In this document: piece after piece, positions 1 to 41,333 of the stretch
Position numbering within the stretch: position 1 is the first letter of the stretch
How the letters are laid out: each line of letters begins with the position of its first letter
Assembly (NCBI GenBank): GCA_001822065.1
Contig: MHPJ01000010.1
Span: 1-41,333 of the forward strand
Reading direction: 5' to 3'
DNA: 41,333 nucleotides
Source of the DNA: Candidatus Staskawiczbacteria bacterium RIFOXYB1_FULL_37_44
Lineage (GTDB): Bacteria; Patescibacteriota; Minisyncoccia; Minisyncoccales; Staskawiczbacteraceae
The notes under the pieces: generated by a model
What the model saw: the letters and a program-made list of their open reading frames with translations, nothing else
Databases searched by the model: none
Told to the model about the DNA's origin: nothing
Made by a program: the position numbers and the translations under genes

Positions 1-2
1 CC

Positions 3-233
3 CTTTCTTTGGATTCCTCCGATGCTCAAGCCTCTTTTTACACTGCCCAAGAATTACTGGAAGGAAAAATTATGACCCCGGAGGAAAAATTTAAAAAAAT
101 TGACGCAATTACCGTTGAAGACATCCAAAGAGTAGCCAATGATATATTTACTCCTGAAAAATTAAATTTGGCAGTTCTCGGCCCGTTTGAAGAAAAAGAT
201 TCTGAAAAACTTAAAAATTTGTTGAAATTATAA
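3..233 (+). CDS. C-terminal fragment of an M16 (pitrilysin-like) peptidase, cut by the window edge
   Basis: KKIDAITVEDIQRVANDIF...LNLAVLGP is typical of the M16 C-terminus; the frame is open to the window start. Confidence 0.75.
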   Translation, partial: LSLDSSDAQASFYTAQELLEGKIMTPEEKFKKIDAITVEDIQRVANDIFTPEKLNLAVLGPFEEKDSEKLKNLLKL

Positions 234-1264
234 TGGAGAAAGAAAATATTTTAGATATTTCGTGGGAAACTATAATAAAAATTTTTGTAGCAATTTTTAT
301 TTTTTATATTATTTATTTGGCCAGAGAAGTGGCTCTTTGGTTTTTATTTGCGTTGGCCATTTCAATTTTGCTTGATCCTGCAATTAACTTTTTTAAAAAA
401 ATCCATATACCAAGAATTTTCGCAATACTTATAGTTTATCTGTCAATTTTTGGCATTCTTGGGCTTTTAATATATATTACCGCTCCAATTTTTATTTCAG
501 AAATGCGGCAATTTTTGCAATACTTGCCGGAATATTTTGAACAAATCAGCCCCGTTTTAAGACAATTTGGAATTGATACTGTCCAAAATTTTGACGATTT
601 TACAGAAGCTTTTTCCTCATATTTACAGCAAAGTTCTCAAAGCATTTTAAAAGCTCTAATGGTCTTTTTTGGCGGAGTTGCATCTACGATATCAATTTTA
701 ACAATGGCTTTTTTCCTTTCTTTGGAAGAGAAAGGGACAGAAAAAGTTTTATTGCTTCTTTTCCCATCTAAATTTGAAGATCAAATAAAATCTATTTTTG
801 AGAAAGTTCAGAAAAAAGTTGCCGGCTGGTTTGGCGCCAGGCTGCTGGCCTGCCTTTTTGTGGGGATTGCCTCGTATATTGTTTTTTATATATTCGGGAT
901 CAAATATGCTTTTATTTTAGCTTTAATATCCGGTTTTTTAAATTTTATACCTTATATTGGCCCATGGATAACAAGCATTTTACTGATTGCGCTTATTATA
1001 GTTTCTTCCGGCTCATGGCTGACCGTTCTTTATGTTTTAATCGCAATAACAATAGTCCAGGAGATAGAAAACAAACTCTTAACGCCCATGTTAATGAAAA
1101 AAATGACCGACATTCCGCCGGTTTTAGTTTTGGTTTCTTTATTGCTGGGAGCTCAAATTTTTGGGGTTTTAGGAATGATTTTTGCAGTGCCGATTTTCGG
1201 AATACTTTATGAATTTACAAAAGATTTTTTGGAAAAAAGAAGAGAAGGAGCAACACCTGAGTAA
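233..1264 (+). CDS. AI-2E family transporter (PerM/TqsA-like membrane protein)
   Basis: Multi-TM protein with LNFIPYIGP, VQEIENKLLTP and GVLGMIFAVP motifs. Confidence 0.9.
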   Translation: MEKENILDISWETIIKIFVAIFIFYIIYLAREVALWFLFALAISILLDPAINFFKKIHIPRIFAILIVYLSIFGILGLLIYITAPIFISEMRQFLQYLPEYFEQISPVLRQFGIDTVQNFDDFTEAFSSYLQQSSQSILKALMVFFGGVASTISILTMAFFLSLEEKGTEKVLLLLFPSKFEDQIKSIFEKVQKKVAGWFGARLLACLFVGIASYIVFYIFGIKYAFILALISGFLNFIPYIGPWITSILLIALIIVSSGSWLTVLYVLIAITIVQEIENKLLTPMLMKKMTDIPPVLVLVSLLLGAQIFGVLGMIFAVPIFGILYEFTKDFLEKRREGATPE

Positions 1265-1278
1265 ATATTTAGGTAAGT

Positions 1279-1350
1279 GTCATTCCCGCGAAAGCGGGAA
1301 TCCATAATTTTATGCCTACACTCTGGATTCCCAATCAAGTTGGGAATGAC
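1279..1350. repeat. REPIN-like bipartite palindrome, family A (GTCATTCCCGCGAAAGCGGGAATCC...GGATTCCC-N8-GGGAATGAC)
   Basis: Two inverted hairpin units between convergent genes; relatives at 26329 and 31515. Confidence 0.85.
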
Positions 1351-1790
1351 AATATGTAAATACAAATAATTACAACTACCGCTTGAGTGGAAACTCTCCA
1401 AAACATGGAGATTTTTTTATATTTTAGGAAATGAATTTTTTCGCTATGAATATTTTTGTGCATTTTTAAAATTTTATTTGGGAGAATAGAATTTAAAACA
1501 GTCAGACCGTCAGGCAAAATTGCAAAAAACGCGCAGATATAAATTATGGGAAAGTTTTTTGAGAACAAAAAAATAAACAAAATGCCAAAAGTAAAATCCA
1601 GTAAAACTTTAAATATTTCAGTGCGCGCTTTTGCCCACTGTTTTTCTTTGATATTCTCAACCCCGTATTCCGCATGGGGAATAAAATCCAAAAAATAATG
1701 GCTCAAGAATGCCAGCACGATTGCCAGAACAGGGCTTGAAACTTTTTGGCCGGTTAATGCCCCCAAAAGCATATGTACAAATAAAATCAT
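1335..1790 (-). CDS. Membrane protein, putative metal-dependent hydrolase-like
   Basis: HMLLG, SHYFLDFIPH and LPDG motifs in hydrophobic helices; the stop codon lies inside the repeat. Confidence 0.6.
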   Translation of the reverse strand: MILFVHMLLGALTGQKVSSPVLAIVLAFLSHYFLDFIPHAEYGVENIKEKQWAKARTEIFKVLLDFTFGILFIFLFSKNFPIIYICAFFAILPDGLTVLNSILPNKILKMHKNIHSEKIHFLKYKKISMFWRVSTQAVVVIICIYILSFPT

Positions 1791-1834
1791 TGAAATTTGG
1801 CTAAAAAGTAATAGAATTAGATAATTATCTTATT

Positions 1835-3277
1835 ATGCCAAAAAAATATTATATTACAACTAGTATACCCTACACAAATGCGCCTCCGCATATTGGGTTT
1901 GCATTGGAAATTGTGCAGGCCGATGTTTTAGCGCGTTATTTTAGAACTGCCGGCAGAGATGTTTTTTTCTTGACCGGAACCGACGAACACGGTCTAAAAA
2001 CATTAAGGGCGGCTGAGGTGGCCGGCAAAAGCACAATAGATTTTGCAGACGAGGTTTCGGGCAAGTTTGCAGAACTGGCAAAAACTTTGAATATTTCAAA
2101 TGATGATTTTATAAGAACCACCGATGAAAAAAGGCATAAGCCCGCGGTTTATAAGCTTTGGGAAAAGTATATAAAAAACGGAGACATTTACAAAAAGAAA
2201 TATAAAGGCTTTTATTGCGCAGGATGCGAGGCGTTTAAAACTGGAAAAGAAATAATTGGCGGCGAATGTATAATCCACCAAAAGCCGGTTGAAATAATTG
2301 AAGAAGAAAATTACTTTTTTAAGCTTTCAAAATATCTGCCGGAAATTAAAAAAATAATTGGAAAGGAAAAAATAAAAATTGTTCCAGAATCCAAAAAAAA
2401 CGAAGTTTTGGGAATGATCGGAAACGGCATTGAAGACGTGAGTTTTTCAAGAATGAAGGATAAATATTGGGGGTGGCCTGTGCCAAACGATCCTTCGCAA
2501 AATTTATATGTTTGGCTGGACGCCTTGCCAAATTATATTTCAGCCCTTGGATACGGAAGCAATGAAAAACAGCTTAAAAAATATTGGCCCGTTAATGTTC
2601 ATTGCATTGGAAAAGACATAGTAAAGTTCCATGCTATTTATTGGCCGGCAATGCTTTTGTCTGCCGGTCTTGATTTGCCAAAATCAATTTTTATACATGG
2701 TTTTATAAATGTGGGCGGACAGAAAATGTCTAAGAGTTTGGGAAATGTTATTGATCCGTTTGAATTGGTAAAAAAATATGGAGCAGATGCTGTGCGTTAT
2801 TATTTGCTGCGGGAAATTCCCTCAACAGAAGACGGTGATTTTTCTTTCGAAAAATTCAAGCAAAGATACAATGCGGATTTGGCAGGAGGAGTCGGAAATT
2901 TGGTTGCTAGAGTTTTAGGAATATCAGCGAAAATTTCGAATTTCGAATTTCGAATTTCGGATAAATTTGAAAATAAAGAATTAAAAAAGCAAATAAAAAG
3001 TACAAAAAAACGAGTTGCGAAAAAATTAGAAGAATTTAAATTTAATGAGGCGTTAGCAAGCGTTTGGGGATTAATCAGTTTTTGCGATAAATATATCAAT
3101 GAAGAAAAGCTGTGGGAAACAAAAAACCCTAAAGTTATAAACGATTTGTTTTTTACAATAAAAGAAATTGCCGGATTTTTAAGGCCTTTTTTGCCCGAAA
3201 CATCGGAAAAAATTATGCGTCTCTATTCAGGGCAAGCTAAGCCGGAAATATTATTTCCAAGGCTGCAGGAAAAATAG
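1835..3277 (+). CDS. metG: Methionine--tRNA ligase (short form)
   Basis: YYITTSIPYTNAPPHIG, TGTDEHG, LYVWLDAL, GKDIVKFHAIYWPA and KMSKS. Confidence 0.97.
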   Translation: MPKKYYITTSIPYTNAPPHIGFALEIVQADVLARYFRTAGRDVFFLTGTDEHGLKTLRAAEVAGKSTIDFADEVSGKFAELAKTLNISNDDFIRTTDEKRHKPAVYKLWEKYIKNGDIYKKKYKGFYCAGCEAFKTGKEIIGGECIIHQKPVEIIEEENYFFKLSKYLPEIKKIIGKEKIKIVPESKKNEVLGMIGNGIEDVSFSRMKDKYWGWPVPNDPSQNLYVWLDALPNYISALGYGSNEKQLKKYWPVNVHCIGKDIVKFHAIYWPAMLLSAGLDLPKSIFIHGFINVGGQKMSKSLGNVIDPFELVKKYGADAVRYYLLREIPSTEDGDFSFEKFKQRYNADLAGGVGNLVARVLGISAKISNFEFRISDKFENKELKKQIKSTKKRVAKKLEEFKFNEALASVWGLISFCDKYINEEKLWETKNPKVINDLFFTIKEIAGFLRPFLPETSEKIMRLYSGQAKPEILFPRLQEK

Positions 3278-3296
3278 TCGCTCCTGCCTCGTGCCT

Positions 3297-3325
3297 TTGA
3301 CAAATTTTAATATATTTGCTAAGAT
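3297..3325 (+). promoter_or_regulatory. sigma70 promoter of rpsT (probably leaderless mRNA)
   Basis: TTGACA-17nt-(TGc)TAAGAT, with only 6 nt between the -10 box and the ATG. Confidence 0.8.
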
Positions 3326-3331
3326 GTCCTT

Positions 3332-3595
3332 ATGGCAATCACAAAATCAGCTAAAAAAGCTATCAGGCAATCGGTCTCCAGAAAGGAGCATAACGTTGCC
3401 TATAAAAACAAAATAAAGGCTTTAGTAAAACAAGCTCGAGCTTTTGTTGCGGCAAAAAAAAACAGCGATGCAAAAAAACTTCTGCCAGATATTTATGCAG
3501 CGTTTGACAAGGCGGCCAAGGTTGGAATTATCAAAAAAAATAACGCTTCAAGACATAAATCAAGGTTAACAAAACTCATAGACAAAAAGATCTAA
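3332..3595 (+). CDS. rpsT: 30S ribosomal protein S20
   Basis: MAITKSAKKAIRQS...DKAAKVGIIKKNNASRHKSRL. Confidence 0.97.
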   Translation: MAITKSAKKAIRQSVSRKEHNVAYKNKIKALVKQARAFVAAKKNSDAKKLLPDIYAAFDKAAKVGIIKKNNASRHKSRLTKLIDKKI

Positions 3596-4504
3596 CGCGG
3601 TTTCTGGTTCAACTTTCCCGGTTTTGATATCCAAATCTATCTGAAAAATTTTCCGGTAGATTTTTTTTAATTCTGGCATTGAAAACTGGCCGCATAAACT
3701 GTAAGTTTTTTGCGCAACAAAAGGGTGAAGCCCGGATTTTTTTACAATTATCTGGTACTGATTTTTTTTATCAATCAACTCTTTTATAATCAATAAATTT
3801 TTAAATTGGTAAGCAATCATGCTCAATAAATAAAGAGTATTGTCGCCGCCGTCTAAATGCTCGTGAAGCAAAGATAGCGCCAACTTTTTATTTTTTGAGG
3901 CCAAGGCGTCAATGGTTTTAAAAATATCATTTTCAATGCCGGGCGCAACCAGCTGCTCAACATCTTCTTTTTTTACAGCTCCTCCTGCTCTATAATTTGC
4001 CAGCTTGTTTATTTCGTTTGCCATGCGCCATAAATCTGTTTTTACACAATTTGCAAGCAAATCCATAGCGAAAGAATCAATTTTTGTTTCGGTTTTTGAA
4101 AATTCCGCAACAATCCATTTTTTTAAATTAGCAGGTTTTAAGCAGCCAAATTCCTGGCACGTTGCGCATTTTAAAAGGGTTTTAAAAAACTTTGCCCGTT
4201 GGTCTGCAGGACAATCTTCGTAAATGACAATTATATCTTTTAAATTTTCCAAGCCCTTAATATTCTCTAAAAATTCTTCTTGAAATTTTACGTTTGAAAA
4301 AACATTATTCAAAACTATTAGTTTTTTTTCCGCAAACATTGAGCTTACCCTGAAATTACTGTAAAAATCCTTGAAACTTGCTTCTTTGGCATTTATGTAA
4401 ATTAAATTCAGTCCGGATTTGTGGACTTTTTTATAACCCAAAATAATCTCTTCTAACTTCCTTTTTGACCTGTAAGAATCTTCCCCGTACAAAAATATAA
4501 TCAT
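3566..4504 (-). CDS. holA: DNA polymerase III delta subunit
   Basis: MIIFLYGEDSY start (ATGA overlap with the mutM stop), NEINKL, HPFVAQK and DLDIKTG. Confidence 0.92.
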   Translation of the reverse strand: MIIFLYGEDSYRSKRKLEEIILGYKKVHKSGLNLIYINAKEASFKDFYSNFRVSSMFAEKKLIVLNNVFSNVKFQEEFLENIKGLENLKDIIVIYEDCPADQRAKFFKTLLKCATCQEFGCLKPANLKKWIVAEFSKTETKIDSFAMDLLANCVKTDLWRMANEINKLANYRAGGAVKKEDVEQLVAPGIENDIFKTIDALASKNKKLALSLLHEHLDGGDNTLYLLSMIAYQFKNLLIIKELIDKKNQYQIIVKKSGLHPFVAQKTYSLCGQFSMPELKKIYRKIFQIDLDIKTGKVEPETALDLFVYEFC

Positions 4505-5370
4505 AGTTTTTGGCAGTGGGGACAAAAAAATGCCGAACGCTGGGCAACTTTGATTCGCTTTATTTTTGTTCCGCACTTGCGGCATTTTTGGTTTTCCCTT
4601 TTATAGGCTTTTCTTTCTGTATCAAAATCTCCTTTAGTGCCGTCCGGCTTTCTGTAATCAGAAAAGCTTTCTCCTCCCAATTTTACGCCTAATTCTAAAA
4701 CTTTTTTAATTGCTTTATATAAAGATTCTAATTCTTTTTCAGACAATTTTGCAACACTTTTTCCAGGATGTATTTTTGCATGCCACAAAGCCTCGCTGGC
4801 ATAAATATTTCCAACGCCCGCAATTACGCCTTGATCCATTATAATTTGCTTAATTTTTCCGTGTTTATCTTTTAAAACTTCTTTAAATTTATTTAAATTA
4901 AATTTTTTATCCAATGGCTCGGGTCCGATTTTTTTAAATTCTTTTTTTAAATTTTCTGTTTTCCATAATTCAACTTTTGCAAATTTTCTGGCGTCGGACA
5001 AGGCAAGCATCAATCCGTTGTCTAAAAAAAATATTAAATGCAAAAAACGGTTATACGGATCATTCAACGGCCCCTCTTTCACGGGCACCCACTTTTCACC
5101 TTCAGCTTTCCACTTTCCAACTAAAAAATGCCCTGTCATTTTCATGTGCACCAGCAAAGAATAATTTTCAGATAAGTCAAAAATAACATTTTTTGCCCTG
5201 CGCCAGATTTTTTTTATTTTTTTATTTTTTATTTCTTTTTTAAACAGTTTAAAATCTTTCGGTTTTTTTACAATTTTCTCCCAATCTGACCACACATCAA
5301 CAAAGGCCCGGCTAAGGACCTTTTTATTCAAACCGTTTACAGTTGTTTGCACTTCAGGCAATTCGGGCAT
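4501..5370 (-). CDS. mutM: Formamidopyrimidine-DNA glycosylase
   Basis: MPELPEV N-terminus, HMKMTG, GVGNIYASE and a C-terminal CxxC...CPHCQ zinc finger. Confidence 0.97.
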   Translation of the reverse strand: MPELPEVQTTVNGLNKKVLSRAFVDVWSDWEKIVKKPKDFKLFKKEIKNKKIKKIWRRAKNVIFDLSENYSLLVHMKMTGHFLVGKWKAEGEKWVPVKEGPLNDPYNRFLHLIFFLDNGLMLALSDARKFAKVELWKTENLKKEFKKIGPEPLDKKFNLNKFKEVLKDKHGKIKQIIMDQGVIAGVGNIYASEALWHAKIHPGKSVAKLSEKELESLYKAIKKVLELGVKLGGESFSDYRKPDGTKGDFDTERKAYKRENQKCRKCGTKIKRIKVAQRSAFFCPHCQKL

Positions 5371-5975
5371 TATATATTTTCTATATTATTTATATTTTTT
5401 TTATTTTTTGCTTTACCTGCTTTTTTCCTTAAATTTTCCAGCCCTTCCTTTAATTGGCGCGTTTCCAATTCCTTGTCTTTAGCTTTCGCGGAAAGCGCTT
5501 CTAACTGCCTTACCAATCTTTCCAGCTCTATAGTTCTGTTTTTTACTTTTTGTTCTAGAGCATTTATTATTACCTGCAAATCTTGCGTTTTGGCTTGCAC
5601 TTTTATGCCAACAAATTTTTCCGCATTCTCTTGCTGCTCGCGGCTTTTCTGCAATTCTTCGGCTATTTTATTAAAAACTTTTGCAAGCTCGGCAAATTCA
5701 TCTTTAGTTTCCAAGTAAACTCTGCTGGAAGAATTTCCCTTGCTTAATTCTGTTGCTTTTTCCAGTAATTCCTTTAAAGGAGAAACTAAATTTTGACCGC
5801 TTGCAAAACCAAAGAAAAAAACATAAATACCTAAAATTCCAATAACAATATAAAATCCTATGTCAAATTTATCAAAATTAAGGGCTGTAACATAACTTAA
5901 AGCCACAAATACAGATATGGCAAAAATGCCGGCTAAAATTATGGGAACTGCTATTTTAAATTTTAATTTTGCCAT
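5370..5975 (-). CDS. HAMP-domain membrane protein with C-terminal coiled coil
   Basis: Two TM helices, then PLKEL...DEFAELAKVFN (HAMP); no kinase or MCP domain visible. Confidence 0.75.
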   Translation of the reverse strand: MAKLKFKIAVPIILAGIFAISVFVALSYVTALNFDKFDIGFYIVIGILGIYVFFFGFASGQNLVSPLKELLEKATELSKGNSSSRVYLETKDEFAELAKVFNKIAEELQKSREQQENAEKFVGIKVQAKTQDLQVIINALEQKVKNRTIELERLVRQLEALSAKAKDKELETRQLKEGLENLRKKAGKAKNKKNINNIENI

Positions 5976-5990
5976 ATATAATCATAAATT

Positions 5991-6887
5991 TTATTTATGC
6001 GATAAAAGAGACAGGCGCTCAACTAATGAATTGAATTCTAAAGCGTATAATTTTTCTTCAACTTTTATTTTATCAAATTTTCCAAACTCGCAATCTTTCA
6101 AAACAAAATCTATTTTTACATCATTTTTCATTTCCACAAGTTCGCGTGACATAAGCGCGTTTTCTTTATTTTGTCTTAACGCTTCTTTTACCTTGGGCTT
6201 TAAAACAGCCGTGTCTGTTAAAAGTTCATCGTACAAATTTTCTATGCTGTTGTATTTTTGGATAATCTCTGCCGCTGTTTTTTTGCCGATTCCCGCAACG
6301 CCGGGAATATTATCTGAAGGGTCGCCAGTTAAAGCCTTAAAGTCATTCATCTGATCCGGCTTTACGCCAAACCTTTCTACTACTTTATTTATATCATAGA
6401 TTATCGTGTCTTTAATACCCTTTCCTAAAGTATAAATTTTTATTTTTTCATTTACCAGCTGCAAGCTGTCCATATCTCCGGTTAAAATAAATATCTCTAA
6501 ATTATTATTTTGTAAAAGCGCTAATTTAGAAATAGTCGCGATTAAATCATCTGCCTCAAAACCGTCTTTTGCAAAAACAGGAATTTTAAAAGCTTCTAAA
6601 ACTTCTTTTACAATTGGAATTTGGGTAACAATTCCTGAAGGAGTCAAAGGCCTTTGGGCTTTATAATCTAAAAATTTTTCGTGCCTGAAAGTTTTGGCTT
6701 TTGTGTCAAAAGTTGCGACAACATATTCCGGATTTAAATCTTTTATTGCTTTAAACAAAGTCAGCAAATACCCATAAACAGCTCCGGTTTCCTGTCCGTT
6801 TTTCATTGCCAGCGGAGGCAAGGCATGAAACGCCCGATGCAACAGCGCATTTGAGTCTATAATAATCAGTCTTTTTTTATCGTCCAT
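5991..6887 (-). CDS. Stand-alone 5'-3' exonuclease (PolA N-terminal/FEN domain)
   Basis: IIDSNALLHRAFHALP, EADDLIAT, TGDMD and GDPSDNIPGVAGIGKKTA (H3TH); no polymerase domain follows. Confidence 0.92.
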   Translation of the reverse strand: MDDKKRLIIIDSNALLHRAFHALPPLAMKNGQETGAVYGYLLTLFKAIKDLNPEYVVATFDTKAKTFRHEKFLDYKAQRPLTPSGIVTQIPIVKEVLEAFKIPVFAKDGFEADDLIATISKLALLQNNNLEIFILTGDMDSLQLVNEKIKIYTLGKGIKDTIIYDINKVVERFGVKPDQMNDFKALTGDPSDNIPGVAGIGKKTAAEIIQKYNSIENLYDELLTDTAVLKPKVKEALRQNKENALMSRELVEMKNDVKIDFVLKDCEFGKFDKIKVEEKLYALEFNSLVERLSLLSHK

Positions 6888-6898
6888 TATATATCATA

Positions 6899-7375
6899 TC
6901 ACGTTTTAATATTTATTTCTCTAGTTTTTTCATCGACAAATGTAAAATTTATTTTTATAAAATTTTTGGGCAGGTATTTTTTAATTTTTTCTGGCCATTC
7001 AATTGCCACAATATTTTCCGGGTTTGAAATTATTTCTTTAAAACCCAATTCTAAAATTTCCTCGGACTTATTTATTCTATAACAATCAAAATGAAAAAGC
7101 CTTTTATTCGTTAAAATTGACGACCGTCCATTTTTTGGAATACAAAATTTTCTGTAAATTATAAATGTGGGGCTTAAAATTTTTTCTTTTATGCCAAGCC
7201 CTTTCGCAAAGCCCTGCAAAAAAGTTGTTTTTCCTCCGCCTAAATTTCCATGTAGAGCAATAACAACAGCGGTTTTAGATTGCTTCGTCGCTACGCTCCT
7301 CGCAATGACGAGCGCGAAATCTTGACCAAGTTTTTGCGTTTGCTTATAATTTTTTGTTGTATATTTTTTTAGCAT
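6899..7375 (-). CDS. tsaE: t6A tRNA modification ATPase TsaE
   Basis: GNLGGGKTTF, SPTF, HFDCYRI and IEWPE motifs. Confidence 0.95.
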   Translation of the reverse strand: MLKKYTTKNYKQTQKLGQDFALVIARSVATKQSKTAVVIALHGNLGGGKTTFLQGFAKGLGIKEKILSPTFIIYRKFCIPKNGRSSILTNKRLFHFDCYRINKSEEILELGFKEIISNPENIVAIEWPEKIKKYLPKNFIKINFTFVDEKTREINIKT

Positions 7376-7459
7376 AACTTAAAAAATTTGACTTTAAAAA
7401 CAAATTCGTTTAGTGTGTAAAAATACCTGCCTCGCAGAATCAAGGCGGGAAGAAAAAAT

Positions 7460-8029
7460 ATGGAACTTCAAGAAGCAAAACAAATTATTACCGAGGCAAA
7501 AAATATTTATTTAATTCCCGAAGAAACTCCTGAAGCAATAACCTCTGTGCTAGCCCTTTTTTATACTTTAAAAGAAATGGGCAAAAATGTAAACCTGTTG
7601 CTGGAAAATTTGCCTGAAAATTTAAAATTTTTATCGCCATCTTTGGATTTTATTTCTTACCCGAAAAACTTTGTAATTTCGGTTCCAAACAATATCGCCA
7701 ATGTGTCTCAAATTTTTTACGAAAAAAACGACGAGGCTTTAAAAATACACTTAACTGTAGAAAATGGTAATATTAAAAAAGATAACATTGCGTTTTATTT
7801 TGCCGAAACAAAACCCGACCTTATTATAACCCTAGGAATAAAAGATTATACCGAACAATTAAAAGGCAGGCTGAATACTTTTGGATTTTTACTTGACTCG
7901 CCCATTTTAGATATTGACAGCACTCCGACGGGCTCAGTGCAAGAAAACAAAAAATTTGGTAAAATAAACTTACTGGAAGACAATCCTTTGTTTGAAATTA
8001 TTATGCGTTTAATAAACAATTTACATTAA
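7460..8029 (+). CDS. Degenerate DHH-phosphoesterase-like protein (N-terminal part only)
   Basis: AITSVLALFYTLKEMGK and PDLIITLG...PILDID resemble the DHH family, but the catalytic DHH is absent. Confidence 0.5.
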   Translation: MELQEAKQIITEAKNIYLIPEETPEAITSVLALFYTLKEMGKNVNLLLENLPENLKFLSPSLDFISYPKNFVISVPNNIANVSQIFYEKNDEALKIHLTVENGNIKKDNIAFYFAETKPDLIITLGIKDYTEQLKGRLNTFGFLLDSPILDIDSTPTGSVQENKKFGKINLLEDNPLFEIIMRLINNLH

Positions 8030-8031
8030 AT

Positions 8032-9243
8032 ATGGAAGACGTAAAAAAATTATTGGGATCGGTGGCAATTTCTCCAAAAATTATTGAAGAAACAGATAAG
8101 GGGGTAAAAGACATTGAAGGATTTAAAAATAAAATAGAAGAATATCTCTCCCAAAACGTTACTGAACTTTTAGATGTTATTTTATATGGAGCAATAGCGC
8201 TTGATACTTCAGACATCCACGTTGAGCCGGAGCAAGAAAAATCAAGACTAAGAATTAGATTGGACGGCATCCTGCAAGATGTTGTTTTTTTTGACCGAAA
8301 TATTTACCGCCATTTAATTTCCAGATTAAAGTTGCTTTCAAAATTAAAATTAAACATTACAGACAAGCCTCAAGACGGCAGGTTTACAATTGGCGTTAAA
8401 GATTTGTTAATTGAAATAAGAACTTCCAGCTTGCCGGCCGAATACGGCGAATCAATTGTAATGAGAATTCTAAATCCAAAAAGCTTGATCAGTTTGGAGG
8501 ACCTTGGCTTGCGCGAAGACTTGTATAAAATTTTTCAGAAAGAAATTGAAAAGCCAAATGGAATGATAATCGTTACCGGCCCCACGGGATCGGGAAAAAC
8601 AACCACGCTTTACGCATTTTTAAAAAAAATACAAAATCCTGAAATTAAAATTATCACAATTGAAGACCCAATTGAATATCATTTGGCGGGAGTTTCGCAA
8701 ACGCAAGTCGCTCCGGAAAAAGGCTATGATTTTTCAGACGGATTAAAAAGCATTGTACGGCAAGATCCCGATGTTATTCTGGTTGGAGAAATAAGGGACT
8801 TGGAAACCGCAAAAATAGCCCTGCAAGCGTCTTTAACCGGGCATCTGGTACTTAGCACTTTGCATACAAATGATGCGGCTGGGACCATCCCAAGGCTTGT
8901 GGACATTGGTACAGACGCTTCGTCAATTGCATCGGGGTTGAAAATGGCAATTGCCCAAAGATTGGTCAGAAAAATCTGCCCAAAATGCAAAGCCAAAAAA
9001 GGCGGCTGCGAATATTGCAATTTTACAGAATATAAAGGCAGAATGGGCTTATACGAAGTTCTCTTGGTTGACGCTGAAATGGAAAAATTTATTTTAACCA
9101 ATCCGCCGGTTTCTGAAATCAAAAAATTAGCCATACAAAAAGGCATGGTCACAATGTACCAATCTGGATTGCTGGCGGTAAAAGAAAAAAAGACAACATT
9201 GCAAGAAGTTAAACGCGTTGTGGAAGAAGACGAATCGCTTTAA
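8032..9243 (+). CDS. GspE/PilB family secretion/pilus ATPase (short N-terminus)
   Basis: SDIHVEP, PQDGRF, GPTGSGKTTTLY, TIEDPIEY, RQDPDVILVGEIRD and LSTLHTN. Confidence 0.95.
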   Translation: MEDVKKLLGSVAISPKIIEETDKGVKDIEGFKNKIEEYLSQNVTELLDVILYGAIALDTSDIHVEPEQEKSRLRIRLDGILQDVVFFDRNIYRHLISRLKLLSKLKLNITDKPQDGRFTIGVKDLLIEIRTSSLPAEYGESIVMRILNPKSLISLEDLGLREDLYKIFQKEIEKPNGMIIVTGPTGSGKTTTLYAFLKKIQNPEIKIITIEDPIEYHLAGVSQTQVAPEKGYDFSDGLKSIVRQDPDVILVGEIRDLETAKIALQASLTGHLVLSTLHTNDAAGTIPRLVDIGTDASSIASGLKMAIAQRLVRKICPKCKAKKGGCEYCNFTEYKGRMGLYEVLLVDAEMEKFILTNPPVSEIKKLAIQKGMVTMYQSGLLAVKEKKTTLQEVKRVVEEDESL

Positions 9244-9244
9244 C

Positions 9245-9403
9245 AAAAAAAACGGCTCTGGGGTTGGAGGTAGTTTTATTGTCTGGGACAATAAGAAAGA
9301 TTTTTTTGAGGAGCGGTCGAGCCGGAGCAAGACCGTCCGAAGCTGAAAAAAATCCAAATAAATACCTCCAACTCCAGAGCCGTTTCCGGTGTATTTTTCA
9401 ATA
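9245..9403 (-). ncRNA. Candidate rod-shaped sRNA of about 160 nt (6S-like architecture, family unassigned)
   Basis: 23-bp inverted repeat 9250-9272/9363-9385, inner stems, 8-bp side hairpin 9276-9294, U8 tail and an upstream consensus promoter. Confidence 0.6.
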
Positions 9404-9409
9404 TCTTTA

Positions 9410-9438
9410 ATATTAGCATTTTTTAAAGTATATGTCAA
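9410..9438 (-). promoter_or_regulatory. sigma70 promoter overlapping the ruvB start codon, driving the candidate sRNA
   Basis: Minus strand TTGACA-17nt-(TGc)TAATAT. Confidence 0.7.
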
Positions 9439-10445
9439 GAGTTTTAGACCAAAAACCCGCCAAAGAAGATGAAGCGCTAGATTCTGCTTTAAGACCTAAA
9501 ATTTGGGCTGATTACATTGGCCAAGAAAAAATTAAGGAAAATATAAGAATAATTTTAACTGCCGCAAAGCAAAGAGGTCAAAGTCCGGATCATTTGCTGT
9601 TTTATGGAAATTCAGGATTGGGAAAAACTACGCTGGCTCAACTGGTGGCTATGGAAATGGGTAAAGAAATAAAAATTTCATCAGGTCCGGCGATTGAACG
9701 CGCTGGCGATTTGGCTGCAATTTTGACAAATTTAAACGATGGCGATGTTTTGTTTTTAGATGAAATCCATCGCATCAGCAACACAGTTGAAGAATATTTA
9801 TACCCGGCAATGGAAGACTACAAACTAAATTTAATTTTGGGCAAAGGCCCGATGGCGCGAACAATGGAGTTAAAGCTGCCTAAATTTACTTTAATTGGAG
9901 CAACAACAAGGCCGGCGCTATTGTCTGCTCCGCTAAGAAACCGCTTTGGCGCCATTTTTCAGCTTGATTTTTATAAACCAGAAGATATTGAAAAAATAAT
10001 TGAAAGATCTGCTAGAATTTTGAATATACAAATAGAACCAGATGCCGTAAAAGCTGTTGCCGAACGTTCGCGCTTTACTCCTCGCGTTGCCAACCGGCTT
10101 TTAAAAAGGGCCAGAGATTTTGCCGAAGTCCAGTCGGACGGAAAAATTACAAAAGAAATATCAGCGAAGGCGCTGGAATCTTTAGATATAGATAAAATGG
10201 GTTTAGAACTCGGAGACAGAAAAATTTTGCTGGCGCTTATTGAAAAATTTGACGGAGGTCCGGTTGGGCTTCAAACCTTGTCGGCTGCTGCTATGGAAGA
10301 AGAAGACACAATTTTAGATATTTACGAACCGTATTTAATGCAAATGGGATTTATTGAGCGAACGCCCCGTGGCAGAATTGCCTCAAAAATGGCTTATGAA
10401 CACCTCGGCATAAAAATAAAAAACTCTCAAAGCCAATTAATTTAA
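9432..10445 (+). CDS. ruvB: Holliday junction branch migration helicase RuvB
   Basis: LRPK...YIGQ, GLGKTTLA, FLDEIHR, LYPAMED, FTLIGATT and IERTPRGR. Confidence 0.98.
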   Translation: MSRVLDQKPAKEDEALDSALRPKIWADYIGQEKIKENIRIILTAAKQRGQSPDHLLFYGNSGLGKTTLAQLVAMEMGKEIKISSGPAIERAGDLAAILTNLNDGDVLFLDEIHRISNTVEEYLYPAMEDYKLNLILGKGPMARTMELKLPKFTLIGATTRPALLSAPLRNRFGAIFQLDFYKPEDIEKIIERSARILNIQIEPDAVKAVAERSRFTPRVANRLLKRARDFAEVQSDGKITKEISAKALESLDIDKMGLELGDRKILLALIEKFDGGPVGLQTLSAAAMEEEDTILDIYEPYLMQMGFIERTPRGRIASKMAYEHLGIKIKNSQSQLI

Positions 10446-10456
10446 ATCTGGCTGTT

Positions 10457-10549
10457 GTCATTGCGAGGAGGCTCGCAAGCCGACGTGGCAATCTATAACT
10501 CTGGATTGCCACGCTCGTCGCCCAAAGGGCGAACTTCGCTTGCAATGAC
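10457..10549. repeat. REPIN/RPE-like bipartite palindrome, family B (GTCATTGCGAG...GCAATC / GATTGC...GCAATGAC)
   Basis: Terminal inverted repeats; full copies at 15401 and 28878, half copies at 7278 and 23529. Confidence 0.85.
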
Positions 10550-10554
10550 AATGC

Positions 10555-10599
10555 AAAAAAAACGCGCCCCTCATTTCGCTTTCGCGAAATTCGGGGCAC
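10555..10599 (-). terminator. Intrinsic terminator of the 10645-12195 gene
   Basis: GTGCCCC-GA-ATTTCGC-GAAA-GCGAAAT-GA-GGGGCGC followed by U8. Confidence 0.8.
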
Positions 10600-10644
10600 T
10601 TATTGTTTTACTCGCGAGAACTTTGTCCTCGCCTACTTGAACTT

Positions 10645-12195
10645 TCAGCCCATCCCGCCGCCATCGCCGGAGTAAATGCTCCAGCGGGTCTGATCAGCGT
10701 ACTGCTCGAAGATCTTGTCGGTCGCCAGAGCCGAGCCGTCGGGACGCTTGGCGCTGATGCCAGCATCTCCCGAAAGCTGCGCTCGCAAATATCCATACTG
10801 GATATCGTCGCGCGCATCGGCGCGAATCTCAAAGCTGTAAGTATTTCCTACGGGGCTGGTGAGCAAAAGGCCGTCAAAGACAACCTGCTCGTTCACCAAC
10901 TCGCCCGCCACCGAGCCGTCGAAAATGCCGTCGCTGTTGGTGTCCCAGTGCATCACATAATTAGTGAAACTGGACAGATCACCTTGGGTAGCCGTGATAG
11001 CCACATGGGTGATGTACATCAAGCTGGTACTGGAAGCCGTGAAGGCCTCCAAAACCAAATCCGGCGTTCCCGGCTCCACAGTCTGCCAGTTTGGCGAAGC
11101 GGTCGGGATCTCTTTGACCACCAGCTCGTGATCAGCGGACTTAAACGAGAACAGAGTGGCGACGTTGGTGTAAAGCCGAATTTGCGCTCCTGTGGCTGGC
11201 GCCGTGCCATTGACCATAGTGCCCTGCAAGGGCTTACCGGTTTCCGTGTTCACTGCGTTCAGCCCCGACGTATCGAAGGCCAATTGCAGATGGTCAGAAA
11301 CTGGCACGGCAACGATGTCGCCACGCACCTCGTATCGGCCGTCAGGCATGTCTGCATCGGCAAGATTAAAACTGAGCTTGCCGTTGGACACGGTTCCGGC
11401 GCTACAAACACTCACGTCGAAAACATCGTCCCAGTTGGTATCTGCCCACAAAGAGTAAGCCGCATCATCGAGATCACCCTGTTGAGCCGTAAAGCTCATG
11501 GTCTTGGGCTGAACCAATTCGGACTGCCAAGAATAAAACTTCAGCAGGCTGACGCCTTGCTGGTCAATTTCCACAGACCCGTACTTGTCGCCAGATTCTT
11601 GGCTGACGCTCCAGGACTGCGTGTCCATGGGTTGTAAAATGGGATCCACGCCGCCGTACCTGACGTTTTCAAACGGCAGATCCACACCCCGCAAATTGAC
11701 GCCCGAGACCAACGCGATGTCCAACCCAATGTCCTCGCCGGACAAATAAGAGTTAAACTTCGCATAAACCTCGATATGGAGCCCCTTTTTGGACAGCCAC
11801 ACCGGCCTGTAGACGTCTGTGCTAATGACGTCGTAATAGTCCGGCCTCGCGGATGCGAGATTGGCCTCACAGCCATCCTTGGACTTGCCGTTCAAATCGG
11901 CCATCACCACCACTTCGGTGATGTTGTACCGCAGTTCGGCGCTTCCAAAAGCTGGCAAGAAGTCAAACCCCGTGAGCCGAGCGCGATTGCGACCGGTCTT
12001 CAGAGTCATGTCCAACAGCTCCACTTTGGAAGCGCCGGGCAGAACGCCCGAAGCCAACAATGGGATCTTGTTGTTGATCACATCGATGAACGGCATGGGC
12101 GCAGGTCTTAATGTCCCGCTCCCGCCGCCGGCCAGCATTTGCCGAGGCTCCAACGACTCAACGCGCAACTTCCGGCTCGTCAAATTCCTACGCAT
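10645..12195 (-). CDS. GC-rich putative surface/S-layer-like protein with Planctomycete-type LEPRxLL N-terminal motif and three beta-rich repeats
   Basis: SD AAGGAG before ATG 12195; MRRNLTSRKLRVESLEPRQMLAG; repeats containing MADLNG, LWADTNWD and HWDTNSD. Confidence 0.75.
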   Translation of the reverse strand: MRRNLTSRKLRVESLEPRQMLAGGGSGTLRPAPMPFIDVINNKIPLLASGVLPGASKVELLDMTLKTGRNRARLTGFDFLPAFGSAELRYNITEVVVMADLNGKSKDGCEANLASARPDYYDVISTDVYRPVWLSKKGLHIEVYAKFNSYLSGEDIGLDIALVSGVNLRGVDLPFENVRYGGVDPILQPMDTQSWSVSQESGDKYGSVEIDQQGVSLLKFYSWQSELVQPKTMSFTAQQGDLDDAAYSLWADTNWDDVFDVSVCSAGTVSNGKLSFNLADADMPDGRYEVRGDIVAVPVSDHLQLAFDTSGLNAVNTETGKPLQGTMVNGTAPATGAQIRLYTNVATLFSFKSADHELVVKEIPTASPNWQTVEPGTPDLVLEAFTASSTSLMYITHVAITATQGDLSSFTNYVMHWDTNSDGIFDGSVAGELVNEQVVFDGLLLTSPVGNTYSFEIRADARDDIQYGYLRAQLSGDAGISAKRPDGSALATDKIFEQYADQTRWSIYSGDGGGMG

Positions 12196-12258
12196 CACAG
12201 CTCTCCTTAAATCAATGAACACTTTAACAAAAAAGAGGAACCATTCCTCTCTTTATTT

Positions 12259-12287
12259 ATCTTAGCATATTATTAAAACCTTGTCAA
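12259..12287 (-). promoter_or_regulatory. sigma70 promoter
   Basis: TTGACA-17nt-(TGc)TAAGAT followed by AAATAAAG and a leader hairpin. Confidence 0.8.
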
Positions 12288-12380
12288 CTCATTCGGCCTA
12301 CATAAAAAATCGCCTAAAAAGGTGATAAAAGTTTTAACTACAATTAGGGGTATACAAAATTTACGACTATTTTTAGTATG

Positions 12381-12451
12381 AGCGGGTGATGGGAATCGGA
12401 CCCACGTACTTTGATTGGCAACCAAATGCACTACCATTGTGCTACACCCGC
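12381..12451 (-). tRNA. tRNA-Gly(GCC)
   Basis: Cloverleaf GCGGGTG...CACCCGC-U; anticodon arm TTTGG-TTGCCAA-TCAAA. Confidence 0.93.
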
Positions 12452-12459
12452 AGTTCATG

Positions 12460-12531
12460 TGCCGGGGAAAGGAATCGGACCTTCGACCACTGCTTTTTCA
12501 GAGCAGTGCTCTACCACTGAGCTACCCCGGC
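12460..12531 (-). tRNA. tRNA-Phe(GAA)
   Basis: GCCGGGG...CCCCGGC-A; anticodon arm CTGCT-CTGAAAA-AGCAG. Confidence 0.95.
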
Positions 12532-13196
12532 ATATTAATTATGTTTTTATATATACCCTCTGTCCATCCTTTAATCTTCAAAAACAATTTAGTATTGCAT
12601 ACATAAATATCAAAAGTTCCGAAGGGTAAAGAATTTTTTTTGTTTTGGCTACTTATATTATGCTTTGAATATGTTTTATAAAATTGGCTTAACGGAATTT
12701 TAGAAACTGAGGACCAATAATTTTCAGCTTTTTTTATGTTAAGATGTGGGTGAATATGGATATGCCCTCTAAACTTTTTTTCTGGAACATAGCAGATTTT
12801 TCTCAAAAATTCCATCATAATTTCAATTATTTTGGGGTCGCCGTTTGCTATTCTAACTAATCCACGTTGTGTCTTGCCTCCCTCCGCCCAATATAAAGCA
12901 ATTCCTAAAATTTTTAAATCTTGTAAAGATAAATTATTTATCTCTTCTCTTGCTTTATCAATTATTATCTGTCTCCGATTATTTTCATTCTTAAATCTAG
13001 TCGCCCTTCTTTTTTCTATTATTTCCTTTTTAACGCCCTTGTTAGATAATTCTTGTTTTTGATCTTTTGTAAGCTCTATATTTTTTACCCATAAACTGAT
13101 ACTACTTTTGGAAACTCCCAATTCTTTTTTAATTTCGTTCATTGACCAGCCTTGTTTTCTTAAACTGATAGCCAAATTTTTTTCTTTTAGTTTCAT
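12522..13196 (-). CDS. HTH + LAGLIDADG-like protein inside a tRNA cluster
   Basis: N-terminal HTH (GWSMNEIKKELGVSKSSISLW), LGIALYWAEGGK helix and NGDPKIIE; stop codon inside tRNA-Phe. Confidence 0.7.
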   Translation of the reverse strand: MKLKEKNLAISLRKQGWSMNEIKKELGVSKSSISLWVKNIELTKDQKQELSNKGVKKEIIEKRRATRFKNENNRRQIIIDKAREEINNLSLQDLKILGIALYWAEGGKTQRGLVRIANGDPKIIEIMMEFLRKICYVPEKKFRGHIHIHPHLNIKKAENYWSSVSKIPLSQFYKTYSKHNISSQNKKNSLPFGTFDIYVCNTKLFLKIKGWTEGIYKNIINMPG

Positions 13197-13257
13197 AATT
13201 AAACCCGTTAGTTGTTTGTTATATCTATTATAGCATAACGGTCTAATTATGGAAATG

Positions 13258-13329
13258 TGAACGGCATAGGATTCGAACCTATAACCTCCGCGATGTAAAC
13301 GCGATGCTCTGCCGTTGAGCTAGCCGTCC
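13258..13329 (-). tRNA. tRNA-Val(TAC)
   Basis: GGACGGC...GCCGTTC-A; anticodon loop TTTACAT; GGTTCGAATCC T-arm. Confidence 0.95.
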
Positions 13330-13337
13330 TTGTCTTG

Positions 13338-13356
13338 CACTGAGCTTGTCGAAGTG
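13338..13356. repeat. Short REP-like element (CACTGAGCTTGTCGAAGTG)
   Basis: Relatives at 7921-7939 (inverted) and 37921-37940. Confidence 0.7.
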
Positions 13357-13437
13357 TGCGCGAGAGAGGAGTCGAACCTCCACGCCTTTCGGCACCAGCT
13401 CCTTAGGCTGGCGTGTATGCCATTTCACCACTCGCGC
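13357..13437 (-). tRNA. tRNA-Leu(AAG)
   Basis: GCGCGAG...CTCGCGC-A, long variable arm, anticodon arm CCAGC-CTAAGGA-GCTGG. Confidence 0.9.
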
Positions 13438-13440
13438 AAT

Positions 13441-13905
13441 TTATTTTTTCTCCCGCCCCTCTGAGGCGGCTGGCGCGCCTGCTGTTGATTCCTCAACTGG
13501 CTCCCGCCCTTCTGGGACGAGGCTCGCCTCTTCAGAGGCGGCGGGCGCAATTGCAACTGCAAAATCTCTTTTCTTTAATTTTGCTTTTTTCCCTTTGGCT
13601 GTTCTTAAATAATAAAGTTTTGATCTTCTGGCCTTTGCGCTTCTTATAATTTCAAATTTTTCCACAGACGGCGAATGGATTGGGAAAACCCTTTCAACTC
13701 CTACGCTGTCAACAACTTTACGCACAGTTATTGTGGCTGAAATTCCTTTGCCGTGCTTTTTGGCAATAATTATGCCTTCAAAAATCTGAATTCTTTCTTT
13801 GTCGCCTTCTTTTATTTTTTGGTGTACTTTAATTGTATCTCCCGGCCTTAAGTCTGGTATTTTTCTTTCTTGCTCTTTATTAAATTTTTCAAGTAATGTT
13901 GTCAT
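13441..13905 (-). CDS. rplS: 50S ribosomal protein L19 with repeat-derived C-terminal tail
   Basis: [29 protein letters not shown] and RRSKLYYLR. Confidence 0.97.
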
Positions 13906-13963
13906 CTAAATGAATTTTAAATTTTAAGTTTTAAATTTTAAATATTTTGGTTTGAATTAAAAT

Positions 13964-14716
13964 TTATAATTTATTATTTAAAATTTTAAGTGCTTGTTTT
14001 AATTCTTCCGGCAGTTCTGACAAAAATTCTTTTGTCTCTCCGCCTAATAATTGGATTTTTAAGTATTTTGCGTGCAGGAATTGTCTTGTCAGGCCTTCTG
14101 GTATTTTTGAATTTTTAAAGCCATACATTTTATCTCCTGCAATTGGATGTTTTAAATAAGCTAAATGGCACCGTATTTGGTGCCTGCGGCCTGTTTTTAT
14201 TTTGACTTCAAGTAATGTAAATTCACTTGAGGTCATCCCGCGAAGCCTTGGCGAAGTGGGACTTTTATATCTGTCGATGACTCTATATTCGGTAATTGCT
14301 TCCCTGGCAGATTTGGCCTGCCTGCCGGCAGGCAGGGAGCGTAACGCCACTTGTTTTCTAAAATCTTTTTTAGATCGGGCAATTAAAGTTTTAATTTCTC
14401 CAGAGTCATTTTCCATAACTCCCTCTGCCAAACAAACATATTTCTTTTCTACCTCTCTACTTATAAACTGTTTTTGCAGAAAAATCAAGCTTTCATTTGT
14501 TTTTGCCACCAGTAAAACTCCCGAAGTGTCTTTGTCTAACCTGTGAACAATTCCATATCTCGGGGGAGACCCGATGTCCCCCAAATTCGGCTTTTGCTCT
14601 ATTAAGGCGTCGATTAGCGTATTTTCTGTTGTTTTTCCTTCGGGAAACACAACCATTCCCGCTGGCTTGTCCACCGCCAGCACATCATTATCTTCGTAAA
14701 TTATTTTTATTTCCAT
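13964..14716 (-). CDS. RluA/RluD family pseudouridine synthase (no S4 domain)
   Basis: VDKPAGMVV, HRLDKDTSG, TGRRHQIRCH, HPIAGD and RQFLHA. Confidence 0.93.
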   Translation of the reverse strand: MEIKIIYEDNDVLAVDKPAGMVVFPEGKTTENTLIDALIEQKPNLGDIGSPPRYGIVHRLDKDTSGVLLVAKTNESLIFLQKQFISREVEKKYVCLAEGVMENDSGEIKTLIARSKKDFRKQVALRSLPAGRQAKSAREAITEYRVIDRYKSPTSPRLRGMTSSEFTLLEVKIKTGRRHQIRCHLAYLKHPIAGDKMYGFKNSKIPEGLTRQFLHAKYLKIQLLGGETKEFLSELPEELKQALKILNNKL

Positions 14717-14721
14717 TTGTT

Positions 14722-14934
14722 TTAGGCTTCTTCCCACTCGTTAATTGAAATACCGGCTTGTTTTAAAATTTCAGAAACAAGATGCCTTGAAATATCTCCG
14801 CGATGAGGATTTGGAATATGAACTTTTAATTCTCCCTTCACCATAAATAAATGACGACCACCCGAAAAGGGGCCATCAAATCCAAGCCTTTGGAATTTTT
14901 GCACAAATTTACGCCAGGAAATATTTTTAGGCAT
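14722..14934 (-). CDS. hicA: HicA family toxin
   Basis: 70 aa; LGF...GGRHLFM..VHIPNPH...EILKQAGI; overlaps the upstream antitoxin. Confidence 0.85.
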   Translation of the reverse strand: MPKNISWRKFVQKFQRLGFDGPFSGGRHLFMVKGELKVHIPNPHRGDISRHLVSEILKQAGISINEWEEA

Positions 14935-15160
14935 GGCGGTTGCCAATTTTCATTAAAAAGCCGGGTATTTTTTCTTTTGCCTGAATTTTTAAAATAAACC
15001 AATCTTCTAAAACTTCTTTCAACTCTTGTCTGCAGTCTTCCAAGTTTTTTGCATTAGACCAAACCCCGCGAAGTCCTGCTATTTCACCAAAATAACTTCC
15101 ATTCTCCAAAATTTTATATCGCGCTGTTTTTAATTTTTTCTTTATAAATTCTCCAAACAT
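14927..15160 (-). CDS. hicB: HicB family antitoxin (short, no C-terminal DNA-binding domain)
   Basis: YFGEIAGLRGVWSNAKNLEDCRQELKEVLEDW...IP. Confidence 0.85.
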   Translation of the reverse strand: MFGEFIKKKLKTARYKILENGSYFGEIAGLRGVWSNAKNLEDCRQELKEVLEDWFILKIQAKEKIPGFLMKIGNRHA

Positions 15161-15221
15161 ATTTTTAGTATTTATGACTTTAAATTATCACATTTTTATC
15201 ATAAAAACAACATTAAGCTTG

Positions 15222-15295
15222 TGGGCGGTATAGGACTCGAACCTATAACATCGAAAACGTCAATTTCGCGCTCTACCAAATTGAGCTAACCGCCC
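15222..15295 (-). tRNA. tRNA-Val(GAC)
   Basis: GGGCGGT...ACCGCCC-A; anticodon arm CGAAA-TTGACGT-TTTCG. Confidence 0.93.
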
Positions 15296-15321
15296 TCATT
15301 ATTTTAAAATTTTTAATTTTG

Positions 15322-15393
15322 TGGTCCTGGCAGGGATCGAACCTGCGACGGCCGTCTTATAAGGGCGGTGCTCTGCCACTGAGCTACAGGACC
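15322..15393 (-). tRNA. tRNA-Ile(TAT)
   Basis: GGTCCTG...CAGGACC-A; anticodon arm CCGCC-CTTATAA-GACGG (one C-A mismatch). Confidence 0.88.
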
Positions 15394-15400
15394 GAGTCTA

Positions 15401-15490
15401 GTCATTGCGAGGAACGAAGTGACGAAGCAATCCAGAGTGAAATTCACATACTATAGATTGCCGCGTCGCCTGCGGGCTCCTCGCAATGAC
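15401..15490. repeat. Family B bipartite palindrome
   Basis: GTCATTGCGAGGA...AAGCAATCCAGAG...ATAGATTGC...CTCCTCGCAATGAC. Confidence 0.85.
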
Positions 15491-15500
15491 GATTTGCAAA

Positions 15501-17327
15501 TTATTTTGACTTAATTAGTTTTTCAAATTCTTCGCGCTCTATAATTTCTTTTTCTATCAAATCTTTGGCAACTTTGTCCAGCAATGCGCGGCGCTTTAAC
15601 AAAATTTGTTCTGCATTTTTTTGGGCTCCCTTTATTATTACATCAACTTCTTCGTCAATTCTTTCGGCAATTTTTTCAGAATAATTTCTTTGTTCGGAAA
15701 TTTCTTTTCCCAAAAACACCAGTTCTTCTTTTTCGCCAAAAGCAATCAAGCCCAATGAAGACATACCAAATTCTTTTACCATCCTTCTTGCCAAGTCCGA
15801 AGCTCTTTGTAAGTCATTTGAAGCGCCGGTTGTCATTTCGCCAAATTTTATTTTTTCAGCCGAGCATCCGCCAAGCAAAGTGGCAATTTCAGAAATAAAT
15901 CCGGTTTTTGTTTTCATTTTTCTTTCTTCGCTTGGCACTTGCAAAGTGTAGCCGGCGGCCATTCCTCTGGCAATTATGGAAATTTTTCTAACAGGTTCTG
16001 TTTCAGGCGAAAATGTGGAAACTAAAGCATGTCCTGCTTCATGGAAGGCTGCAATTTCTTTTTCTTTTTTAGATAAAATGTGCGACTTTCTTTCTGGGCC
16101 CAGCAAAACTTTTTCAATTGCTTCCAAAAAATCTTTTTGGTGAATTTCTGTTTTATTTTGTCTGGCAGCCAGTAAAGCTCCTTCATTTGCCACATTTGCC
16201 AAATCTGCTCCGGAAAAACCCGGAGTTCTTTCGGCAACTTCTTTAAAATTGACGCCTTTTGCCAAAGGTTTTGTTTTTGAATGGATTTCTAAAATTTCTT
16301 CTCGGTCGTGGACATCCGGCGGATCTAAAACAATTTTTCTGTCAAATCTTCCCGGCCTTAATAAAGCCGGGTCTAAAATGTCCGGCCTGTTTGTGGCAGC
16401 TAAAATAATCACGCCGGTTTCTTTTTCAAAGCCGTCCATTTCAACCAAAATTTGGTTTAAAGTTTGTTCTCTTTCATCGTGTCCGCCTCCAATGCCGGCT
16501 CCTCTGTGGCGTCCAATAGCGTCAAGTTCGTCAATAAAAACAATTGACGGCGAAGATTTTTTTGCCATTGAAAATAAATCGCGAACGCGAGCTGAACCCA
16601 CTCCTACAAACATTTCCACAAATTCAGATCCTGAAATTGATAAAAACGGCACATTGGCTTCACCTGCCACTGCTCTTGCCAACAAAGTTTTTCCAACTCC
16701 GGCTCCTCCAACCAGCAAAACGCCGCGTGGAATTTTTGCTCCCATTGCCAAATATTTTTTTGGAAATTTTAAAAAGTCTACAATTTCAACCAATTCTTCT
16801 TTGGCCTCTTTCAGGCCGGCTACGTCTTTGAAAGTAATTTTTTCTTTGCCATGTCCCTCGGCTCCAAAAATTCTGGCTTTGGCTTTTGTAAAATCAAATG
16901 CCTGCATTGCTCCTGTTTTTGCCTGTCGGAACATAAACCAAAATATCAATCCAAAAAATACCAAAGGCAAAATCCCAAAAACCAGAAGCGGAGTTGCCCA
17001 AGACCAAAAATCCTGTTTGACAGGCTGTACGTCCACTTGCACTTTTTGCAAAGCATCTTTATTTACTCCCAAATTTGCCAGCAAATCAGTTACGCTGGTG
17101 TTTTCTTCTTTCATTGAGGTTACGGTTTTATTGTCATTATATGTAATTTCAAGAGTTGTTCCTGCAACAGTAACCTTTTTTACTTTGTTCGCGTTTATGT
17201 CGCTAACCAATTGCGTGGCAGAAATTTCATTTGGAGTTACCGCCGGAAAATAAAGCGCGCTGAAAATTCCTGTAATTACAATTAGGATTAAAACTACTAA
17301 TATAAAATTTTTTATAAGTGGATTCAT
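15501..17327 (-). CDS. ftsH: ATP-dependent zinc metalloprotease FtsH
   Basis: Two TMs, Walker A GVGKTLLA, FIDELDA, ALLRPGRFDR and HEAGH. Confidence 0.98.
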   Translation of the reverse strand: MNPLIKNFILVVLILIVITGIFSALYFPAVTPNEISATQLVSDINANKVKKVTVAGTTLEITYNDNKTVTSMKEENTSVTDLLANLGVNKDALQKVQVDVQPVKQDFWSWATPLLVFGILPLVFFGLIFWFMFRQAKTGAMQAFDFTKAKARIFGAEGHGKEKITFKDVAGLKEAKEELVEIVDFLKFPKKYLAMGAKIPRGVLLVGGAGVGKTLLARAVAGEANVPFLSISGSEFVEMFVGVGSARVRDLFSMAKKSSPSIVFIDELDAIGRHRGAGIGGGHDEREQTLNQILVEMDGFEKETGVIILAATNRPDILDPALLRPGRFDRKIVLDPPDVHDREEILEIHSKTKPLAKGVNFKEVAERTPGFSGADLANVANEGALLAARQNKTEIHQKDFLEAIEKVLLGPERKSHILSKKEKEIAAFHEAGHALVSTFSPETEPVRKISIIARGMAAGYTLQVPSEERKMKTKTGFISEIATLLGGCSAEKIKFGEMTTGASNDLQRASDLARRMVKEFGMSSLGLIAFGEKEELVFLGKEISEQRNYSEKIAERIDEEVDVIIKGAQKNAEQILLKRRALLDKVAKDLIEKEIIEREEFEKLIKSK

Positions 17328-17379
17328 GTGTATATATTTAATATGCTAAATTTAACATAAAATTAAAAATTATTCAATG

Positions 17380-17414
17380 AAAAAGCCGAAGGGTTGTTTT
17401 GCAACACCTCCGGC
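17380..17414 (-). terminator. Intrinsic terminator of the 17437-18735 gene
   Basis: GCCGGAGG-T-GTTG-CAAAA-CAAC-CCTTCGGC followed by U5. Confidence 0.75.
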
Positions 17415-17436
17415 AGACTATGACTTTGCGGCAATA

Positions 17437-18735
17437 TCAGCCTCGAGTCTTATTTTTTTCTTGCTTTGCGCGAACCATGCGGAAAACTGTCCGCAAGAAA
17501 TTCTTGCATTGGACAGGTTTCATATCAAGGAAGGCTTCACCGGGATTGTGGAACTGCCCGACTGCTTTGTCGTACAACTTAGCAGCCTTCGGGCTTTTTG
17601 AAACAACTTCCACAAGACCGATATGACCGTCTGACCTGCGCGCGAAGCGCAAAGTTAGATTCTTGATGGTGACTCCCTCATCAGGATTATTTGGTGGAGC
17701 CCATTTAAACTCCTCCTCGCAAATTAAGGTGGCCATGCCGACAGCGCCTTTCAAAAACTCCCACGGCTCAAGCTCTCGGTTTTCCTTCTCGAAAATCGCC
17801 GAGAATCCGCGTTTGAGCGCGGCGCCGAGTTGTTCGGTCTTCCTTTGCCAGTTTTCCAGTTTTTCACCGGACAACTGTGGCGGCGGGATAATCCTAAGTC
17901 CGTCGCAGACTTTTCCGTCGTCAGCCTTAATCGCCGACAACAGAATTGTTGCGTTTCCGAGCTCGGCAAGTCCGTTTTTGTGGCCGGTAATTCCGGTCAC
18001 AATCAGAACTTGCTTGTCGATTCCGTTTAGTTGGCTTTCCAGTTCGAAAGTCGCCTTGTTGTCGATTCCAAGTTGGAACTTTCCGAGTTTTCCAGCCCAA
18101 GCTTCCTGTGGAATGATTTCTTCGTCGGAAGTCCGGGGTTTGGGCGGGGCAGTCACGGTAGCGAGTTTTTCTGCAGACCGTGTTTCCACGGCGTGCAATT
18201 GCTCGCCGCGCAACCTGCCCACAAGCTGCAGAATCTCGGTTTTGTCTTCGGGTTTGAGCCCAAAACCTTCTGCCGTAACTTGAAAGGTTGGCGACAGGTA
18301 TTTCTCCTGTGCCGCCCAGACAAGTATGTCCACTGCTTCTTGCTCATTTATTTCTCGTTTCATTTTGAAACGAATGTTTGCAAGGTGCGCGGCACGCCGG
18401 AGGGCAAACGCCGAATTCTCCATGAGCTTGGCGATGCCGAGCTTGAACCGCGAAATAACGTCGGCCCAGGTAAGCTCCGGAATATCCGAGGGGTTGTCGA
18501 GTCCTGCTTCGATTTTCTCGGTCTCGGCCAGAAACTCGAACACCAGCGGCAGAACGACTGCCAGCAGGTACTCGGCGTGCTCAGCAATTTTGCCGGCGGC
18601 CGCCTGCACAGCCTTGATGGCCTCCATCGCCGAGCGTTTCTTTTCGCTCGGCTCCATACGCGAGGGGTCTTTCTCAATGGCCTCGAGTAGTTCGGTGATG
18701 GACAGTTCAACCTGGGTGTCAATGGTTTTTTCCAT
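17437..18735 (-). CDS. GC-rich hypothetical cytoplasmic protein (432 aa)
   Basis: Long ORF with GC-ending codons, SD GAAGGA, own promoter and terminator; no recognised domain. Confidence 0.75.
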   Translation of the reverse strand: MEKTIDTQVELSITELLEAIEKDPSRMEPSEKKRSAMEAIKAVQAAAGKIAEHAEYLLAVVLPLVFEFLAETEKIEAGLDNPSDIPELTWADVISRFKLGIAKLMENSAFALRRAAHLANIRFKMKREINEQEAVDILVWAAQEKYLSPTFQVTAEGFGLKPEDKTEILQLVGRLRGEQLHAVETRSAEKLATVTAPPKPRTSDEEIIPQEAWAGKLGKFQLGIDNKATFELESQLNGIDKQVLIVTGITGHKNGLAELGNATILLSAIKADDGKVCDGLRIIPPPQLSGEKLENWQRKTEQLGAALKRGFSAIFEKENRELEPWEFLKGAVGMATLICEEEFKWAPPNNPDEGVTIKNLTLRFARRSDGHIGLVEVVSKSPKAAKLYDKAVGQFHNPGEAFLDMKPVQCKNFLRTVFRMVRAKQEKNKTRG

Positions 18736-18813
18736 GACGAGAATCCTTCAAAAACAGGGTTTAGTGTGCCGGCCGAAAAAATATCGGGCAGCTCTTAAGT
18801 GCCTACTTTATTT

Positions 18814-18842
18814 ATTATAGCATTTTAGGAAGTCGTTGTCAA
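18814..18842 (-). promoter_or_regulatory. Perfect-consensus sigma70 promoter
   Basis: TTGACA-17nt-(TGc)TATAAT followed by AAATAAAG. Confidence 0.88.
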
Positions 18843-18854
18843 GACCTTGACCTC

Positions 18855-18882
18855 TTGACAATTAGATTGTATTTGCTATACT
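18855..18882 (+). promoter_or_regulatory. sigma70 promoter of csrA (divergent from the previous promoter)
   Basis: TTGACA-16nt-(TGc)TATACT. Confidence 0.8.
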
Positions 18883-18961
18883 TAAATCAGCTCATTAGAT
18901 GCCCTGGCTTGGAGGCTTGGGGAGCGATCCGGTTTTTCATCCTGAACAGGAGGGATTTGCA

Positions 18962-19141
18962 ATGTTGGTACTTTCCCGAAAGAAGAACGAGAGTATTGTC
19001 ATCAATGATGACATCACAATCGTTGTCGTTGAAATCCGGGGCGACAAAGTGCGCCTTGGTATTGAAGCGCCCAAAGAAGTTCCGGTGCATCGGCGAGAGG
19101 TTTTCGACGCCATCCGTCGCAACGATGCGACGGTCAAGTAG
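18962..19141 (+). CDS. csrA: Carbon storage regulator CsrA
   Basis: MLVLSRKKNESIVI...KVRLGIEAPKEVPVHRREV; SD CAGGAGG upstream. Confidence 0.96.
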   Translation: MLVLSRKKNESIVINDDITIVVVEIRGDKVRLGIEAPKEVPVHRREVFDAIRRNDATVK

Positions 19142-19171
19142 GCTATGCAAATGCCCGGCAGATAGTATTTT

Positions 19172-19203
19172 AGCAGGAAGCTTCGGCGACCTGCTCTTTT
19201 TTT
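19172..19203 (+). terminator. Intrinsic terminator of csrA
   Basis: AGCAGG-AA-GC-TTCG-GC-GA-CCTGCT followed by C and U7. Confidence 0.8.
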
Positions 19204-19232
19204 GTTTAAAATTATAAGATAATATAAAAAAT

Positions 19233-19961
19233 ATGATTATAGATACGCATTCGCATTTAAGCTTTAAAGCATACAATACAGATAGAGATGAGGTTATAAA
19301 ACGCAATTTAGAAAATGGCGTTGTTTGTATTGATGTTGGAACTGATTATAATTCAAGTAAAAAAGCTGTTGAATTGGCAAAAAAATATGAAAATATTTAT
19401 GCGTCTGTTGGCATGCACCCCGAAGTTGTTGATGAAGAATTCGACAAAGAAAAATATATAGAATTAGCGAAGTCAAAAAAGATTGTTGCTATTGGGGAGA
19501 TCGGGCTGGATTATAAGTTTAAAAACGAAGGTCAAAAAAAACTTTTTATTGAGCAATTAGAATTAGCAAAAGAATTAAATTTGCCGGTTATTATTCACTG
19601 CCGCGCTGCTCACAATGATGTGCTGGAAATTCTTAAAAACTACAAACTATCCGGAGTTATTCACTGTTTTACAGGCAATTGGCAAGAAGCTCAAAAATAT
19701 TTGGAGTTGGGTTTTTATTTGGGAATTAACGGAATAATCGATAAATTAAATTTGGACGAAGTTATAAAAAATTGTTCGTTAGATAAAATTTTGGTTGAGA
19801 CAGATTGTCCGTATTTGACTCCGAAAGAAGAAGGAACTAAACGAAATGAGCCAATTTTTGTAAAACATGTTATTCAAAAAATTGCAGGCTTACGAGAAAT
19901 TACTTTTGACGAAGTTGCCTCTGCAACTTTTCAAAACGCAAAAAACCTATTTAGAATATAA
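19233..19961 (+). CDS. tatD: TatD family hydrolase/DNase
   Basis: IDTHSHL, GMHP, AIGEIGLDY, IIHCR, HCFTG, ETDCPYL and RNEP. Confidence 0.95.
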   Translation: MIIDTHSHLSFKAYNTDRDEVIKRNLENGVVCIDVGTDYNSSKKAVELAKKYENIYASVGMHPEVVDEEFDKEKYIELAKSKKIVAIGEIGLDYKFKNEGQKKLFIEQLELAKELNLPVIIHCRAAHNDVLEILKNYKLSGVIHCFTGNWQEAQKYLELGFYLGINGIIDKLNLDEVIKNCSLDKILVETDCPYLTPKEEGTKRNEPIFVKHVIQKIAGLREITFDEVASATFQNAKNLFRI

Positions 19962-19967
19962 AACATC

Positions 19968-19996
19968 TTGACAGTCAGGTGTGTTTTTGGTAACTT
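19968..19996 (+). promoter_or_regulatory. sigma70 promoter upstream of a structured noncoding region
   Basis: TTGACA-17nt-(TGg)TAACTT. Confidence 0.7.
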
Positions 19997-20002
19997 TAAT
20001 TT

Positions 20003-20355
20003 GATGATGCTCCTTTGATCGTGAGGAGAGGGGCCGCTGATAGTTTCCCGCTTAGGATATGGTGTCTCAGACGTGAAACTATTATGTCCCTCTCCTCGTT
20101 TTGAGGAATTTGTTCTTTGATAGCGTCCTATGCGAGAAGAAGGGTTGAAGACTTTCCGTTTTTAGCCCACGGGAATGATAGGAAGGCTCGTCGCTTTCCT
20201 TCGGTTGCCTCCGTCGCAGCCTTTCTTCTCGCTTTGTCTTATCAAACCCATCTGGGTTTGGTTATAGCCTTCGGGCAAACCCCAAAGAGAGATATTATAG
20301 TACCGCGCGGTCATTCTTGCGTATTATTTCCCCATCTCTCTGCGGGGCTTTTTTT
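20003..20355 (+). ncRNA. Candidate multi-hairpin ncRNA of about 350 nt, unknown family
   Basis: Long G-U-containing stems 20023-20034/20086-20097, 20132-20147/20217-20232 and 20286-20293/20334-20341; UUCG tetraloop at 20267-20276; U7 end. Confidence 0.65.
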
Positions 20356-20508
20356 ATAAACTTTTTGCAAAAAAATACCAAAATAAGTCTACGCCATATT
20401 ATTGCTATAGCATTGGTGCGGAGTATAGTATACTTTGTATTTAAAGTAGTTATTTGTCAAGATTTACGAAGTTAAAGATATTTGGTAAAATAAAAAATTA
20501 AAGAAAGA

Positions 20509-22989
20509 ATGAAAAGATACAGTCCAAAATTAATAGAGAAAAAATGGCAGGAGAAGTGGTATGGCTCGGGCGTTTTTAAGGCGCAGAACGGTTCTAAAAA
20601 AAGGAAATTTTATCTTTTAGTTGAGTTTCCTTATCCGTCTGGAGACGGGCTTCATGTTGGACATTGCCGAAGCTACACTGCTTTAGACGTAATTGCCAGA
20701 AAAAAAAGAATGGAGGGCAATAATGTTTTATTTCCAATTGGTTGGGACGCTTTTGGCTTGCCTACAGAAAATTATGCTATAAAAAAAGGAGTCCATCCGT
20801 CTATTGTTACGAAAAAAAACACAGATAATTTTAGACGGCAAATGAAAGAATTGGGGTTTTCTTTTGACTGGTCAAGAGAGATAAATACCACAGACCCTAA
20901 ATATTACAAATGGACGCAATGGATATTTTTAAAATTATTTGAGTCGGGATTAGCCTATAAAGATAAAATTGCAATAAATTGGTGTCCTAAGGACAAGATT
21001 GGTTTAGCAAACGAAGAAGTTATTGGCGGAAAATGCGAAAGATGTGGAACAAAAGTTGAAAAAAAAGAAAAAGAGCAGTGGATGATAAAAATTACAAAAT
21101 ATGCTGAAAGGCTGGTGAAAGACTTGGACAATGTAAATTTTTTAGAAAAAATAAAAACACAGCAGAAAGAATGGATTGGCGAGAGCCACGGAGCAATTGT
21201 AAAATTTTCTGTTGAAGGGATTGAAGAAAGTATTGAAGTTTTTACCACGAGGATGGACACGATATTTTCGGGCACATTTTTAATTTTGGCTCCCGGGCAT
21301 AATTTTATAGAAAAATATAAAAACAAAATTGAAAATATTGATGAGGTTTTAAAATATAAAGAAGAAGCAAAAAACAGCTCGGACATTGATAGGACAAATT
21401 TGGACAAAGATGTGACAGGCGTGCAGTTAAAAGGAATTGTTGCCAAAAATCCGGCAACAAACGAAGAAATGCCTGTTTGGATTGCGGATTTTGTTTTAGA
21501 GCAATATGGAACCGGAGCTGTTTTTGCCGACGCGCACGACAAGAGGGATTTTAAAATGGCAAAAAAATATGGCATTGCCTTGCGTACCTCAATTAAGCCA
21601 AACGATGAACTTTTGTGGCAAAAAGTAAAAAATTTGGAAGAATGTTTTGAAGGCGATGGGACATTGTACAATTCTAGCCAGTTTGACGGAATGTCTTCAG
21701 CAATTGCAAGACCTTTAATTATTGCATGGCTTTTGGGAAAGGGCTTGGCAAAACCAAAAACAAGCTATAAATTGCGCGATTGGGTTTTTTCGCGCCAGCA
21801 TTACTGGGGCGAACCCATTCCGCTTATTTTTTGTAGTCAGTGTGGTTGGCAACCTGTTCCTGAAAAGGATTTACCAATAGAATTGCCAAAAGTCAAAAAT
21901 TATAAACCAACAGACACGGGTGAATCGCCTTTGGCCGCAATTTCAAAATGGATAAATGTAAAATGCCCAAAATGCAAAGGCTTTGCAAAACGGGAAACCG
22001 ACACAATGCCAAACTGGGCAGGATCAAATTGGTACTACCTCGCATATGCTATGCTCGGAAATTCGAAATCCGAAGCACGAAATCCGAAACTCGACTGGAA
22101 TGAAAAAAATATAAAATACTGGATGAGTGTTGATTGGTATAATGGCGGGATGGAACACACAACTTTGCATTTGCTTTATTCGCGGTTTATTTTTAAATTT
22201 TTATGGGACATCGGGGCGGTTCCAAAACAAATTGGCGCAGAGCCTTACAAAAAAAGAACTTCACATGGAATGGTTTTAGGTGAAGGCGGAATTAAAATGT
22301 CTAAGTCAAAAGGAAATGTAATAAATCCCGATTCTGTTGTAAAACAATATGGAGCAGATACTTTGCGTGTATACGAAATGTTTATGGGGCCTTTTGAGCA
22401 AATGATTCCTTGGGACGCAAAAGGAGTGGTGGGATGCCAGAGATTTTTGGAAAAAATTTATAACCTTGCGCTAAAAATCAATCCGGCTATGAGGCGTGGC
22501 GCAAAGTCAAACAGCGAGTTGGATCCAAAATTTAAATTTTCGCTGAATAAAACAATTAAAAAAATCAGCGAAGACATAGAGGCAATGAAATTTAACACGG
22601 CAGTTTCTTCGCTGATGATTTTGGCAAATAATTTTATTGAAAATAAAGAGTTTATTGCAAAAGAAGATGTGAAGACTTTGCTGTTGCTGTTAAGCCCTTT
22701 TGCTCCGCACTTGGCTGAAGAGCTTTGGCTTGCGTCGAGTTTTAAGGGATTGTGCTGCAATCAAAAATGGCCCAAATATAATCCAAAATTTATTGAAGAA
22801 GAAAAAGTCTTGCTGATTGTGCAAATAAACGGTAAGGTTAGAGATAAAATAGAAGCTGATTTTGGAATTTCCCAAAAAGAAGCTGAAAGTTTAGCATTAA
22901 AATCTGAAAAAATAAAAGTTTTGGTTGGCGGAAACAAACCTGTAAAAATAATTTTCGTGGCAAATAAATTAATTAATATTGTAATTTAA
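20509..22989 (+). CDS. leuS: Leucine--tRNA ligase
   Basis: FPYPSGDGLHVGH, GWDAFGLPTEN, LRDWVFSRQHYWGEPIP, KMSKS and QINGKVR. Confidence 0.98.
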   Translation: MKRYSPKLIEKKWQEKWYGSGVFKAQNGSKKRKFYLLVEFPYPSGDGLHVGHCRSYTALDVIARKKRMEGNNVLFPIGWDAFGLPTENYAIKKGVHPSIVTKKNTDNFRRQMKELGFSFDWSREINTTDPKYYKWTQWIFLKLFESGLAYKDKIAINWCPKDKIGLANEEVIGGKCERCGTKVEKKEKEQWMIKITKYAERLVKDLDNVNFLEKIKTQQKEWIGESHGAIVKFSVEGIEESIEVFTTRMDTIFSGTFLILAPGHNFIEKYKNKIENIDEVLKYKEEAKNSSDIDRTNLDKDVTGVQLKGIVAKNPATNEEMPVWIADFVLEQYGTGAVFADAHDKRDFKMAKKYGIALRTSIKPNDELLWQKVKNLEECFEGDGTLYNSSQFDGMSSAIARPLIIAWLLGKGLAKPKTSYKLRDWVFSRQHYWGEPIPLIFCSQCGWQPVPEKDLPIELPKVKNYKPTDTGESPLAAISKWINVKCPKCKGFAKRETDTMPNWAGSNWYYLAYAMLGNSKSEARNPKLDWNEKNIKYWMSVDWYNGGMEHTTLHLLYSRFIFKFLWDIGAVPKQIGAEPYKKRTSHGMVLGEGGIKMSKSKGNVINPDSVVKQYGADTLRVYEMFMGPFEQMIPWDAKGVVGCQRFLEKIYNLALKINPAMRRGAKSNSELDPKFKFSLNKTIKKISEDIEAMKFNTAVSSLMILANNFIENKEFIAKEDVKTLLLLLSPFAPHLAEELWLASSFKGLCCNQKWPKYNPKFIEEEKVLLIVQINGKVRDKIEADFGISQKEAESLALKSEKIKVLVGGNKPVKIIFVANKLINIVI

Positions 22990-22995
22990 AATTAA

Positions 22996-24738
22996 ATGGC
23001 AAAAAAAGTTTTGTTGGGAAACGAAGCAATTGTAAGGGGAGCCTTGGAAGCCGGAGTTAGTTTTGTTACAGGTTACCCGGGATGTCCCTCGGCCGAAATT
23101 GGCGAAGAATTTTTGCGCATTGCAAAAAAGGAAGGAATTTATGCAGAATGGGCAACAAATGAAAAAGTTGCTTTAGAATCTGCCATTGGCGCCAGTTTTT
23201 CTGGATTAAAAAGTTTGATAAATATGAAAAGTTTTGGAATAAATGTTTGTTCTGACAGCTTGTTGCCTTTGGCTTATACCGGCGTTAAAGCTCCAATGGT
23301 AATCGTTGTTGCAGACGATCCGAGCTGCCATAGCTCGGCGCAATCTGAACAAGATTCAAGAGGTTATGCTTTTTTGTCGCACATTCCTGTTTTAGAGCCC
23401 GCCGATGTGCAAGAATGCTATGAGTTTACAAAACTAGGGTTTGAAATTTCTGAAAAATTTAATATTCCGGTAATTTTACGCACCACAACGCGTGTTAATC
23501 ATCAGAGAGCAATAGTTGAATTTAATGAGATTGCTTCGTCGCAAGCTCCTCGCAATGACGGGAATTTTGTGAAAAATCCGCACCAGTTTTGCACAATGCC
23601 TCCGCGGGTTTTGGAAATGAAAAAAGAGCTTTTGGAAAAAATGGAAAAAATAAAACAGTTTGCAGAAAAATCGAAAATTAACAAAATTGAAAATTCATTA
23701 AAAATAGGTAATTCTAAATTGGGAATTATCACATCTGGCGTGTCTTATTTGTATGTAAAAGAAGCGCTTGGCGAACTTGGCTTGAATTTGCCAATTTTAA
23801 AATTGGGATTTTTTTATCCTTTGCCAGATAAAACTGTTTTAAAATTTATTAAAGGCCAGAAAAAAGTTTTAGTTGTGGAGGAATTAAACGGCTATATAGA
23901 AAACGGAATAAAAATAATTGCCAAAGACGCGAATTTAAAAACCGAAATACTCGGCAAAAATGTTTTGCCTGAAATTGGTGAATTAAATACAGAAAAAATT
24001 ATTTTAGCTTTGTTAAAAGTCCTGAAATTGAAAATTGGAAAATTGGAAAACTCATTGAAAATAGAATCGCTTTGCTGTAATTCTGCGGAATTAAGTGAAA
24101 ATTTAAAATTGGAAATTCCCCGCAGATTTCCAAAACTTTGCGAGGGATGCCCGCATTTGTACACATTGGCCGCAATTAAAAGAGCGGCTCCGGAAAATAC
24201 AGTTTTTGGCGGAGACATCGGATGCTATATGATTGCCGGATATCCTCCGCACAATATGCAAGATTATGTTTTTTCAATGGGCTCGTCTATGGGAATAAGC
24301 CACGGCATTGTGAAAGCAACCAGCCCCGCCTTCGCCAAGGCTTCGGCGGGCAAGCAAAAGGTGATTTCTTTAATTGGCGACGCGACATTTTTTCATGCTG
24401 GAATTCAAGGATTGATAAATATGGTTTATAACAAATCTAATTCGCTGGTTGTTATTTTAGACAACAGGATTACCGCAATGACCGGCCACCAGCCAAACCC
24501 GGGAATGGGAAAAAACGGAATGGGAGAAACGGTTGAAGAGCTGAAAATTGAAGATATTGTAAGAGCTTGCGGAGTAAAACATATTAAAGTTTTAGATCCG
24601 ATAAATGTAAAAGAGCTGGAAGAGACAGTAAAAGATTTTCTAACAAAAGACGAAGTTTCGGTTATAATTTCAAAGCGCATTTGCGCATTGCTGGAAAGAC
24701 GGCAGCCAAAAAGTGAATCTCTACAAGTAGTTGAATAA
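22996..24738 (+). CDS. iorA: Indolepyruvate:ferredoxin oxidoreductase alpha subunit (no C-terminal ferredoxin domain)
   Basis: LLGNEAIVRGALEAG, GYPGCPS, NEKVALE, CEGCPH, GDIGCY, IGDATFFH and LDNRITAMTGHQP. Confidence 0.93.
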   Translation: MAKKVLLGNEAIVRGALEAGVSFVTGYPGCPSAEIGEEFLRIAKKEGIYAEWATNEKVALESAIGASFSGLKSLINMKSFGINVCSDSLLPLAYTGVKAPMVIVVADDPSCHSSAQSEQDSRGYAFLSHIPVLEPADVQECYEFTKLGFEISEKFNIPVILRTTTRVNHQRAIVEFNEIASSQAPRNDGNFVKNPHQFCTMPPRVLEMKKELLEKMEKIKQFAEKSKINKIENSLKIGNSKLGIITSGVSYLYVKEALGELGLNLPILKLGFFYPLPDKTVLKFIKGQKKVLVVEELNGYIENGIKIIAKDANLKTEILGKNVLPEIGELNTEKIILALLKVLKLKIGKLENSLKIESLCCNSAELSENLKLEIPRRFPKLCEGCPHLYTLAAIKRAAPENTVFGGDIGCYMIAGYPPHNMQDYVFSMGSSMGISHGIVKATSPAFAKASAGKQKVISLIGDATFFHAGIQGLINMVYNKSNSLVVILDNRITAMTGHQPNPGMGKNGMGETVEELKIEDIVRACGVKHIKVLDPINVKELEETVKDFLTKDEVSVIISKRICALLERRQPKSESLQVVE

Positions 24739-24743
24739 AAATT

Positions 24744-25313
24744 ATGAAAAATTTTAATATTATTATTGCGGGAGTTGGCGGACAAGGTTTGATTACTTTG
24801 GTAAAAATTATTACAGAAGCTGCTTTTATTGAAGGTTGCGATGTTAAAAGTTCCGAGCTCCACGGGCTTTCGCAAAGAGGCGGAAGCGTTATTGTGCATA
24901 TAAGATTCGGTAAAAAAATATATTCTCCATTGGTAAAAACTGGCGGAGCGGATTTGATAATCGGGCTTGAAGAGCTGGAAGGTTTGAGGGCGCATGTTTT
25001 TGCCGGTCCGCAGACAAAATTTTTAGTTAATAAATATTTCTCTCCGTTTATTGGAACATTGCCGGAAGAAAAAATTATGGAAAATTTGAATAAGATAGCA
25101 AAAAATAATTTGTATTTAGTTGAAGCTTCAAAAATTTGCAAAGAAAAACTGCAAAACGAAGTGGTTAGCAGTTTGTATCTTTTGGGCTTTTGCGTTAACG
25201 AAAAATTAATACCGCTTAGCGGGGGCTCAATCTTTGAGGCGATTAAAAAAACAATGCCGGAAAAATTTGTAGATTTGAATATTAAAGCTTTTGAATTATC
25301 TAAAAATATATGA
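24744..25313 (+). CDS. iorB: Indolepyruvate oxidoreductase beta subunit
   Basis: AGVGGQG, SELHGLSQRGGSVIVHIRFG and DLNIKAF. Confidence 0.93.
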   Translation: MKNFNIIIAGVGGQGLITLVKIITEAAFIEGCDVKSSELHGLSQRGGSVIVHIRFGKKIYSPLVKTGGADLIIGLEELEGLRAHVFAGPQTKFLVNKYFSPFIGTLPEEKIMENLNKIAKNNLYLVEASKICKEKLQNEVVSSLYLLGFCVNEKLIPLSGGSIFEAIKKTMPEKFVDLNIKAFELSKNI

Positions 25314-26077
25314 AAGTTGTAATTGCCGCTGCCGGACAAGGAACAAGAATGCTGGATTTGTCAATGAATAAATCCAAACATTTAATAGAGGTTGAAAAAC
25401 GGCCGTTTTTGGCGTATGTTTTGGACAATTTAGTTGCCGCCGGATATAACGACATAATTTTGGTAGTGGGTTTTAAAGAAGAACTGATGGAAGAATTTAG
25501 GAAAGAATTCTTAAAATACGTTAAATCATCCGGTGAATTAAAAATTAGAATTATTAACCAGCACAAGATTTTAGGTCCAAAAGAAAAAGAATACGGCACT
25601 GCCTGCCCAGTAAAATGCGTTAAAAACGAGATTGGAAAAGAAAATTTTATTTATTTGTATGGCGATAATTTGTTTTCTGTAAACGATTTGAGATCATTGA
25701 ATATAGAAGACAACTTTTGCTATATTGCCGGATTAAAACATCAAAATTCGGAGAAATACGGAGTTTTAATCCGGGACGGAGAAGATTTTTTGGATAAAAT
25801 TATTGAAAAACCCAAGGAATTTGTTGGAAATTTAATTAATGCCGGGCTTTATAAATTTACTCCGGAAGTTTTTGAAAAAATAAATATAATCCAAAAATCT
25901 CCAAGGGGAGAATATGAAATAACAGACGCGATTTCTCTTTTAGCAAAAGACAGAAAAGTAAAAATTAGGGAAATAAATGATTATTGGCTGGATTTTGGAA
26001 ATCCCGAAGATATAAAAAAAGTTTCAGATTTTATAAAAAATGGACGCAATAAAACAATCGCAGAAAGCCTTAAATAG
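25310..26077 (+). CDS. Sugar-phosphate nucleotidyltransferase (NTP_transferase)
   Basis: AAAGQGTRM, YGDNLF, IIEKP, INAGLY, SPRGEYEITDAI and WLDFG. Confidence 0.9.
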   Translation: MKVVIAAAGQGTRMLDLSMNKSKHLIEVEKRPFLAYVLDNLVAAGYNDIILVVGFKEELMEEFRKEFLKYVKSSGELKIRIINQHKILGPKEKEYGTACPVKCVKNEIGKENFIYLYGDNLFSVNDLRSLNIEDNFCYIAGLKHQNSEKYGVLIRDGEDFLDKIIEKPKEFVGNLINAGLYKFTPEVFEKINIIQKSPRGEYEITDAISLLAKDRKVKIREINDYWLDFGNPEDIKKVSDFIKNGRNKTIAESLK

Positions 26078-26627
26078 AGCTGTTGAGGTTTTAAAAAACG
26101 GCGGAGTTGTAATTTTCCCCACAGATACGGTTTACGGATTTTTGGCACTTGCGGATAATGGAAAGGCAATAGAAAAAATATATAAAATTAAAAAAAGGCC
26201 AAGGTCAAAACCTTTGGCTGTTTTTGTAAAAGACATAAAAATGGCTAAAACATTAGCAGAAATTAGTGAAAAGCAAGAAAAAATCTTAAAAAAGCGCTGG
26301 CCCGGCAAATTCACCTTTATACTTGAGTGTCATTCCCGCGAAAGCGGGAATCCAGTCATCAAAGACGGAAAAATAGCCCTACGAATTCCGAAACGTAAAT
26401 TTTTAAATGATTTGTTAAAAAAAATAAATAAGCCGTTGGCGCAAACTTCGGTAAATATTTCCGGCCAGCCCGCTTTGACAAAAATCAGCGACATTATAAA
26501 TTTATTTAAAAACCGATCGACATCGGAAGTCGAACAATTTTTAATAATAGACGCGGGAAACTTGCCAAAATCAAAACCTTCAGCCATTATTGACTTGACT
26601 TCGGAAGCATTGAAAAGATTAAGATAA
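26040..26627 (+). CDS. tsaC: L-threonylcarbamoyladenylate synthase (Sua5/TsaC)
   Basis: FPTDTVYG, KKRPRSKPL, WPGKFT, ALRIP, TSVNISG and PSAIID. Confidence 0.93.
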   Translation: MDAIKQSQKALNRAVEVLKNGGVVIFPTDTVYGFLALADNGKAIEKIYKIKKRPRSKPLAVFVKDIKMAKTLAEISEKQEKILKKRWPGKFTFILECHSRESGNPVIKDGKIALRIPKRKFLNDLLKKINKPLAQTSVNISGQPALTKISDIINLFKNRSTSEVEQFLIIDAGNLPKSKPSAIIDLTSEALKRLR

Positions 26628-26680
26628 TGTTTTAATATAAAATATGTTCTCTTGTTTTCCTAATTTTGAGGAGGTTTGTT

Positions 26681-26878
26681 ATGCGAGGCAAAAGAGATGA
26701 AAAATTGAAAAAAGCGTTGGAAGCTATTGCTTCTGGATTGGGATATAACGGCAAGCCAATAAATTTGGCGCTTATTGCTGCCGAAGCCTATACAAGCACT
26801 CAGAAATTTGCAAGAGAAATCAGGCTATGCGAGGCTATAACGCGTCGAAAACTTTACGGCGCACGCTATAAAGGGTGA
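26681..26878 (+). CDS. Small basic hypothetical protein (65 aa) in its own transcription unit
   Basis: SD GAGGAGG, promoter TTGAAA-17-TAATAT (26610-26638) and terminator 26900-26923. Confidence 0.6.
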   Translation: MRGKRDEKLKKALEAIASGLGYNGKPINLALIAAEAYTSTQKFAREIRLCEAITRRKLYGARYKG

Positions 26879-26899
26879 AAAATATCACATCGCTGGCAT

Positions 26900-26923
26900 G
26901 GCCGAGCAAGTCTCGGCCTTTTT
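26900..26923 (+). terminator. Intrinsic terminator
   Basis: GGCCGAG-CAAGT-CTCGGCC-TTTTT. Confidence 0.8.
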
Positions 26924-26970
26924 ATTGAATAAAAAATGGGATTTGGTATACTAAAGGATAACTTTAAAAT

Positions 26971-27261
26971 ATGAAAATTGATGAAATAAAAGAAAAAATA
27001 AAGTTTGTTGAGACTGTTTTGAAAGAAAAATTCCGAGTCAAAAAAATTGGTATTTTTGGTTCGTATTCAAGAGGAGAACAAAGAAAGGGAAGCGATATAG
27101 ATATTTTAGTTGAATATTATGATGACCCCAGCCTTTTCGAATTCTTTGCCTTAAAGAGGTTTTTATCTAAAATTTTAGGATCAAAAGTTGATTTGGTAAT
27201 GAAAAATTCTTTGAAACCCTATATAGGCAAGAGGATATTAAGTGAAGTGATTTATATATGA
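26971..27261 (+). CDS. MNT (minimal nucleotidyltransferase) antitoxin
   Basis: FGSYSRGEQRKGSDIDILV (GSx10DxD) and KVDLV. Confidence 0.9.
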   Translation: MKIDEIKEKIKFVETVLKEKFRVKKIGIFGSYSRGEQRKGSDIDILVEYYDDPSLFEFFALKRFLSKILGSKVDLVMKNSLKPYIGKRILSEVIYI

Positions 27262-27629
27262 AAAAATCATCGTCCAAAAGAGATTATAGGGATTTTTTAA
27301 TTGATATAGCCTTCTCGGCAGAACAGGCTGAAAAGTTTATTGAAGGATTCACTTTTGAGAGTTTCAGCCAGGATGAGAAGACTAAATATGCAGTCATAAG
27401 AGCGCTTGAAATTATCGGTGAAGCGGTGAAAAACGTACCTCAAAAATTTAAAAATGAGCGTAAGGAAATTCCTTGGAAAGATATGGCAGATTTGAGGAAT
27501 GAGCTAATACATGAATATTTTGGCGTTAATGCAAAAGTGGTTTGGAAAGCATTAAAAAACGATATTCCAAATATCAGAGATAAAATGTCAAAATTATTAA
27601 AAGAGTTAAAAATTAATAAATTAATATGA
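27258..27629 (+). CDS. HEPN (DUF86/HepT-like) ribonuclease toxin
   Basis: LEIIGEA, IPWKDMADLRNELIHEYFG (Rx4HxY); overlaps the MNT stop codon. Confidence 0.9.
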   Translation: MKKSSSKRDYRDFLIDIAFSAEQAEKFIEGFTFESFSQDEKTKYAVIRALEIIGEAVKNVPQKFKNERKEIPWKDMADLRNELIHEYFGVNAKVVWKALKNDIPNIRDKMSKLLKELKINKLI

Positions 27630-28870
27630 AATTAAAAAAACAGGATTCGCAAATTTATAAATTAATAAATTTGGAAACAGAGAGGCAAAAAACTTCGCTG
27701 GAAATGATTCCTTCGGAAAATCATAGCTCGCCTGCGGTGCGTGAAGCGCTGGGGTCAATTTTGACTGATAAATACGCCGAAGGATATCCCGGGAAAAGAT
27801 ATTACGCAGGTTTAAAATACTATGATATTTTAGAGGATTTATGCAGAGAACGGGCAAAAAAATTATTCAAAGTTCCTCATGCAAATGTGCAGCCGTATTC
27901 TGGATCGCCTGCAAATGCCGCTGTTTATATGGCAGTCTGCGAGCCGGGAGATACGGTTATGGGTTTAGCCTTGCCAATGGGAGGACATTTAACTCACGGC
28001 TGGAAGGTGAACTTTTCTGCTAAGTTTTTTAAATCTGTGCAATATGGCGTTGACGAAAAAACTCATTTGATAAATTATGAAGAAATGGAAAAACTGGCAA
28101 AAGAAAACAAGCCAAAATTAATTTTTGTGGGAGCCACGGCCTATCCGCGAATTTTTGACTGGAAAAGATTGGGAGAAATTGCAGATTCTACCGGCGCTTA
28201 TTTGGCCGCCGATATAGCCCATATTGCCGGGTTAGTTGCCGGCGGGGCGCATCCTAGCCCTGTGCCGTATGTGCATATTGTTTCTACAACAACCCATAAA
28301 ACTTTACGGGGTCCGCGAGGAGGAATGATAATGGTAACAGAAAAAGGAATGAAAAAAGACCCAGAATTAGACAAAAAAATTGATAAGGCAATTTTTCCCG
28401 GATTTCAAGGGGGGCCTCATATGCATCAAGTGGCTGCAATTGCAGTATGTTTAAAAGAAGCTGCAACTCCGGCTTTTAAAAAATATGCGGCCCAAATTGT
28501 AAAAAATTCCAAAGCGCTTGCGGAAGAATTAAAAAAACTTGGCTTTAACTTAATAACTTGCGGAACAGACAATCATTTACTCTTGATTGATTTGCGAAAT
28601 AAAAATATTTCCGGCTCCGACGCTCAAATAGCTTTGGAAGAGGCCGGCATCACCACAAATAAAAATACAATTCCGTATGATCCAAATCCGCCTTTCAAGC
28701 CTTCGGGAATCCGACTTGGAACTCCTGCAATTACAACCCGCGGAATGAAAGAAAAAGAAATGCAAAAAATAGCAGGCTGGATGAGAGAGGTAATTTCAAA
28801 CCCTAAAAGCGCAAAAAGGGTCAGAAAAGAAATTGCCAGCTTTTGCAAAAAATTTCCTTTGCCAAGATAA
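27626..28870 (+). CDS. glyA: Serine hydroxymethyltransferase
   Basis: IPSEN, KYAEGYPGKRYY, GGHLTHG, TTTHKTLRGPRGG and SGIRLGTPAITTRG. Confidence 0.98.
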   Translation: MKLKKQDSQIYKLINLETERQKTSLEMIPSENHSSPAVREALGSILTDKYAEGYPGKRYYAGLKYYDILEDLCRERAKKLFKVPHANVQPYSGSPANAAVYMAVCEPGDTVMGLALPMGGHLTHGWKVNFSAKFFKSVQYGVDEKTHLINYEEMEKLAKENKPKLIFVGATAYPRIFDWKRLGEIADSTGAYLAADIAHIAGLVAGGAHPSPVPYVHIVSTTTHKTLRGPRGGMIMVTEKGMKKDPELDKKIDKAIFPGFQGGPHMHQVAAIAVCLKEAATPAFKKYAAQIVKNSKALAEELKKLGFNLITCGTDNHLLLIDLRNKNISGSDAQIALEEAGITTNKNTIPYDPNPPFKPSGIRLGTPAITTRGMKEKEMQKIAGWMREVISNPKSAKRVRKEIASFCKKFPLPR

Positions 28871-28877
28871 TTACGGT

Positions 28878-28969
28878 GTCATTGCGAGCCTTGCAACAGC
28901 AAGGCGTGGCAATCCAGAGTTTTATGCATATACTATAGATTGCTTCGTCGTTTCACTCCTCGCAATGAC
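28878..28969. repeat. Family B bipartite palindrome
   Basis: GTCATTGCGAG...GGCAATCCAGAG...ACTATAGATTGCTTCGTCG...CTCCTCGCAATGAC. Confidence 0.85.
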
Positions 28970-28978
28970 AGAAATATT

Positions 28979-29518
28979 ATGAATATAGATTTATATTTGT
29001 TTAATTTTATAAATCAGTTTGCGGGCAAATGGGCTTGGCTGGATTATTTTGGTATTTTTTGCGCAGATTATTTGGGCTATTTCTTACTTTTTGCTTTGGC
29101 AGTATTGTTACTATTGAATTTAAAAAAATATTGGAAAATGGTGGCAGAAGCTCTTGTTGTAGCCGGATTCTCAAGGTTTGTTTTAGCTGAAATTATCCGG
29201 TTGATTTGGTTTAGGCCAAGGCCGTTTATTTCTAAAAGTTTTGTTCCCCTAATTGCTCAAAGCGCAGATGAGGCTTCTTTTCCTTCGGGCCACGCCACTT
29301 TTTTCTTTGCTATGTCAACCATTGTTTATTTTTACAATAAAAAACTTGGTATAATATTTTTTATTGCCAGTTTTTTTATAGCAATAGCCAGAGTTTTTGT
29401 GGGAGTCCATTGGCCGTCCGACATTTTAGCCGGCGCTGTTTTAGGAATTTTAACAGGATATATTTTAAATTGGCTATTTCGCAACCACGCTAAAAAACTA
29501 ATTAAGAACTATGAGTAA
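28979..29518 (+). CDS. PAP2 family phosphatase (BcrC-like undecaprenyl-PP phosphatase)
   Basis: RPRPF, SFPSGHA and ARVFVGVHWPSDILAG. Confidence 0.92.
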   Translation: MNIDLYLFNFINQFAGKWAWLDYFGIFCADYLGYFLLFALAVLLLLNLKKYWKMVAEALVVAGFSRFVLAEIIRLIWFRPRPFISKSFVPLIAQSADEASFPSGHATFFFAMSTIVYFYNKKLGIIFFIASFFIAIARVFVGVHWPSDILAGAVLGILTGYILNWLFRNHAKKLIKNYE

Positions 29519-30093
29519 TTTTAAAAATCAGTATTTTGCATTGCGCCACGGGCAGAGCAAGGCCAATGTTTTAAAAATAGTTTTAAGTGATTTGAAAGAT
29601 GGAAAAAAGGAAGAATATACGCTTTCAGAAATGGGGGAGGAGCAAGTTAAATTATCTGTAAAAAAAGGCAAAAGAAGAAGCGTTGCTCGGTAGCGATACA
29701 ATAATTTATTCTTCGCCTTTTTCAAGAACTAAAAAAACTGCAGAAATAGCAAAAGAAATTTTAGGTGTAAAATCTGAAATAATTTTTGATGAAAGGTTGC
29801 GAAAAAGATGGTTTGGAGACTGGGAAAAGACAGACCATTCAGCTTATGAAAAAGTTTGGGAAGATGATGAAAAAAATCCGGAACATAAAGAAAAAAACGT
29901 TGAAAGTATAGCAGAAGTTTTAAAAAGAACGATGTCTTTAATAAAAGATTTGGAAGAAAGGTACGGGGGTAAAAATATTTTATTGGTTTCGCACGAAGAC
30001 GCTTTAAAAATATTGCAGACCGGGTTTCAAAATGTTTCTCCGGCCATGCATACAAAATTGGGCATACATACAGCAGAAATAAGAAAATTATAA
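29511..30093 (+). pseudogene. Histidine phosphatase family gene, frameshifted
   Basis: RHGQS in one frame and SSPFSRTKKTA...LLVSH in another; deleting one A of the A7 run at 29660-29666 rejoins them. Confidence 0.8.
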
Positions 30094-30744
30094 TTTTCTT
30101 ATTTCTGCTTGGTAAAAGTCGATGCGATTTTTAAATTCTTCTGGACACGCTATTCTCAATTTGCTGTTTATGGTATCGGCGTACGACAGGACAATTAGTT
30201 CTGGATAGATAGATTCACCAAATTTACTTCTTAAATCTTGCAAGTCTTTTGCGAAATTTTGGTTATCTGGCATCAATAAATAATGAAACACAGAGTGGTT
30301 AGCGATTATGTCTAAAACTAATTGGGTTTCTTCTGCTGATAAGTTGAAGCGTTCCAGTATTATTTTTGTTTTTTCAACGCTGATTTTTTCATGTCCAGAA
30401 CATTTTGTGAAGCCGCCTTCTTGAACCATAGCCTCTTTCTTACCTATATCGTGCAGCGCAGTCGCTATTTCAAGCAATTCCTTTCTTGTATAGCCGTCTA
30501 TCTTTTTACTGAATACGATTTCTAAATTTTTGTTATCTTTAAATGTTTTTTCTAAACCATCCATAACGCTCAGGGTATGGTCAAGCACTGACTCTTGTTG
30601 ATGCCATCCGTCTTTAGAATTTTCAACTGAATCTTTTAGTTCATAAAATTCCGGAAGTAATTCAACCAACTTTCCAGATCTTAAATCTTGAGCAGTCAAA
30701 TTTAGTCTTTGTTTTTCCTGATTTTCAAATTTTGATTCTGCCAT
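30088..30744 (-). CDS. HD-domain phosphohydrolase
   Basis: HQQESVLDHT, ALHDIGK, GHEKIS, IANH and YAD. Confidence 0.85.
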   Translation of the reverse strand: MAESKFENQEKQRLNLTAQDLRSGKLVELLPEFYELKDSVENSKDGWHQQESVLDHTLSVMDGLEKTFKDNKNLEIVFSKKIDGYTRKELLEIATALHDIGKKEAMVQEGGFTKCSGHEKISVEKTKIILERFNLSAEETQLVLDIIANHSVFHYLLMPDNQNFAKDLQDLRSKFGESIYPELIVLSYADTINSKLRIACPEEFKNRIDFYQAEIRKL

Positions 30745-30776
30745 TTTTATAAAATTAATTTTTGTGCCGAAGTTTT

Positions 30777-31397
30777 TTAATTTTTTTCAGGCTTTATTAG
30801 TTCTAAAAATTTATCCACATTTTTTGATAGCCTAATGTGATATGTTGTTTGTTGATTAAATTTATATTTTGCACTTGGCTTGTGATTTATTTTATAAGAA
30901 TGAGGCTTAAATCCTAACGAGACGACCATTTCGTGAAAATCATTTGCCAGTTTTGGTATTATTGTCGTAAAAGCCATCATTTTGTATCCTCTGTCTTTAT
31001 ATATACACCCATCAGTTTCAATGAGCCCCCGCAGACAGTTAATTTTGTAATTATTATTTGTTTTTATCCAATCTGGTATACTGGCCATTTGCTCAAACTT
31101 TGGTCCGTTTCCAGTTTTCCACGGAATGATTTCTTTTAGGCGGTTGGAATATACGCTTACATTATAATAATTATTTTTTCTATTAGAAACACTAGCTTTA
31201 TTTTTAGGAAATAATAATTGTAGAGAGTTTTTTATTTTTTGAACTAACGAAGGATATTTTGCATCGCAAGTTATCCGTAATCTGACGGCTCTTTTGTTTG
31301 GATTTGATAAATTACCATCTCCAAGAGCCAGTCCTATAACATAGGATTGCAATTCTTTATTTTCACTAATAGGTGTTTTGCGAAAATACCCTCTCAT
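30777..31397 (-). CDS. Double-motif LAGLIDADG homing-endonuclease-like protein
   Basis: YVIGLALGDGNL and CLRGLIETDGCI motifs; ATG 1 nt past the tRNA-Leu discriminator. Confidence 0.85.
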   Translation of the reverse strand: MRGYFRKTPISENKELQSYVIGLALGDGNLSNPNKRAVRLRITCDAKYPSLVQKIKNSLQLLFPKNKASVSNRKNNYYNVSVYSNRLKEIIPWKTGNGPKFEQMASIPDWIKTNNNYKINCLRGLIETDGCIYKDRGYKMMAFTTIIPKLANDFHEMVVSLGFKPHSYKINHKPSAKYKFNQQTTYHIRLSKNVDKFLELIKPEKN

Positions 31398-31398
31398 G

Positions 31399-31481
31399 TG
31401 CCGTCGGTGGGAGTCGAACCCACATGCCCTTGCGGACAATTGATTTTGAGTCAATCGCGTATCCCATTCCGCCACGACGGC
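31399..31481 (-). tRNA. tRNA-Leu(CAA)
   Basis: GCCGTCG...CGACGGC-A; anticodon arm ATTGA-CTCAAAA-TCAAT; long variable arm. Confidence 0.95.
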
Positions 31482-31514
31482 TTATTTTTTAACTTAACAT
31501 ATAAATTTTTATTT

Positions 31515-31609
31515 GTCATCCCCCATGAAAATGAAAATGGGGATCCAGAGTTTCTAATTCTAATCTGGATTTCCGCCCTTACATGACCTTCGGCTTACAC
31601 GGGAATGAC
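31515..31609. repeat. Degenerate family A bipartite palindrome
   Basis: GTCATCCCC...GGGGATCCAGAG...TCTGGATTTCCG...CGGGAATGAC. Confidence 0.75.
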
Positions 31610-31620
31610 ATAGCTGCGCA

Positions 31621-33399
31621 TCACTCCCACGAGGCGCTGATAATTTTTTCCGGAAATTTTTCAGCCAGTTTTTGAAAATTTTCGCAGGAAGTTTTGTGCA
31701 AAACAGCCGCCCTGTATTTTGTAAGATACGCCATTACCTTGTCTCCAGCCTCTGGGTTGCAGCACTTTGCAATGTTTACAAGCATTCCCTTTTGGCCGCC
31801 CAAAAATATGCGAGATATTTTTTCTCTTTTTATTTGCTGTTTTTCTTTCTTTTTTCTTTGGGCAATTTCAGAAATCTCAATAAATTTTTGTTTTATAAAT
31901 CCGGGAATAGGAAAATTAAAAAAGGAATTGGTCTGGCTTATCGCTTTTTTAATGTGCCCATGAGCCATATTTGTTTTGACAAATTTCAGCCAGTCTGCGG
32001 ACGGTTTTTTATTTTTATTTGTCAAAATTTCAACAATATCTCCGTTTTCTAAAACATATGAAAGCGGGACAATTTTCCCTCCAACTTTTGCAGACTCGCA
32101 ATGGTTTCCAACATCAGAATGCACTGCATAGGCAAAATCAACCGTCGTTGCTCCTTTTTTCATAACAATTACATCTCCCTTTGGAGTCAGCGCGAAAACT
32201 TGATTTGTAAAAAAATCAAGTTTAAAAGTTTTCCAAAATTCACTCGCGCCCTTCATCCACTCAAAGTTTCCCCCTTCTTTTTTTAGGTCAATTTTTTCTT
32301 TATAAGCCCAATGCGCGCAAATGCCATACTCGGCTTCTTTGTGCATTTCGGCTGTTCTTATTTGTACTTCGGTAATTCTGCCCGCCTTGCCGCTCGCCTC
32401 GCTTCGGCGGAGCGGGCGAGGCAGGCCGTTTTCGGGTAAAATTGTCGTATGCAATGATCTGTAGCCGTTGGATTTTGGTTTGGCGATATAATCATTAATT
32501 TCTTCGGAAATAGGTTTAAAATGCTTATGGATTATGCCCAAAATTTTATAACAGTTTTCTGTGTCTAAGGCAATTATTCTTAAAGCAAGCAGGTCATGGA
32601 TTTTGTTAAAGTCCATATTATGGCGCGCCAGTTTTTGATAGGTGCTCCAATAAGATTTTGTCCTGTAATTTATATCCAAAACTTTTACCCTTTCTTTTTT
32701 GAATATTTTTTTTAAATAAGGGATAAATTTTTTAAGATATTTTTCCCGGTCTTCGTACTGGCCTTTGATGTTTTCTTTTGTCCATTTAAACCTGTCGGGA
32801 AATAAATATGAAAAAGATATATCTTCAAGATTTCTCCTGATTTCGCTCAAACCCAGCCTGTTTGCCACCGGCACAAAAATTTGCAAAGTTTCAAGGGCAT
32901 AAAGCCTTTGTTTGTCTTCGGGCAAATCTTGCAAAAAATTCAATCCGTCCAGCCTTGAAATAAGTTCAACCAAAATTACCCTCAAATCTCCGGCAATTGC
33001 CATAAACATTTTTCTCAAATTTTCTATTTTCTCTCTTGTAACTTTTTTTTTATTGCTTATATTAATTTTTAAAGAGTAACGGACTTTGCTTAAGCCGGAA
33101 ATTTTTTCTATCATCTGGCTGATATTCTTGCCGAATTTTTTTTCGATTGCGTTTATTTCAACTGTTTTTGCCGATTCCGGAATGTCGTCAATTACATCGT
33201 GCAATAGCCCAAAAGCGATTGTTTCTGCGTCCAGATCCATTTTATCCAGCAATAAGGCTACTCTCACGGCGTGTTGAATATAGTTTTCTCCGGAAATTCT
33301 GTTTTTATCTTTATAGGCTTCTTTTGCAAAATTAAAAACCTCCTCAATTAATTTTGGATTTAAGCTTTTTTTAATTATTTTTTGAATGTCATTTGGCAT
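31621..33399 (-). CDS. RelA/SpoT homolog ((p)ppGpp synthetase/hydrolase: HD-SYNTH-TGS-CC, no ACT domain)
   Basis: RISGENYIQH, LLHD, DYIAKPKSNGYRSLHT, EVQIRT, AHWAYKE, TPKGD and DFAYAVH. Confidence 0.93.
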   Translation of the reverse strand: MPNDIQKIIKKSLNPKLIEEVFNFAKEAYKDKNRISGENYIQHAVRVALLLDKMDLDAETIAFGLLHDVIDDIPESAKTVEINAIEKKFGKNISQMIEKISGLSKVRYSLKINISNKKKVTREKIENLRKMFMAIAGDLRVILVELISRLDGLNFLQDLPEDKQRLYALETLQIFVPVANRLGLSEIRRNLEDISFSYLFPDRFKWTKENIKGQYEDREKYLKKFIPYLKKIFKKERVKVLDINYRTKSYWSTYQKLARHNMDFNKIHDLLALRIIALDTENCYKILGIIHKHFKPISEEINDYIAKPKSNGYRSLHTTILPENGLPRPLRRSEASGKAGRITEVQIRTAEMHKEAEYGICAHWAYKEKIDLKKEGGNFEWMKGASEFWKTFKLDFFTNQVFALTPKGDVIVMKKGATTVDFAYAVHSDVGNHCESAKVGGKIVPLSYVLENGDIVEILTNKNKKPSADWLKFVKTNMAHGHIKKAISQTNSFFNFPIPGFIKQKFIEISEIAQRKKKEKQQIKREKISRIFLGGQKGMLVNIAKCCNPEAGDKVMAYLTKYRAAVLHKTSCENFQKLAEKFPEKIISASWE

Positions 33400-33401
33400 C
33401 T

Positions 33402-35444
33402 TTAAGATTTAACAAAGTCGCATTCTTTGTTTGAACACTTGATAATCTTTTTGGTTTTTTGCACAAGTATTGAATCGCACTTCGGGCAGAATTCGTTTAC
33501 GGGCTTGTCCCACAAAGCAAAGTCGCATTTTGGAAATCGGTTGCATCCGTAAAATATTTTACCTCGCTTGGTTTTTTTGGCAACAATATCTCCCTCTTTG
33601 CATTTTGGGCACTTTATATTTAATTCCGCAACTTTATTTTCTATGGACTCAGTATATTTGCATTCGGGAAACTTTGAACAAGCATAAAACCGTCCAAATC
33701 TTCCCATTTTTTCAACAATTGCAGACCCGCATTTCGTGCAAATTTTATCGGTTTTTTCTGTGAAATTTTCTTTTGGAACTTCTTTATATTTTTCCGCTAA
33801 ATTTTTAGCAAACGGAGTATAAAAATCTTTACAGGTTTTTCGCCACGAATCTTTTCCTTCGGCAACTTCGTCAAGTTCTTTTTCCATTTTGGCGGTAAAA
33901 TCTATATCCACAATTTTCGGAAAATTTTTGACCAAAACATCATTTACTACGGTTCCCATTTCGGTGGGTTTAAATCTTTTCTGTTCATTTTTTTCAACAT
34001 AATTTCTTGTTTGGATAGTTGTTAATGTTGGCGCGTATGTTGAAGGCCTGCCAATGCCGAATTTTTCTAATGTTTTTATCAGGCTTGCTTCATTATAGCG
34101 CGCGGGAGGTTCTGTAAAATGCTGTTCTGAATTTAATTTTATAAAATCTAATTTGTCTCCTTTTATCAAGTCCGGCAACGCTGTATCTTCCCGCCCCGAA
34201 GGGGCGAGGCTCGCCCCGCTTTGCGGGGCGGCAAATTTTGTCGGGTAAACTTTTAAAAACCCGTCAAATTTCAGAGTTTGTCCGGTGGTTCTAAATGTAT
34301 ATTCTCCTGCTGTTATGTCTGCTGACACAGAATTAAAAACAGCGCTCGCCATTTGGCAGGCAATAAACCTTTGCCAGATTAAAGTATAAAGTTTTAACTG
34401 CCTGGCATCAAGACCGGTTAAAGATTCTGGAGTTCTGTCTGCGTAAGCCGGCCTTATTGCTTCGTGGGCTTCTTGAGCCCCTTTGCTTTTTGTTACATAT
34501 TTTACTGTTTTGCCGGCCCAATAATTGCTGCCGTATTTGTCAGCAATAAATGTTTTTGCTATAGCCAAAGACATTTCAGACAAATTTAGCGAATCGGTTC
34601 TGTGGTAGGTAATGTTTCCTTCTTCATAAAGGCGTTGAGCAATTGACATTGTCATTTTTGCCGGCCAGCCAAACCTTTGCGAAGCCGCCTGTTGCAAAGT
34701 GCTGGTTGTAAACGGGGGAGCCGGATGCCTTTTTGTTTCCTTTTTTTCTACAGATTCCACAACATAATCTGCGCTATTTAAATCTTGCAAAATTTTATTC
34801 GCCTCGGTCTTATTTTTTATTTCCTGTTTTAATTGCGCGGTAAATTCCTTTCCCTTTTTTGCCAGAAAAGCTTCAATGCTCCAATATTCAACTGGCGCAA
34901 ATTTTTCAATTTCCCTTTCCCTTTCAACAACAAATCTTACGGCAACAGACTGCACTCTGCCGGCCGACAAACCTTTGTTGACTTTTTTCCATAAAAACGG
35001 CGACAATTTATAGCCTACAATTCTATCTAAAACTCTTCTTGCCTGCTGGGCGTTTACCAAGCTCATATCAATTTTGCGCGGTTTTTCTAAAGCGCCCTCA
35101 ATTGCGGTTTTTGTAATTTCGTGGAAAACAATTCTTTGCGGATTTTTTAATTTCAAAGCCTCTTGCAAGTGCCATGCAATTGCCTCTCCTTCGCGGTCTT
35201 CGTCAGTTGCCAGAATAGTATTGTCGGCTTTTGCGGAATCTTTTTTTAATTCAGCGACAACCTTTTTGGCTTTTGCCGGAACAACATATTTTGGCTCAAA
35301 ATCTTTTTCAACATCAACTCCAAGCTCTCTTTTCGGCAAATCTCTCACATGTCCAAAAGACGACTTTATTATAAAATCTTTTCCCAAAAATTTCTGGATT
35401 GTCCGTGCTTTCGTTGGCGACTCAACAATAACTAAACTTTTCAT
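33402..35444 (-). CDS. topA: DNA topoisomerase I
   Basis: LVIVESPTK, ATDEDREGEAI, SAGRVQS, ITYHRTDS, QEAHEAIRP and C-terminal zinc ribbons. Confidence 0.98.
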   Translation of the reverse strand: MKSLVIVESPTKARTIQKFLGKDFIIKSSFGHVRDLPKRELGVDVEKDFEPKYVVPAKAKKVVAELKKDSAKADNTILATDEDREGEAIAWHLQEALKLKNPQRIVFHEITKTAIEGALEKPRKIDMSLVNAQQARRVLDRIVGYKLSPFLWKKVNKGLSAGRVQSVAVRFVVEREREIEKFAPVEYWSIEAFLAKKGKEFTAQLKQEIKNKTEANKILQDLNSADYVVESVEKKETKRHPAPPFTTSTLQQAASQRFGWPAKMTMSIAQRLYEEGNITYHRTDSLNLSEMSLAIAKTFIADKYGSNYWAGKTVKYVTKSKGAQEAHEAIRPAYADRTPESLTGLDARQLKLYTLIWQRFIACQMASAVFNSVSADITAGEYTFRTTGQTLKFDGFLKVYPTKFAAPQSGASLAPSGREDTALPDLIKGDKLDFIKLNSEQHFTEPPARYNEASLIKTLEKFGIGRPSTYAPTLTTIQTRNYVEKNEQKRFKPTEMGTVVNDVLVKNFPKIVDIDFTAKMEKELDEVAEGKDSWRKTCKDFYTPFAKNLAEKYKEVPKENFTEKTDKICTKCGSAIVEKMGRFGRFYACSKFPECKYTESIENKVAELNIKCPKCKEGDIVAKKTKRGKIFYGCNRFPKCDFALWDKPVNEFCPKCDSILVQKTKKIIKCSNKECDFVKS

Positions 35445-35527
35445 TTTTATATTTTATTAGTGAATATATATTTTACCCAAAACTGCCATTAAAGCAAGAT
35501 TAGCATTTTTAACTATACCACAAAAAT

Positions 35528-37519
35528 TTAATTTTTCAGTTTTTCGACGGCTTCAGAGAGTATTTGCGAATACAAATTTAGGCCAATTTTATTTATGGCG
35601 CCAGACTGCTCTTTGCCAAGTATATTTCCGGCTCCCCGCAATTCAAGGTCTTTAATAGCAAGACGGTATCCTGCTCCCAATTCTTTTGCATCTTCTAATG
35701 CCTCTAACCGTTCTTTTGCCAGTGGCGTTAAATTTTTTGGATTATATAAAAAATATGCAAAACTTTCTATGTTTGACCTTCCAACTCTGCCTCTTATTTG
35801 ATGCGCCTGCGAAAGCCCAAGGCGGGTGGCATCTTCTATTATAATAGTATTTACGTTAGGCAGATCTAATCCATTTTCAATAATTGTTGTTGCCAGCAAA
35901 ATATCTATATCTTTTTTTTGAAAGCTGTCCATTATTTTTATAAGCTGTTTTTCTCTCATTCTCCCGTGTATGAGAGAAATTCTAGCGGAGGGAATAAGCT
36001 TTAAAATTTTCTCTTTTGTTTTTTCAAGGCTTTCTACGCGATTGTGCAAAAAATACACCTGTCCTTTTCTTTTTAATTCCGCGTTTATAGCATTTTTTGT
36101 TAGTTTATTATTGTACGGCAAAACTTTTGTATTTGTGGCGGTTCTGCCTTGAGGGGGAGTTTGCACTAAACTTATATTTTTAAATGAAGAAAGCGCCAAA
36201 TAAATTGTGCGCGGAATTGGCGTTGCAGACAAGCTTAAAATATCCAAAGACGGATTTCTTTCCCGCAATTTTTCTTTTTGCTTTACGCCAAATCTTTGTT
36301 CGTCGTCAATAATTAAAAGTTGGAGATTTTTAAATTTAACATCGTTAGACAAAATTCTGTGCGTTCCTATTAAAATATCAATTTTTCCATTTTCCAAATC
36401 ATTTAATATTTTTTTCTGTTCCGATTTTGTTTGCAATCTTGTGAGCTGGGAAATTCTAATTAAAGGATCGTTTTTTCCGCCCGAGGCGGATCCGCCTATG
36501 GCGGAGAACCTGTTTTTAAAATTATTAAAATGCTGGTTTGCCAAAATTGTTGTTGGGCAAATTATTGCTGTCTGCCTGCTGTTTGACGAAGCTATTAAGG
36601 CTGTTCTCATTGCAACTTCTGTTTTTCCAAAGCCAACATCTCCGCAAACAATGCGGTCCATTGGAATATCTTTTGCCAAGTCTTTTTCTATTTCTTCAAT
36701 TGCGCTAAGCTGGTCTGGAGTTTCTTCATATAAAAATCCGGACTTTAATTCAGACTCTAATTCTTCGTCAACTTGGTAAGGCGCTCTCTTCGCAATTTCT
36801 TTTTTGGCGTACAAAGCCAAAAGTTCTTTTGCCAGCTTTTCAATTTCTTCTTTTAGTTTGCTTTTTGTTTTTTGCCAAACTGACGAACCAAGCCTTGAAA
36901 TTTTAGGATCTGAAAATCCTACATATCTTGAAAGTTTTCTTTCAAGCCCCAATGGCACATACAACTTATCGCCCGCGGAATATTCTAAAACATAATATTT
37001 CTCTTGTCGATAAAGTTGACGATCGTCAATTTCGATGAATTTTCCGACTCCATGGTCTAAATGCACCAAATAGTCGCCATGCCTTAAACCCTTAATATCT
37101 GAAAATACTTTTTGCGATTTCAGCCGTTTTTTTAGGATTTCTTTAAATTTTTTTTCGTCGTTAATTTTTATGTCCAGATTTTTTATGTTATCAACTTCGT
37201 TTCCTAAAAAATCAAGGCGCACGGCATTTGTTAAATTTATCGGAAAAACATCTATTATCCCGCCCCTTTGCGCAAATTCACCGGGTTCTGAAACTTTAAA
37301 AACTTTTTCATAGCCCATTTCATCCAATTTTCTTATAAATTGTGAAAAGTTTATGCTTTGCTCTTTTTTTAAAAAAATTATATTGTCTTCAAAAAAGTTT
37401 TGCGTGCCCCTGGCGCCTAAAATTTTCTGCAAATTTTCTTGAAACCAAAAAACCTCCTTTTCCAAAAAGTAGGGGGTAATACTCACGATGAGCAAATTTT
37501 CAATTTTAATTGTATTCAT
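35528..37519 (-). CDS. mfd: Transcription-repair coupling factor, shortened form
   Basis: UvrB-like GEFAQRGGIID, CarD/RID VHLDHGVG, CGDVGFGKTE, DDEQRFG, QIRGRVGR and DLELRGAGNILG; ends before the TRCF domain. Confidence 0.9.
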   Translation of the reverse strand: MNTIKIENLLIVSITPYFLEKEVFWFQENLQKILGARGTQNFFEDNIIFLKKEQSINFSQFIRKLDEMGYEKVFKVSEPGEFAQRGGIIDVFPINLTNAVRLDFLGNEVDNIKNLDIKINDEKKFKEILKKRLKSQKVFSDIKGLRHGDYLVHLDHGVGKFIEIDDRQLYRQEKYYVLEYSAGDKLYVPLGLERKLSRYVGFSDPKISRLGSSVWQKTKSKLKEEIEKLAKELLALYAKKEIAKRAPYQVDEELESELKSGFLYEETPDQLSAIEEIEKDLAKDIPMDRIVCGDVGFGKTEVAMRTALIASSNSRQTAIICPTTILANQHFNNFKNRFSAIGGSASGGKNDPLIRISQLTRLQTKSEQKKILNDLENGKIDILIGTHRILSNDVKFKNLQLLIIDDEQRFGVKQKEKLRERNPSLDILSLSATPIPRTIYLALSSFKNISLVQTPPQGRTATNTKVLPYNNKLTKNAINAELKRKGQVYFLHNRVESLEKTKEKILKLIPSARISLIHGRMREKQLIKIMDSFQKKDIDILLATTIIENGLDLPNVNTIIIEDATRLGLSQAHQIRGRVGRSNIESFAYFLYNPKNLTPLAKERLEALEDAKELGAGYRLAIKDLELRGAGNILGKEQSGAINKIGLNLYSQILSEAVEKLKN

Positions 37520-38093
37520 TCATAGCCTTATCTAATCCTTCTCTTAATAAAAAATCAAGAGCCTCTGCGGTTTTTTCTGTTGTTTGATTTAAAATTTCTT
37601 GTTCTTCCGGTGAGAATTTTTTTAAAACTATATTACTTGCTTTTGCCTGTTTAACCCCAGGGGTTAAACAGGGAGAAATGCCAATACGCAGGCGGATTAA
37701 ATTTTCATTTCCAATTGCTTTTATTATAGATTCTACGCCTTTATGCCCGGCAGACCCGCGTTCCTGAATTATTTTAATTTTTCCAACGGGCAAATCAATG
37801 TCGTCGTGGACAACTATAAAATTTGAAATTTGAAATTTGAAATTTGAAATTAATTTTTTAGCGGATTTGCCGGATTCATTCATAAAAGTCTGGGGCTTGG
37901 CGAGAATTATATTCTCGTCACCCTGAGCGGAGTCGAAGGGTTTTTCAGAAATTTCGGCAGTATATTTTTTTACCAGTTTAAACTCCGGAAAATTATTTTT
38001 TTCCGCGAATTTGTCTAAAATCATAAAACCAATATTATGCCGGGTATTTTTATATTTTTCGCCCGGATTTCCCAAGCCAATTATTATTGTCAT
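37506..38093 (-). CDS. pth: Peptidyl-tRNA hydrolase
   Basis: GLGNPG, TRHNIGF, KPQTFMNESG, VHDDID, GHKGV and RLRIGI. Confidence 0.97.
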   Translation of the reverse strand: MTIIIGLGNPGEKYKNTRHNIGFMILDKFAEKNNFPEFKLVKKYTAEISEKPFDSAQGDENIILAKPQTFMNESGKSAKKLISNFKFQISNFIVVHDDIDLPVGKIKIIQERGSAGHKGVESIIKAIGNENLIRLRIGISPCLTPGVKQAKASNIVLKKFSPEEQEILNQTTEKTAEALDFLLREGLDKAMNEYN

Positions 38094-38129
38094 TTTATTA
38101 TAATATACTAATTTATTGAAAATTTCCAG

Positions 38130-38138
38130 TTATCCACA
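38130..38138 (+). promoter_or_regulatory. Consensus DnaA box in a divergent promoter region
   Basis: TTATCCACA. Confidence 0.5.
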
Positions 38139-38223
38139 GGGCAAGCCTTGACACGGCTATTGTCAACTGTGCTTGGGGGGGTATTATTAGATAATAAATA
38201 AAAATTAAAAAATAAAAAATATT

Positions 38224-41200
38224 ATGAAAATAAGATTTTTTGTGATTACGGCTGTTTTAGCAACAGCAATTTTTGGGTTTGGTATGCCACGCGCAATAGA
38301 AGCGGTAACAGAAGATGGGCTTAAGACTCAAATTGCCGAATTGCAGGCGCAGATCCAGGAGTTAACGCAACAATTAACTATAATGCAAACCCAGCAAAGC
38401 GTTGTCGCTGATTGGTGTCATAATTTTGATACAAATTTTGGATATGCAAATTCAGGCAGTAAAGAAGTTAGCTATTTGCACACAGCTTTAGAAAAAGAGA
38501 GCATTTCTTTCGCGCCCGATACGGGTAATAAATTTAGCCGCGAAGGAGGGACTAATTCAGCGGTAATTGCTTTTCAGCAAAAATACGAAATATCTCCTTT
38601 GAGCGGTTTTGTTGGACCCCTAACTAGGGCAAAACTTAATGTATTATATGGGTGCCGCCCTACGTCAATTAAAGTTCTCTCCCCCAACGGCGGAGAAAAA
38701 TGGGAACCGGGAAAACCATATGACATAAAATGGAGCGCTCAAAATGTAGCTGAAAATGTTGTTGTTTCAATTTACAATAATGCAGCTGATGTTGCAGGAA
38801 GCCGCGTGACAATTGTAGCCGAGTCTGTTTCTGCAAGCGCCGGAACAGCAAGTTTTACCGTGCCTTTAGATTTTGTTTTGGGCGGCAGTTATGATGTTAG
38901 AGTAGGGGTAGGAGCAAATACCGCGCCACAAGACAGAAGCGACAGGTATTTTAGCGTTGCCATAGTTGACCCTGTATTAAAAAATTGCAGGCTTGACCAC
39001 CTCAATGGATTAGGTGTTACGGAAACATCAGTTAGTAATAAAGAAGCTTGTTCAACATTTTGCGACCATTACGGATTGGCCAACTTGAATGATGTGATGC
39101 CGCCAGAAGAACGTTTTTTTTCAAAATGCATTTTTAACGGCAGAGCAATTAAACATTATACAATTCCAAATGGTTGGTGTTATACTTTTGCGGAAAATTT
39201 AGCCGTAGGATTTCAAAAGCCAAATCAAATAAAAAAATTACAGCAAGTTTTGGCTAACGAAGAATTTTATGATGGTTTAATTAACGGAATTTTTAACAAT
39301 AACGTCTATAAAGCTGTCAAAGATTTCCAGAAAAAATATAATATAAATCCAACAGGAAATGTTTGGCCAGTAACAAGAGCAAAATTGAATGCACTTTATA
39401 GGTGCGCTGCTCCTTTAATTACTGTCACCTCCCCAAATGGCGGTGAGACATGGAAAGTTGGCGAAACCCATAGTATTACTTGGAATTCCATTAATGTAAA
39501 TGGTACTATTTTAACTATTCAGCTTAAAAATTCTGTTACCAACGTAGCGACTATGATTACATATCAAACCGTTCCATCGTCAGAGTTTTATTCATGGATA
39601 ATTCCATCGAATATCGCACCGGGACAATATAAAATGCAATTATCAGCATACAGCGATTCTACTAATACTGAATTAATTCAAGATTTATCTGATAATTATT
39701 TCACCATTGTCGCGGCAGACACAATCCAACCGTCTATTACCGTTACTTCCCCCAACGGCGGAGAAACACTCGCTGTCGGTCAAATATACAATTTAACATG
39801 GACATCAACAGCCATAGATAATTCTCTGGTTAATTTGTATGTAATATCCAGCGACGGCACAACGCAAAGCAACATAGCAACGGGTATAGCGAATACCGGA
39901 AATTATTCGTGGACTATTCCACAAAATCAACTTGAAGGAGCTCATAGGTTTTATGTTTCATCGGGAACGATATCTGATCACAGCAACAATGTTTTTTCTA
40001 TATGGAAAACAACCCAGCCGGCGGCTATTTTAACATTTCTCACAGCTACCAATACTTATTCTTATAATAATACGATTCCGGCGGATAGTTATGCTACCGG
40101 CGTGATTACATTTAAAATAAAAGCCAACGGAGCTACTTTATCTCATATAACCGCAAACGACGTTGCAGTCCAGTTTTGCAGTGTTGGCGGCAACTGCACA
40201 TTAACAGGAGTCAGCAGAAGTGTTACTATTACGCCTGACCAAGCCAATATTTCAGATGGCACGGAATCAACCGTGACAGTTAGCGCAACTTCCAAGGGAG
40301 GCTCGGGATATGTTTATTTCAAAATTAGCGAAATAGACTGGACAGCAAACGGAACAACGACTCATCAAACATCTGGCTTAGATAACTTTAAGACGCCAGT
40401 TGTAAATGCGGTTGGCGGCGTAACCACGCCTTCAATCACCATCACCTCCCCTAACGGCGGGGAAACATGGAAAGTTGGCGAAACTAAGAGAATAACATGG
40501 GCTTCAACAGGTGTAGGCTTAATTAAGATTTATCTTTATAATGATAGTCTTATTGGAAGCGGATCTACCCATTTGATTACCAGTACAAACGTTTTTGCAT
40601 CGCAAGGGTATTATGACTGGACAGTGGTTAACCCATACAGTCAAACCTCTAATGTTGATCAAAGCAAATATAAAATCAGAGTCGATGATGTTGATGCAGA
40701 CAATGTTACTATTAGAGATTACAGTAATAACTATTTCACCATTGCCGCGCCAGTGTCAGATACTTACACCTTGACAACTTTGGCCGCTAACGGAACTGTT
40801 GCCAAAAGTCCAAACCAGACAACTTATGATACGGGAACAGAGGTAACTTTGACAGCCACGGCTAATGCTGGTTACCACTTTGTTAATTGGACGGGCGGCG
40901 CGTCTGGAACAGTAAATCCACTTACAATAACAATGAATGCCAATAAGTCAGTGACAGCCAATTTTGTGGCGGATGTTGTTGCTACTTGCACCGATACAGA
41001 CGGAGGAAAAGATTATTTTGTAAGAGGAACAGTAACCAACGCAACCGGAAGTTCAACTGATTTATGTTATCAGGCAGTCAAAAAAATAGCCGAATATTTT
41101 TGTGATTCAAATGGTTTTAGGGTTTATGAATGGCACGCCTGTCCTAATGGATGCAGTAACGGGGCATGCATTGGGACCACGTCATTGGCTCCAGATAGCA

Positions 41201-41274
41201 TTAATTCTCGACAAAGCTTGTTGGATTCTATGGCGGCGTCATTATTAACTTTGAATTACGAAATGCAACTTTGA
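38224..41274 (+). CDS. Large secreted/surface protein: signal peptide, coiled coil, 2 peptidoglycan-binding domains, 4 SPNGGE Ig-like repeats, InlB-B-like repeat, Cys-rich C-terminus
   Basis: AVIAFQQKY..GFVGPLTRAKLN; AVKDFQKKY..TRAKLN; SPNGGE x4; VTLTATANAGYHFVNWTG; CTDTDGGKDY. Confidence 0.85.
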   Translation: MKIRFFVITAVLATAIFGFGMPRAIEAVTEDGLKTQIAELQAQIQELTQQLTIMQTQQSVVADWCHNFDTNFGYANSGSKEVSYLHTALEKESISFAPDTGNKFSREGGTNSAVIAFQQKYEISPLSGFVGPLTRAKLNVLYGCRPTSIKVLSPNGGEKWEPGKPYDIKWSAQNVAENVVVSIYNNAADVAGSRVTIVAESVSASAGTASFTVPLDFVLGGSYDVRVGVGANTAPQDRSDRYFSVAIVDPVLKNCRLDHLNGLGVTETSVSNKEACSTFCDHYGLANLNDVMPPEERFFSKCIFNGRAIKHYTIPNGWCYTFAENLAVGFQKPNQIKKLQQVLANEEFYDGLINGIFNNNVYKAVKDFQKKYNINPTGNVWPVTRAKLNALYRCAAPLITVTSPNGGETWKVGETHSITWNSINVNGTILTIQLKNSVTNVATMITYQTVPSSEFYSWIIPSNIAPGQYKMQLSAYSDSTNTELIQDLSDNYFTIVAADTIQPSITVTSPNGGETLAVGQIYNLTWTSTAIDNSLVNLYVISSDGTTQSNIATGIANTGNYSWTIPQNQLEGAHRFYVSSGTISDHSNNVFSIWKTTQPAAILTFLTATNTYSYNNTIPADSYATGVITFKIKANGATLSHITANDVAVQFCSVGGNCTLTGVSRSVTITPDQANISDGTESTVTVSATSKGGSGYVYFKISEIDWTANGTTTHQTSGLDNFKTPVVNAVGGVTTPSITITSPNGGETWKVGETKRITWASTGVGLIKIYLYNDSLIGSGSTHLITSTNVFASQGYYDWTVVNPYSQTSNVDQSKYKIRVDDVDADNVTIRDYSNNYFTIAAPVSDTYTLTTLAANGTVAKSPNQTTYDTGTEVTLTATANAGYHFVNWTGGASGTVNPLTITMNANKSVTANFVADVVATCTDTDGGKDYFVRGTVTNATGSSTDLCYQAVKKIAEYFCDSNGFRVYEWHACPNGCSNGACIGTTSLAPDSINSRQSLLDSMAASLLTLNYEMQL

Positions 41275-41333
41275 TGCATAAATTTGAACAATCCAAACAC
41301 GCGTTGGATTAGCCAAGTTTGTATGTCGTATTG

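Follow-up and report, generated by a model that had tools for sequence, protein, structure and literature searches.

Old GC-rich gene cassettes with Shine-Dalgarno-like motifs in a Parcubacteria-type genome without the anti-Shine-Dalgarno sequence, and a possible role for CsrA

Why should a reduced CPR genome, whose ribosome has no anti-Shine-Dalgarno (anti-SD) sequence, retain GC-rich single-gene units with SD-like motifs ahead of their start codons? The question is raised by the window studied here, the entire analysed stretch of 41,333 nucleotides, which is one complete contig of a Parcubacteria-type CPR genome of 836 kb (labelled G000). The initial annotation had described four units of this kind, three of them GC-rich, and read them as genes acquired from a host, possibly acting in or on a Planctomycete; as a whole, this interpretation proved partly supported. 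The CPR-like nature of the genome that it assumed is evident, as the 16S gene carries an insertion, no uL1 was found in G000, and the GGATCA at the 16S 3′ end is followed by a T-run, with no CCTCC within ~60 nt. The CCUCC anti-SD is likewise absent from all readable 16S tails of relatives (6/6 of the genus and 4/4 from other families of the order). In turn, four ORFs of the window have a purine-rich motif 5–10 nt before the start (AAGGAG, GAAGGA, AGGAGG and GAGGAGG, respectively). As this motif has no pairing partner in the 16S, it does not act here as a classical SD. The features concerned are as follows:

10456–10550, strand not assigned: palindromic MITE/REP-like repeat, one of about 74 copies genome-wide, directly next to the terminator of cassette 1
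10555–10644, minus: cassette 1 3′ UTR, with an intrinsic terminator (stem about 10565–10597, T-run 10555–10562) and a conserved hairpin (about 10611–10633)
10645–12195, minus: cassette 1 coding sequence, 516 aa (GC 0.56, GC3 0.70)
12196–12287, minus: cassette 1 promoter and 5′ leader, with −35 TTGACA (12287–12282), −10 TAAGAT ending at 12259 (spacer 17, with TG), leader hairpin (12250–12234) and AAGGAG (12208–12203), 7 nt before ATG
12380–12531, minus: tRNA-Gly(GCC) and tRNA-Phe(GAA), just upstream of the cassette 1 promoter region
17372–17436, minus: cassette 2 terminator-like hairpin, then a T-run, read by eye and not among the rows listed by the terminator scan
17437–18735, minus: cassette 2 coding sequence, 432 aa (GC 0.53, GC3 0.59)
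18736–18842, minus: cassette 2 promoter and leader, with TTGACA-17-TATAAT (18842–18814; 12/12, with TG) and a leader of about 70 nt bearing GAAGGA (18749–18744)
18855–18961, plus: csrA (cassette 3) promoter and leader, with TTGACA-16-TATACT (18855–18882; 11/12) and a leader of about 75 nt bearing AGGAGG (18948–18953)
18962–19141, plus: csrA, 59 aa (GC 0.51, GC3 0.60)
19172–19204, plus: csrA terminator, hairpin and T-run, read by eye
26668–26926, plus: cassette 4, with GAGGAGG (26668–26674), a 65-aa ORF (26681–26878; GC 0.43, GC3 0.36) and a terminator (26900–26918 plus T-run), the best-scoring in the scanned region

The organization into units with promoter, SD-like motif and terminator was thus recovered in full for cassettes 1–3, and for cassette 4 as motif and terminator. 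The string that two of the promoters had been said to share, TGCTAnnATAAATAAAG, is present in cassettes 1 and 2. GC reaches 0.55–0.56 at 10501–12000 and 0.49–0.52 at 17501–19000, against about 0.30–0.42 elsewhere in the window, while the cassette promoter regions and leaders are AT-rich like native sequence. As originally noted, the fourth unit differs from the first three: with its GC and GC3 values cassette 4 is not counted as GC-rich, it has no foreign signature besides the SD-like motif, and its ORF gave no family in profile searches and no homolog in the genomes G005 or G014. An integrative island or prophage would be expected to bring an integrase, direct repeats at a tRNA and phage genes. 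Cassette 1 adjoins tRNA-Gly, but the neighbors scanned around the cassettes are housekeeping genes, among which RuvB, FtsH, TatD and LeuS carry the names first given to them. None of nine unknown proteins matched PHROGs and no relatives were found among viral contigs.

Genome-wide, we found 36 genes with GC3 of at least 0.45, distributed over 19 of the 26 contigs and making up about 3.4% of G000; cassettes 1–3 are among them. An SD-like motif, defined as a 5-mer or longer at −20 to −4 of ORFs and starts delivered by a crude custom caller, precedes 18/36 of these genes compared with 26/645 genes with GC3 below 0.40 (Fisher OR 23.8, p 4e-14). The latter count is at background level (positional controls of native genes: 37/645 and 27/645), in agreement with the view that native starts are devoid of SD, whereas control positions of the GC-rich genes, inside them or further upstream, contain the motif in only 1/36 and 2/36 cases. 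The same contrast is seen in the congener G014 (9/20 GC-rich vs. 24/581 native genes). A −10-like box ending 4–12 nt before ATG occurs in 78/303 native vs. 1/32 GC-rich genes, and native genes are probably transcribed with no leader or with a very short, AT-rich one. Cassettes and core genes form a dichotomy: the SD-like motif, GC3, codon usage and the length of the leader all set them sharply apart. RSCU values of the cassettes correlate with those of Planctomycete ORFs at 0.86 and of native genes at −0.14, although the former match may mirror GC-richness alone, Planctomycetes being the sole GC-rich phylum compared.

The explanation that we favor, with a probability of about one half, is that of an acquired but long-resident pool of GC-rich genes, whose AGGAG motif is likely a CsrA site. 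The pool genes would have arrived by horizontal transfer, with Pirellulales-type Planctomycetes as the source of at least three modules, namely csrA, an export leader (PF07595) and a module of sigma-70 region 4. Each of the three GC-rich units of the window appears to combine a strong sigma-70-type promoter, a 50–110-nt leader with an AGGAG-type motif and its own terminator. High GC3 and AGGAG have outlasted more than one synonymous substitution per site, owing either to selection or to a GC-favoring process confined to these genes. Judging from sequence, the motif most likely offers the acquired CsrA a GGA site, perhaps together with a leader hairpin, or is a structural element. CsrA would then regulate the mRNA that encodes it, along with those accessory genes that have leaders.

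The csrA product is a genuine member of its family (PF02599, 91.5 bits, cut-off 27; TIGR00202, 81.3 bits, cut-off 70.1; NF002469, 84.4 bits, cut-off 73). It shares 86–96% aa identity with Pirellulales-type CsrA and 83–96% with its best 80 genome matches, 73 of which are labelled Planctomycetota, so the Planctomycete association named in the initial annotation holds for this CsrA type; the same type is also found in a second CPR genome set (Peribacteria/Peregrinibacteria). The gene is present in 12/25 congeners and in 2/2 other genera of the family, but in 0/19 other families, and is syntenic with tatD in at least eight congeners. Its monophyly is not rejected (p-AU 0.39), while in the csrA tree (162 nt, poorly resolved) the starred branches force at least four label changes, and several csrA transfers are therefore possible. 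From these patterns csrA appears to be inherited vertically across the family. The 16 family copies are at 51–83% nt identity, yet all are GC-rich (GC3 0.48–0.74; flanks 0.32–0.40).

CsrA/RsmA proteins are post-transcriptional regulators whose GGA sites overlap the ribosome-binding region, and self-regulation is known. A leader under CsrA control typically contains two or more GGA motifs, of which one covers the start region and the remainder lie in hairpin loops. The csrA leader architecture is kept across the 16 family copies, while the leaders have otherwise diverged. A GGA-containing motif lies 9–17 nt before ATG in 16/16 copies, 8/16 have a second, unpaired GGA within the loop of a hairpin (−42 to −65), and in no fewer than 6/16 leaders a CCUC further upstream pairs with the GGAG near the start.

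Recent, unameliorated transfers still carrying donor GC, codon bias and SD, a retention that was the core of the original proposal, would account for the foreign composition and Planctomycete-like codon usage, as well as for the patchy distribution of homologs (2/25 congeners for cassette 1, 2/24 for cassette 2 and 1/25 for a sigma-4 cassette described below), the non-syntenic sites of the cassette 2 copies and the filled vs. empty site observed when genome G018 is compared with contig C19 of G000. Yet cassette 1 has diverged along with its surroundings: relative to its syntenic ortholog in L179 (another species) its dS is 1.24 (flanking genes 1.18–1.75; dN/dS of cassette 1 0.26), while GC3 of the pair is 0.70/0.78 (flanks 0.26–0.40). 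Since dS equals that of the flanks and GC3 stays this high, GC-richness and AGGAG have been maintained. Both 3′ elements of cassette 1 are also present in the L179 ortholog. Cassette 2 homologs at 27–39% aa identity are still GC-rich and share the promoter/leader/motif layout, and the family-wide, syntenic csrA has remained GC-rich in all copies. Recent transfer is already contradicted for csrA and cassette 1, and we regard it as unlikely for the pool.

A comparably unlikely proposal is that a neutral GC-favoring process, such as biased gene conversion through recombination or exchange among related CPR, keeps these genes GC-rich, with AGGAG as a passive by-product of G-rich leaders. The genes are indeed accessory, patchy and located at synteny breakpoints, and the csrA-negative genome G005 has GC-rich accessory genes that persist without SD-like motifs (3/29 with the motif), which counts against the CsrA link as well. 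However, a by-product would hardly be held at a fixed distance from ATG in every csrA copy despite leader divergence, nor be so rare at control positions of the GC-rich genes, and the GC3 shift from 0.33 to 0.6–0.78 is, in our judgement, large. The favored reading, in which CsrA recognizes the motif, is consistent with the csrA-positive G000 and G014 both showing SD enrichment and having at least five GC-rich families in common, whereas the equally distant G005 (77–78% nt in ftsH) shares one; this link rests on three related genomes. The four congeners in which cassette 1 or 2 has a homolog all carry csrA.

As for ancestry, the cassette 1 protein opens with the Planctomycete-type leader RKLRVESLEPRQMLAGGG. 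Its LEPRxLL motif, recognized from the start, belongs to a bona fide Planc_extracel leader at the N-terminus above the gathering score (PF07595, residues 15–33 of the long ORF, 29.6 bits, cut-off 25.5; 34.4 bits in the genome search), and is kept in all eight family members (cassette 1 and seven other clusters). Above cut-off, PF07595 was detected seven times in a Bythopirellula genome and once in a Thermoguttaceae genome, with no match in three CPR genomes and 14 controls. The leader is followed by a beta-sandwich-like body with a conserved GGGxG C-terminus, whose structural neighbors are CPR surface proteins; it matches CPR proteins at 1e-14 to 1e-23, and only four marginal matches (E 5e-5 or weaker) were found in 301 Planctomycetota. 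The cassette 2 protein is cytoplasmic-looking (predicted-model pLDDT 69), with no PDB match for the model and no profile family; its family pools 32 representative clusters among 1.84 billion, with none in 301 Planctomycetota or 400 other CPR genomes. Planctomycete origin thus stands for csrA and the PF07595 leader, but not for the cassette 1 body and the 432-aa protein. The third module lies outside the window, in the sigma-4 cassette of contig C19, encoding a 199-aa protein in which Pfam finds only Sigma70_r4 (residues 133–186), the N-terminal 120 aa being without a family. We rejected it as a sigma-70 family sigma factor, as regions 2 and 4 are not both present. The region-4 module, likewise of Planctomycete origin, is 76–78% identical to the RpoD C-terminus of three Planctomycetes compared with 38–40% to CPR sigma, reaches no more than 65 bits against solved sigma factors, and differs from Planctomycete RpoD in the stretch that makes the −35 contact in E. 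coli sigma-70. PurC-PurE and a DksA-like protein showed no special Planctomycete affinity.

The products of the pool include CsrA, a surface protein that bears an export signal of Planctomycete type, a protein resembling sigma region 4, and DksA/TraR-like and receiver proteins; they plausibly serve an association with Planctomycetes. Going further, the cassettes might be expressed in, or act in or on, a Pirellulales-type Planctomycete host, and for that reason keep host-like codon usage and a ribosome-binding motif readable by host ribosomes only, with as products a host-type CsrA, a decoy of host sigma-70 region 4 and a surface protein with the host export signal. That motif and GC3 are conserved where the CPR ribosome cannot use an SD would fit this idea, as would a CsrA whose identity to its Planctomycete counterpart reaches 96%, the altered region-4 copy of Planctomycete RpoD, the Planctomycete-specific surface leader on a protein with no evident hydrophobic signal peptide, and the type II/IV secretion ATPase gene at 8032–9243. 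Still, the csrA leader resembles a cis-acting self-regulated unit, and for two of the three proteins from GC-rich cassettes (the cassette 1 protein in its body, and the 432-aa protein) the search of 301 Planctomycetota genomes gave no relatives. Planctomycete ORFs themselves use SD weakly (29/369 vs. 13/369, a crude count), which makes the supposed host-style SD doubtful, and we know of no such mechanism between bacteria. We consider this idea improbable, clearly more so than the two preceding ones.

A misjoining of GC-rich Planctomycete pieces into CPR contigs, by chimeric assembly or bin contamination, is very improbable. It would be suggested by cassettes at synteny breakpoints and by cassette 1, where contigs from independent runs end at the MITE on one side and at tRNA-Gly on the other, with a depth 0.7–2 times that of the flanks. 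Yet ftsH, cassette 2, csrA and tatD are bridged with 0 differences by the independent runs X10 and X8, so the junctions of cassette 2 and csrA are secured by contigs, while those of cassette 1, unbridged, are supported by synteny, its ortholog adjoining the same flank genes in L179 in another assembly. In G009, G011, G014 and G018, too, AT-rich CPR sequence surrounds the homologs, the islands occur on most contigs with AT-rich promoters and leaders, and estimated contamination is 1.23%. Finally, that these are native, very highly expressed genes with GC3 raised by translational selection, as their strong consensus promoters could imply, is already contradicted by EF-Tu and about 15 ribosomal-protein genes (GC3 0.19–0.36, without the SD-like motif), by the negative RSCU correlation with native genes and by their absence from most congeners.

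Horizontally acquired genes and genomic islands are known in Patescibacteria/CPR (PMC12455944, in the main text of which Planctomycetes do not occur). The cassettes resemble those islands, as described there, in belonging to the patchy accessory part of a reduced CPR genome, in their atypical composition and in including regulators. They differ in that each unit is a single gene furnished with its own promoter, leader and terminator, in carrying an SD-like motif in an anti-SD-less lineage and in atypical GC3 persisting beyond dS 1. Loss of the anti-SD is known in a Parcubacteria subgroup lacking uL1 (Tsurumaki et al., 2022, PMC9297842), which the order of G000 matches in having no CCUCC at the 16S 3′ end, with uL1 not found in G000; an SD-bearing minority of genes, as seen here, is not mentioned in that description. 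Two puzzles follow, namely how GC3 of 0.6–0.78 is held in a background of 0.33 through saturating synonymous change, and why the cell keeps a motif for which its ribosome offers no pairing partner. Their solution would reveal either a layer of CsrA-based control over acquired genes in a cell without SD use or a new type of selection on "foreign" gene style in episymbionts.

The csrA locus is like CsrA/RsmA systems in its bona fide CsrA, start-proximal GGA (16/16) and loop GGA (8/16 leaders), and unlike them in its anti-SD-less ribosome, owing to which CsrA would not compete with SD pairing, and in that neither a sponge RNA nor a FliW partner was identified; binding is a prediction here. To our knowledge, hosts are unknown for nearly all Parcubacteria. 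Three independent Planctomycete-derived modules, together with the Peribacteria/Peregrinibacteria CsrA, offer a concrete host prediction and point to a long-standing partnership with Planctomycetes. Agrobacterium T-DNA and phage "moron" genes are self-contained too, each unit bringing its own promoter and terminator. The cassettes differ from them in apparently having no borders, integrase or phage relatedness and in that their transfer to a host is hypothetical, yet share with them expression signals or composition different from those of the carrier genome. Were they directed at a host, Agrobacterium T-DNA or a translocated receptor would have a counterpart acting between bacteria.

The window comprises contig C10 in full, which belongs to an 836-kb genome of 37% GC (G000, Candidatus Staskawiczbacteria), assembled in 26 contigs with an estimated completeness of 100% and contamination of 1.23%. 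The 16S gene of this genome is interrupted by an insertion, and its 3' end consists of a T-run after GGATCA, without CCTCC. The anti-Shine-Dalgarno (anti-SD) motif is likewise missing wherever the 16S tail of a relative could be read, in 6/6 cases from the genus and 4/4 from other families of the order. A search for ribosomal protein uL1 was negative in G000 and positive in 14/14 control genomes. Passages of an earlier report describe a uL1-lacking Parcubacteria subgroup without the anti-SD motif (Tsurumaki et al., 2022, PMC9297842). Since G000 matches this subgroup in both features, its designation as an SD-less CPR genome in the initial annotation is correct and already known.

The features of the contig referred to here are as follows:

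10456-10550, copy of a MITE/REP-like repeat
10645-12195 (-), unit (cassette) 1, gene for a 516-aa protein
13356-13437 (-), tRNA-Leu with anticodon AAG, unusual for bacteria (ARAGORN call)
15321-15393 (-), tRNA-Ile with anticodon TAT, unusual for bacteria (ARAGORN call)
15400-15491, copy of the MITE/REP-like repeat
17437-18735 (-), unit (cassette) 2, gene for a 432-aa protein
18962-19141 (+), unit 3, csrA
19966-20358 (+), candidate structured ncRNA between tatD and leuS
26681-26878 (+), unit 4, a 65-aa ORF
28877-28970, copy of the MITE/REP-like repeat

The promoter, SD motif and terminator ascribed initially to each of the four units were found in 4/4. Two GC islands stand at 0.49–0.56 against a background of 0.30–0.42 in the window. 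The top two promoter matches of the scanned 17.5 kb (12/12 and 11/12) are those of the divergently oriented 432-aa gene and csrA, and the top terminator match lies downstream of the 65-aa ORF; the string TGCTAnnATAAATAAAG is common to units 1 and 2. The neighbors are ordinary core genes, encoding a type II/IV secretion ATPase, RuvB, L19, a pseudouridine synthase, FtsH, TatD and LeuS.

As for a possible chimera, the stretch is present in independent runs of other studies, the genome itself occurring in runs from 10 studies. The junctions of cassette 2 and csrA are bridged by a contig of run X10 (16602-19700), which spans ftsH, cassette 2, csrA and tatD, and by contigs of run X8 (16641-17632 and 17608-19700), which cover ftsH to tatD, in both cases without differences. 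Those of cassette 1 are not bridged: its contigs (10511-12408/9) end in the flanking repeat copy and tRNA-Gly, its depth is 0.7–2 times that of the flanks, and it is placed because of synteny with L179, a 30-kb metagenome contig of a related species. Contig cover is missing at the MITE and at the tRNAs; as these are repeats, the gaps carry no weight.

Genome-wide, genes were called with a simple purpose-made ORF caller, and ORFs overlapping 16S or a repeat were removed; genes with a GC content at third codon positions (GC3) ≥0.45 were counted as GC-rich and those with GC3 <0.40 as native. An SD-like motif, i.e., a 5-mer or longer at -20 to -4, precedes 18/36 GC-rich genes (28/36 for a 4-mer or longer) versus 26/645 native genes (Fisher OR 23.8, p 4e-14), the latter showing no excess over control positions (37/645 and 27/645). 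The initial observation is confirmed and extends to the whole genome, where GC-rich genes are spread over 19/26 contigs and make up 3.4%. The -10-like boxes of native G000 genes are concentrated 0–20 nt upstream of start codons. A box ending 4–12 nt upstream of the ATG was detected in 78/303 native versus 1/32 GC-rich genes, and the boxes of GC-rich genes peak 46–90 nt upstream. These box positions suggest that mRNAs with very short leaders, or none, are widespread among the native genes of this anti-SD-less lineage.

In codon usage, the 14 most GC-rich genes correlate at 0.86 with 113 Planctomycete ORFs, the sole GC-rich phylum compared, and at -0.14 with native genes. Translational selection as the source of high GC3 is rejected: genes for EF-Tu and ribosomal proteins have GC3 values of 0.19–0.36 and no SD-like motif, so high expression is not the cause of the GC islands. 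The GC-rich genes are not associated with the MITE either (median distance 2.4 versus 4.8 kb, p 0.17), and a phage origin found no support in PHROGs (0/9 unknown proteins, the sole match being the sigma domain of protein P0015). The repeat itself is palindromic, GC-rich and 80–115 nt long (GTCATTGCGAGG...CCTCGCAATGAC), with about 74 paired copies genome-wide, one of them inside the 16S insertion (C4 65781-65879); GAGGAG strings inside it are able to mimic SD matches.

A Pfam scan of 20 further GC-rich genes left 13 without any family. Five exceeded the curated cut-off (PurC-PurE fusion, receiver domain, DUF218, DksA/TraR zinc finger and sigma-70 region 4), and two gave weak matches below it (AIRS_C and SPFH/Band_7). 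Comparison of PurC-PurE and the DksA-like protein gave no special Planctomycete affinity. The sigma match concerns a cassette elsewhere in the genome:

C19 17380-17979 (L021/L187), GC-rich cassette protein of 199 aa, whose C-terminal ~68 residues form a sigma region-4 module

This module shares 76–78% identity with the C-terminus of a 525–549-aa primary sigma factor of three Planctomycetes and 38–40% with CPR sigma, and scores at most 65 bits to solved sigma factors. It retains lineage-typical Planctomycete residues, yet has VTYECIRQIENR in place of the VTRERIRQIEAK stretch, the changed positions presumably corresponding to the -35 contacts of E. coli sigma-70. The first 120 residues belong to no family, and a homolog (50% identity) occurs in 1/25 congeners, G018.

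The CsrA of the window passes curated profile models. Our scan of 185,579 species genomes gave 540 relatives, the best 80 of which show 83–96% identity; 73 of these 80 are labelled Planctomycetota, mostly Pirellulales, Thermoguttaceae, Planctomycetaceae and Pirellulaceae, which bears out the proposed Planctomycete association of this CsrA type. Five of the best 80 are labelled CPR, three in genomes of 1.3–1.4 Mb (Peribacteraceae, Peregrinibacteria and "Patescibacteria group") and two, doubtful, in bins of 3.0 and 9.1 Mb. Within the family, csrA is present in 12/25 congeners and 2/2 other genera (0/19 in other families), and it adjoins tatD in at least eight congeners. All 16 copies are GC-rich (GC3 0.48–0.74 versus 0.32–0.40 in the flanks), and their nucleotide identity to the csrA of the window is 51–83%. 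A test on 13 copies did not reject monophyly (p-AU 0.39); the tree, built on 162 nt, is too short to show how many transfers took place.

Cassette 1 presents a composite picture, as the Planctomycete affinity proposed for its product holds for the leader and not for the body. The N-terminus is a PF07595 leader, above cut-off; this domain gave seven such matches in a Bythopirellula genome and one in a Thermoguttaceae genome, and none in 3 CPR genomes or 14 controls. The body found four marginal matches among 301 Planctomycetota, while domain matches of 1e-14 to 1e-23 lie in large proteins of three CPR genomes (Peribacteraceae, Peregrinibacteria and "Patescibacteria group"), and its structural neighbors are CPR surface proteins. 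A pattern scan of genome contigs with the 516-aa family returned 244 pattern matches and no relatives. In the 1.4-Mb Peribacteraceae genome (L031, G041 C7), a csrA of the Planctomycete type and the gene for a large protein whose domains resemble the 516-aa body apparently share a contig, ~5 kb apart, if contig 7 is the same record; the distance in the window is ~7 kb. On L179, an ortholog with 57% aa identity is flanked by the genes that flank cassette 1 in the window; it has a TTGACA/TAAAAT promoter of its own and a GGAAGGGAG motif, and the 3' hairpins are shared. The two orthologs have GC3 values of 0.70 and 0.78 (flanks 0.26–0.40), a dS of 1.24 (1.18–1.75 for five flanking genes) and a dN/dS of 0.26 (flanks 0.09–0.15). 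The G018 homolog occupies a site that spans 465 bp in G000.

The 432-aa protein of cassette 2 matched no family in profile searches, nor a known fold (AF2 pLDDT 69; best PDB match E 0.05). Among 1.84 billion proteins it has 32 representative relatives. The family occurs in 2/24 congeners and in none of 400 other genomes of its own phylum or 301 Planctomycetota, and a viral source is rejected, with no relatives in viral contigs. The homologs in the congeners G011 and G014 (27–39% identity) lie at other loci, where they still form a GC island and have the promoter, a long leader and an AGGA(G) motif.

The family-wide csrA, the L179 ortholog and the GC-rich cassette 2 homologs show that the cassettes have long kept their foreign style, which is therefore no leftover of a recent acquisition. 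The initial interpretation is partly supported: the gene pool is of foreign type and part of it does derive from Planctomycetes, but it is old and maintained, and host-directed action of its members would be hypothetical. Judged from these comparisons, the origin of the pool is mixed, some members having no assigned source.

As no 16S pairing is possible for the SD-like motif, the csrA leaders were examined. All 16 have a GGA-containing motif 9–17 nt upstream of the ATG; eight have a second GGA at -42 to -65, left unpaired in the loop of a hairpin, and in at least six the proximal GGAG is paired with an upstream CCUC. Self-regulated CsrA leaders resemble this layout. The congeners G005 and G014 are equally far from G000 (77–78% nucleotide identity in ftsH). 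In the csrA-positive G014, the motif precedes 9/20 GC-rich versus 24/581 native genes, and at least five GC-rich families are common to it and G000. The csrA-negative G005 has one such common family and 29 GC-rich genes, 3/29 with the motif and many with C/A-rich leaders. These counts, from three related genomes and not amounting to a test, fit a link between the motif and CsrA. The GC-rich genes of G005 may represent a different acquired gene pool; many of them (e.g., 403282-404460, 565437-566615 and 72713-74419 on contig C1) have CAACCAACC... leaders and lipoprotein-like signal peptides in place of the motif. SD use is weak in Planctomycete loci (29/369 versus 13/369, a crude count with start calls too rough for a firm figure), which speaks against the motif as simply "host style", as had been supposed.

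The candidate RNA at 19966-20358 has a TTGACA promoter, a ~360-nt transcript, a terminator and an MFE of -140 kcal/mol (z -7.05 versus shuffles). Rfam gave no match for it, and neither G005, G014 nor the rest of G000 contains a homolog; with its GGA motifs mostly in stems, it was rejected as a CsrA sponge.

In literature searches at the level of listings, abstracts and passages, none of the papers dealt with GC-rich genes bearing an SD in CPR that lack the anti-SD, with a CPR CsrA or with gene transfer between CPR and Planctomycetes, nor was the combination described here found. HGT into Patescibacteria has been published (PMC12455944), as have consortia of Planctomycetes and CPR, among the latter a Peribacter (PMC9040852).

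Follow-up and report, generated by a model that had tools for sequence, protein, structure and literature searches.

Does a leader motif named after planctomycetes reveal the host of the ultra-small groundwater bacterium in whose genome it is found? This question is raised by one gene in a 41,333-nucleotide stretch of DNA (hereafter the window) from a Candidatus Staskawiczbacteria genome (G000). A sequence-only reading of this gene described a surface-like protein in which a planctomycete export motif is joined to a CPR-like body of three beta-rich repeats, and proposed that this chimera identifies the host lineage. Surface proteins are the main candidates for the attachment of host-dependent CPR bacteria to their partners. 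To our knowledge, almost no CPR surface proteins have been characterised, and we know of no study of the Planc_extracel leader type outside planctomycetes.

The explanation that we prefer, with a probability of roughly 60%, is that this is a horizontally acquired accessory gene in a Candidatus Staskawiczbacteria-like genome, and that it encodes an exported surface or secreted, adhesin-like protein of leader-module-tail architecture. What is new here is the Planc_extracel leader on an undescribed three-module family in Patescibacteria; the motif type itself is already known from planctomycetes.

A GC-rich gene with putative expression signals of its own

The longest reading frame in the ORF listing covers positions 10645-12222 on the minus strand (525 aa, GTG start). 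Inspection of the sequence itself shows AAGGAG at 12203-12208, 7 nt ahead of the ATG at 12195. Because this ATG has both AAGGAG and a promoter-like site upstream, 10645-12195 on the minus strand (516 aa) is the likely gene; the reading frame is real, and its likely extent is the one given by the sequence-only reading. The features of the locus are as follows.

10455..10550, no strand: REP/MITE-like repeat of the genome's own, bounding the island on the left (G000 has 44 partial copies of it on 16 further contigs)
10555..10632, minus strand: GC-rich conserved 3' box (hairpin 10614-10632) and intrinsic terminator (hairpin 10564-10599 plus T8)
10645..12195, minus strand: coding sequence, 516 aa plus stop (GC 0.56, GC3 0.70)
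10648..10662, minus strand: C-terminal tail GGGMG, a family signature
10666..11133, minus strand: module 3, cohesin-like beta-sandwich with a D-T-N-S-D-G-I-F-D loop, residues 355-510 (model and hhalign)
11140..11613, minus strand: module 2, beta-sandwich with a W-A-D-T-N-W-D-D loop, residues 195-352 (model and hhalign)
11620..12099, minus strand: module 1, beta-sandwich, residues 33-192 (AlphaFold2 model)
12124..12180, minus strand: Planc_extracel leader motif, residues 6-24, TSRKLRVESLEPRQMLAGG (HMM above cut-off)
12203..12208, minus strand: Shine-Dalgarno sequence AAGGAG, 7 nt 5' of the ATG at 12195
12234..12250, no strand assigned (reported on the plus strand): 7-bp hairpin with a trailing T-run, in the gap that separates the promoter-like site from the ribosome-binding site
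12259..12287, minus strand: sigma-70-type promoter-like site TTGACA-17-TAAGAT with TG before the -10 (10/12 matches), in AT-rich DNA (GC 0.33)
12380..12531, minus strand: tRNA-Gly(GCC) and tRNA-Phe(GAA), right border of the island

Together, these elements would make up a self-contained unit, in which an AT-rich promoter, a Shine-Dalgarno sequence, a GC-rich ORF and a GC-rich terminator lie between a REP-like repeat and tRNA-Gly. The arrangement TTGACA-N17-TGCTAAnAT also occurs upstream of two related copies (L002 and L003). The hairpin at 12234..12250 could be part of the 5' UTR or could serve as the terminator of the upstream tRNA genes. At the other end, the 3' box and terminator region folds with a minimum free energy of -42.4 kcal/mol (z -5.4; none of 200 shuffles was as good) and is kept in L002 and L003 and partly in G009. 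Comparison of the gene with the L002 copy yields dN 0.337 and dS 1.25 (dN/dS about 0.27), which points to purifying selection. There is no RNA among the 16 listed runs that hold the sequence.

The gene and its terminator form the most GC-rich kilobase of this 37% GC genome. Across G000 (GC 0.370), windows of 1 kb have a mean GC of 0.370 with a standard deviation of 0.039, and the maximum of 0.556 is the gene island. Such a sharp GC island does not appear in the sequence-only reading. GC is uniform across leader and body, and GC3 is 0.70 in the gene versus 0.32-0.36 in the flanking genes. By composition, the gene (GC 0.56) is foreign to its CPR genome.

Leader, modules and tail

The N-terminus was searched against profile models, and the proposed Planc_extracel match was recovered: PF07595 aligns to residues 6-24 of the 516-aa form with 29.6 bits (E 4.9e-7; gathering cut-off 25.5 bits). 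In a six-frame search of the 836-kb genome, the same model gave 34.4 bits and no other match, and 0 of 14 control genomes searched in this way had a match above the cut-off. The additional assignment to LEPR-XLL is not supported: NCBIfam has no match for the protein at E ≤ 10; among 51 relatives, the LEPR-XLL model NF012209 matches one weakly (E 0.0019). The leader sits at the extreme N-terminus, ahead of three extracellular-type beta-sandwich modules, which is the position expected for PF07595. Residues 1-30 are modelled as unstructured with low confidence (AlphaFold2 pLDDT 54-59), a Gly/Pro linker comes next, and R, E, E, R, L, A, G, G and G of the leader are invariant across the four closest copies.

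A classical hydrophobic signal peptide is lacking, as had been noted: by a Kyte-Doolittle heuristic, the best 15-residue stretch within the first 70 residues has a mean of 1.23, versus 2.3-2.4 for two relatives with a real signal peptide. The leader would instead act as a non-classical export signal that is cleaved near LLA/GGG. PMC8567305, which cites Studholme et al. 2004 for the motif (RRLxxExLExRxLLA), regards it as a possible new kind of N-terminal signal for the export of surface proteins in planctomycetes, and treats the export role as a hypothesis. Our literature search on the motif found nothing concerning CPR.

A double-glycine leader served by a C39-peptidase ABC transporter was considered and rejected, as PF03412 (C39 peptidase) is found in none of three carrier genomes of the genus (G000, G018 and G009) and in 6 of the 23 non-carriers. 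Furthermore, the register of hydrophobic residues before the leader GG presumably departs from that of a canonical double-glycine leader. No partner or exporter gene is common to the neighbourhoods of the four loci, and neither these neighbouring genes nor the C39 peptidase search of the three carriers revealed known machinery for a Planc_extracel-type leader.

From 51 sequences, AlphaFold2 gave a model (pLDDT 93.4, pTM 0.85) of three all-beta modules in tandem. An earlier model from 4 sequences (pLDDT 55) was left out of fold searches. The model from 51 sequences bears out the beta-rich body of the sequence-only reading and the number of modules. The modules measure about 155-160 aa and not roughly 130 aa, and the description as repeats holds for two of them: modules 2 and 3 are sequence repeats (hhalign 95.5%, E 1.4e-8, 92 columns), whereas module 1 has no significant sequence similarity to either (hhalign 0.1-0.2%).

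By structure, both module 1 and module 3 match cohesin-type beta-sandwiches. The best fold matches of module 1 are the sialidase N-terminal domains 6mnj (Z 11.1, rmsd 3.0, 135 aligned) and 8gn6 (Z 10.6), with cohesin 2vo8 also matched (Z 8.3), and module 3 matches the cohesins 6kgc (Z 8.4), 4uyp (Z 8.3) and 3ul4 (Z 8.0) as well as pilin domains. Judged from the model, these matches at Z 8-11 appear to be generic beta-sandwich matches that convey no function. Foldseek ranks Ig-like domains of PrgB, antigen I/II, integrin alpha legs and pilins highest (E 7e-12 to 1e-7). At the level of sequence, PF20009 (GEVED) remains below its cut-off (17.4 versus 24.4 bits, E 0.0078, residues 256-301 of the 525-aa form) and reaches E ≤ 0.01 in 2 of the 51 relatives. 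Feature matches in the ESM Atlas (at most 0.85; TM 0.26-0.46 by query and 0.25-0.59 by target row) serve as leads only; they are unnamed clusters, some of them from CPR phyla.

A word-indexed protein search returned 4 proteins including the query itself. An exhaustive profile search of 1.84 billion representatives returned 236 relatives at E ≤ 1e-3, of which 43 reach E ≤ 1e-30. The leader core is present on the same body in 42 of 51 relatives (PF07595 at E ≤ 0.01 in 21), and 29 of the 51 end in a glycine tail of the G-x-G type, mostly GGG(L/M)G. Because the leader accompanies the same body in so many relatives, the architecture is older than its arrival in the window genome. Leader, body and tail thus appear, from sequence comparison, to be one ancestral architecture of a sizeable uncharacterised family. 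A short helical module is also found at either terminus and swaps between the two among family members, a hint that the two ends may act together.

Origin of the gene

Within the genus, full-length copies are carried by 3 of 26 genomes (G000, G018 and G009). These copies belong to three clades that are well supported in a quick tree search, and they occupy three loci, each as a GC island. Where G018 has 1,942 bp including its island, G000 has a spacer of 469 bp, which represents an empty site. It was found in none of the order's 16 other families, and a sample of 400 genomes from the phylum yielded no full-length copy. In viral contigs, 119 pattern matches yielded 0 confirmed cases. The gene thus combines the deviant composition, patchy distribution and empty site in a relative that are typical of a horizontally acquired island, with borders that no contig bridges.

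These data can also be viewed as signs of a resident CPR family that some Staskawiczbacteria-like lineages have passed on vertically, starting before the window genome and L002 diverged. In that case, the GC content would have been kept by selection or by a GC-favouring process, and the patchiness would reflect loss. We consider this rather unlikely, but several observations favour it. First, dS between the window and L002 copies (1.25) is close to the values for the flanking genes RuvB (1.34) and T2SSE (1.16), although NG86 estimates near 1.2-1.3 are close to saturation and thus unreliable. Second, the two copies are found to the same side of T2SSE-RuvB, in matching orientation, and they share the promoter layout and the 3' box with terminator. 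Divergence equal to that of the flanks, together with a promoter and terminator shared with L002, fits long residence. Third, DNA context is visible for the copies of the window, L002, G018 and G009 and for the upstream flank of L003, and in every case it is AT-rich and CPR-like; the genome also has about 20 further GC-rich 1-kb regions. Against residence stand the restriction to three carriers in separate clades and loci, the empty site that G000 has where G018 carries its island, and the lack of the family elsewhere in the order and of full-length copies in the phylum sample. In addition, the copies have a GC3 of 0.70-0.78 in a genome with a GC3 of 0.33, and we know of no mechanism that holds such a difference. 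On the sequences at hand, long residence seems to fit badly with this unameliorated GC3: the GC richness persists though divergence seems to be in step with the flanks.

A broader proposal, which is speculative and in our judgement quite unlikely, would combine mobility with long residence. It holds that the leader-bearing cohesin-like family circulates among ultra-small Patescibacteria as a promoter-ORF-terminator cassette that keeps foreign GC-rich codons over long residence. On this view, an undescribed pathway of export or surface attachment, active both in wall-less-outer-membrane CPR cells and in planctomycetes, would engage the protein through its leader together with its GGG(L/M)G tail.

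If the gene was acquired horizontally, as we prefer, the question of its donor arises. The body domain (of the module 2/3 type) occurs in all 11 sampled genomes of a GC-rich Patescibacteria family, f34, which is probably Peribacteraceae. The frames concerned measure 756-1511 aa, some have SLH-like N-termini, and the part shared with our protein is module 2; the earlier description of the repeat body as CPR-like is consistent with this distribution. A scan of named genomes with the family profile gave 80 loci, 70 of which have Peregrinibacteria or Peribacter-type titles. Another scan of named genomes with the four closest sequences gave 244 pattern matches and, in a procedure that depends on seed patterns, 0 confirmed cases. 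Leader-bearing relatives are native in a few GC-rich Peribacteria-titled genomes, where they have no GC contrast to their flanks, and they occur in 5 of the 151 genomes of the class of G042 (Peribacteria-titled), counting G042 itself. Our guess leans slightly toward a GC-rich CPR lineage of the Peribacterales type as the donor; Planctomycetota or another PVC lineage seems a distinctly weaker guess, and some other source a weaker one still.

The sequence-only reading had looked to planctomycetes instead. According to it, the gene came from a Planctomycete host or the host-type motif was fused to a CPR body, putatively for mimicry or export by host machinery, and the motif marks the host lineage. 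Part of the evidence agrees with this view. A GC of 0.56-0.60, as seen in the gene, would fit many Planctomycetota, the motif passes a Pfam model built on planctomycete proteins, and it is rare in Patescibacteria (PF07595 at E ≤ 0.001 in 2 of 401 sampled genomes, counting G000). Repeated acquisition into one genus would also fit a stable physical association with the donor. The motif is likewise abundant in planctomycetes, as PMC8567305 gives 52 genes with it in Tuwongella immobilis by a custom HMM. Nevertheless, we judge this reading as a whole to be improbable. The leader lies on the same body in most relatives and the composition of leader and body is uniformly GC-rich, which speaks against a chimera. 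Moreover, none of the 80 named loci is Planctomycete-titled, in scans limited by their seed patterns, whereas Peregrinibacteria and Peribacter-type titles dominate, f34 has the body domain throughout, and leader-bearing relatives are native to the Peribacteria-titled class. Tag and body appear to have been acquired together as one family, and for that reason the export tag would not reveal the host. Our literature search on hosts of Staskawiczbacteria found nothing relevant. Overall, the observations of the sequence-only reading (gene, motif, lack of a signal peptide and beta modules) stand, and its interpretation stands in part, with LEPR-XLL, the chimera, the host marker and export by host machinery finding no support.

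Finally, the island might be a GC-rich foreign fragment that was joined to the contig in assembly or binning through the REP-like element and the conserved tRNA-Gly. In all four runs compared, the island is a separate Logan contig or unitig (10511-12408) that begins inside the repeat and ends 29 nt into tRNA-Gly, and none of the listed Logan contigs bridges either border. Depth is 150-425x in the border repeat versus 9-27x in the flanks, and the island-to-flank ratio ranges from about 0.5 (X5) to about 2.0 (X10). Because both joins are repetitive and unbridged and the depth ratio is variable, physical linkage rests on indirect arguments. Such an artefact is nonetheless highly improbable, given that the island contig itself includes about 40 nt of the genome's own repeat and 185 bp of upstream DNA with 33% GC, a CPR-style promoter and a Shine-Dalgarno sequence, that homologues are precise gene-sized GC islands with different neighbours in AT-rich contigs of L002, G018 and G009, that L002 has the same RuvB neighbourhood, and that depth differences can stem from GC bias or strain-level presence and absence.

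Proposed function and comparison with known systems

On the horizontal-acquisition reading, the protein would run from a disordered Planc_extracel-type leader through a Gly/Pro linker and three cohesin/Ig-like beta-sandwiches to the GGGMG tail, and would be displayed outside the cell. The label of a surface-like protein seems apt, as the modelled beta-sandwich modules look to be of extracellular type. The protein may act as a binding or scaffolding module, for example by anchoring this ultra-small, host-dependent organism to a matrix or to a partner cell, and the DxNxDG-type loops of modules 2 and 3 would bind calcium.

This confidently modelled three-module protein offers a concrete, clonable test case for whether the leader is a portable export signal. 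Because the Planc_extracel motif and the body both occur in Patescibacteria, the Pfam name is no taxonomic marker, and inferring a host from the motif would mislead. The unameliorated GC island, which seemingly diverges in step with its flanks, is also a small, clean puzzle for models of how genes ameliorate in reduced genomes.

Four groups of known proteins invite comparison. Fibrillar adhesin and pilin stalks (PrgB 8beg, antigen I/II C123 3qe5 and BcpA 3kpt) and the integrin alpha thigh and calf domains (3ije) resemble our protein as strings of Ig-like beta-sandwiches. Global TM values of 0.17-0.21 and rmsd above 20 A indicate that the individual domains alone are alike, and unlike the fibrillar adhesins and pilins, the present protein lacks an LPXTG sorting signal and an anchor domain. 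Cellulosomal cohesins and sialidase N-terminal (BNR_assoc_N-type) domains share the fold class of modules 3 and 1, respectively, at structural Z values of 8-11 that are common for the tool, and like them the modelled modules would be tandem extracellular protein- or glycan-binding units. In contrast to those families, the present protein has no Pfam match to them, cohesin included, an identity of 9-12% and no known dockerin partner.

In Peribacteria- and Peregrinibacteria-titled genomes (for example L017, L022, L026 and L028), large SLH-type surface proteins with a length of about 1,400 aa have the module 2/3 domain, which is found in f34 proteins at E 1e-18 to 6e-28 with a tblastn identity of 23-31%. 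They are extracellular by virtue of a signal peptide and an SLH-like N-terminus (read by eye). They differ from our protein in that their signal peptide is classical and hydrophobic, they are about three times longer, they carry a YP(D/E)..V..ST.Y domain at the C-terminus in place of GGGLG, and their GC-rich genomes have no compositional contrast.

Planctomycete PF07595 proteins likewise have the motif at the extreme N-terminus, no hydrophobic signal peptide and extracellular-type beta domains thereafter. What sets the present protein apart from them is its place in a 0.84-Mb Patescibacteria genome, the conserved GG(G) and proline-rich linker that follow the motif, and an undescribed three-module body with a GGG(L/M)G C-terminus.

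Gene boundaries, composition and inheritance

We estimate at roughly 60% the probability that the gene at 10645-12195 was acquired horizontally as an accessory gene and encodes an exported surface protein. The longest minus-strand frame of the region is 10645-12222 (525 aa, GTG start). Read from the sequence, however, the minus strand carries AAGGAG 7 nt before an ATG at 12195, and about 60 nt upstream of AAGGAG is TTGACA-17-TAAGAT, with TG ahead of the -10 and agreement at 10 of 12 consensus positions. Therefore, 10645-12195 (516 aa), the frame chosen in the sequence-only reading, is likely the gene. The database gene calls for two family proteins, P0001 and P0007, treat the later Met of “QMLAGG” as the start, and thus both lack the leader (the N-terminal Planc_extracel motif).

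The GC content of the genome is 0.370 (1-kb windows: mean 0.370, SD 0.039), and the maximum of 0.556 falls on this gene, with a sharp step at both sides. Its GC1, GC2 and GC3 values are 0.55, 0.43 and 0.70, whereas GC3 is 0.32-0.36 in its neighbours RuvB and T2SSE. About 20 kilobase-sized stretches of the genome are similarly GC-rich. When 14 GC-rich ORFs were scanned, four had a Pfam match (a purC/E fusion, purL, a Fib_succ_major protein and a sub-threshold Band_7) and the other 10 had none. The window holds a second GC-rich ORF at 17437-18735 on the minus strand (432 aa, GC 0.53, GC3 0.59), which counts among these roughly 20 regions and has no Pfam family.

The intrinsic terminator (z -5.4) and a conserved 3′ box lie inside the GC-rich segment, and the 185-bp upstream region (33% GC) lies outside it. 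The 3′ flank is kept between copies that share merely 46-57% protein identity, and the terminator hairpin beside the distant copy in G009, a genome of the same genus, is still recognisably similar.

Features of the copies and their surroundings
G000 (the window's own genome), gene order: RuvB, gene, tRNA-Gly
G018 (same genus), gene order: lysS, gene, PBP
Window 10455-10550: modular, internally palindromic REP/MITE-like element downstream of RuvB
Window 10614-10632 and 10564-10599: 3′ flank, TAGGCGAGGACAAAGTTCTCGCGAG box, GC-rich terminator hairpin and T-run
Locus L002 11537-11640: 3′ flank of the copy, same box/terminator type
Locus L003 1700-1779: 3′ flank of the copy, same box/terminator type
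Locus L008 about 9200-9314: 3′ flank
G000 contig C19:19969-20437: lysS-PBP spacer, with a REP/MITE-like copy at C19:19976-20032

Full-length copies occur in three of the 26 genomes of the genus (G000, G018 and G009), three further genomes have weak single-domain matches alone (about 4e-6), and the gene was absent from 16 other families within the order. The three genus copies fall into three separately supported family clades (SH-aLRT 99-100, quick tree only), and the G009 copy occupies a third locus, distinct from those in G000 and G018. At the lysS-PBP site, G000 has a 469-bp spacer with the REP-like element, versus 1,942 bp with the island in G018. The G000 spacer also contains TTGACG...TATGCCATAAT, which resembles a promoter, and a GC-rich stretch that seems structured and has a terminator-like hairpin at its end; the spacer may be a candidate small-RNA gene.

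The L002 copy, 57% identical to the window copy, occupies the matching side of T2SSE-RuvB, with two extra genes between; the RuvB proteins are 83% identical and the T2SSE proteins 72%. Between the two copies dS is 1.25, versus 1.34 and 1.16 for the RuvB and T2SSE flanks, dN/dS is about 0.27, and the promoter and terminator are homologous. Together, these values look like co-inheritance under purifying selection. GC3 is still 0.70 in the window copy and 0.78 in the L002 copy, and a simple two-rate amelioration model (our own arithmetic) predicts that most of the GC3 excess would be lost after such synonymous change. Selection may hold the composition, the two copies may have reached the same neighbourhood separately, or a near-saturated dS may be misleading.

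Probable residence of the island in the genome

The window sequence was found, whole or in part, in 16 metagenome runs, 12 of which contain at least half of its words. In all four runs examined, the island is a separate Logan contig (10511-12408) that starts within a high-depth repeat and stops 29 nt into tRNA-Gly. Neither border is bridged among the Logan pieces listed for these runs, and the island-to-flank depth ratio ranges from about 0.5 (run X5) to about 2.0 (run X10). Because of these borders and ratios, taken alone, a mis-join of the island to the contig is possible. However, the left repeat is an element native to G000: 44 partial copies (20-58 nt, 88-100% identity) are scattered over 16 other contigs, and the island contig includes part of it. 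In metagenome unitigs the element has a depth of 150-425x versus 9-27x for the flanks. The AT-rich promoter region is also on the island contig itself, and the L003 upstream flank is AT-rich with the same promoter layout. Furthermore, relatives of the gene form gene-sized GC islands that adjoin ordinary CPR genes in AT-rich contigs of L002 (copy GC 0.58-0.61, contig about 0.36), G018 (GC 0.58, GC3 0.77) and G009 (GC 0.58, GC3 0.74). These four points argue against a mis-join, and we attribute the depth differences to the gene being present in some strains and absent from others, or to GC bias.

Between the tRNA pairs Gly/Phe and Val/Leu is an HTH-containing ORF at 12522-13196 on the minus strand (224 aa, GC about 0.29), with just weak HTH_3 and HTH_23 matches.

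Family architecture and origin

A word-indexed protein search returned 4 proteins, and an exhaustive profile search returned 236 relatives at E<=1e-3 and 43 at E<=1e-30. Family counts rest on 51 aligned members, fragments included. The leader core E-x-L-E-x-R-x-x-L-A is present in 42 of these and PF07595 at E<=0.01 in 21, and 29 have a C-terminal glycine tail that is usually GGG(L/M)G. These counts point to leader, body and tail as one old architecture, and they speak against the earlier proposal of a chimera between a repeat body and a targeting motif. A short helix, LLAQIAxLQAQL, occurs in seven members (P0009, P0010, P0011, P0013, P0015, P0026 and P0153), directly after the leader in three and directly ahead of the tail in the other four, as though either end of the protein could accept it. 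The papers found under the motif names do not deal with CPR, and so to our knowledge this family is undescribed, although Table S9 of PMC8567305, on motif proteins, might list related bodies.

Among 400 genomes drawn evenly from the phylum, the family profile matched 11 of 11 in f34 (a GC-rich Patescibacteria family, probably Peribacteraceae) and 0 of 389 elsewhere. The f34 matches are always modules 2/3 alone, within frames of 756-1511 aa. Judged by eye, several long frames combine an SLH-like segment with a classical signal peptide at the start and carry a YP(D/E)..V..ST.Y domain at the end. Scans of named genomes, which detect solely sequences that fit their seed patterns, gave 80 loci; 70 are titled Peregrinibacteria or Peribacter-type, none has a Planctomycete title, and one full-length match is titled Candidatus Staskawiczbacteria.

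Leader-bearing relatives with module 1 were found in 5 genomes out of 151 sampled, the Peribacteria-titled G042 included. All belong to the same class as G042 and are GC-rich, and the relatives show no GC contrast there with their flanks (e.g., loci L018, L128 (“RVLRLEGLENRQLLS”) and L129). The strict Pfam motif model matches 2 of 401 Patescibacteria genomes, G000 counted, and no PF07595 match exceeds the cut-off in five Peribacteria-type entries. Thus, the motif is uncommon in CPR, yet it is not the Planctomycete marker it had been taken for. The only other PF07595-matching genome of the 400 sampled is G379, from another Patescibacteria family (GC about 0.47), with two such ORFs (L138 and L139) that start MFESLEDRRLLAA... 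and MEPLERRDLLAG... A 5.5-kb contig in a record titled Flavobacterium MAG (L015) has a uracil-DNA glycosylase gene after a leader-bearing member; this contig is probably mis-binned because its gene order is that of Peribacteria-titled L018.

Leader, fold and likely role

PF07595 (Planc_extracel) matches residues 6-24 at 29.6 bits versus a cut-off of 25.5 in the Pfam search, as anticipated from the sequence. A six-frame search of the 836-kb genome gave this as the sole match (34.4 bits), and none of 14 control genomes exceeded the cut-off. The accompanying assignment to LEPR-XLL failed, as NCBIfam, which includes NF012209, gave no match for the protein at E<=10; NF012209 has one weak match in 51 relatives. 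The absence of a classical hydrophobic signal peptide was borne out by a top 15-residue Kyte-Doolittle mean of 1.23 for the N-terminus. In planctomycetes, the motif is proposed as an export signal in PMC8567305, and it appears in a list of signal-peptide models in PMC10952558. By analogy, the leader could be a non-classical export signal here. The C39 peptidase is absent from all three carrier genomes, and no neighbour is kept across the loci compared as an exporter candidate.

An AlphaFold2 model built with 4 sequences was poor (pLDDT 55), versus a pLDDT of 93.4 and a pTM of 0.85 with 51 relatives. In the latter, residues 1-30 are unstructured, the last five residues are floppy, and three all-beta modules span about 33-192, 195-352 and 355-510. 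Modules 2 and 3 repeat one another in sequence (hhalign 95.5%, E 1.4e-8, 30% identity over 92 columns), and hhalign detects no sequence similarity between module 1 and either of them. The earlier description of three beta-rich repeats consequently stands for the three modules and for the pair 2 and 3, but not for module 1 as a sequence repeat.

By structure only, module 1 matches sialidase N-terminal domains (6mnj, Z 11.1; 8gn6, Z 10.6) and a cohesin (2vo8, Z 8.3), and module 3 matches cohesins (6kgc, 4uyp and 3ul4; Z 8.4, 8.3 and 8.0) and pilin domains. Foldseek ranks integrin alpha legs, PrgB Ig-like domains and antigen I/II C-terminal domains highest, at a global TM of just ~0.2. The predicted fold is one common to extracellular binding and stalk proteins in general and points to nothing more specific. 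The three beta-sandwich modules would serve in binding or scaffolding on the surface of a host-dependent cell. Modules 2 and 3 contain DxNxDG-type loops (WADTNWDD and WDTNSDGIFD) that are probable calcium sites by analogy with the loops of dockerins and FG-GAP repeats.

Follow-up and report, generated by a model that had tools for sequence, protein, structure and literature searches.

CsrA is an RNA-binding regulator that evolves slowly in general and whose textbook mode of action is the masking of the Shine-Dalgarno (SD) site. Its contacts with RNA are made by strands beta-1 and beta-5, namely, by residues L2, L4, R6, V40, V42 and R44 in the E. coli numbering. In E. coli, the leader of csrA itself carries GGA sites, some of them where the ribosome binds. 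In B. subtilis, Geobacillus and Campylobacter, the protein is a part of the FliW–CsrA–flagellin switch. The gene may also be carried by mobile elements, as exemplified by the ICE-borne csrA paralogues of Legionella and by the CsrA-like regulators of phages, and the acquisition of an accessory csrA by horizontal transfer is an event of a known kind.

The csrA gene considered here lies in a stretch of 41,333 nucleotides (the window), which is contig 10 of the 26-contig, 0.84-Mb genome of the groundwater CPR bacterium Candidatus Staskawiczbacteria RIFOXYB1_FULL_37_44, 100% complete by markers. As in E. coli, GGA sites are present in the leader of this gene, some of them at the ribosome site. It differs from the known CsrA/RsmA/RsmE systems in that its host has neither the anti-SD nor SD sites before core genes, so that there is nothing to compete with. 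Moreover, the gene is foreign in composition, and no CsrB/RsmZ-type sponge RNA is seen, the Rfam search of the window having yielded only tRNAs. The protein aligns with the Geobacillus CsrA of 5DMB at 1e-13, but both partners of the flagellar switch are missing: FliW (PF02623) and flagellin (PF00669) have no matches at E≤0.1 in the window's genome. Unlike the copies found in phages and ICEs, the gene occupies a fixed place among chromosomal housekeeping genes (in 13 species), with no other mobile genes around, and it has no resident csrA to supplement, being the only match in its genome.

The csrA unit and its product

Positions 18855–19203 of the forward strand form a complete monocistronic unit consisting of a promoter, a leader, the csrA coding sequence and a terminator. 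The promoter (18855–18882) has the −35 box TTGACA at 18855–18860, a 16-nt spacer with an extended TG, and the −10 box TATACT at 18877–18882; its score in the promoter scan is 11 of 12. The surrounding 2.1-kb region has seven promoter-like sites, compared to 2.3 ± 1.3 in shuffles, and the pattern TTGAC-N16–19-TAnnnT precedes 12 of the 14 csrA cassettes of the genus. The leader, with its start inferred from the −10 box, spans 18889–18961 (about 73 nt). It is followed by the coding sequence at 18962–19141 (59 aa), from the ATG at 18962 to the TAG stop at 19139–19141, and by an intrinsic terminator at 19172–19203. The stem of the latter, AGCAGG (19172–19177) paired with CCTGCT (19190–19195), encloses an inner GC-UUCG-GC with the UUCG tetraloop and precedes a run of seven T (19197–19203). 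The terminator pattern scan skips loops longer than 8 nt, hence it gave no match here; similar hairpins with a T-run are situated downstream of csrA in congeners.

Four GGA triplets are present in the leader, at 18911, 18921, 18949 and 18953, the last two 7–13 nt upstream of the ATG. They belong to the motifs TTGGAGG (18909–18915), GGGGAG (18919–18924) and CAGGAGGGA (18947–18955). The average number in shuffled leaders is 1.48, and four or more are seen with the probability of 0.033. The codons are GC-rich: GC3 of the csrA core is 0.57, compared to 0.25 for the adjacent tatD, and in the 14 cassettes of the genus csrA GC3 ranges from 0.50 to 0.76, with the GC content of the flanks between 0.32 and 0.45.

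The profiles and the solved structures identify the product as a CsrA. The Pfam CsrA profile (PF02599) matches it at 1.2e-26 over positions 1–52 of 53, with 92.8 bits at the cut-off of 27, and two NCBIfam csrA equivalogs score above their cut-offs, NF002469 with 85.9 bits (73) and TIGR00202 with 82.7 bits (70.1). The solved CsrA/RsmE chains align over residues 1–53 at 3e-14. The MLVLSR... start and the APKEVPVHRRE segment match them column for column, with R7 being K, and L2, L4, R6 and the APKEVxVHR motif with R44 are all retained. The protein is assigned by the curated profiles to the same family as E. coli CsrA (1Y00) and P. fluorescens RsmE (2JPP), and the RNA-contacting ends are conserved. 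Family membership suggests that it most likely acts as an ordinary CsrA dimer and would bind GGA motifs in RNA. With its 59 aa, it is shorter than the congeneric proteins (63–89 aa) and the listed chromosomal forms of planctomycetes (70–82 aa), having none of their C-terminal extension, and falls within the range of the viral forms (56–66 aa). The original prediction, made from the letters alone, had described an intact 59-aa CsrA with GC-rich codons, its own promoter and terminator and a GGA-rich leader, and all these features have been borne out.

Position of the cassette and its neighbourhood

Of the 26 species genomes of the genus, 13 have csrA, and the 16 genomes first drawn from other families of the order all lack it. 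In the order sample, csrA scored above the cut-off in 18 of 301 genomes, with a concentration in two families (8 of 12 and 6 of 11 genomes), and in the phylum sample, in 38 of 401. The CPR genes form at least three sequence types. Their distribution is patchy, but csrA is no rarity among CPR bacteria. In all seven congener loci with both flanks available, csrA is situated between metG and tatD, where it appears as a GC-rich blip of 200–400 nt, with leuS beyond tatD; in the eighth locus, at a contig end, it lies just downstream of metG. In four congeners lacking csrA, metG ends 3–5 nt before tatD. In two sister species, G007 and G013, the same slot is filled by a divergent csrA with 65–69% amino acid identity (type B, as opposed to type A of the window). 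The species of the window is different in that metG lies 15.6 kb away (1835–3277), and upstream of csrA there are FtsH and a gene of 432 codons instead. This arrangement recurs in L324, a metagenome contig of other provenance, where FtsH is followed by an ORFan with 53% identity, csrA, tatD and leuS.

The 432-aa gene (17437–18735, reverse strand) is lineage-specific and GC-rich (GC3 0.59), with AAGGA 8 nt before the ATG. Its promoter, TTGACA-17-TATAAT at 18814–18842 of the reverse strand, scores 12 of 12 and stands back to back with the csrA promoter, at a distance of 13 nt. Together the two genes make an island with 52% GC in a genome with 37% GC. The protein matched no Pfam, NCBIfam or PHROG family, and only two homologues were found among 5.8e9 proteins; homologues of the gene lie elsewhere in the genomes of congeners G011 and G014. 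The AF2 model has pLDDT of 68.7 and matches no PDB fold at E≤0.001, and the Atlas search with this protein yielded nothing usable. The 525-aa gene of the other island has three homologues, none of them named, and its Atlas neighbours are CPR surface-protein clusters (TM below 0.5), which lends no support to a planctomycete origin of the other GC-rich genes.

The step in GC content that bounds the 17.4–19.2 kb region on either side (about 37% outside, 52% inside) might indicate a chimeric assembly, or planctomycete DNA binned into a CPR genome, and the left junction (17346–17459) is indeed bridged solely in runs from which the assembly may have been made. In two of these public runs, X1 and X5, a single contig covers 16800–19800 with zero differences. 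However, runs not marked as the source also join csrA to tatD: X12 by a 1049-nt contig (18345–19393) and X13 by a 497-nt contig (18902–19398). The read depth of X12 is even across the island; its lack of cover at 17346–17459 is regarded as a mere gap. CPR housekeeping genes flank the island on both sides within one contig, the same cassette is found at the same place within low-GC flanks in assemblies of 12 other species, and the gene order is repeated in the metagenome contig. As the csrA/tatD junction is bridged in independent runs and the slot is shared by the congeners, a chimera is very unlikely, and we consider the probability of an artefact negligible. The original prediction had allowed that the gene might lie on misassembled sequence; the congener loci and independent contigs demonstrate that it does not.

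Relatives and transfer history

Among 8000 scored relatives of the protein, the best 120 are 90–100% identical to it, and the few named ones come from Planctomycetia, Pirellulales or Planctomycetota. Out of the best 80 genome loci, 73 have planctomycete titles, two are titled simply 'bacterium', and five are titled as CPR bacteria (Peribacteraceae, Peregrinibacteria, Peribacteria, Patescibacteria group and Nealsonbacteria). These proteins represent a very conserved allele class (...KKNESIVINDDITIVVVEIRGDKVRLG.EAPKEVPVHRREVFDAI...), type A, which by its sequences is GC-rich and common to Pirellulales-like Planctomycetes, phages and several CPR lineages. This class should not be taken for the planctomycete CsrA at large: among 401 evenly drawn Planctomycetota, 132 had a CsrA-like match, whereas identity of at least 85% was observed at only three places. 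Type A is as frequent in the Patescibacteria sample as in this draw. The original prediction had called the gene planctomycete-like, of the Pirellulales type. This was right, as 73 of the best 80 loci are planctomycete and the nearest named cellular relatives are from Planctomycetia and Pirellulales (92–97% identity), but the name is too narrow for a class that is also seen in CPR metagenome-assembled genomes and phages and at only three places in 401 Planctomycetota.

In planctomycetes, type A stands alone: none of 137 same-strand ORFs neighbouring it in 73 loci is fliW, and three of five type A-bearing genomes searched for FliW have it elsewhere. The similarity between the window and planctomycete DNA does not extend beyond the coding sequence and some 12 nt upstream. 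The upstream regions of the planctomycete type A genes are GGA-rich (3.19 vs. 1.51 per 100 nt), and all 72 of 72 have AAGGAA at the ribosome site. A full-text literature search retrieved no paper on the planctomycete-type csrA in CPR bacteria; in one report on ultra-small prokaryotes of groundwater, csrA is listed among the genes with high expression (PMC9938205).

The csrA gene combines a patchy distribution, a foreign composition and the best matches in another phylum. The amino acid identity of the CsrA core among the type A congeners is 93–100%, compared to 60–76% for TatD, while synonymous third positions are saturated in both genes (mean identity 0.47 for csrA and 0.53 for tatD). Such conservation, given the divergence of TatD and the saturation, means very strong purifying selection. 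On the other hand, GC3 of about 0.6 after synonymous saturation is unlike the expectation for a long-resident neutral import.

As the cassette structure and these comparisons suggest, the most likely reading is a horizontally acquired, autoregulated CsrA with few targets. More specifically, it is probable that we are dealing with a self-contained csrA cassette, transferred horizontally to the metG|tatD junction and encoding an ordinary GGA-binding CsrA that would control its own synthesis. The type A cassette would have been inserted at this junction within the CPR genus; its consensus sigma-70 promoter, its leader with GGA sites and its terminator would have been acquired there or have come along with it, and very strong purifying selection would have maintained it since then. 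As it stands, this is a clean transfer of an ordinary regulator. What goes beyond routine is the anti-SD-less setting, the carriage of type A by phages, the unameliorated codons and a near match of one of the congeners to planctomycetes. The cassette is a sharp marker of gene flow among CPR bacteria, Planctomycetes and phages.

The near match is the csrA gene of congener G011. It has 91% nucleotide identity over 234 nt, with the variable C-terminal tail included, to contigs from two planctomycete genomes (7.4 and 11.1 Mb, GC 0.66–0.67). Its identity to the congeneric genes does not exceed 85%, and it occupies the same slot. With such identity to planctomycetes, this allele could serve to trace the partner organisms of these uncultured bacteria. 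The csrA genes of G014 and G018 show partial matches, in the tail or upstream, to other planctomycete alleles. The tree of csrA, built on 162 nt, is poorly resolved, with 10 of 120 branches starred, and the 12 type A genes of the genus are scattered in it among planctomycete genes. The AU test rejects a single clade of these 12 genes with p=0.02, although this result is weakened by the saturation and the shared codon bias. In the TatD tree, the csrA-bearing species require four changes, and a single clade of them is neither recovered nor rejected (AU test, p=0.105). The correlation of csrA and tatD distances, expected under vertical descent, is not significant (Spearman coefficient 0.09–0.31), both genes being saturated.

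We read these data as follows: the cassette was inserted long ago, once or a few times, and its coding sequence was later replaced on at least one occasion. A refinement of this scenario, rather than an exclusive rival, is that the slot has been repeatedly overwritten by alleles from Planctomycetes or their phages, so that a coding sequence that is always 'young' sits in an old position behind an old promoter and leader. This is possible, but we accept it only tentatively. It would explain why GC3 never falls, and agrees with the G011 match, the partial matches in G014 and G018, the rejection of one clade for the type A genes and the type B allele occupying the same slot in the two sister species. 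However, a full-length near match exists for only one of the 12 type A genes of the genus. No counterpart to the tails of the other congeners was found in the loci compared (73 planctomycete, 80 viral), and when the tailed CsrA of G008 was searched against 401 Planctomycetota, only residues 1–60 matched. Moreover, a tree of 162 nt can mislead through shared codon bias and saturation, and since the homology with the donors stops at the coding sequence, no recombination mechanism is evident.

Phages may offer another route for the transfer. In IMG/VR, relatives of the protein are encoded in 268 of 316 matched stretches, the best ones with 93–96% identity. In phage contigs of 28–55 kb, csrA is either flanked by queuosine-type DNA-modification genes on one side and the clamp and DNA polymerase on the other, or adjoins genes for exonuclease, Sak4 and HNH proteins. 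The protein of the window matches PHROG 9500, 'CsrA-like regulator', at 8e-21, and annotated CsrA-like regulators of Vibrio phages in GenBank are 50% identical to it. This likeness points to csrA as a cargo of mobile elements, with type A residing in phage replication modules. The cassette may be a domesticated phage gene (a moron) and not a direct import from a planctomycete chromosome, as would also suit the short length of the viral forms, but we doubt it: no phage gene adjoins the cassette in the window, neither of the GC-island ORFans matches a PHROG, and the viral csrA genes are no nearer to those of the genus in nucleotide sequence than the planctomycete ones (0.85 at best).

The near identity to the planctomycete CsrA, retained over a long divergence, and the signs of continued gene flow given by the G011 allele could also be expected of a protein delivered into a planctomycete host to mimic its CsrA. 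Such a host-manipulating effector, one of the two roles proposed for the gene originally, is highly improbable and found no support in the analysis. The whole 59 aa are the CsrA fold, with no extra domain, and the N-terminus is the beta-1 strand of CsrA, not a signal peptide. No delivery system is linked to csrA, the leader architecture fits regulation within the bacterium's own cell, and slow evolution is characteristic of CsrA in general.

The SD-less host, autoregulation and candidate targets

The 16S rRNA of the window's genome ends with GGAUCA followed by U7–8 and A5 instead of CCUCCUUA, and has no CCUCC. The same anti-SD-less end is seen in all 14 congeners with the 3' end recovered, whether csrA is present or absent, and the loss of the anti-SD has been published for a part of the Parcubacteria (PMC9297842). 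At positions −20..−4 of 438 unambiguous ATG starts, GGAG, GAGG and AGGA occur in 2.3, 2.5 and 3.2% of cases, compared to 4.1, 2.1 and 3.2% in the control segment, and no G peak is observed. The core leaders are GGA-poor (10.5% vs. 15.1% in the control), the region being 50–60% A. The statement of the original prediction that the core genes have no SD sites is thus confirmed. With the ribosome lacking the anti-SD and the core leaders being A-rich and GGA-poor, CsrA cannot compete here with the SD/anti-SD pairing. It would rather cover the initiation region physically, or alter the stability of the few GGA-bearing transcripts. An intact CsrA under strong selection in a lineage lacking both the SD and the anti-SD is a natural test of what CsrA does without that competition.

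One such transcript may be its own. An SD-like GGA motif of the GGAG type is present at −16..−5 of csrA in 13 of the 14 cassettes of the genus. A hairpin following the transcription start is conserved, with compensatory changes in five of seven pairs and GGA often in the loop; the energy of the consensus hairpin is small, −2.85 kcal/mol, and the window's leader as a whole folds no better than shuffles (z 0.85). CsrA would repress its own translation by binding the GGA sites of the leader, the last of which lie 7–13 nt before the AUG. We infer autoregulation from these leader features, and it is the best-supported part of the proposed mechanism.

Other candidate targets are GC-rich accessory genes. 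In the window's genome, 32 of 689 ORFs (about 5%) have GC3 of at least 0.47. GGAG, GAGG or AGGA is located 4–18 nt before the start in 27 of these 32, compared to 139 of 657 other ORFs (p=2e-13), and in 7 of 96 control segments upstream of the same genes. No Pfam family was found in 13 of 20 GC3-rich ORFs. The comparison covers four genomes, which are kin and hence not independent. In G014, which has csrA, the motif precedes 12 of 16 GC3-rich ORFs and 120 of 510 others. Among the genomes without csrA, the respective counts are 34 of 50 and 149 of 586 in G041 (100% complete, with metG abutting tatD), and 7 of 28 and 98 of 589 in G005. GC richness and the GGAG-led start persist, invariably within low-GC CPR flanks, in orthologues of the 432-aa gene with 53, 39 and 27% identity and in those of a sigma-like gene with 50%. 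When leader conservation was sought in csrA-less species, an orthologue of the GC-rich sigma-like cassette was found in G018 only.

The other role put forward in the original prediction is that of a dedicated silencer, with CsrA selectively repressing the GC-rich, SD-bearing accessory cassettes. The enrichment of the motif in the window's genome would suit such a role, and since the core leaders are GGA-poor, CsrA would be selective by default. A further point in favour is a small species-specific cassette of the same genome (contig C4, 35479–35889), whose leader has seven GGA and a hairpin presenting AGGAAAGGAG. However, GGAG-led GC-rich genes are equally common in G041 lacking csrA, so the motif does not exist for the sake of CsrA. 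Besides, the cassette leaders of the window's genome have 1.75 GGA per 69 nt, compared to 1.69 in the coding sequences of the same genes, and with no extra GGA, there is no sign of the paired sites preferred by CsrA dimers. Hence selective silencing has lost its main support, and we consider it unlikely, although CsrA, where present, might still bind these leaders; the GC-rich GGAG-led genes are still candidate targets, but they exist independently of CsrA.

An even broader construction may be considered. The genus might be physically associated with Planctomycetes of the Pirellulales/Thermoguttaceae type, or share phages with them, the csrA slot being repeatedly overwritten from this source and the gene thereby staying GC-rich and nearly identical to theirs, and the GGAG motifs might serve as operators through which CsrA gates GC-rich mobile genes. 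If true, this would mean that GGAG motifs, useless for initiation without the anti-SD, have now become operators, and that xenogeneic silencing operates at the RNA level. We regard the combination as quite improbable, and the autoregulated CsrA with few targets remains the preferred reading.

Several candidate elements were considered and rejected. A shared leader motif of the cassettes, TGGCTCATTGAAAAT, had 53 matches with at most three mismatches, compared to 39–48 in shuffles, and is exact in only two paralogous cassettes of contig C26. Another candidate, a hairpin repeat whose loop reads GGAGG...GGGGAGGA, is present in only two copies, in contigs C7 and C16, and has no Rfam match; overall, the Rfam search of three GGA-dense loci gave nothing. 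The GGA-densest non-ORF segment of the genome (contig C4, 35701–35820, nine GGA), initially a candidate for a sponge RNA, proved to be the leader and the beginning of the small species-specific gene mentioned above. This GGA-dense unit has no Rfam match and folds no better than shuffles (z 0.64). The small gene has its own promoter and terminator, and a 36-nt piece of the hairpin recurs in a single congener, G008.

The 16S rRNA terminus and start-codon leaders

The 16S rRNA of this organism (3' end at contig C4:64630-64670 of its genome, G000) terminates in GGAUCA-U7-8-A5 in place of CCUCCUUA, as in 14 of the 14 genomes of the genus from which the 3' end was recovered. PMC9297842 already describes the loss of the anti-Shine-Dalgarno (SD) sequence in part of the Parcubacteria. 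Over all starts of the genome, adenine makes up 50–60% of the 10 nt upstream of the start codon. A hypothetical pairing of the U-rich 16S tail with A-rich leaders would be a substitute for SD pairing. In the 16S rRNA gene of G000, roughly 1 kb of intervening sequence (C4:65233-66271) separates model positions 873 and 874. Interrupted 16S rRNA genes are common in CPR.

GGAG-led accessory genes

A GC3-rich minority class comprises 32 of the 689 ORFs in G000 and is found too in the congeners G014 and G041. Its members, mostly without family, carry their own consensus promoters, a GGAG before the start and terminators, features that are retained in orthologues with identity as low as 27%, and the ribosome of the genomes bearing these genes is unable to pair with GGAG. 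In another congener, G005, there are GC3-rich ORFs that do without the GGAG motif. Two paralogous GC-rich cassettes of G000 (C26:13425-14278 and 15521-16222) have a common leader, which starts with TGGCTCATTGAAAAT and contains GGA...cagGGAcagctgtt ahead of the ribosome-site GGAG motif; the encoded proteins are ORFans of coiled-coil or membrane type that look unrelated.

A candidate CsrA site and a second GGA hairpin

Beyond csrA itself, the foremost candidate CsrA site lies in a small species-specific unit on the minus strand of C4 (35479-35889, equal to L415:480-890), which has a TTGACA promoter, a possible ORF of 63–80 aa and a U8 terminator. Its leader contains seven GGA, including a 9-bp hairpin displaying AGGAAAGGAG. 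The unit has no Rfam match, and a 36-nt segment of its hairpin reappears in the congener G008. A different hairpin, GC-rich and with the loop GGAGG(A)GGGGTCTGGGGAGGAAT, occurs twice in G000 (C7:1911 and C16:4893), likewise with no match in Rfam.

Surroundings of csrA in the window and in phages

In congeners metG abuts the csrA cassette; in the window it lies at 1835-3277, 15.6 kb away. The separating segment (3566-18735) holds ruvB, tRNAs, rplS, ftsH and two GC islands, is common to the metagenome contig L324, and looks like a rearrangement. The second island (55% GC) holds, at 10645-12222 on the minus strand and beside tRNA-Gly and tRNA-Phe, a gene for a 525-aa protein. The N-terminus of this protein scores 29.6 bits (cut-off 25.5) on PF07595, the 'Planctomycete extracellular' motif, and only three homologues exist among 5.8e9 proteins. 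Next to tRNA-Val(GAC) lies a tRNA-Ile (15321-15393, minus strand) whose anticodon, UAU, is an uncommon means of decoding AUA.

The GC-rich type A allele of csrA also belongs to a conserved phage module on three IMG/VR contigs (L328, L329 and L337), which runs from QueC/QueE/GTP cyclohydrolase/transglycosylase through a D5-like regulator and csrA to a sliding clamp and a DNA polymerase.

Follow-up and report, generated by a model that had tools for sequence, protein, structure and literature searches.

Typical bacterial small RNAs (sRNAs) are 50-250 nt in length, and stand-alone trans-encoded sRNA genes have a sigma-70 promoter and a Rho-independent terminator of their own. Sponge RNAs of the CsrB/RsmZ type, from genomes that encode CsrA, are structured RNAs of a few hundred nucleotides, defined by repeated GGA motifs in loops. 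A further group of orphan non-coding RNA (ncRNA) candidates, the GC-IGR/DIMPL motifs, comes from long GC-rich intergenic regions of AT-rich bacterial genomes, and comprises GC-richer, ORF-free intergenic elements with a conserved multi-helix fold, a narrow range and no assigned function (PMC6429828, PMC8632094, PMC11109978, PMC8723152).

The element described here shares these features with the GC-IGR/DIMPL motifs. It matches none of 4227 Rfam families, however, many such motifs included, and it is found in two Patescibacteria species, in a variable cargo slot with no fixed neighbour gene. With stand-alone trans-encoded sRNA genes it has in common a promoter-to-terminator layout on one strand, the lack of an ORF and a lineage-specific distribution, but it is larger (~350-390 nt) and more structured (a three-way junction and two long rods) than typical sRNAs, and no target complementarity of the element was better than that of shuffled seeds. 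It also resembles the CsrB/RsmZ sponges, as a candidate structured RNA of a few hundred nucleotides in a CsrA-encoding genome, but lacks the repeated loop GGA motifs that define them and matches none of their Rfam models.

The Patescibacteria, or candidate phyla radiation (CPR), are symbiotic bacteria with tiny genomes. To my knowledge, their non-coding RNAs are almost entirely unexplored, and a full-text literature search turned up no paper on RNAs of this phylum that are structured or non-coding. I propose that the element is probably a stand-alone, clade-restricted structured ncRNA gene on the + strand, and describe below its putative transcript, its conservation in a second species, and the other readings that were considered.

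Genomic setting of the element

The carrier of the element, Candidatus Staskawiczbacteria bacterium RIFOXYB1_FULL_37_44 (hereafter G000), is an ultra-small groundwater bacterium with an 836 kb genome, in 26 contigs, scored 100% complete, and with an overall GC content of 0.37. The window, that is, the whole stretch of 41,333 nt analysed here, is contig C10. The stretch is present in 14 DNA sequencing runs, with no RNA run on record among them, and no strain variants were found over the element, as the contigs covering it show the identical strain only.

The flagged stretch sits between tatD, encoding a TatD-type DNase (19233..19961, + strand; Pfam TatD_DNase, E 3.1e-81), on its left and leuS (20509..22989, + strand; Pfam tRNA-synt_1 and the LeuRS editing domain) on its right. 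Its GC content is ~0.48, compared to 0.37 genome-wide. leuS has its own promoter 3' of the element (20463..20491, + strand; TTTACG-17-TAAAAT with TG), which is kept in relatives. The gene order csrA-tatD-leuS is conserved across the family, with csrA (18962-19141, + strand) located ~830 nt upstream of the element.

Several other features of the window were recorded. csrA is GC-rich and strongly conserved (88-96% amino-acid identity in close relatives), and was found in 20 of 36 sampled genomes of the family and in 0 of 24 from the other families of the order. In the literature, CsrA in the candidate phyla radiation is mentioned in passing. The 432-aa ORF upstream of csrA (17437-18735, - strand) is GC-rich (~0.52) and has no Pfam family; homologues were found in just 2 of 60 relatives, at different loci. 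It was considered as a partner of the element, and dropped because the second genome that carries the element has no homologue of it. A 525-aa ORF (10645-12222, - strand) with an N-terminal 'Planctomycete extracellular' motif lies inside a 55% GC island and looks foreign against the 37% GC genome, and ARAGORN called a tRNA-Ile with anticodon TAT at 15321-15393 (- strand). In the leuS promoter region (20454-20491), a conserved GTCAAGATTTAC(C/G) overlaps the -35 and is followed by TGnTAAAAT or TGCTATTAT; this motif (GTCAAGATTTAC...TGnTAAAAT/TATTAT) is retained in the slots of relatives regardless of the preceding cargo.

Architecture and folding of the element

Four modules make up the predicted fold. 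A long rod (P1) comes first, followed by a domain with a three-way junction; next is a 35-nt block that contains a cUUCGg hairpin, and the last is a terminator rod. An earlier note, made from the letters of the window, had described tandem long helices, a tetraloop and a U7 tract, and all of these are present; every helix that it listed was confirmed at 20023-20347 by sequence reading and with a repeat finder. All coordinates below are on the + strand.

A promoter-like site lies at 19968..19996, just past the tatD stop, with a TTGACA, a 17-nt spacer and a TAACTT preceded by TGG (extended -10), giving a predicted start at ~20004. The promoter proposed in the earlier note is present as a sequence, but its -10 agrees with TATAAT in just 3 of 6 positions, so that the promoter scan did not list it. 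The -35 hexamer also corresponds to the ancestral context of the tatD stop, as tatD often ends with ...ATTTGACA... in relatives that lack the element.

The P1 rod (20023..20097) has a conserved 12-bp base, GAGGAGAGGGGC/GUCCCUCUCCUC, topped by a distal 10-bp helix and a tip that are variable. Two helices are identified within it, GAGGAGAGGG/CCCTCTCCTC (20023-32 / 20088-97) and ATAGTTTCCCG/CGTGAAACTAT (20040-50 / 20072-82). It is followed by the linker L1 (20098..20131), which is U-rich (UUUUGAGGAAUUUGUUCUUUGAUAG...), and by the junction domain, hereafter domain 2 (20132..20232). This domain is closed by the 16-nt helix P2, GCGAGAAGAAGGGTTG/CAGCCTTTCTTCTCGC (20132-47 / 20217-32), with 14 Watson-Crick pairs and 2 G-U pairs, enclosing the two inner hairpins P2a (20153-59 / 20169-75) and P2b (20177-87 / 20193-202). 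The single-sequence minimum free energy (MFE) structure has another inner helix at this position, and it is the comparison of two species that favours the 16-bp P2 with two inner hairpins.

Downstream of domain 2, the hairpin P3, CAAACCC-AUCU-GGGUUUG (20243..20260), corresponds to the GGGTTTG that the earlier note had termed switchable: this segment (20254-60) is indeed flanked on both sides by CAAACCC (20243-49 and 20276-82). Next is the most conserved block of the element, the 35-nt UUAUAGCCUUCGGGCAAACCCCAAAGAGAGAUAUU (20262..20296), within which the P4 cUUCGg hairpin (GCC-UUCG-GGC) is found at 20267-76. The terminator rod P5 (20280..20347) consists of CCCC/GGGG, a 2x2 loop, then AGAGAGAU/AUCUCUCU, and a distal part that is variable; the repeat finder and sequence reading give the helix AAACCCCAAAGAGAGAT/ATCTCTCTGCGGGGCTT here (20277-93 / 20334-50). 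A U7 tract (20349..20355) marks the predicted 3' end. The G000 element also contains a five-codon ORF, AUG-AUG-CUC-CUU-UGA (MMLL), in AUGAUGCUCCUUUGA at its predicted start, a T-box-like 8-mer, GUACCGCG, and alternative pairings that adjoin the base of the terminator (sequence reading).

The + strand of 20000-20356 folds with an MFE of -140 kcal/mol (z -6.81), and 0 of 100 dinucleotide shuffles were as good. Each of the modules is significant when folded singly (P1, z -5.59; domain 2, z -5.19; P5, z -4.39). The - strand of the same region also folds, with an MFE of -110.2 (z -4.03).

A homologue in a second genus

A BLAST search of the 78 other genomes of the family revealed one true homologue of the element, in a genome of a different GTDB genus (G062); it was not found in the other 77. 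The 17 other 'matches' (E up to 0.1) are fragments of 17-40 nt, and a reverse BLAST with the G062 element retrieved G000 only. The flanking tatD and leuS DNA is 79-80% identical between the two species, and the N-terminus of LeuS is 83% identical. The G062 element starts at the tatD stop, exactly as in G000, in the same orientation to tatD; downstream of it come a gene with a PaaX_M domain, one more ORF and finally leuS. csrA is found at the end of a separate contig in G062, so both carriers of the element possess it.

The element is ~350 nt long in G000 and ~390 nt in G062. Common to both are the promoter-like site, the base of P1, the U-rich linker, the junction domain, the 35-nt block, the base of the last rod and the U-run. 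The G062 promoter-like site is TTGACA-17-TAACAT with TG (10/12 matches), which gives the shared form TTGACA-17-TGnTAACwT; the -10 TGnTAACwT is kept at 17 nt in both species though the spacer has diverged. In P1, 10 of the 12 base pairs of the base are identical, its 5' strand is identical at all 12 nt, and in G062 this rod runs straight into U6. The linker L1 is partly conserved (21 of its 33 first columns are identical to G062 in alignment A2), and the 35-nt block is near-invariant (33/35 identical, BLAST E 4.7e-9). A U6 is present at the position corresponding to the U7 of G000, and was called a terminator by the scan.

A covariance model of the linker and domain 2, built from G000 alone (R1), finds G062 with 35.3 bits (E 4e-7). 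When the two sequences are aligned in this way, standard pairs fill 62 of 63 pair cells, and both sides have changed in 10 of 33 pairs, compared to 50-62% paired and 0-4 double changes in slid controls; with two sequences, and an alignment fitted to the model, this comparison is supportive rather than statistical, and some of the double changes go back to a register slip, where a G-C pair has been inserted into a purine-rich helix. The inner helix of P5 shows a single double change, from U-A to C-G, and pairing is lost at one end pair. The distal halves of P1 and P5 have no shared sequence between the species, and the distal part of P5 is 45 nt longer in G062, yet both are still helical (z -1.5 to -2.3 when folded alone). 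The homologue conserves the fold.

Other features of the G000 element are missing from G062. The P3 CAAACCC/GGGUUUG segment is deleted, so that the switch of the earlier note is present in one species and not conserved in the other, and the MMLL mini-ORF and the GUACCGCG 8-mer are both absent. The earlier note had also taken a G-U bias on the + strand as a mark of selection at the RNA level. This bias holds in G000, with 13 G-U pairs on the + strand compared to 5 on the other, but is reversed in G062 (7 compared to 12). Because they are not conserved in G062, the GGGUUUG switch, the loop GGAs (see below), the G-U strand bias, the MMLL ORF and the T-box-like 8-mer are probably incidental, as judged from this pairwise comparison. 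A pairing of the 5' leader with the linker, and a TAGCGT (ssoA CS-6-like) hexamer, were likewise dropped, as G062 has neither.

The whole G062 element also folds well on the + strand (MFE -141.4, z -4.61), and slightly better on the - strand (-149). Promoter-like and terminator-like sites are found on the + strand only in both species, and the cUUCGg loop is canonical on that strand only. The assignment to the + strand is based on these sites, on the U-runs and on the UUCG loop, the G-U bias not being conserved. For a putative promoter and terminator of its own, consensus matches lie on the + strand in both species, but the -35 coincides with the ancestral tatD stop context and the G000 -10 is weak.

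No conserved reading frame was found, as the longest ORFs, on either strand, differ in length between the species and read the 35-nt block in different frames; the 80-aa ORF of the element has no Pfam match. This agrees with the earlier description of the stretch as non-coding and unannotated.

Two further observations were made in G062. Its tatD (L110 118-150) contains an in-frame AAATCCC-type short tandem repeat, giving a loop of 7 additional residues relative to the G000 TatD. In its leuS 5' UTR (L110 ~2300-2345), the stretch from the promoter to the start codon includes a long palindrome that is nearly perfect, AGCAAGGCCCGTCCTTGCAAAGC/GCTTTGCAAGGACGGGCCTTGCT.

Comparison with known RNA families

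With Rfam at gathering thresholds, only seven tRNAs were found in the window, and the element is unmatched among 4227 families. A permissive search of 19900-20520 gave four chance-level matches, all with E >= 0.54. The models for RNase P RNA, tmRNA, SRP RNA and 6S RNA have no match in the window; the RNase P RNA and tmRNA of this genome are encoded elsewhere, at C15:11288-11590 and C26:41408-41759, respectively. The T-box model (RF00230) found nothing in 19900-20520 at E up to 10, and nothing genome-wide. The earlier note had seen no consensus of RNase P, tmRNA, SRP or T-box in the element, which these searches bear out.

A housekeeping RNA can be discarded, given the lack of an Rfam match and the fact that BLAST detects the element in just 1 of the 78 remaining family genomes. 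A replacement of the SRP RNA was also considered and discarded, as the small SRP RNA is undetected in all 79 genomes of the family and the gap is not specific to the carriers. A riboswitch was rejected on the grounds that there is no fixed class of downstream gene, namely leuS in G000 and the PaaX_M-domain gene in G062.

No extended complementarity to the element was found elsewhere in the genome. Duplex scans of the two conserved single-stranded parts over 1121 start regions gave -27.0 for the linker L1 (shuffled seeds, -23.1 to -34.8) and -27.8 for the conserved block (shuffled, -22.7 to -29.0), in both cases no better than the shuffled sequences.

As a separate observation, SRP RNA (with the small and large bacterial models) and 6S RNA were undetected in G000. 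The small SRP RNA was found in 0 of 79 genomes of the family, though it was detected in control genomes; either the SRP RNA of this family is too divergent for the model, or the first pass of the search misses it.

Distribution and the tatD-leuS slot

Further searches detected no carrier beyond G062. A BLAST of the element against 60 relatives gave 0/60, and a 24-mer of the conserved block, with <=3 mismatches, was found in 0 of 400 genomes of the order. A 20-mer searched among species-representative genomes retrieved G062, one chance match and nothing else, while an 18-mer searched in metagenome contigs gave 37 loci, of which two are real and both identical to G062. The 15 loci retrieved from viral contigs with a 17-mer are all seed-only chance matches, and BLAST against phages and plasmids gave nothing meaningful. 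In its own genome the element is single-copy, with no paralogue or repeat family. Whole-genome searches with the R1 model missed the known positive G062 both times and are uninformative; on fetched loci the model finds G062, and the element in 0 of 29 slots of relatives.

I then compared the slot itself (19962-20508) with loci L013-L034 of relatives. The element is found in 0 of 22 tatD-leuS slots of relatives for which both tatD and leuS are in the fetched locus; in seven further loci tatD is outside the fetched stretch, and these are excluded from the slot count. In 10 genomes of the same genus, the gap between tatD and leuS is 86-121 nt, and consists of a simple terminator hairpin and the conserved leuS promoter. 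In four genomes of other families it is 5-61 nt. In 8 of 18 same-genus genomes the gap is 502-1194 nt, and holds unrelated, mostly GC-richer cargo, mostly on the opposite strand, including stand-alone receiver domains (L015, L034), small membrane or secreted proteins and a PaaX_M regulator (L020, found in L110 of G062 as well). Given this variable gap across relatives, the element is one alternative cargo of a plastic slot. Since it is one of several such cargoes, it is, on the evidence of its genomic distribution, an accessory gene and not a housekeeping one.

A model for the element and its alternatives

In the reading that I consider the most probable, the element would be transcribed from its own sigma-70-type promoter just past the tatD stop, and would end where the base of its last rod, together with the U-run, forms an intrinsic terminator. 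The conserved 35-nt block and the junction domain would constitute the functional core, with the tips of the rods free to vary provided that they stay helical. Such an RNA may act in trans, as a stable molecule whose block and junction would be recognised by a protein or another RNA. It would not be expected to regulate a neighbouring gene; the downstream genes differ (leuS in G000, PaaX-like in G062), and each has its own promoter.

The main rivals to a separate RNA gene are a structured 3' UTR of tatD and a DNA-level relic. In the former, read-through from tatD would produce a compound terminator-insulator, with P1 and P5, each plus its U-run, terminating or stabilising the transcript in tandem. 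On its own, P1 with the U4-U6 behind it could already end tatD transcripts, and in G062 a U6 directly follows P1; where the element is absent, relatives carry just one GC-rich terminator hairpin at exactly this position, and the -35 hexamer belongs to the ancestral tatD stop context. However, a hairpin of ~30 nt suffices in most relatives, and a terminator needs neither a conserved three-way junction nor a near-invariant 35-nt block; nor would it account for TGnTAACwT being kept at 17 nt in both species despite a diverged spacer. I therefore regard a tatD 3' UTR as unlikely. In the other rival, the element would be palindromic DNA left by cargo turnover at an insertion hot spot and not selected as RNA. 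In its favour, the slot is variable and 8 of 18 genomes of the genus have unrelated inserts in it, both strands fold well (the - strand better in G062), and other strongly palindromic intergenic regions are found in G000. Against such a relic, the element is single-copy without a paralogue or repeat family, it has no terminal inverted repeats, its orientation to tatD is kept, and its branched fold, which includes nested hairpins and a cUUCGg loop, is kept in both species through compensatory changes. This makes a relic a rather improbable explanation.

Two regulatory readings are also opposed by the comparison with G062. The earlier note had suggested a CsrA sponge, whose GGA motifs would titrate the CsrA encoded ~830 nt upstream. 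csrA is near the element in G000 and present in both carriers, and three A(N)GGA motifs are found in the G000 element. The GGA triplets are not enriched, however, with 5 in 352 nt in G000 (3.8 +/- 1.7 in shuffles, P 0.32) and 4 in 388 nt in G062 (4.0 +/- 1.8, P 0.59), and 8 of these 9 are predicted to be paired (4/5 and 4/4, respectively). Those in apical or linker positions are lost in G062, and for the triplets at 20055, 20105 and 20181 that species has no corresponding GGA. None of the Rfam models of CsrB/RsmX/Y/Z type matches. Of 25 same-genus genomes, 12 carry csrA, and nine of these, with a resolved slot, are without the element. The suggestion of a sponge is not supported, and is very unlikely to be correct. 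As for a cis-regulatory leader of leuS, whether T-box-like, a leader-peptide attenuator or a riboswitch, it would fit the position of an element upstream of leuS that ends in a terminator, the T-box-core-like GUACCGCG, the AUGAUGCUCCUUUGA mini-ORF (MMLL) at the predicted start and the alternative pairings beside the terminator base. But G062 lacks the 8-mer as well as the mini-ORF and the switch hairpin, the T-box model is silent both here (E up to 10) and genome-wide, and leuS has its own conserved promoter 3' of the terminator. The tatD-leuS gap of 86-121 nt in 10 same-genus relatives also leaves no room for such a leader. In G062, two other genes stand between the element and leuS; on this gene order, which refutes it, the leader reading is rejected, and I attach almost no probability to it.

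Returning to the stand-alone RNA gene, such an element would mean that 350 nt of an 836-kb genome are devoted to a folded RNA whose core is under purifying selection. Taken alone, it is one more orphan RNA in two species, and its value would rise if similar units of the phylum share a function. An RNA cargo that can be swapped suggests that RNA genes belong to the accessory gene pool of symbiotic Patescibacteria. One may speculate further, with low confidence, that these bacteria possess an extensive, heterogeneous layer of accessory RNA genes, so far undescribed, to which the element belongs; such genes would be clade-restricted and GC-rich, run from promoter to terminator over ~300-450 nt, and occupy the same variable slots as small accessory protein genes. 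If true, this layer could serve strain-level roles, such as phage defence or host interaction, and not housekeeping.

Other folded intergenic regions of G000

The intergenic regions of G000 were ranked by folding, using 70 windows from the 19 most GC-rich regions. Further GC-richer, strongly folding stretches (z -4.9 to -13.3) were identified at C15:37649-38027, C26:36494-36805, C11:2670-2940, C16:4658-4968, C9:4878-5057 and C17:6681-6835. The C15, C26, C11 and C16 stretches have no Rfam match at gathering thresholds (among 18 stretches scanned). Those of C9 and C17 fold equally on both strands, and are probably DNA palindromes. In the C11 stretch, a TTGACA-17-TATACT is followed by a terminator ~110 nt downstream.
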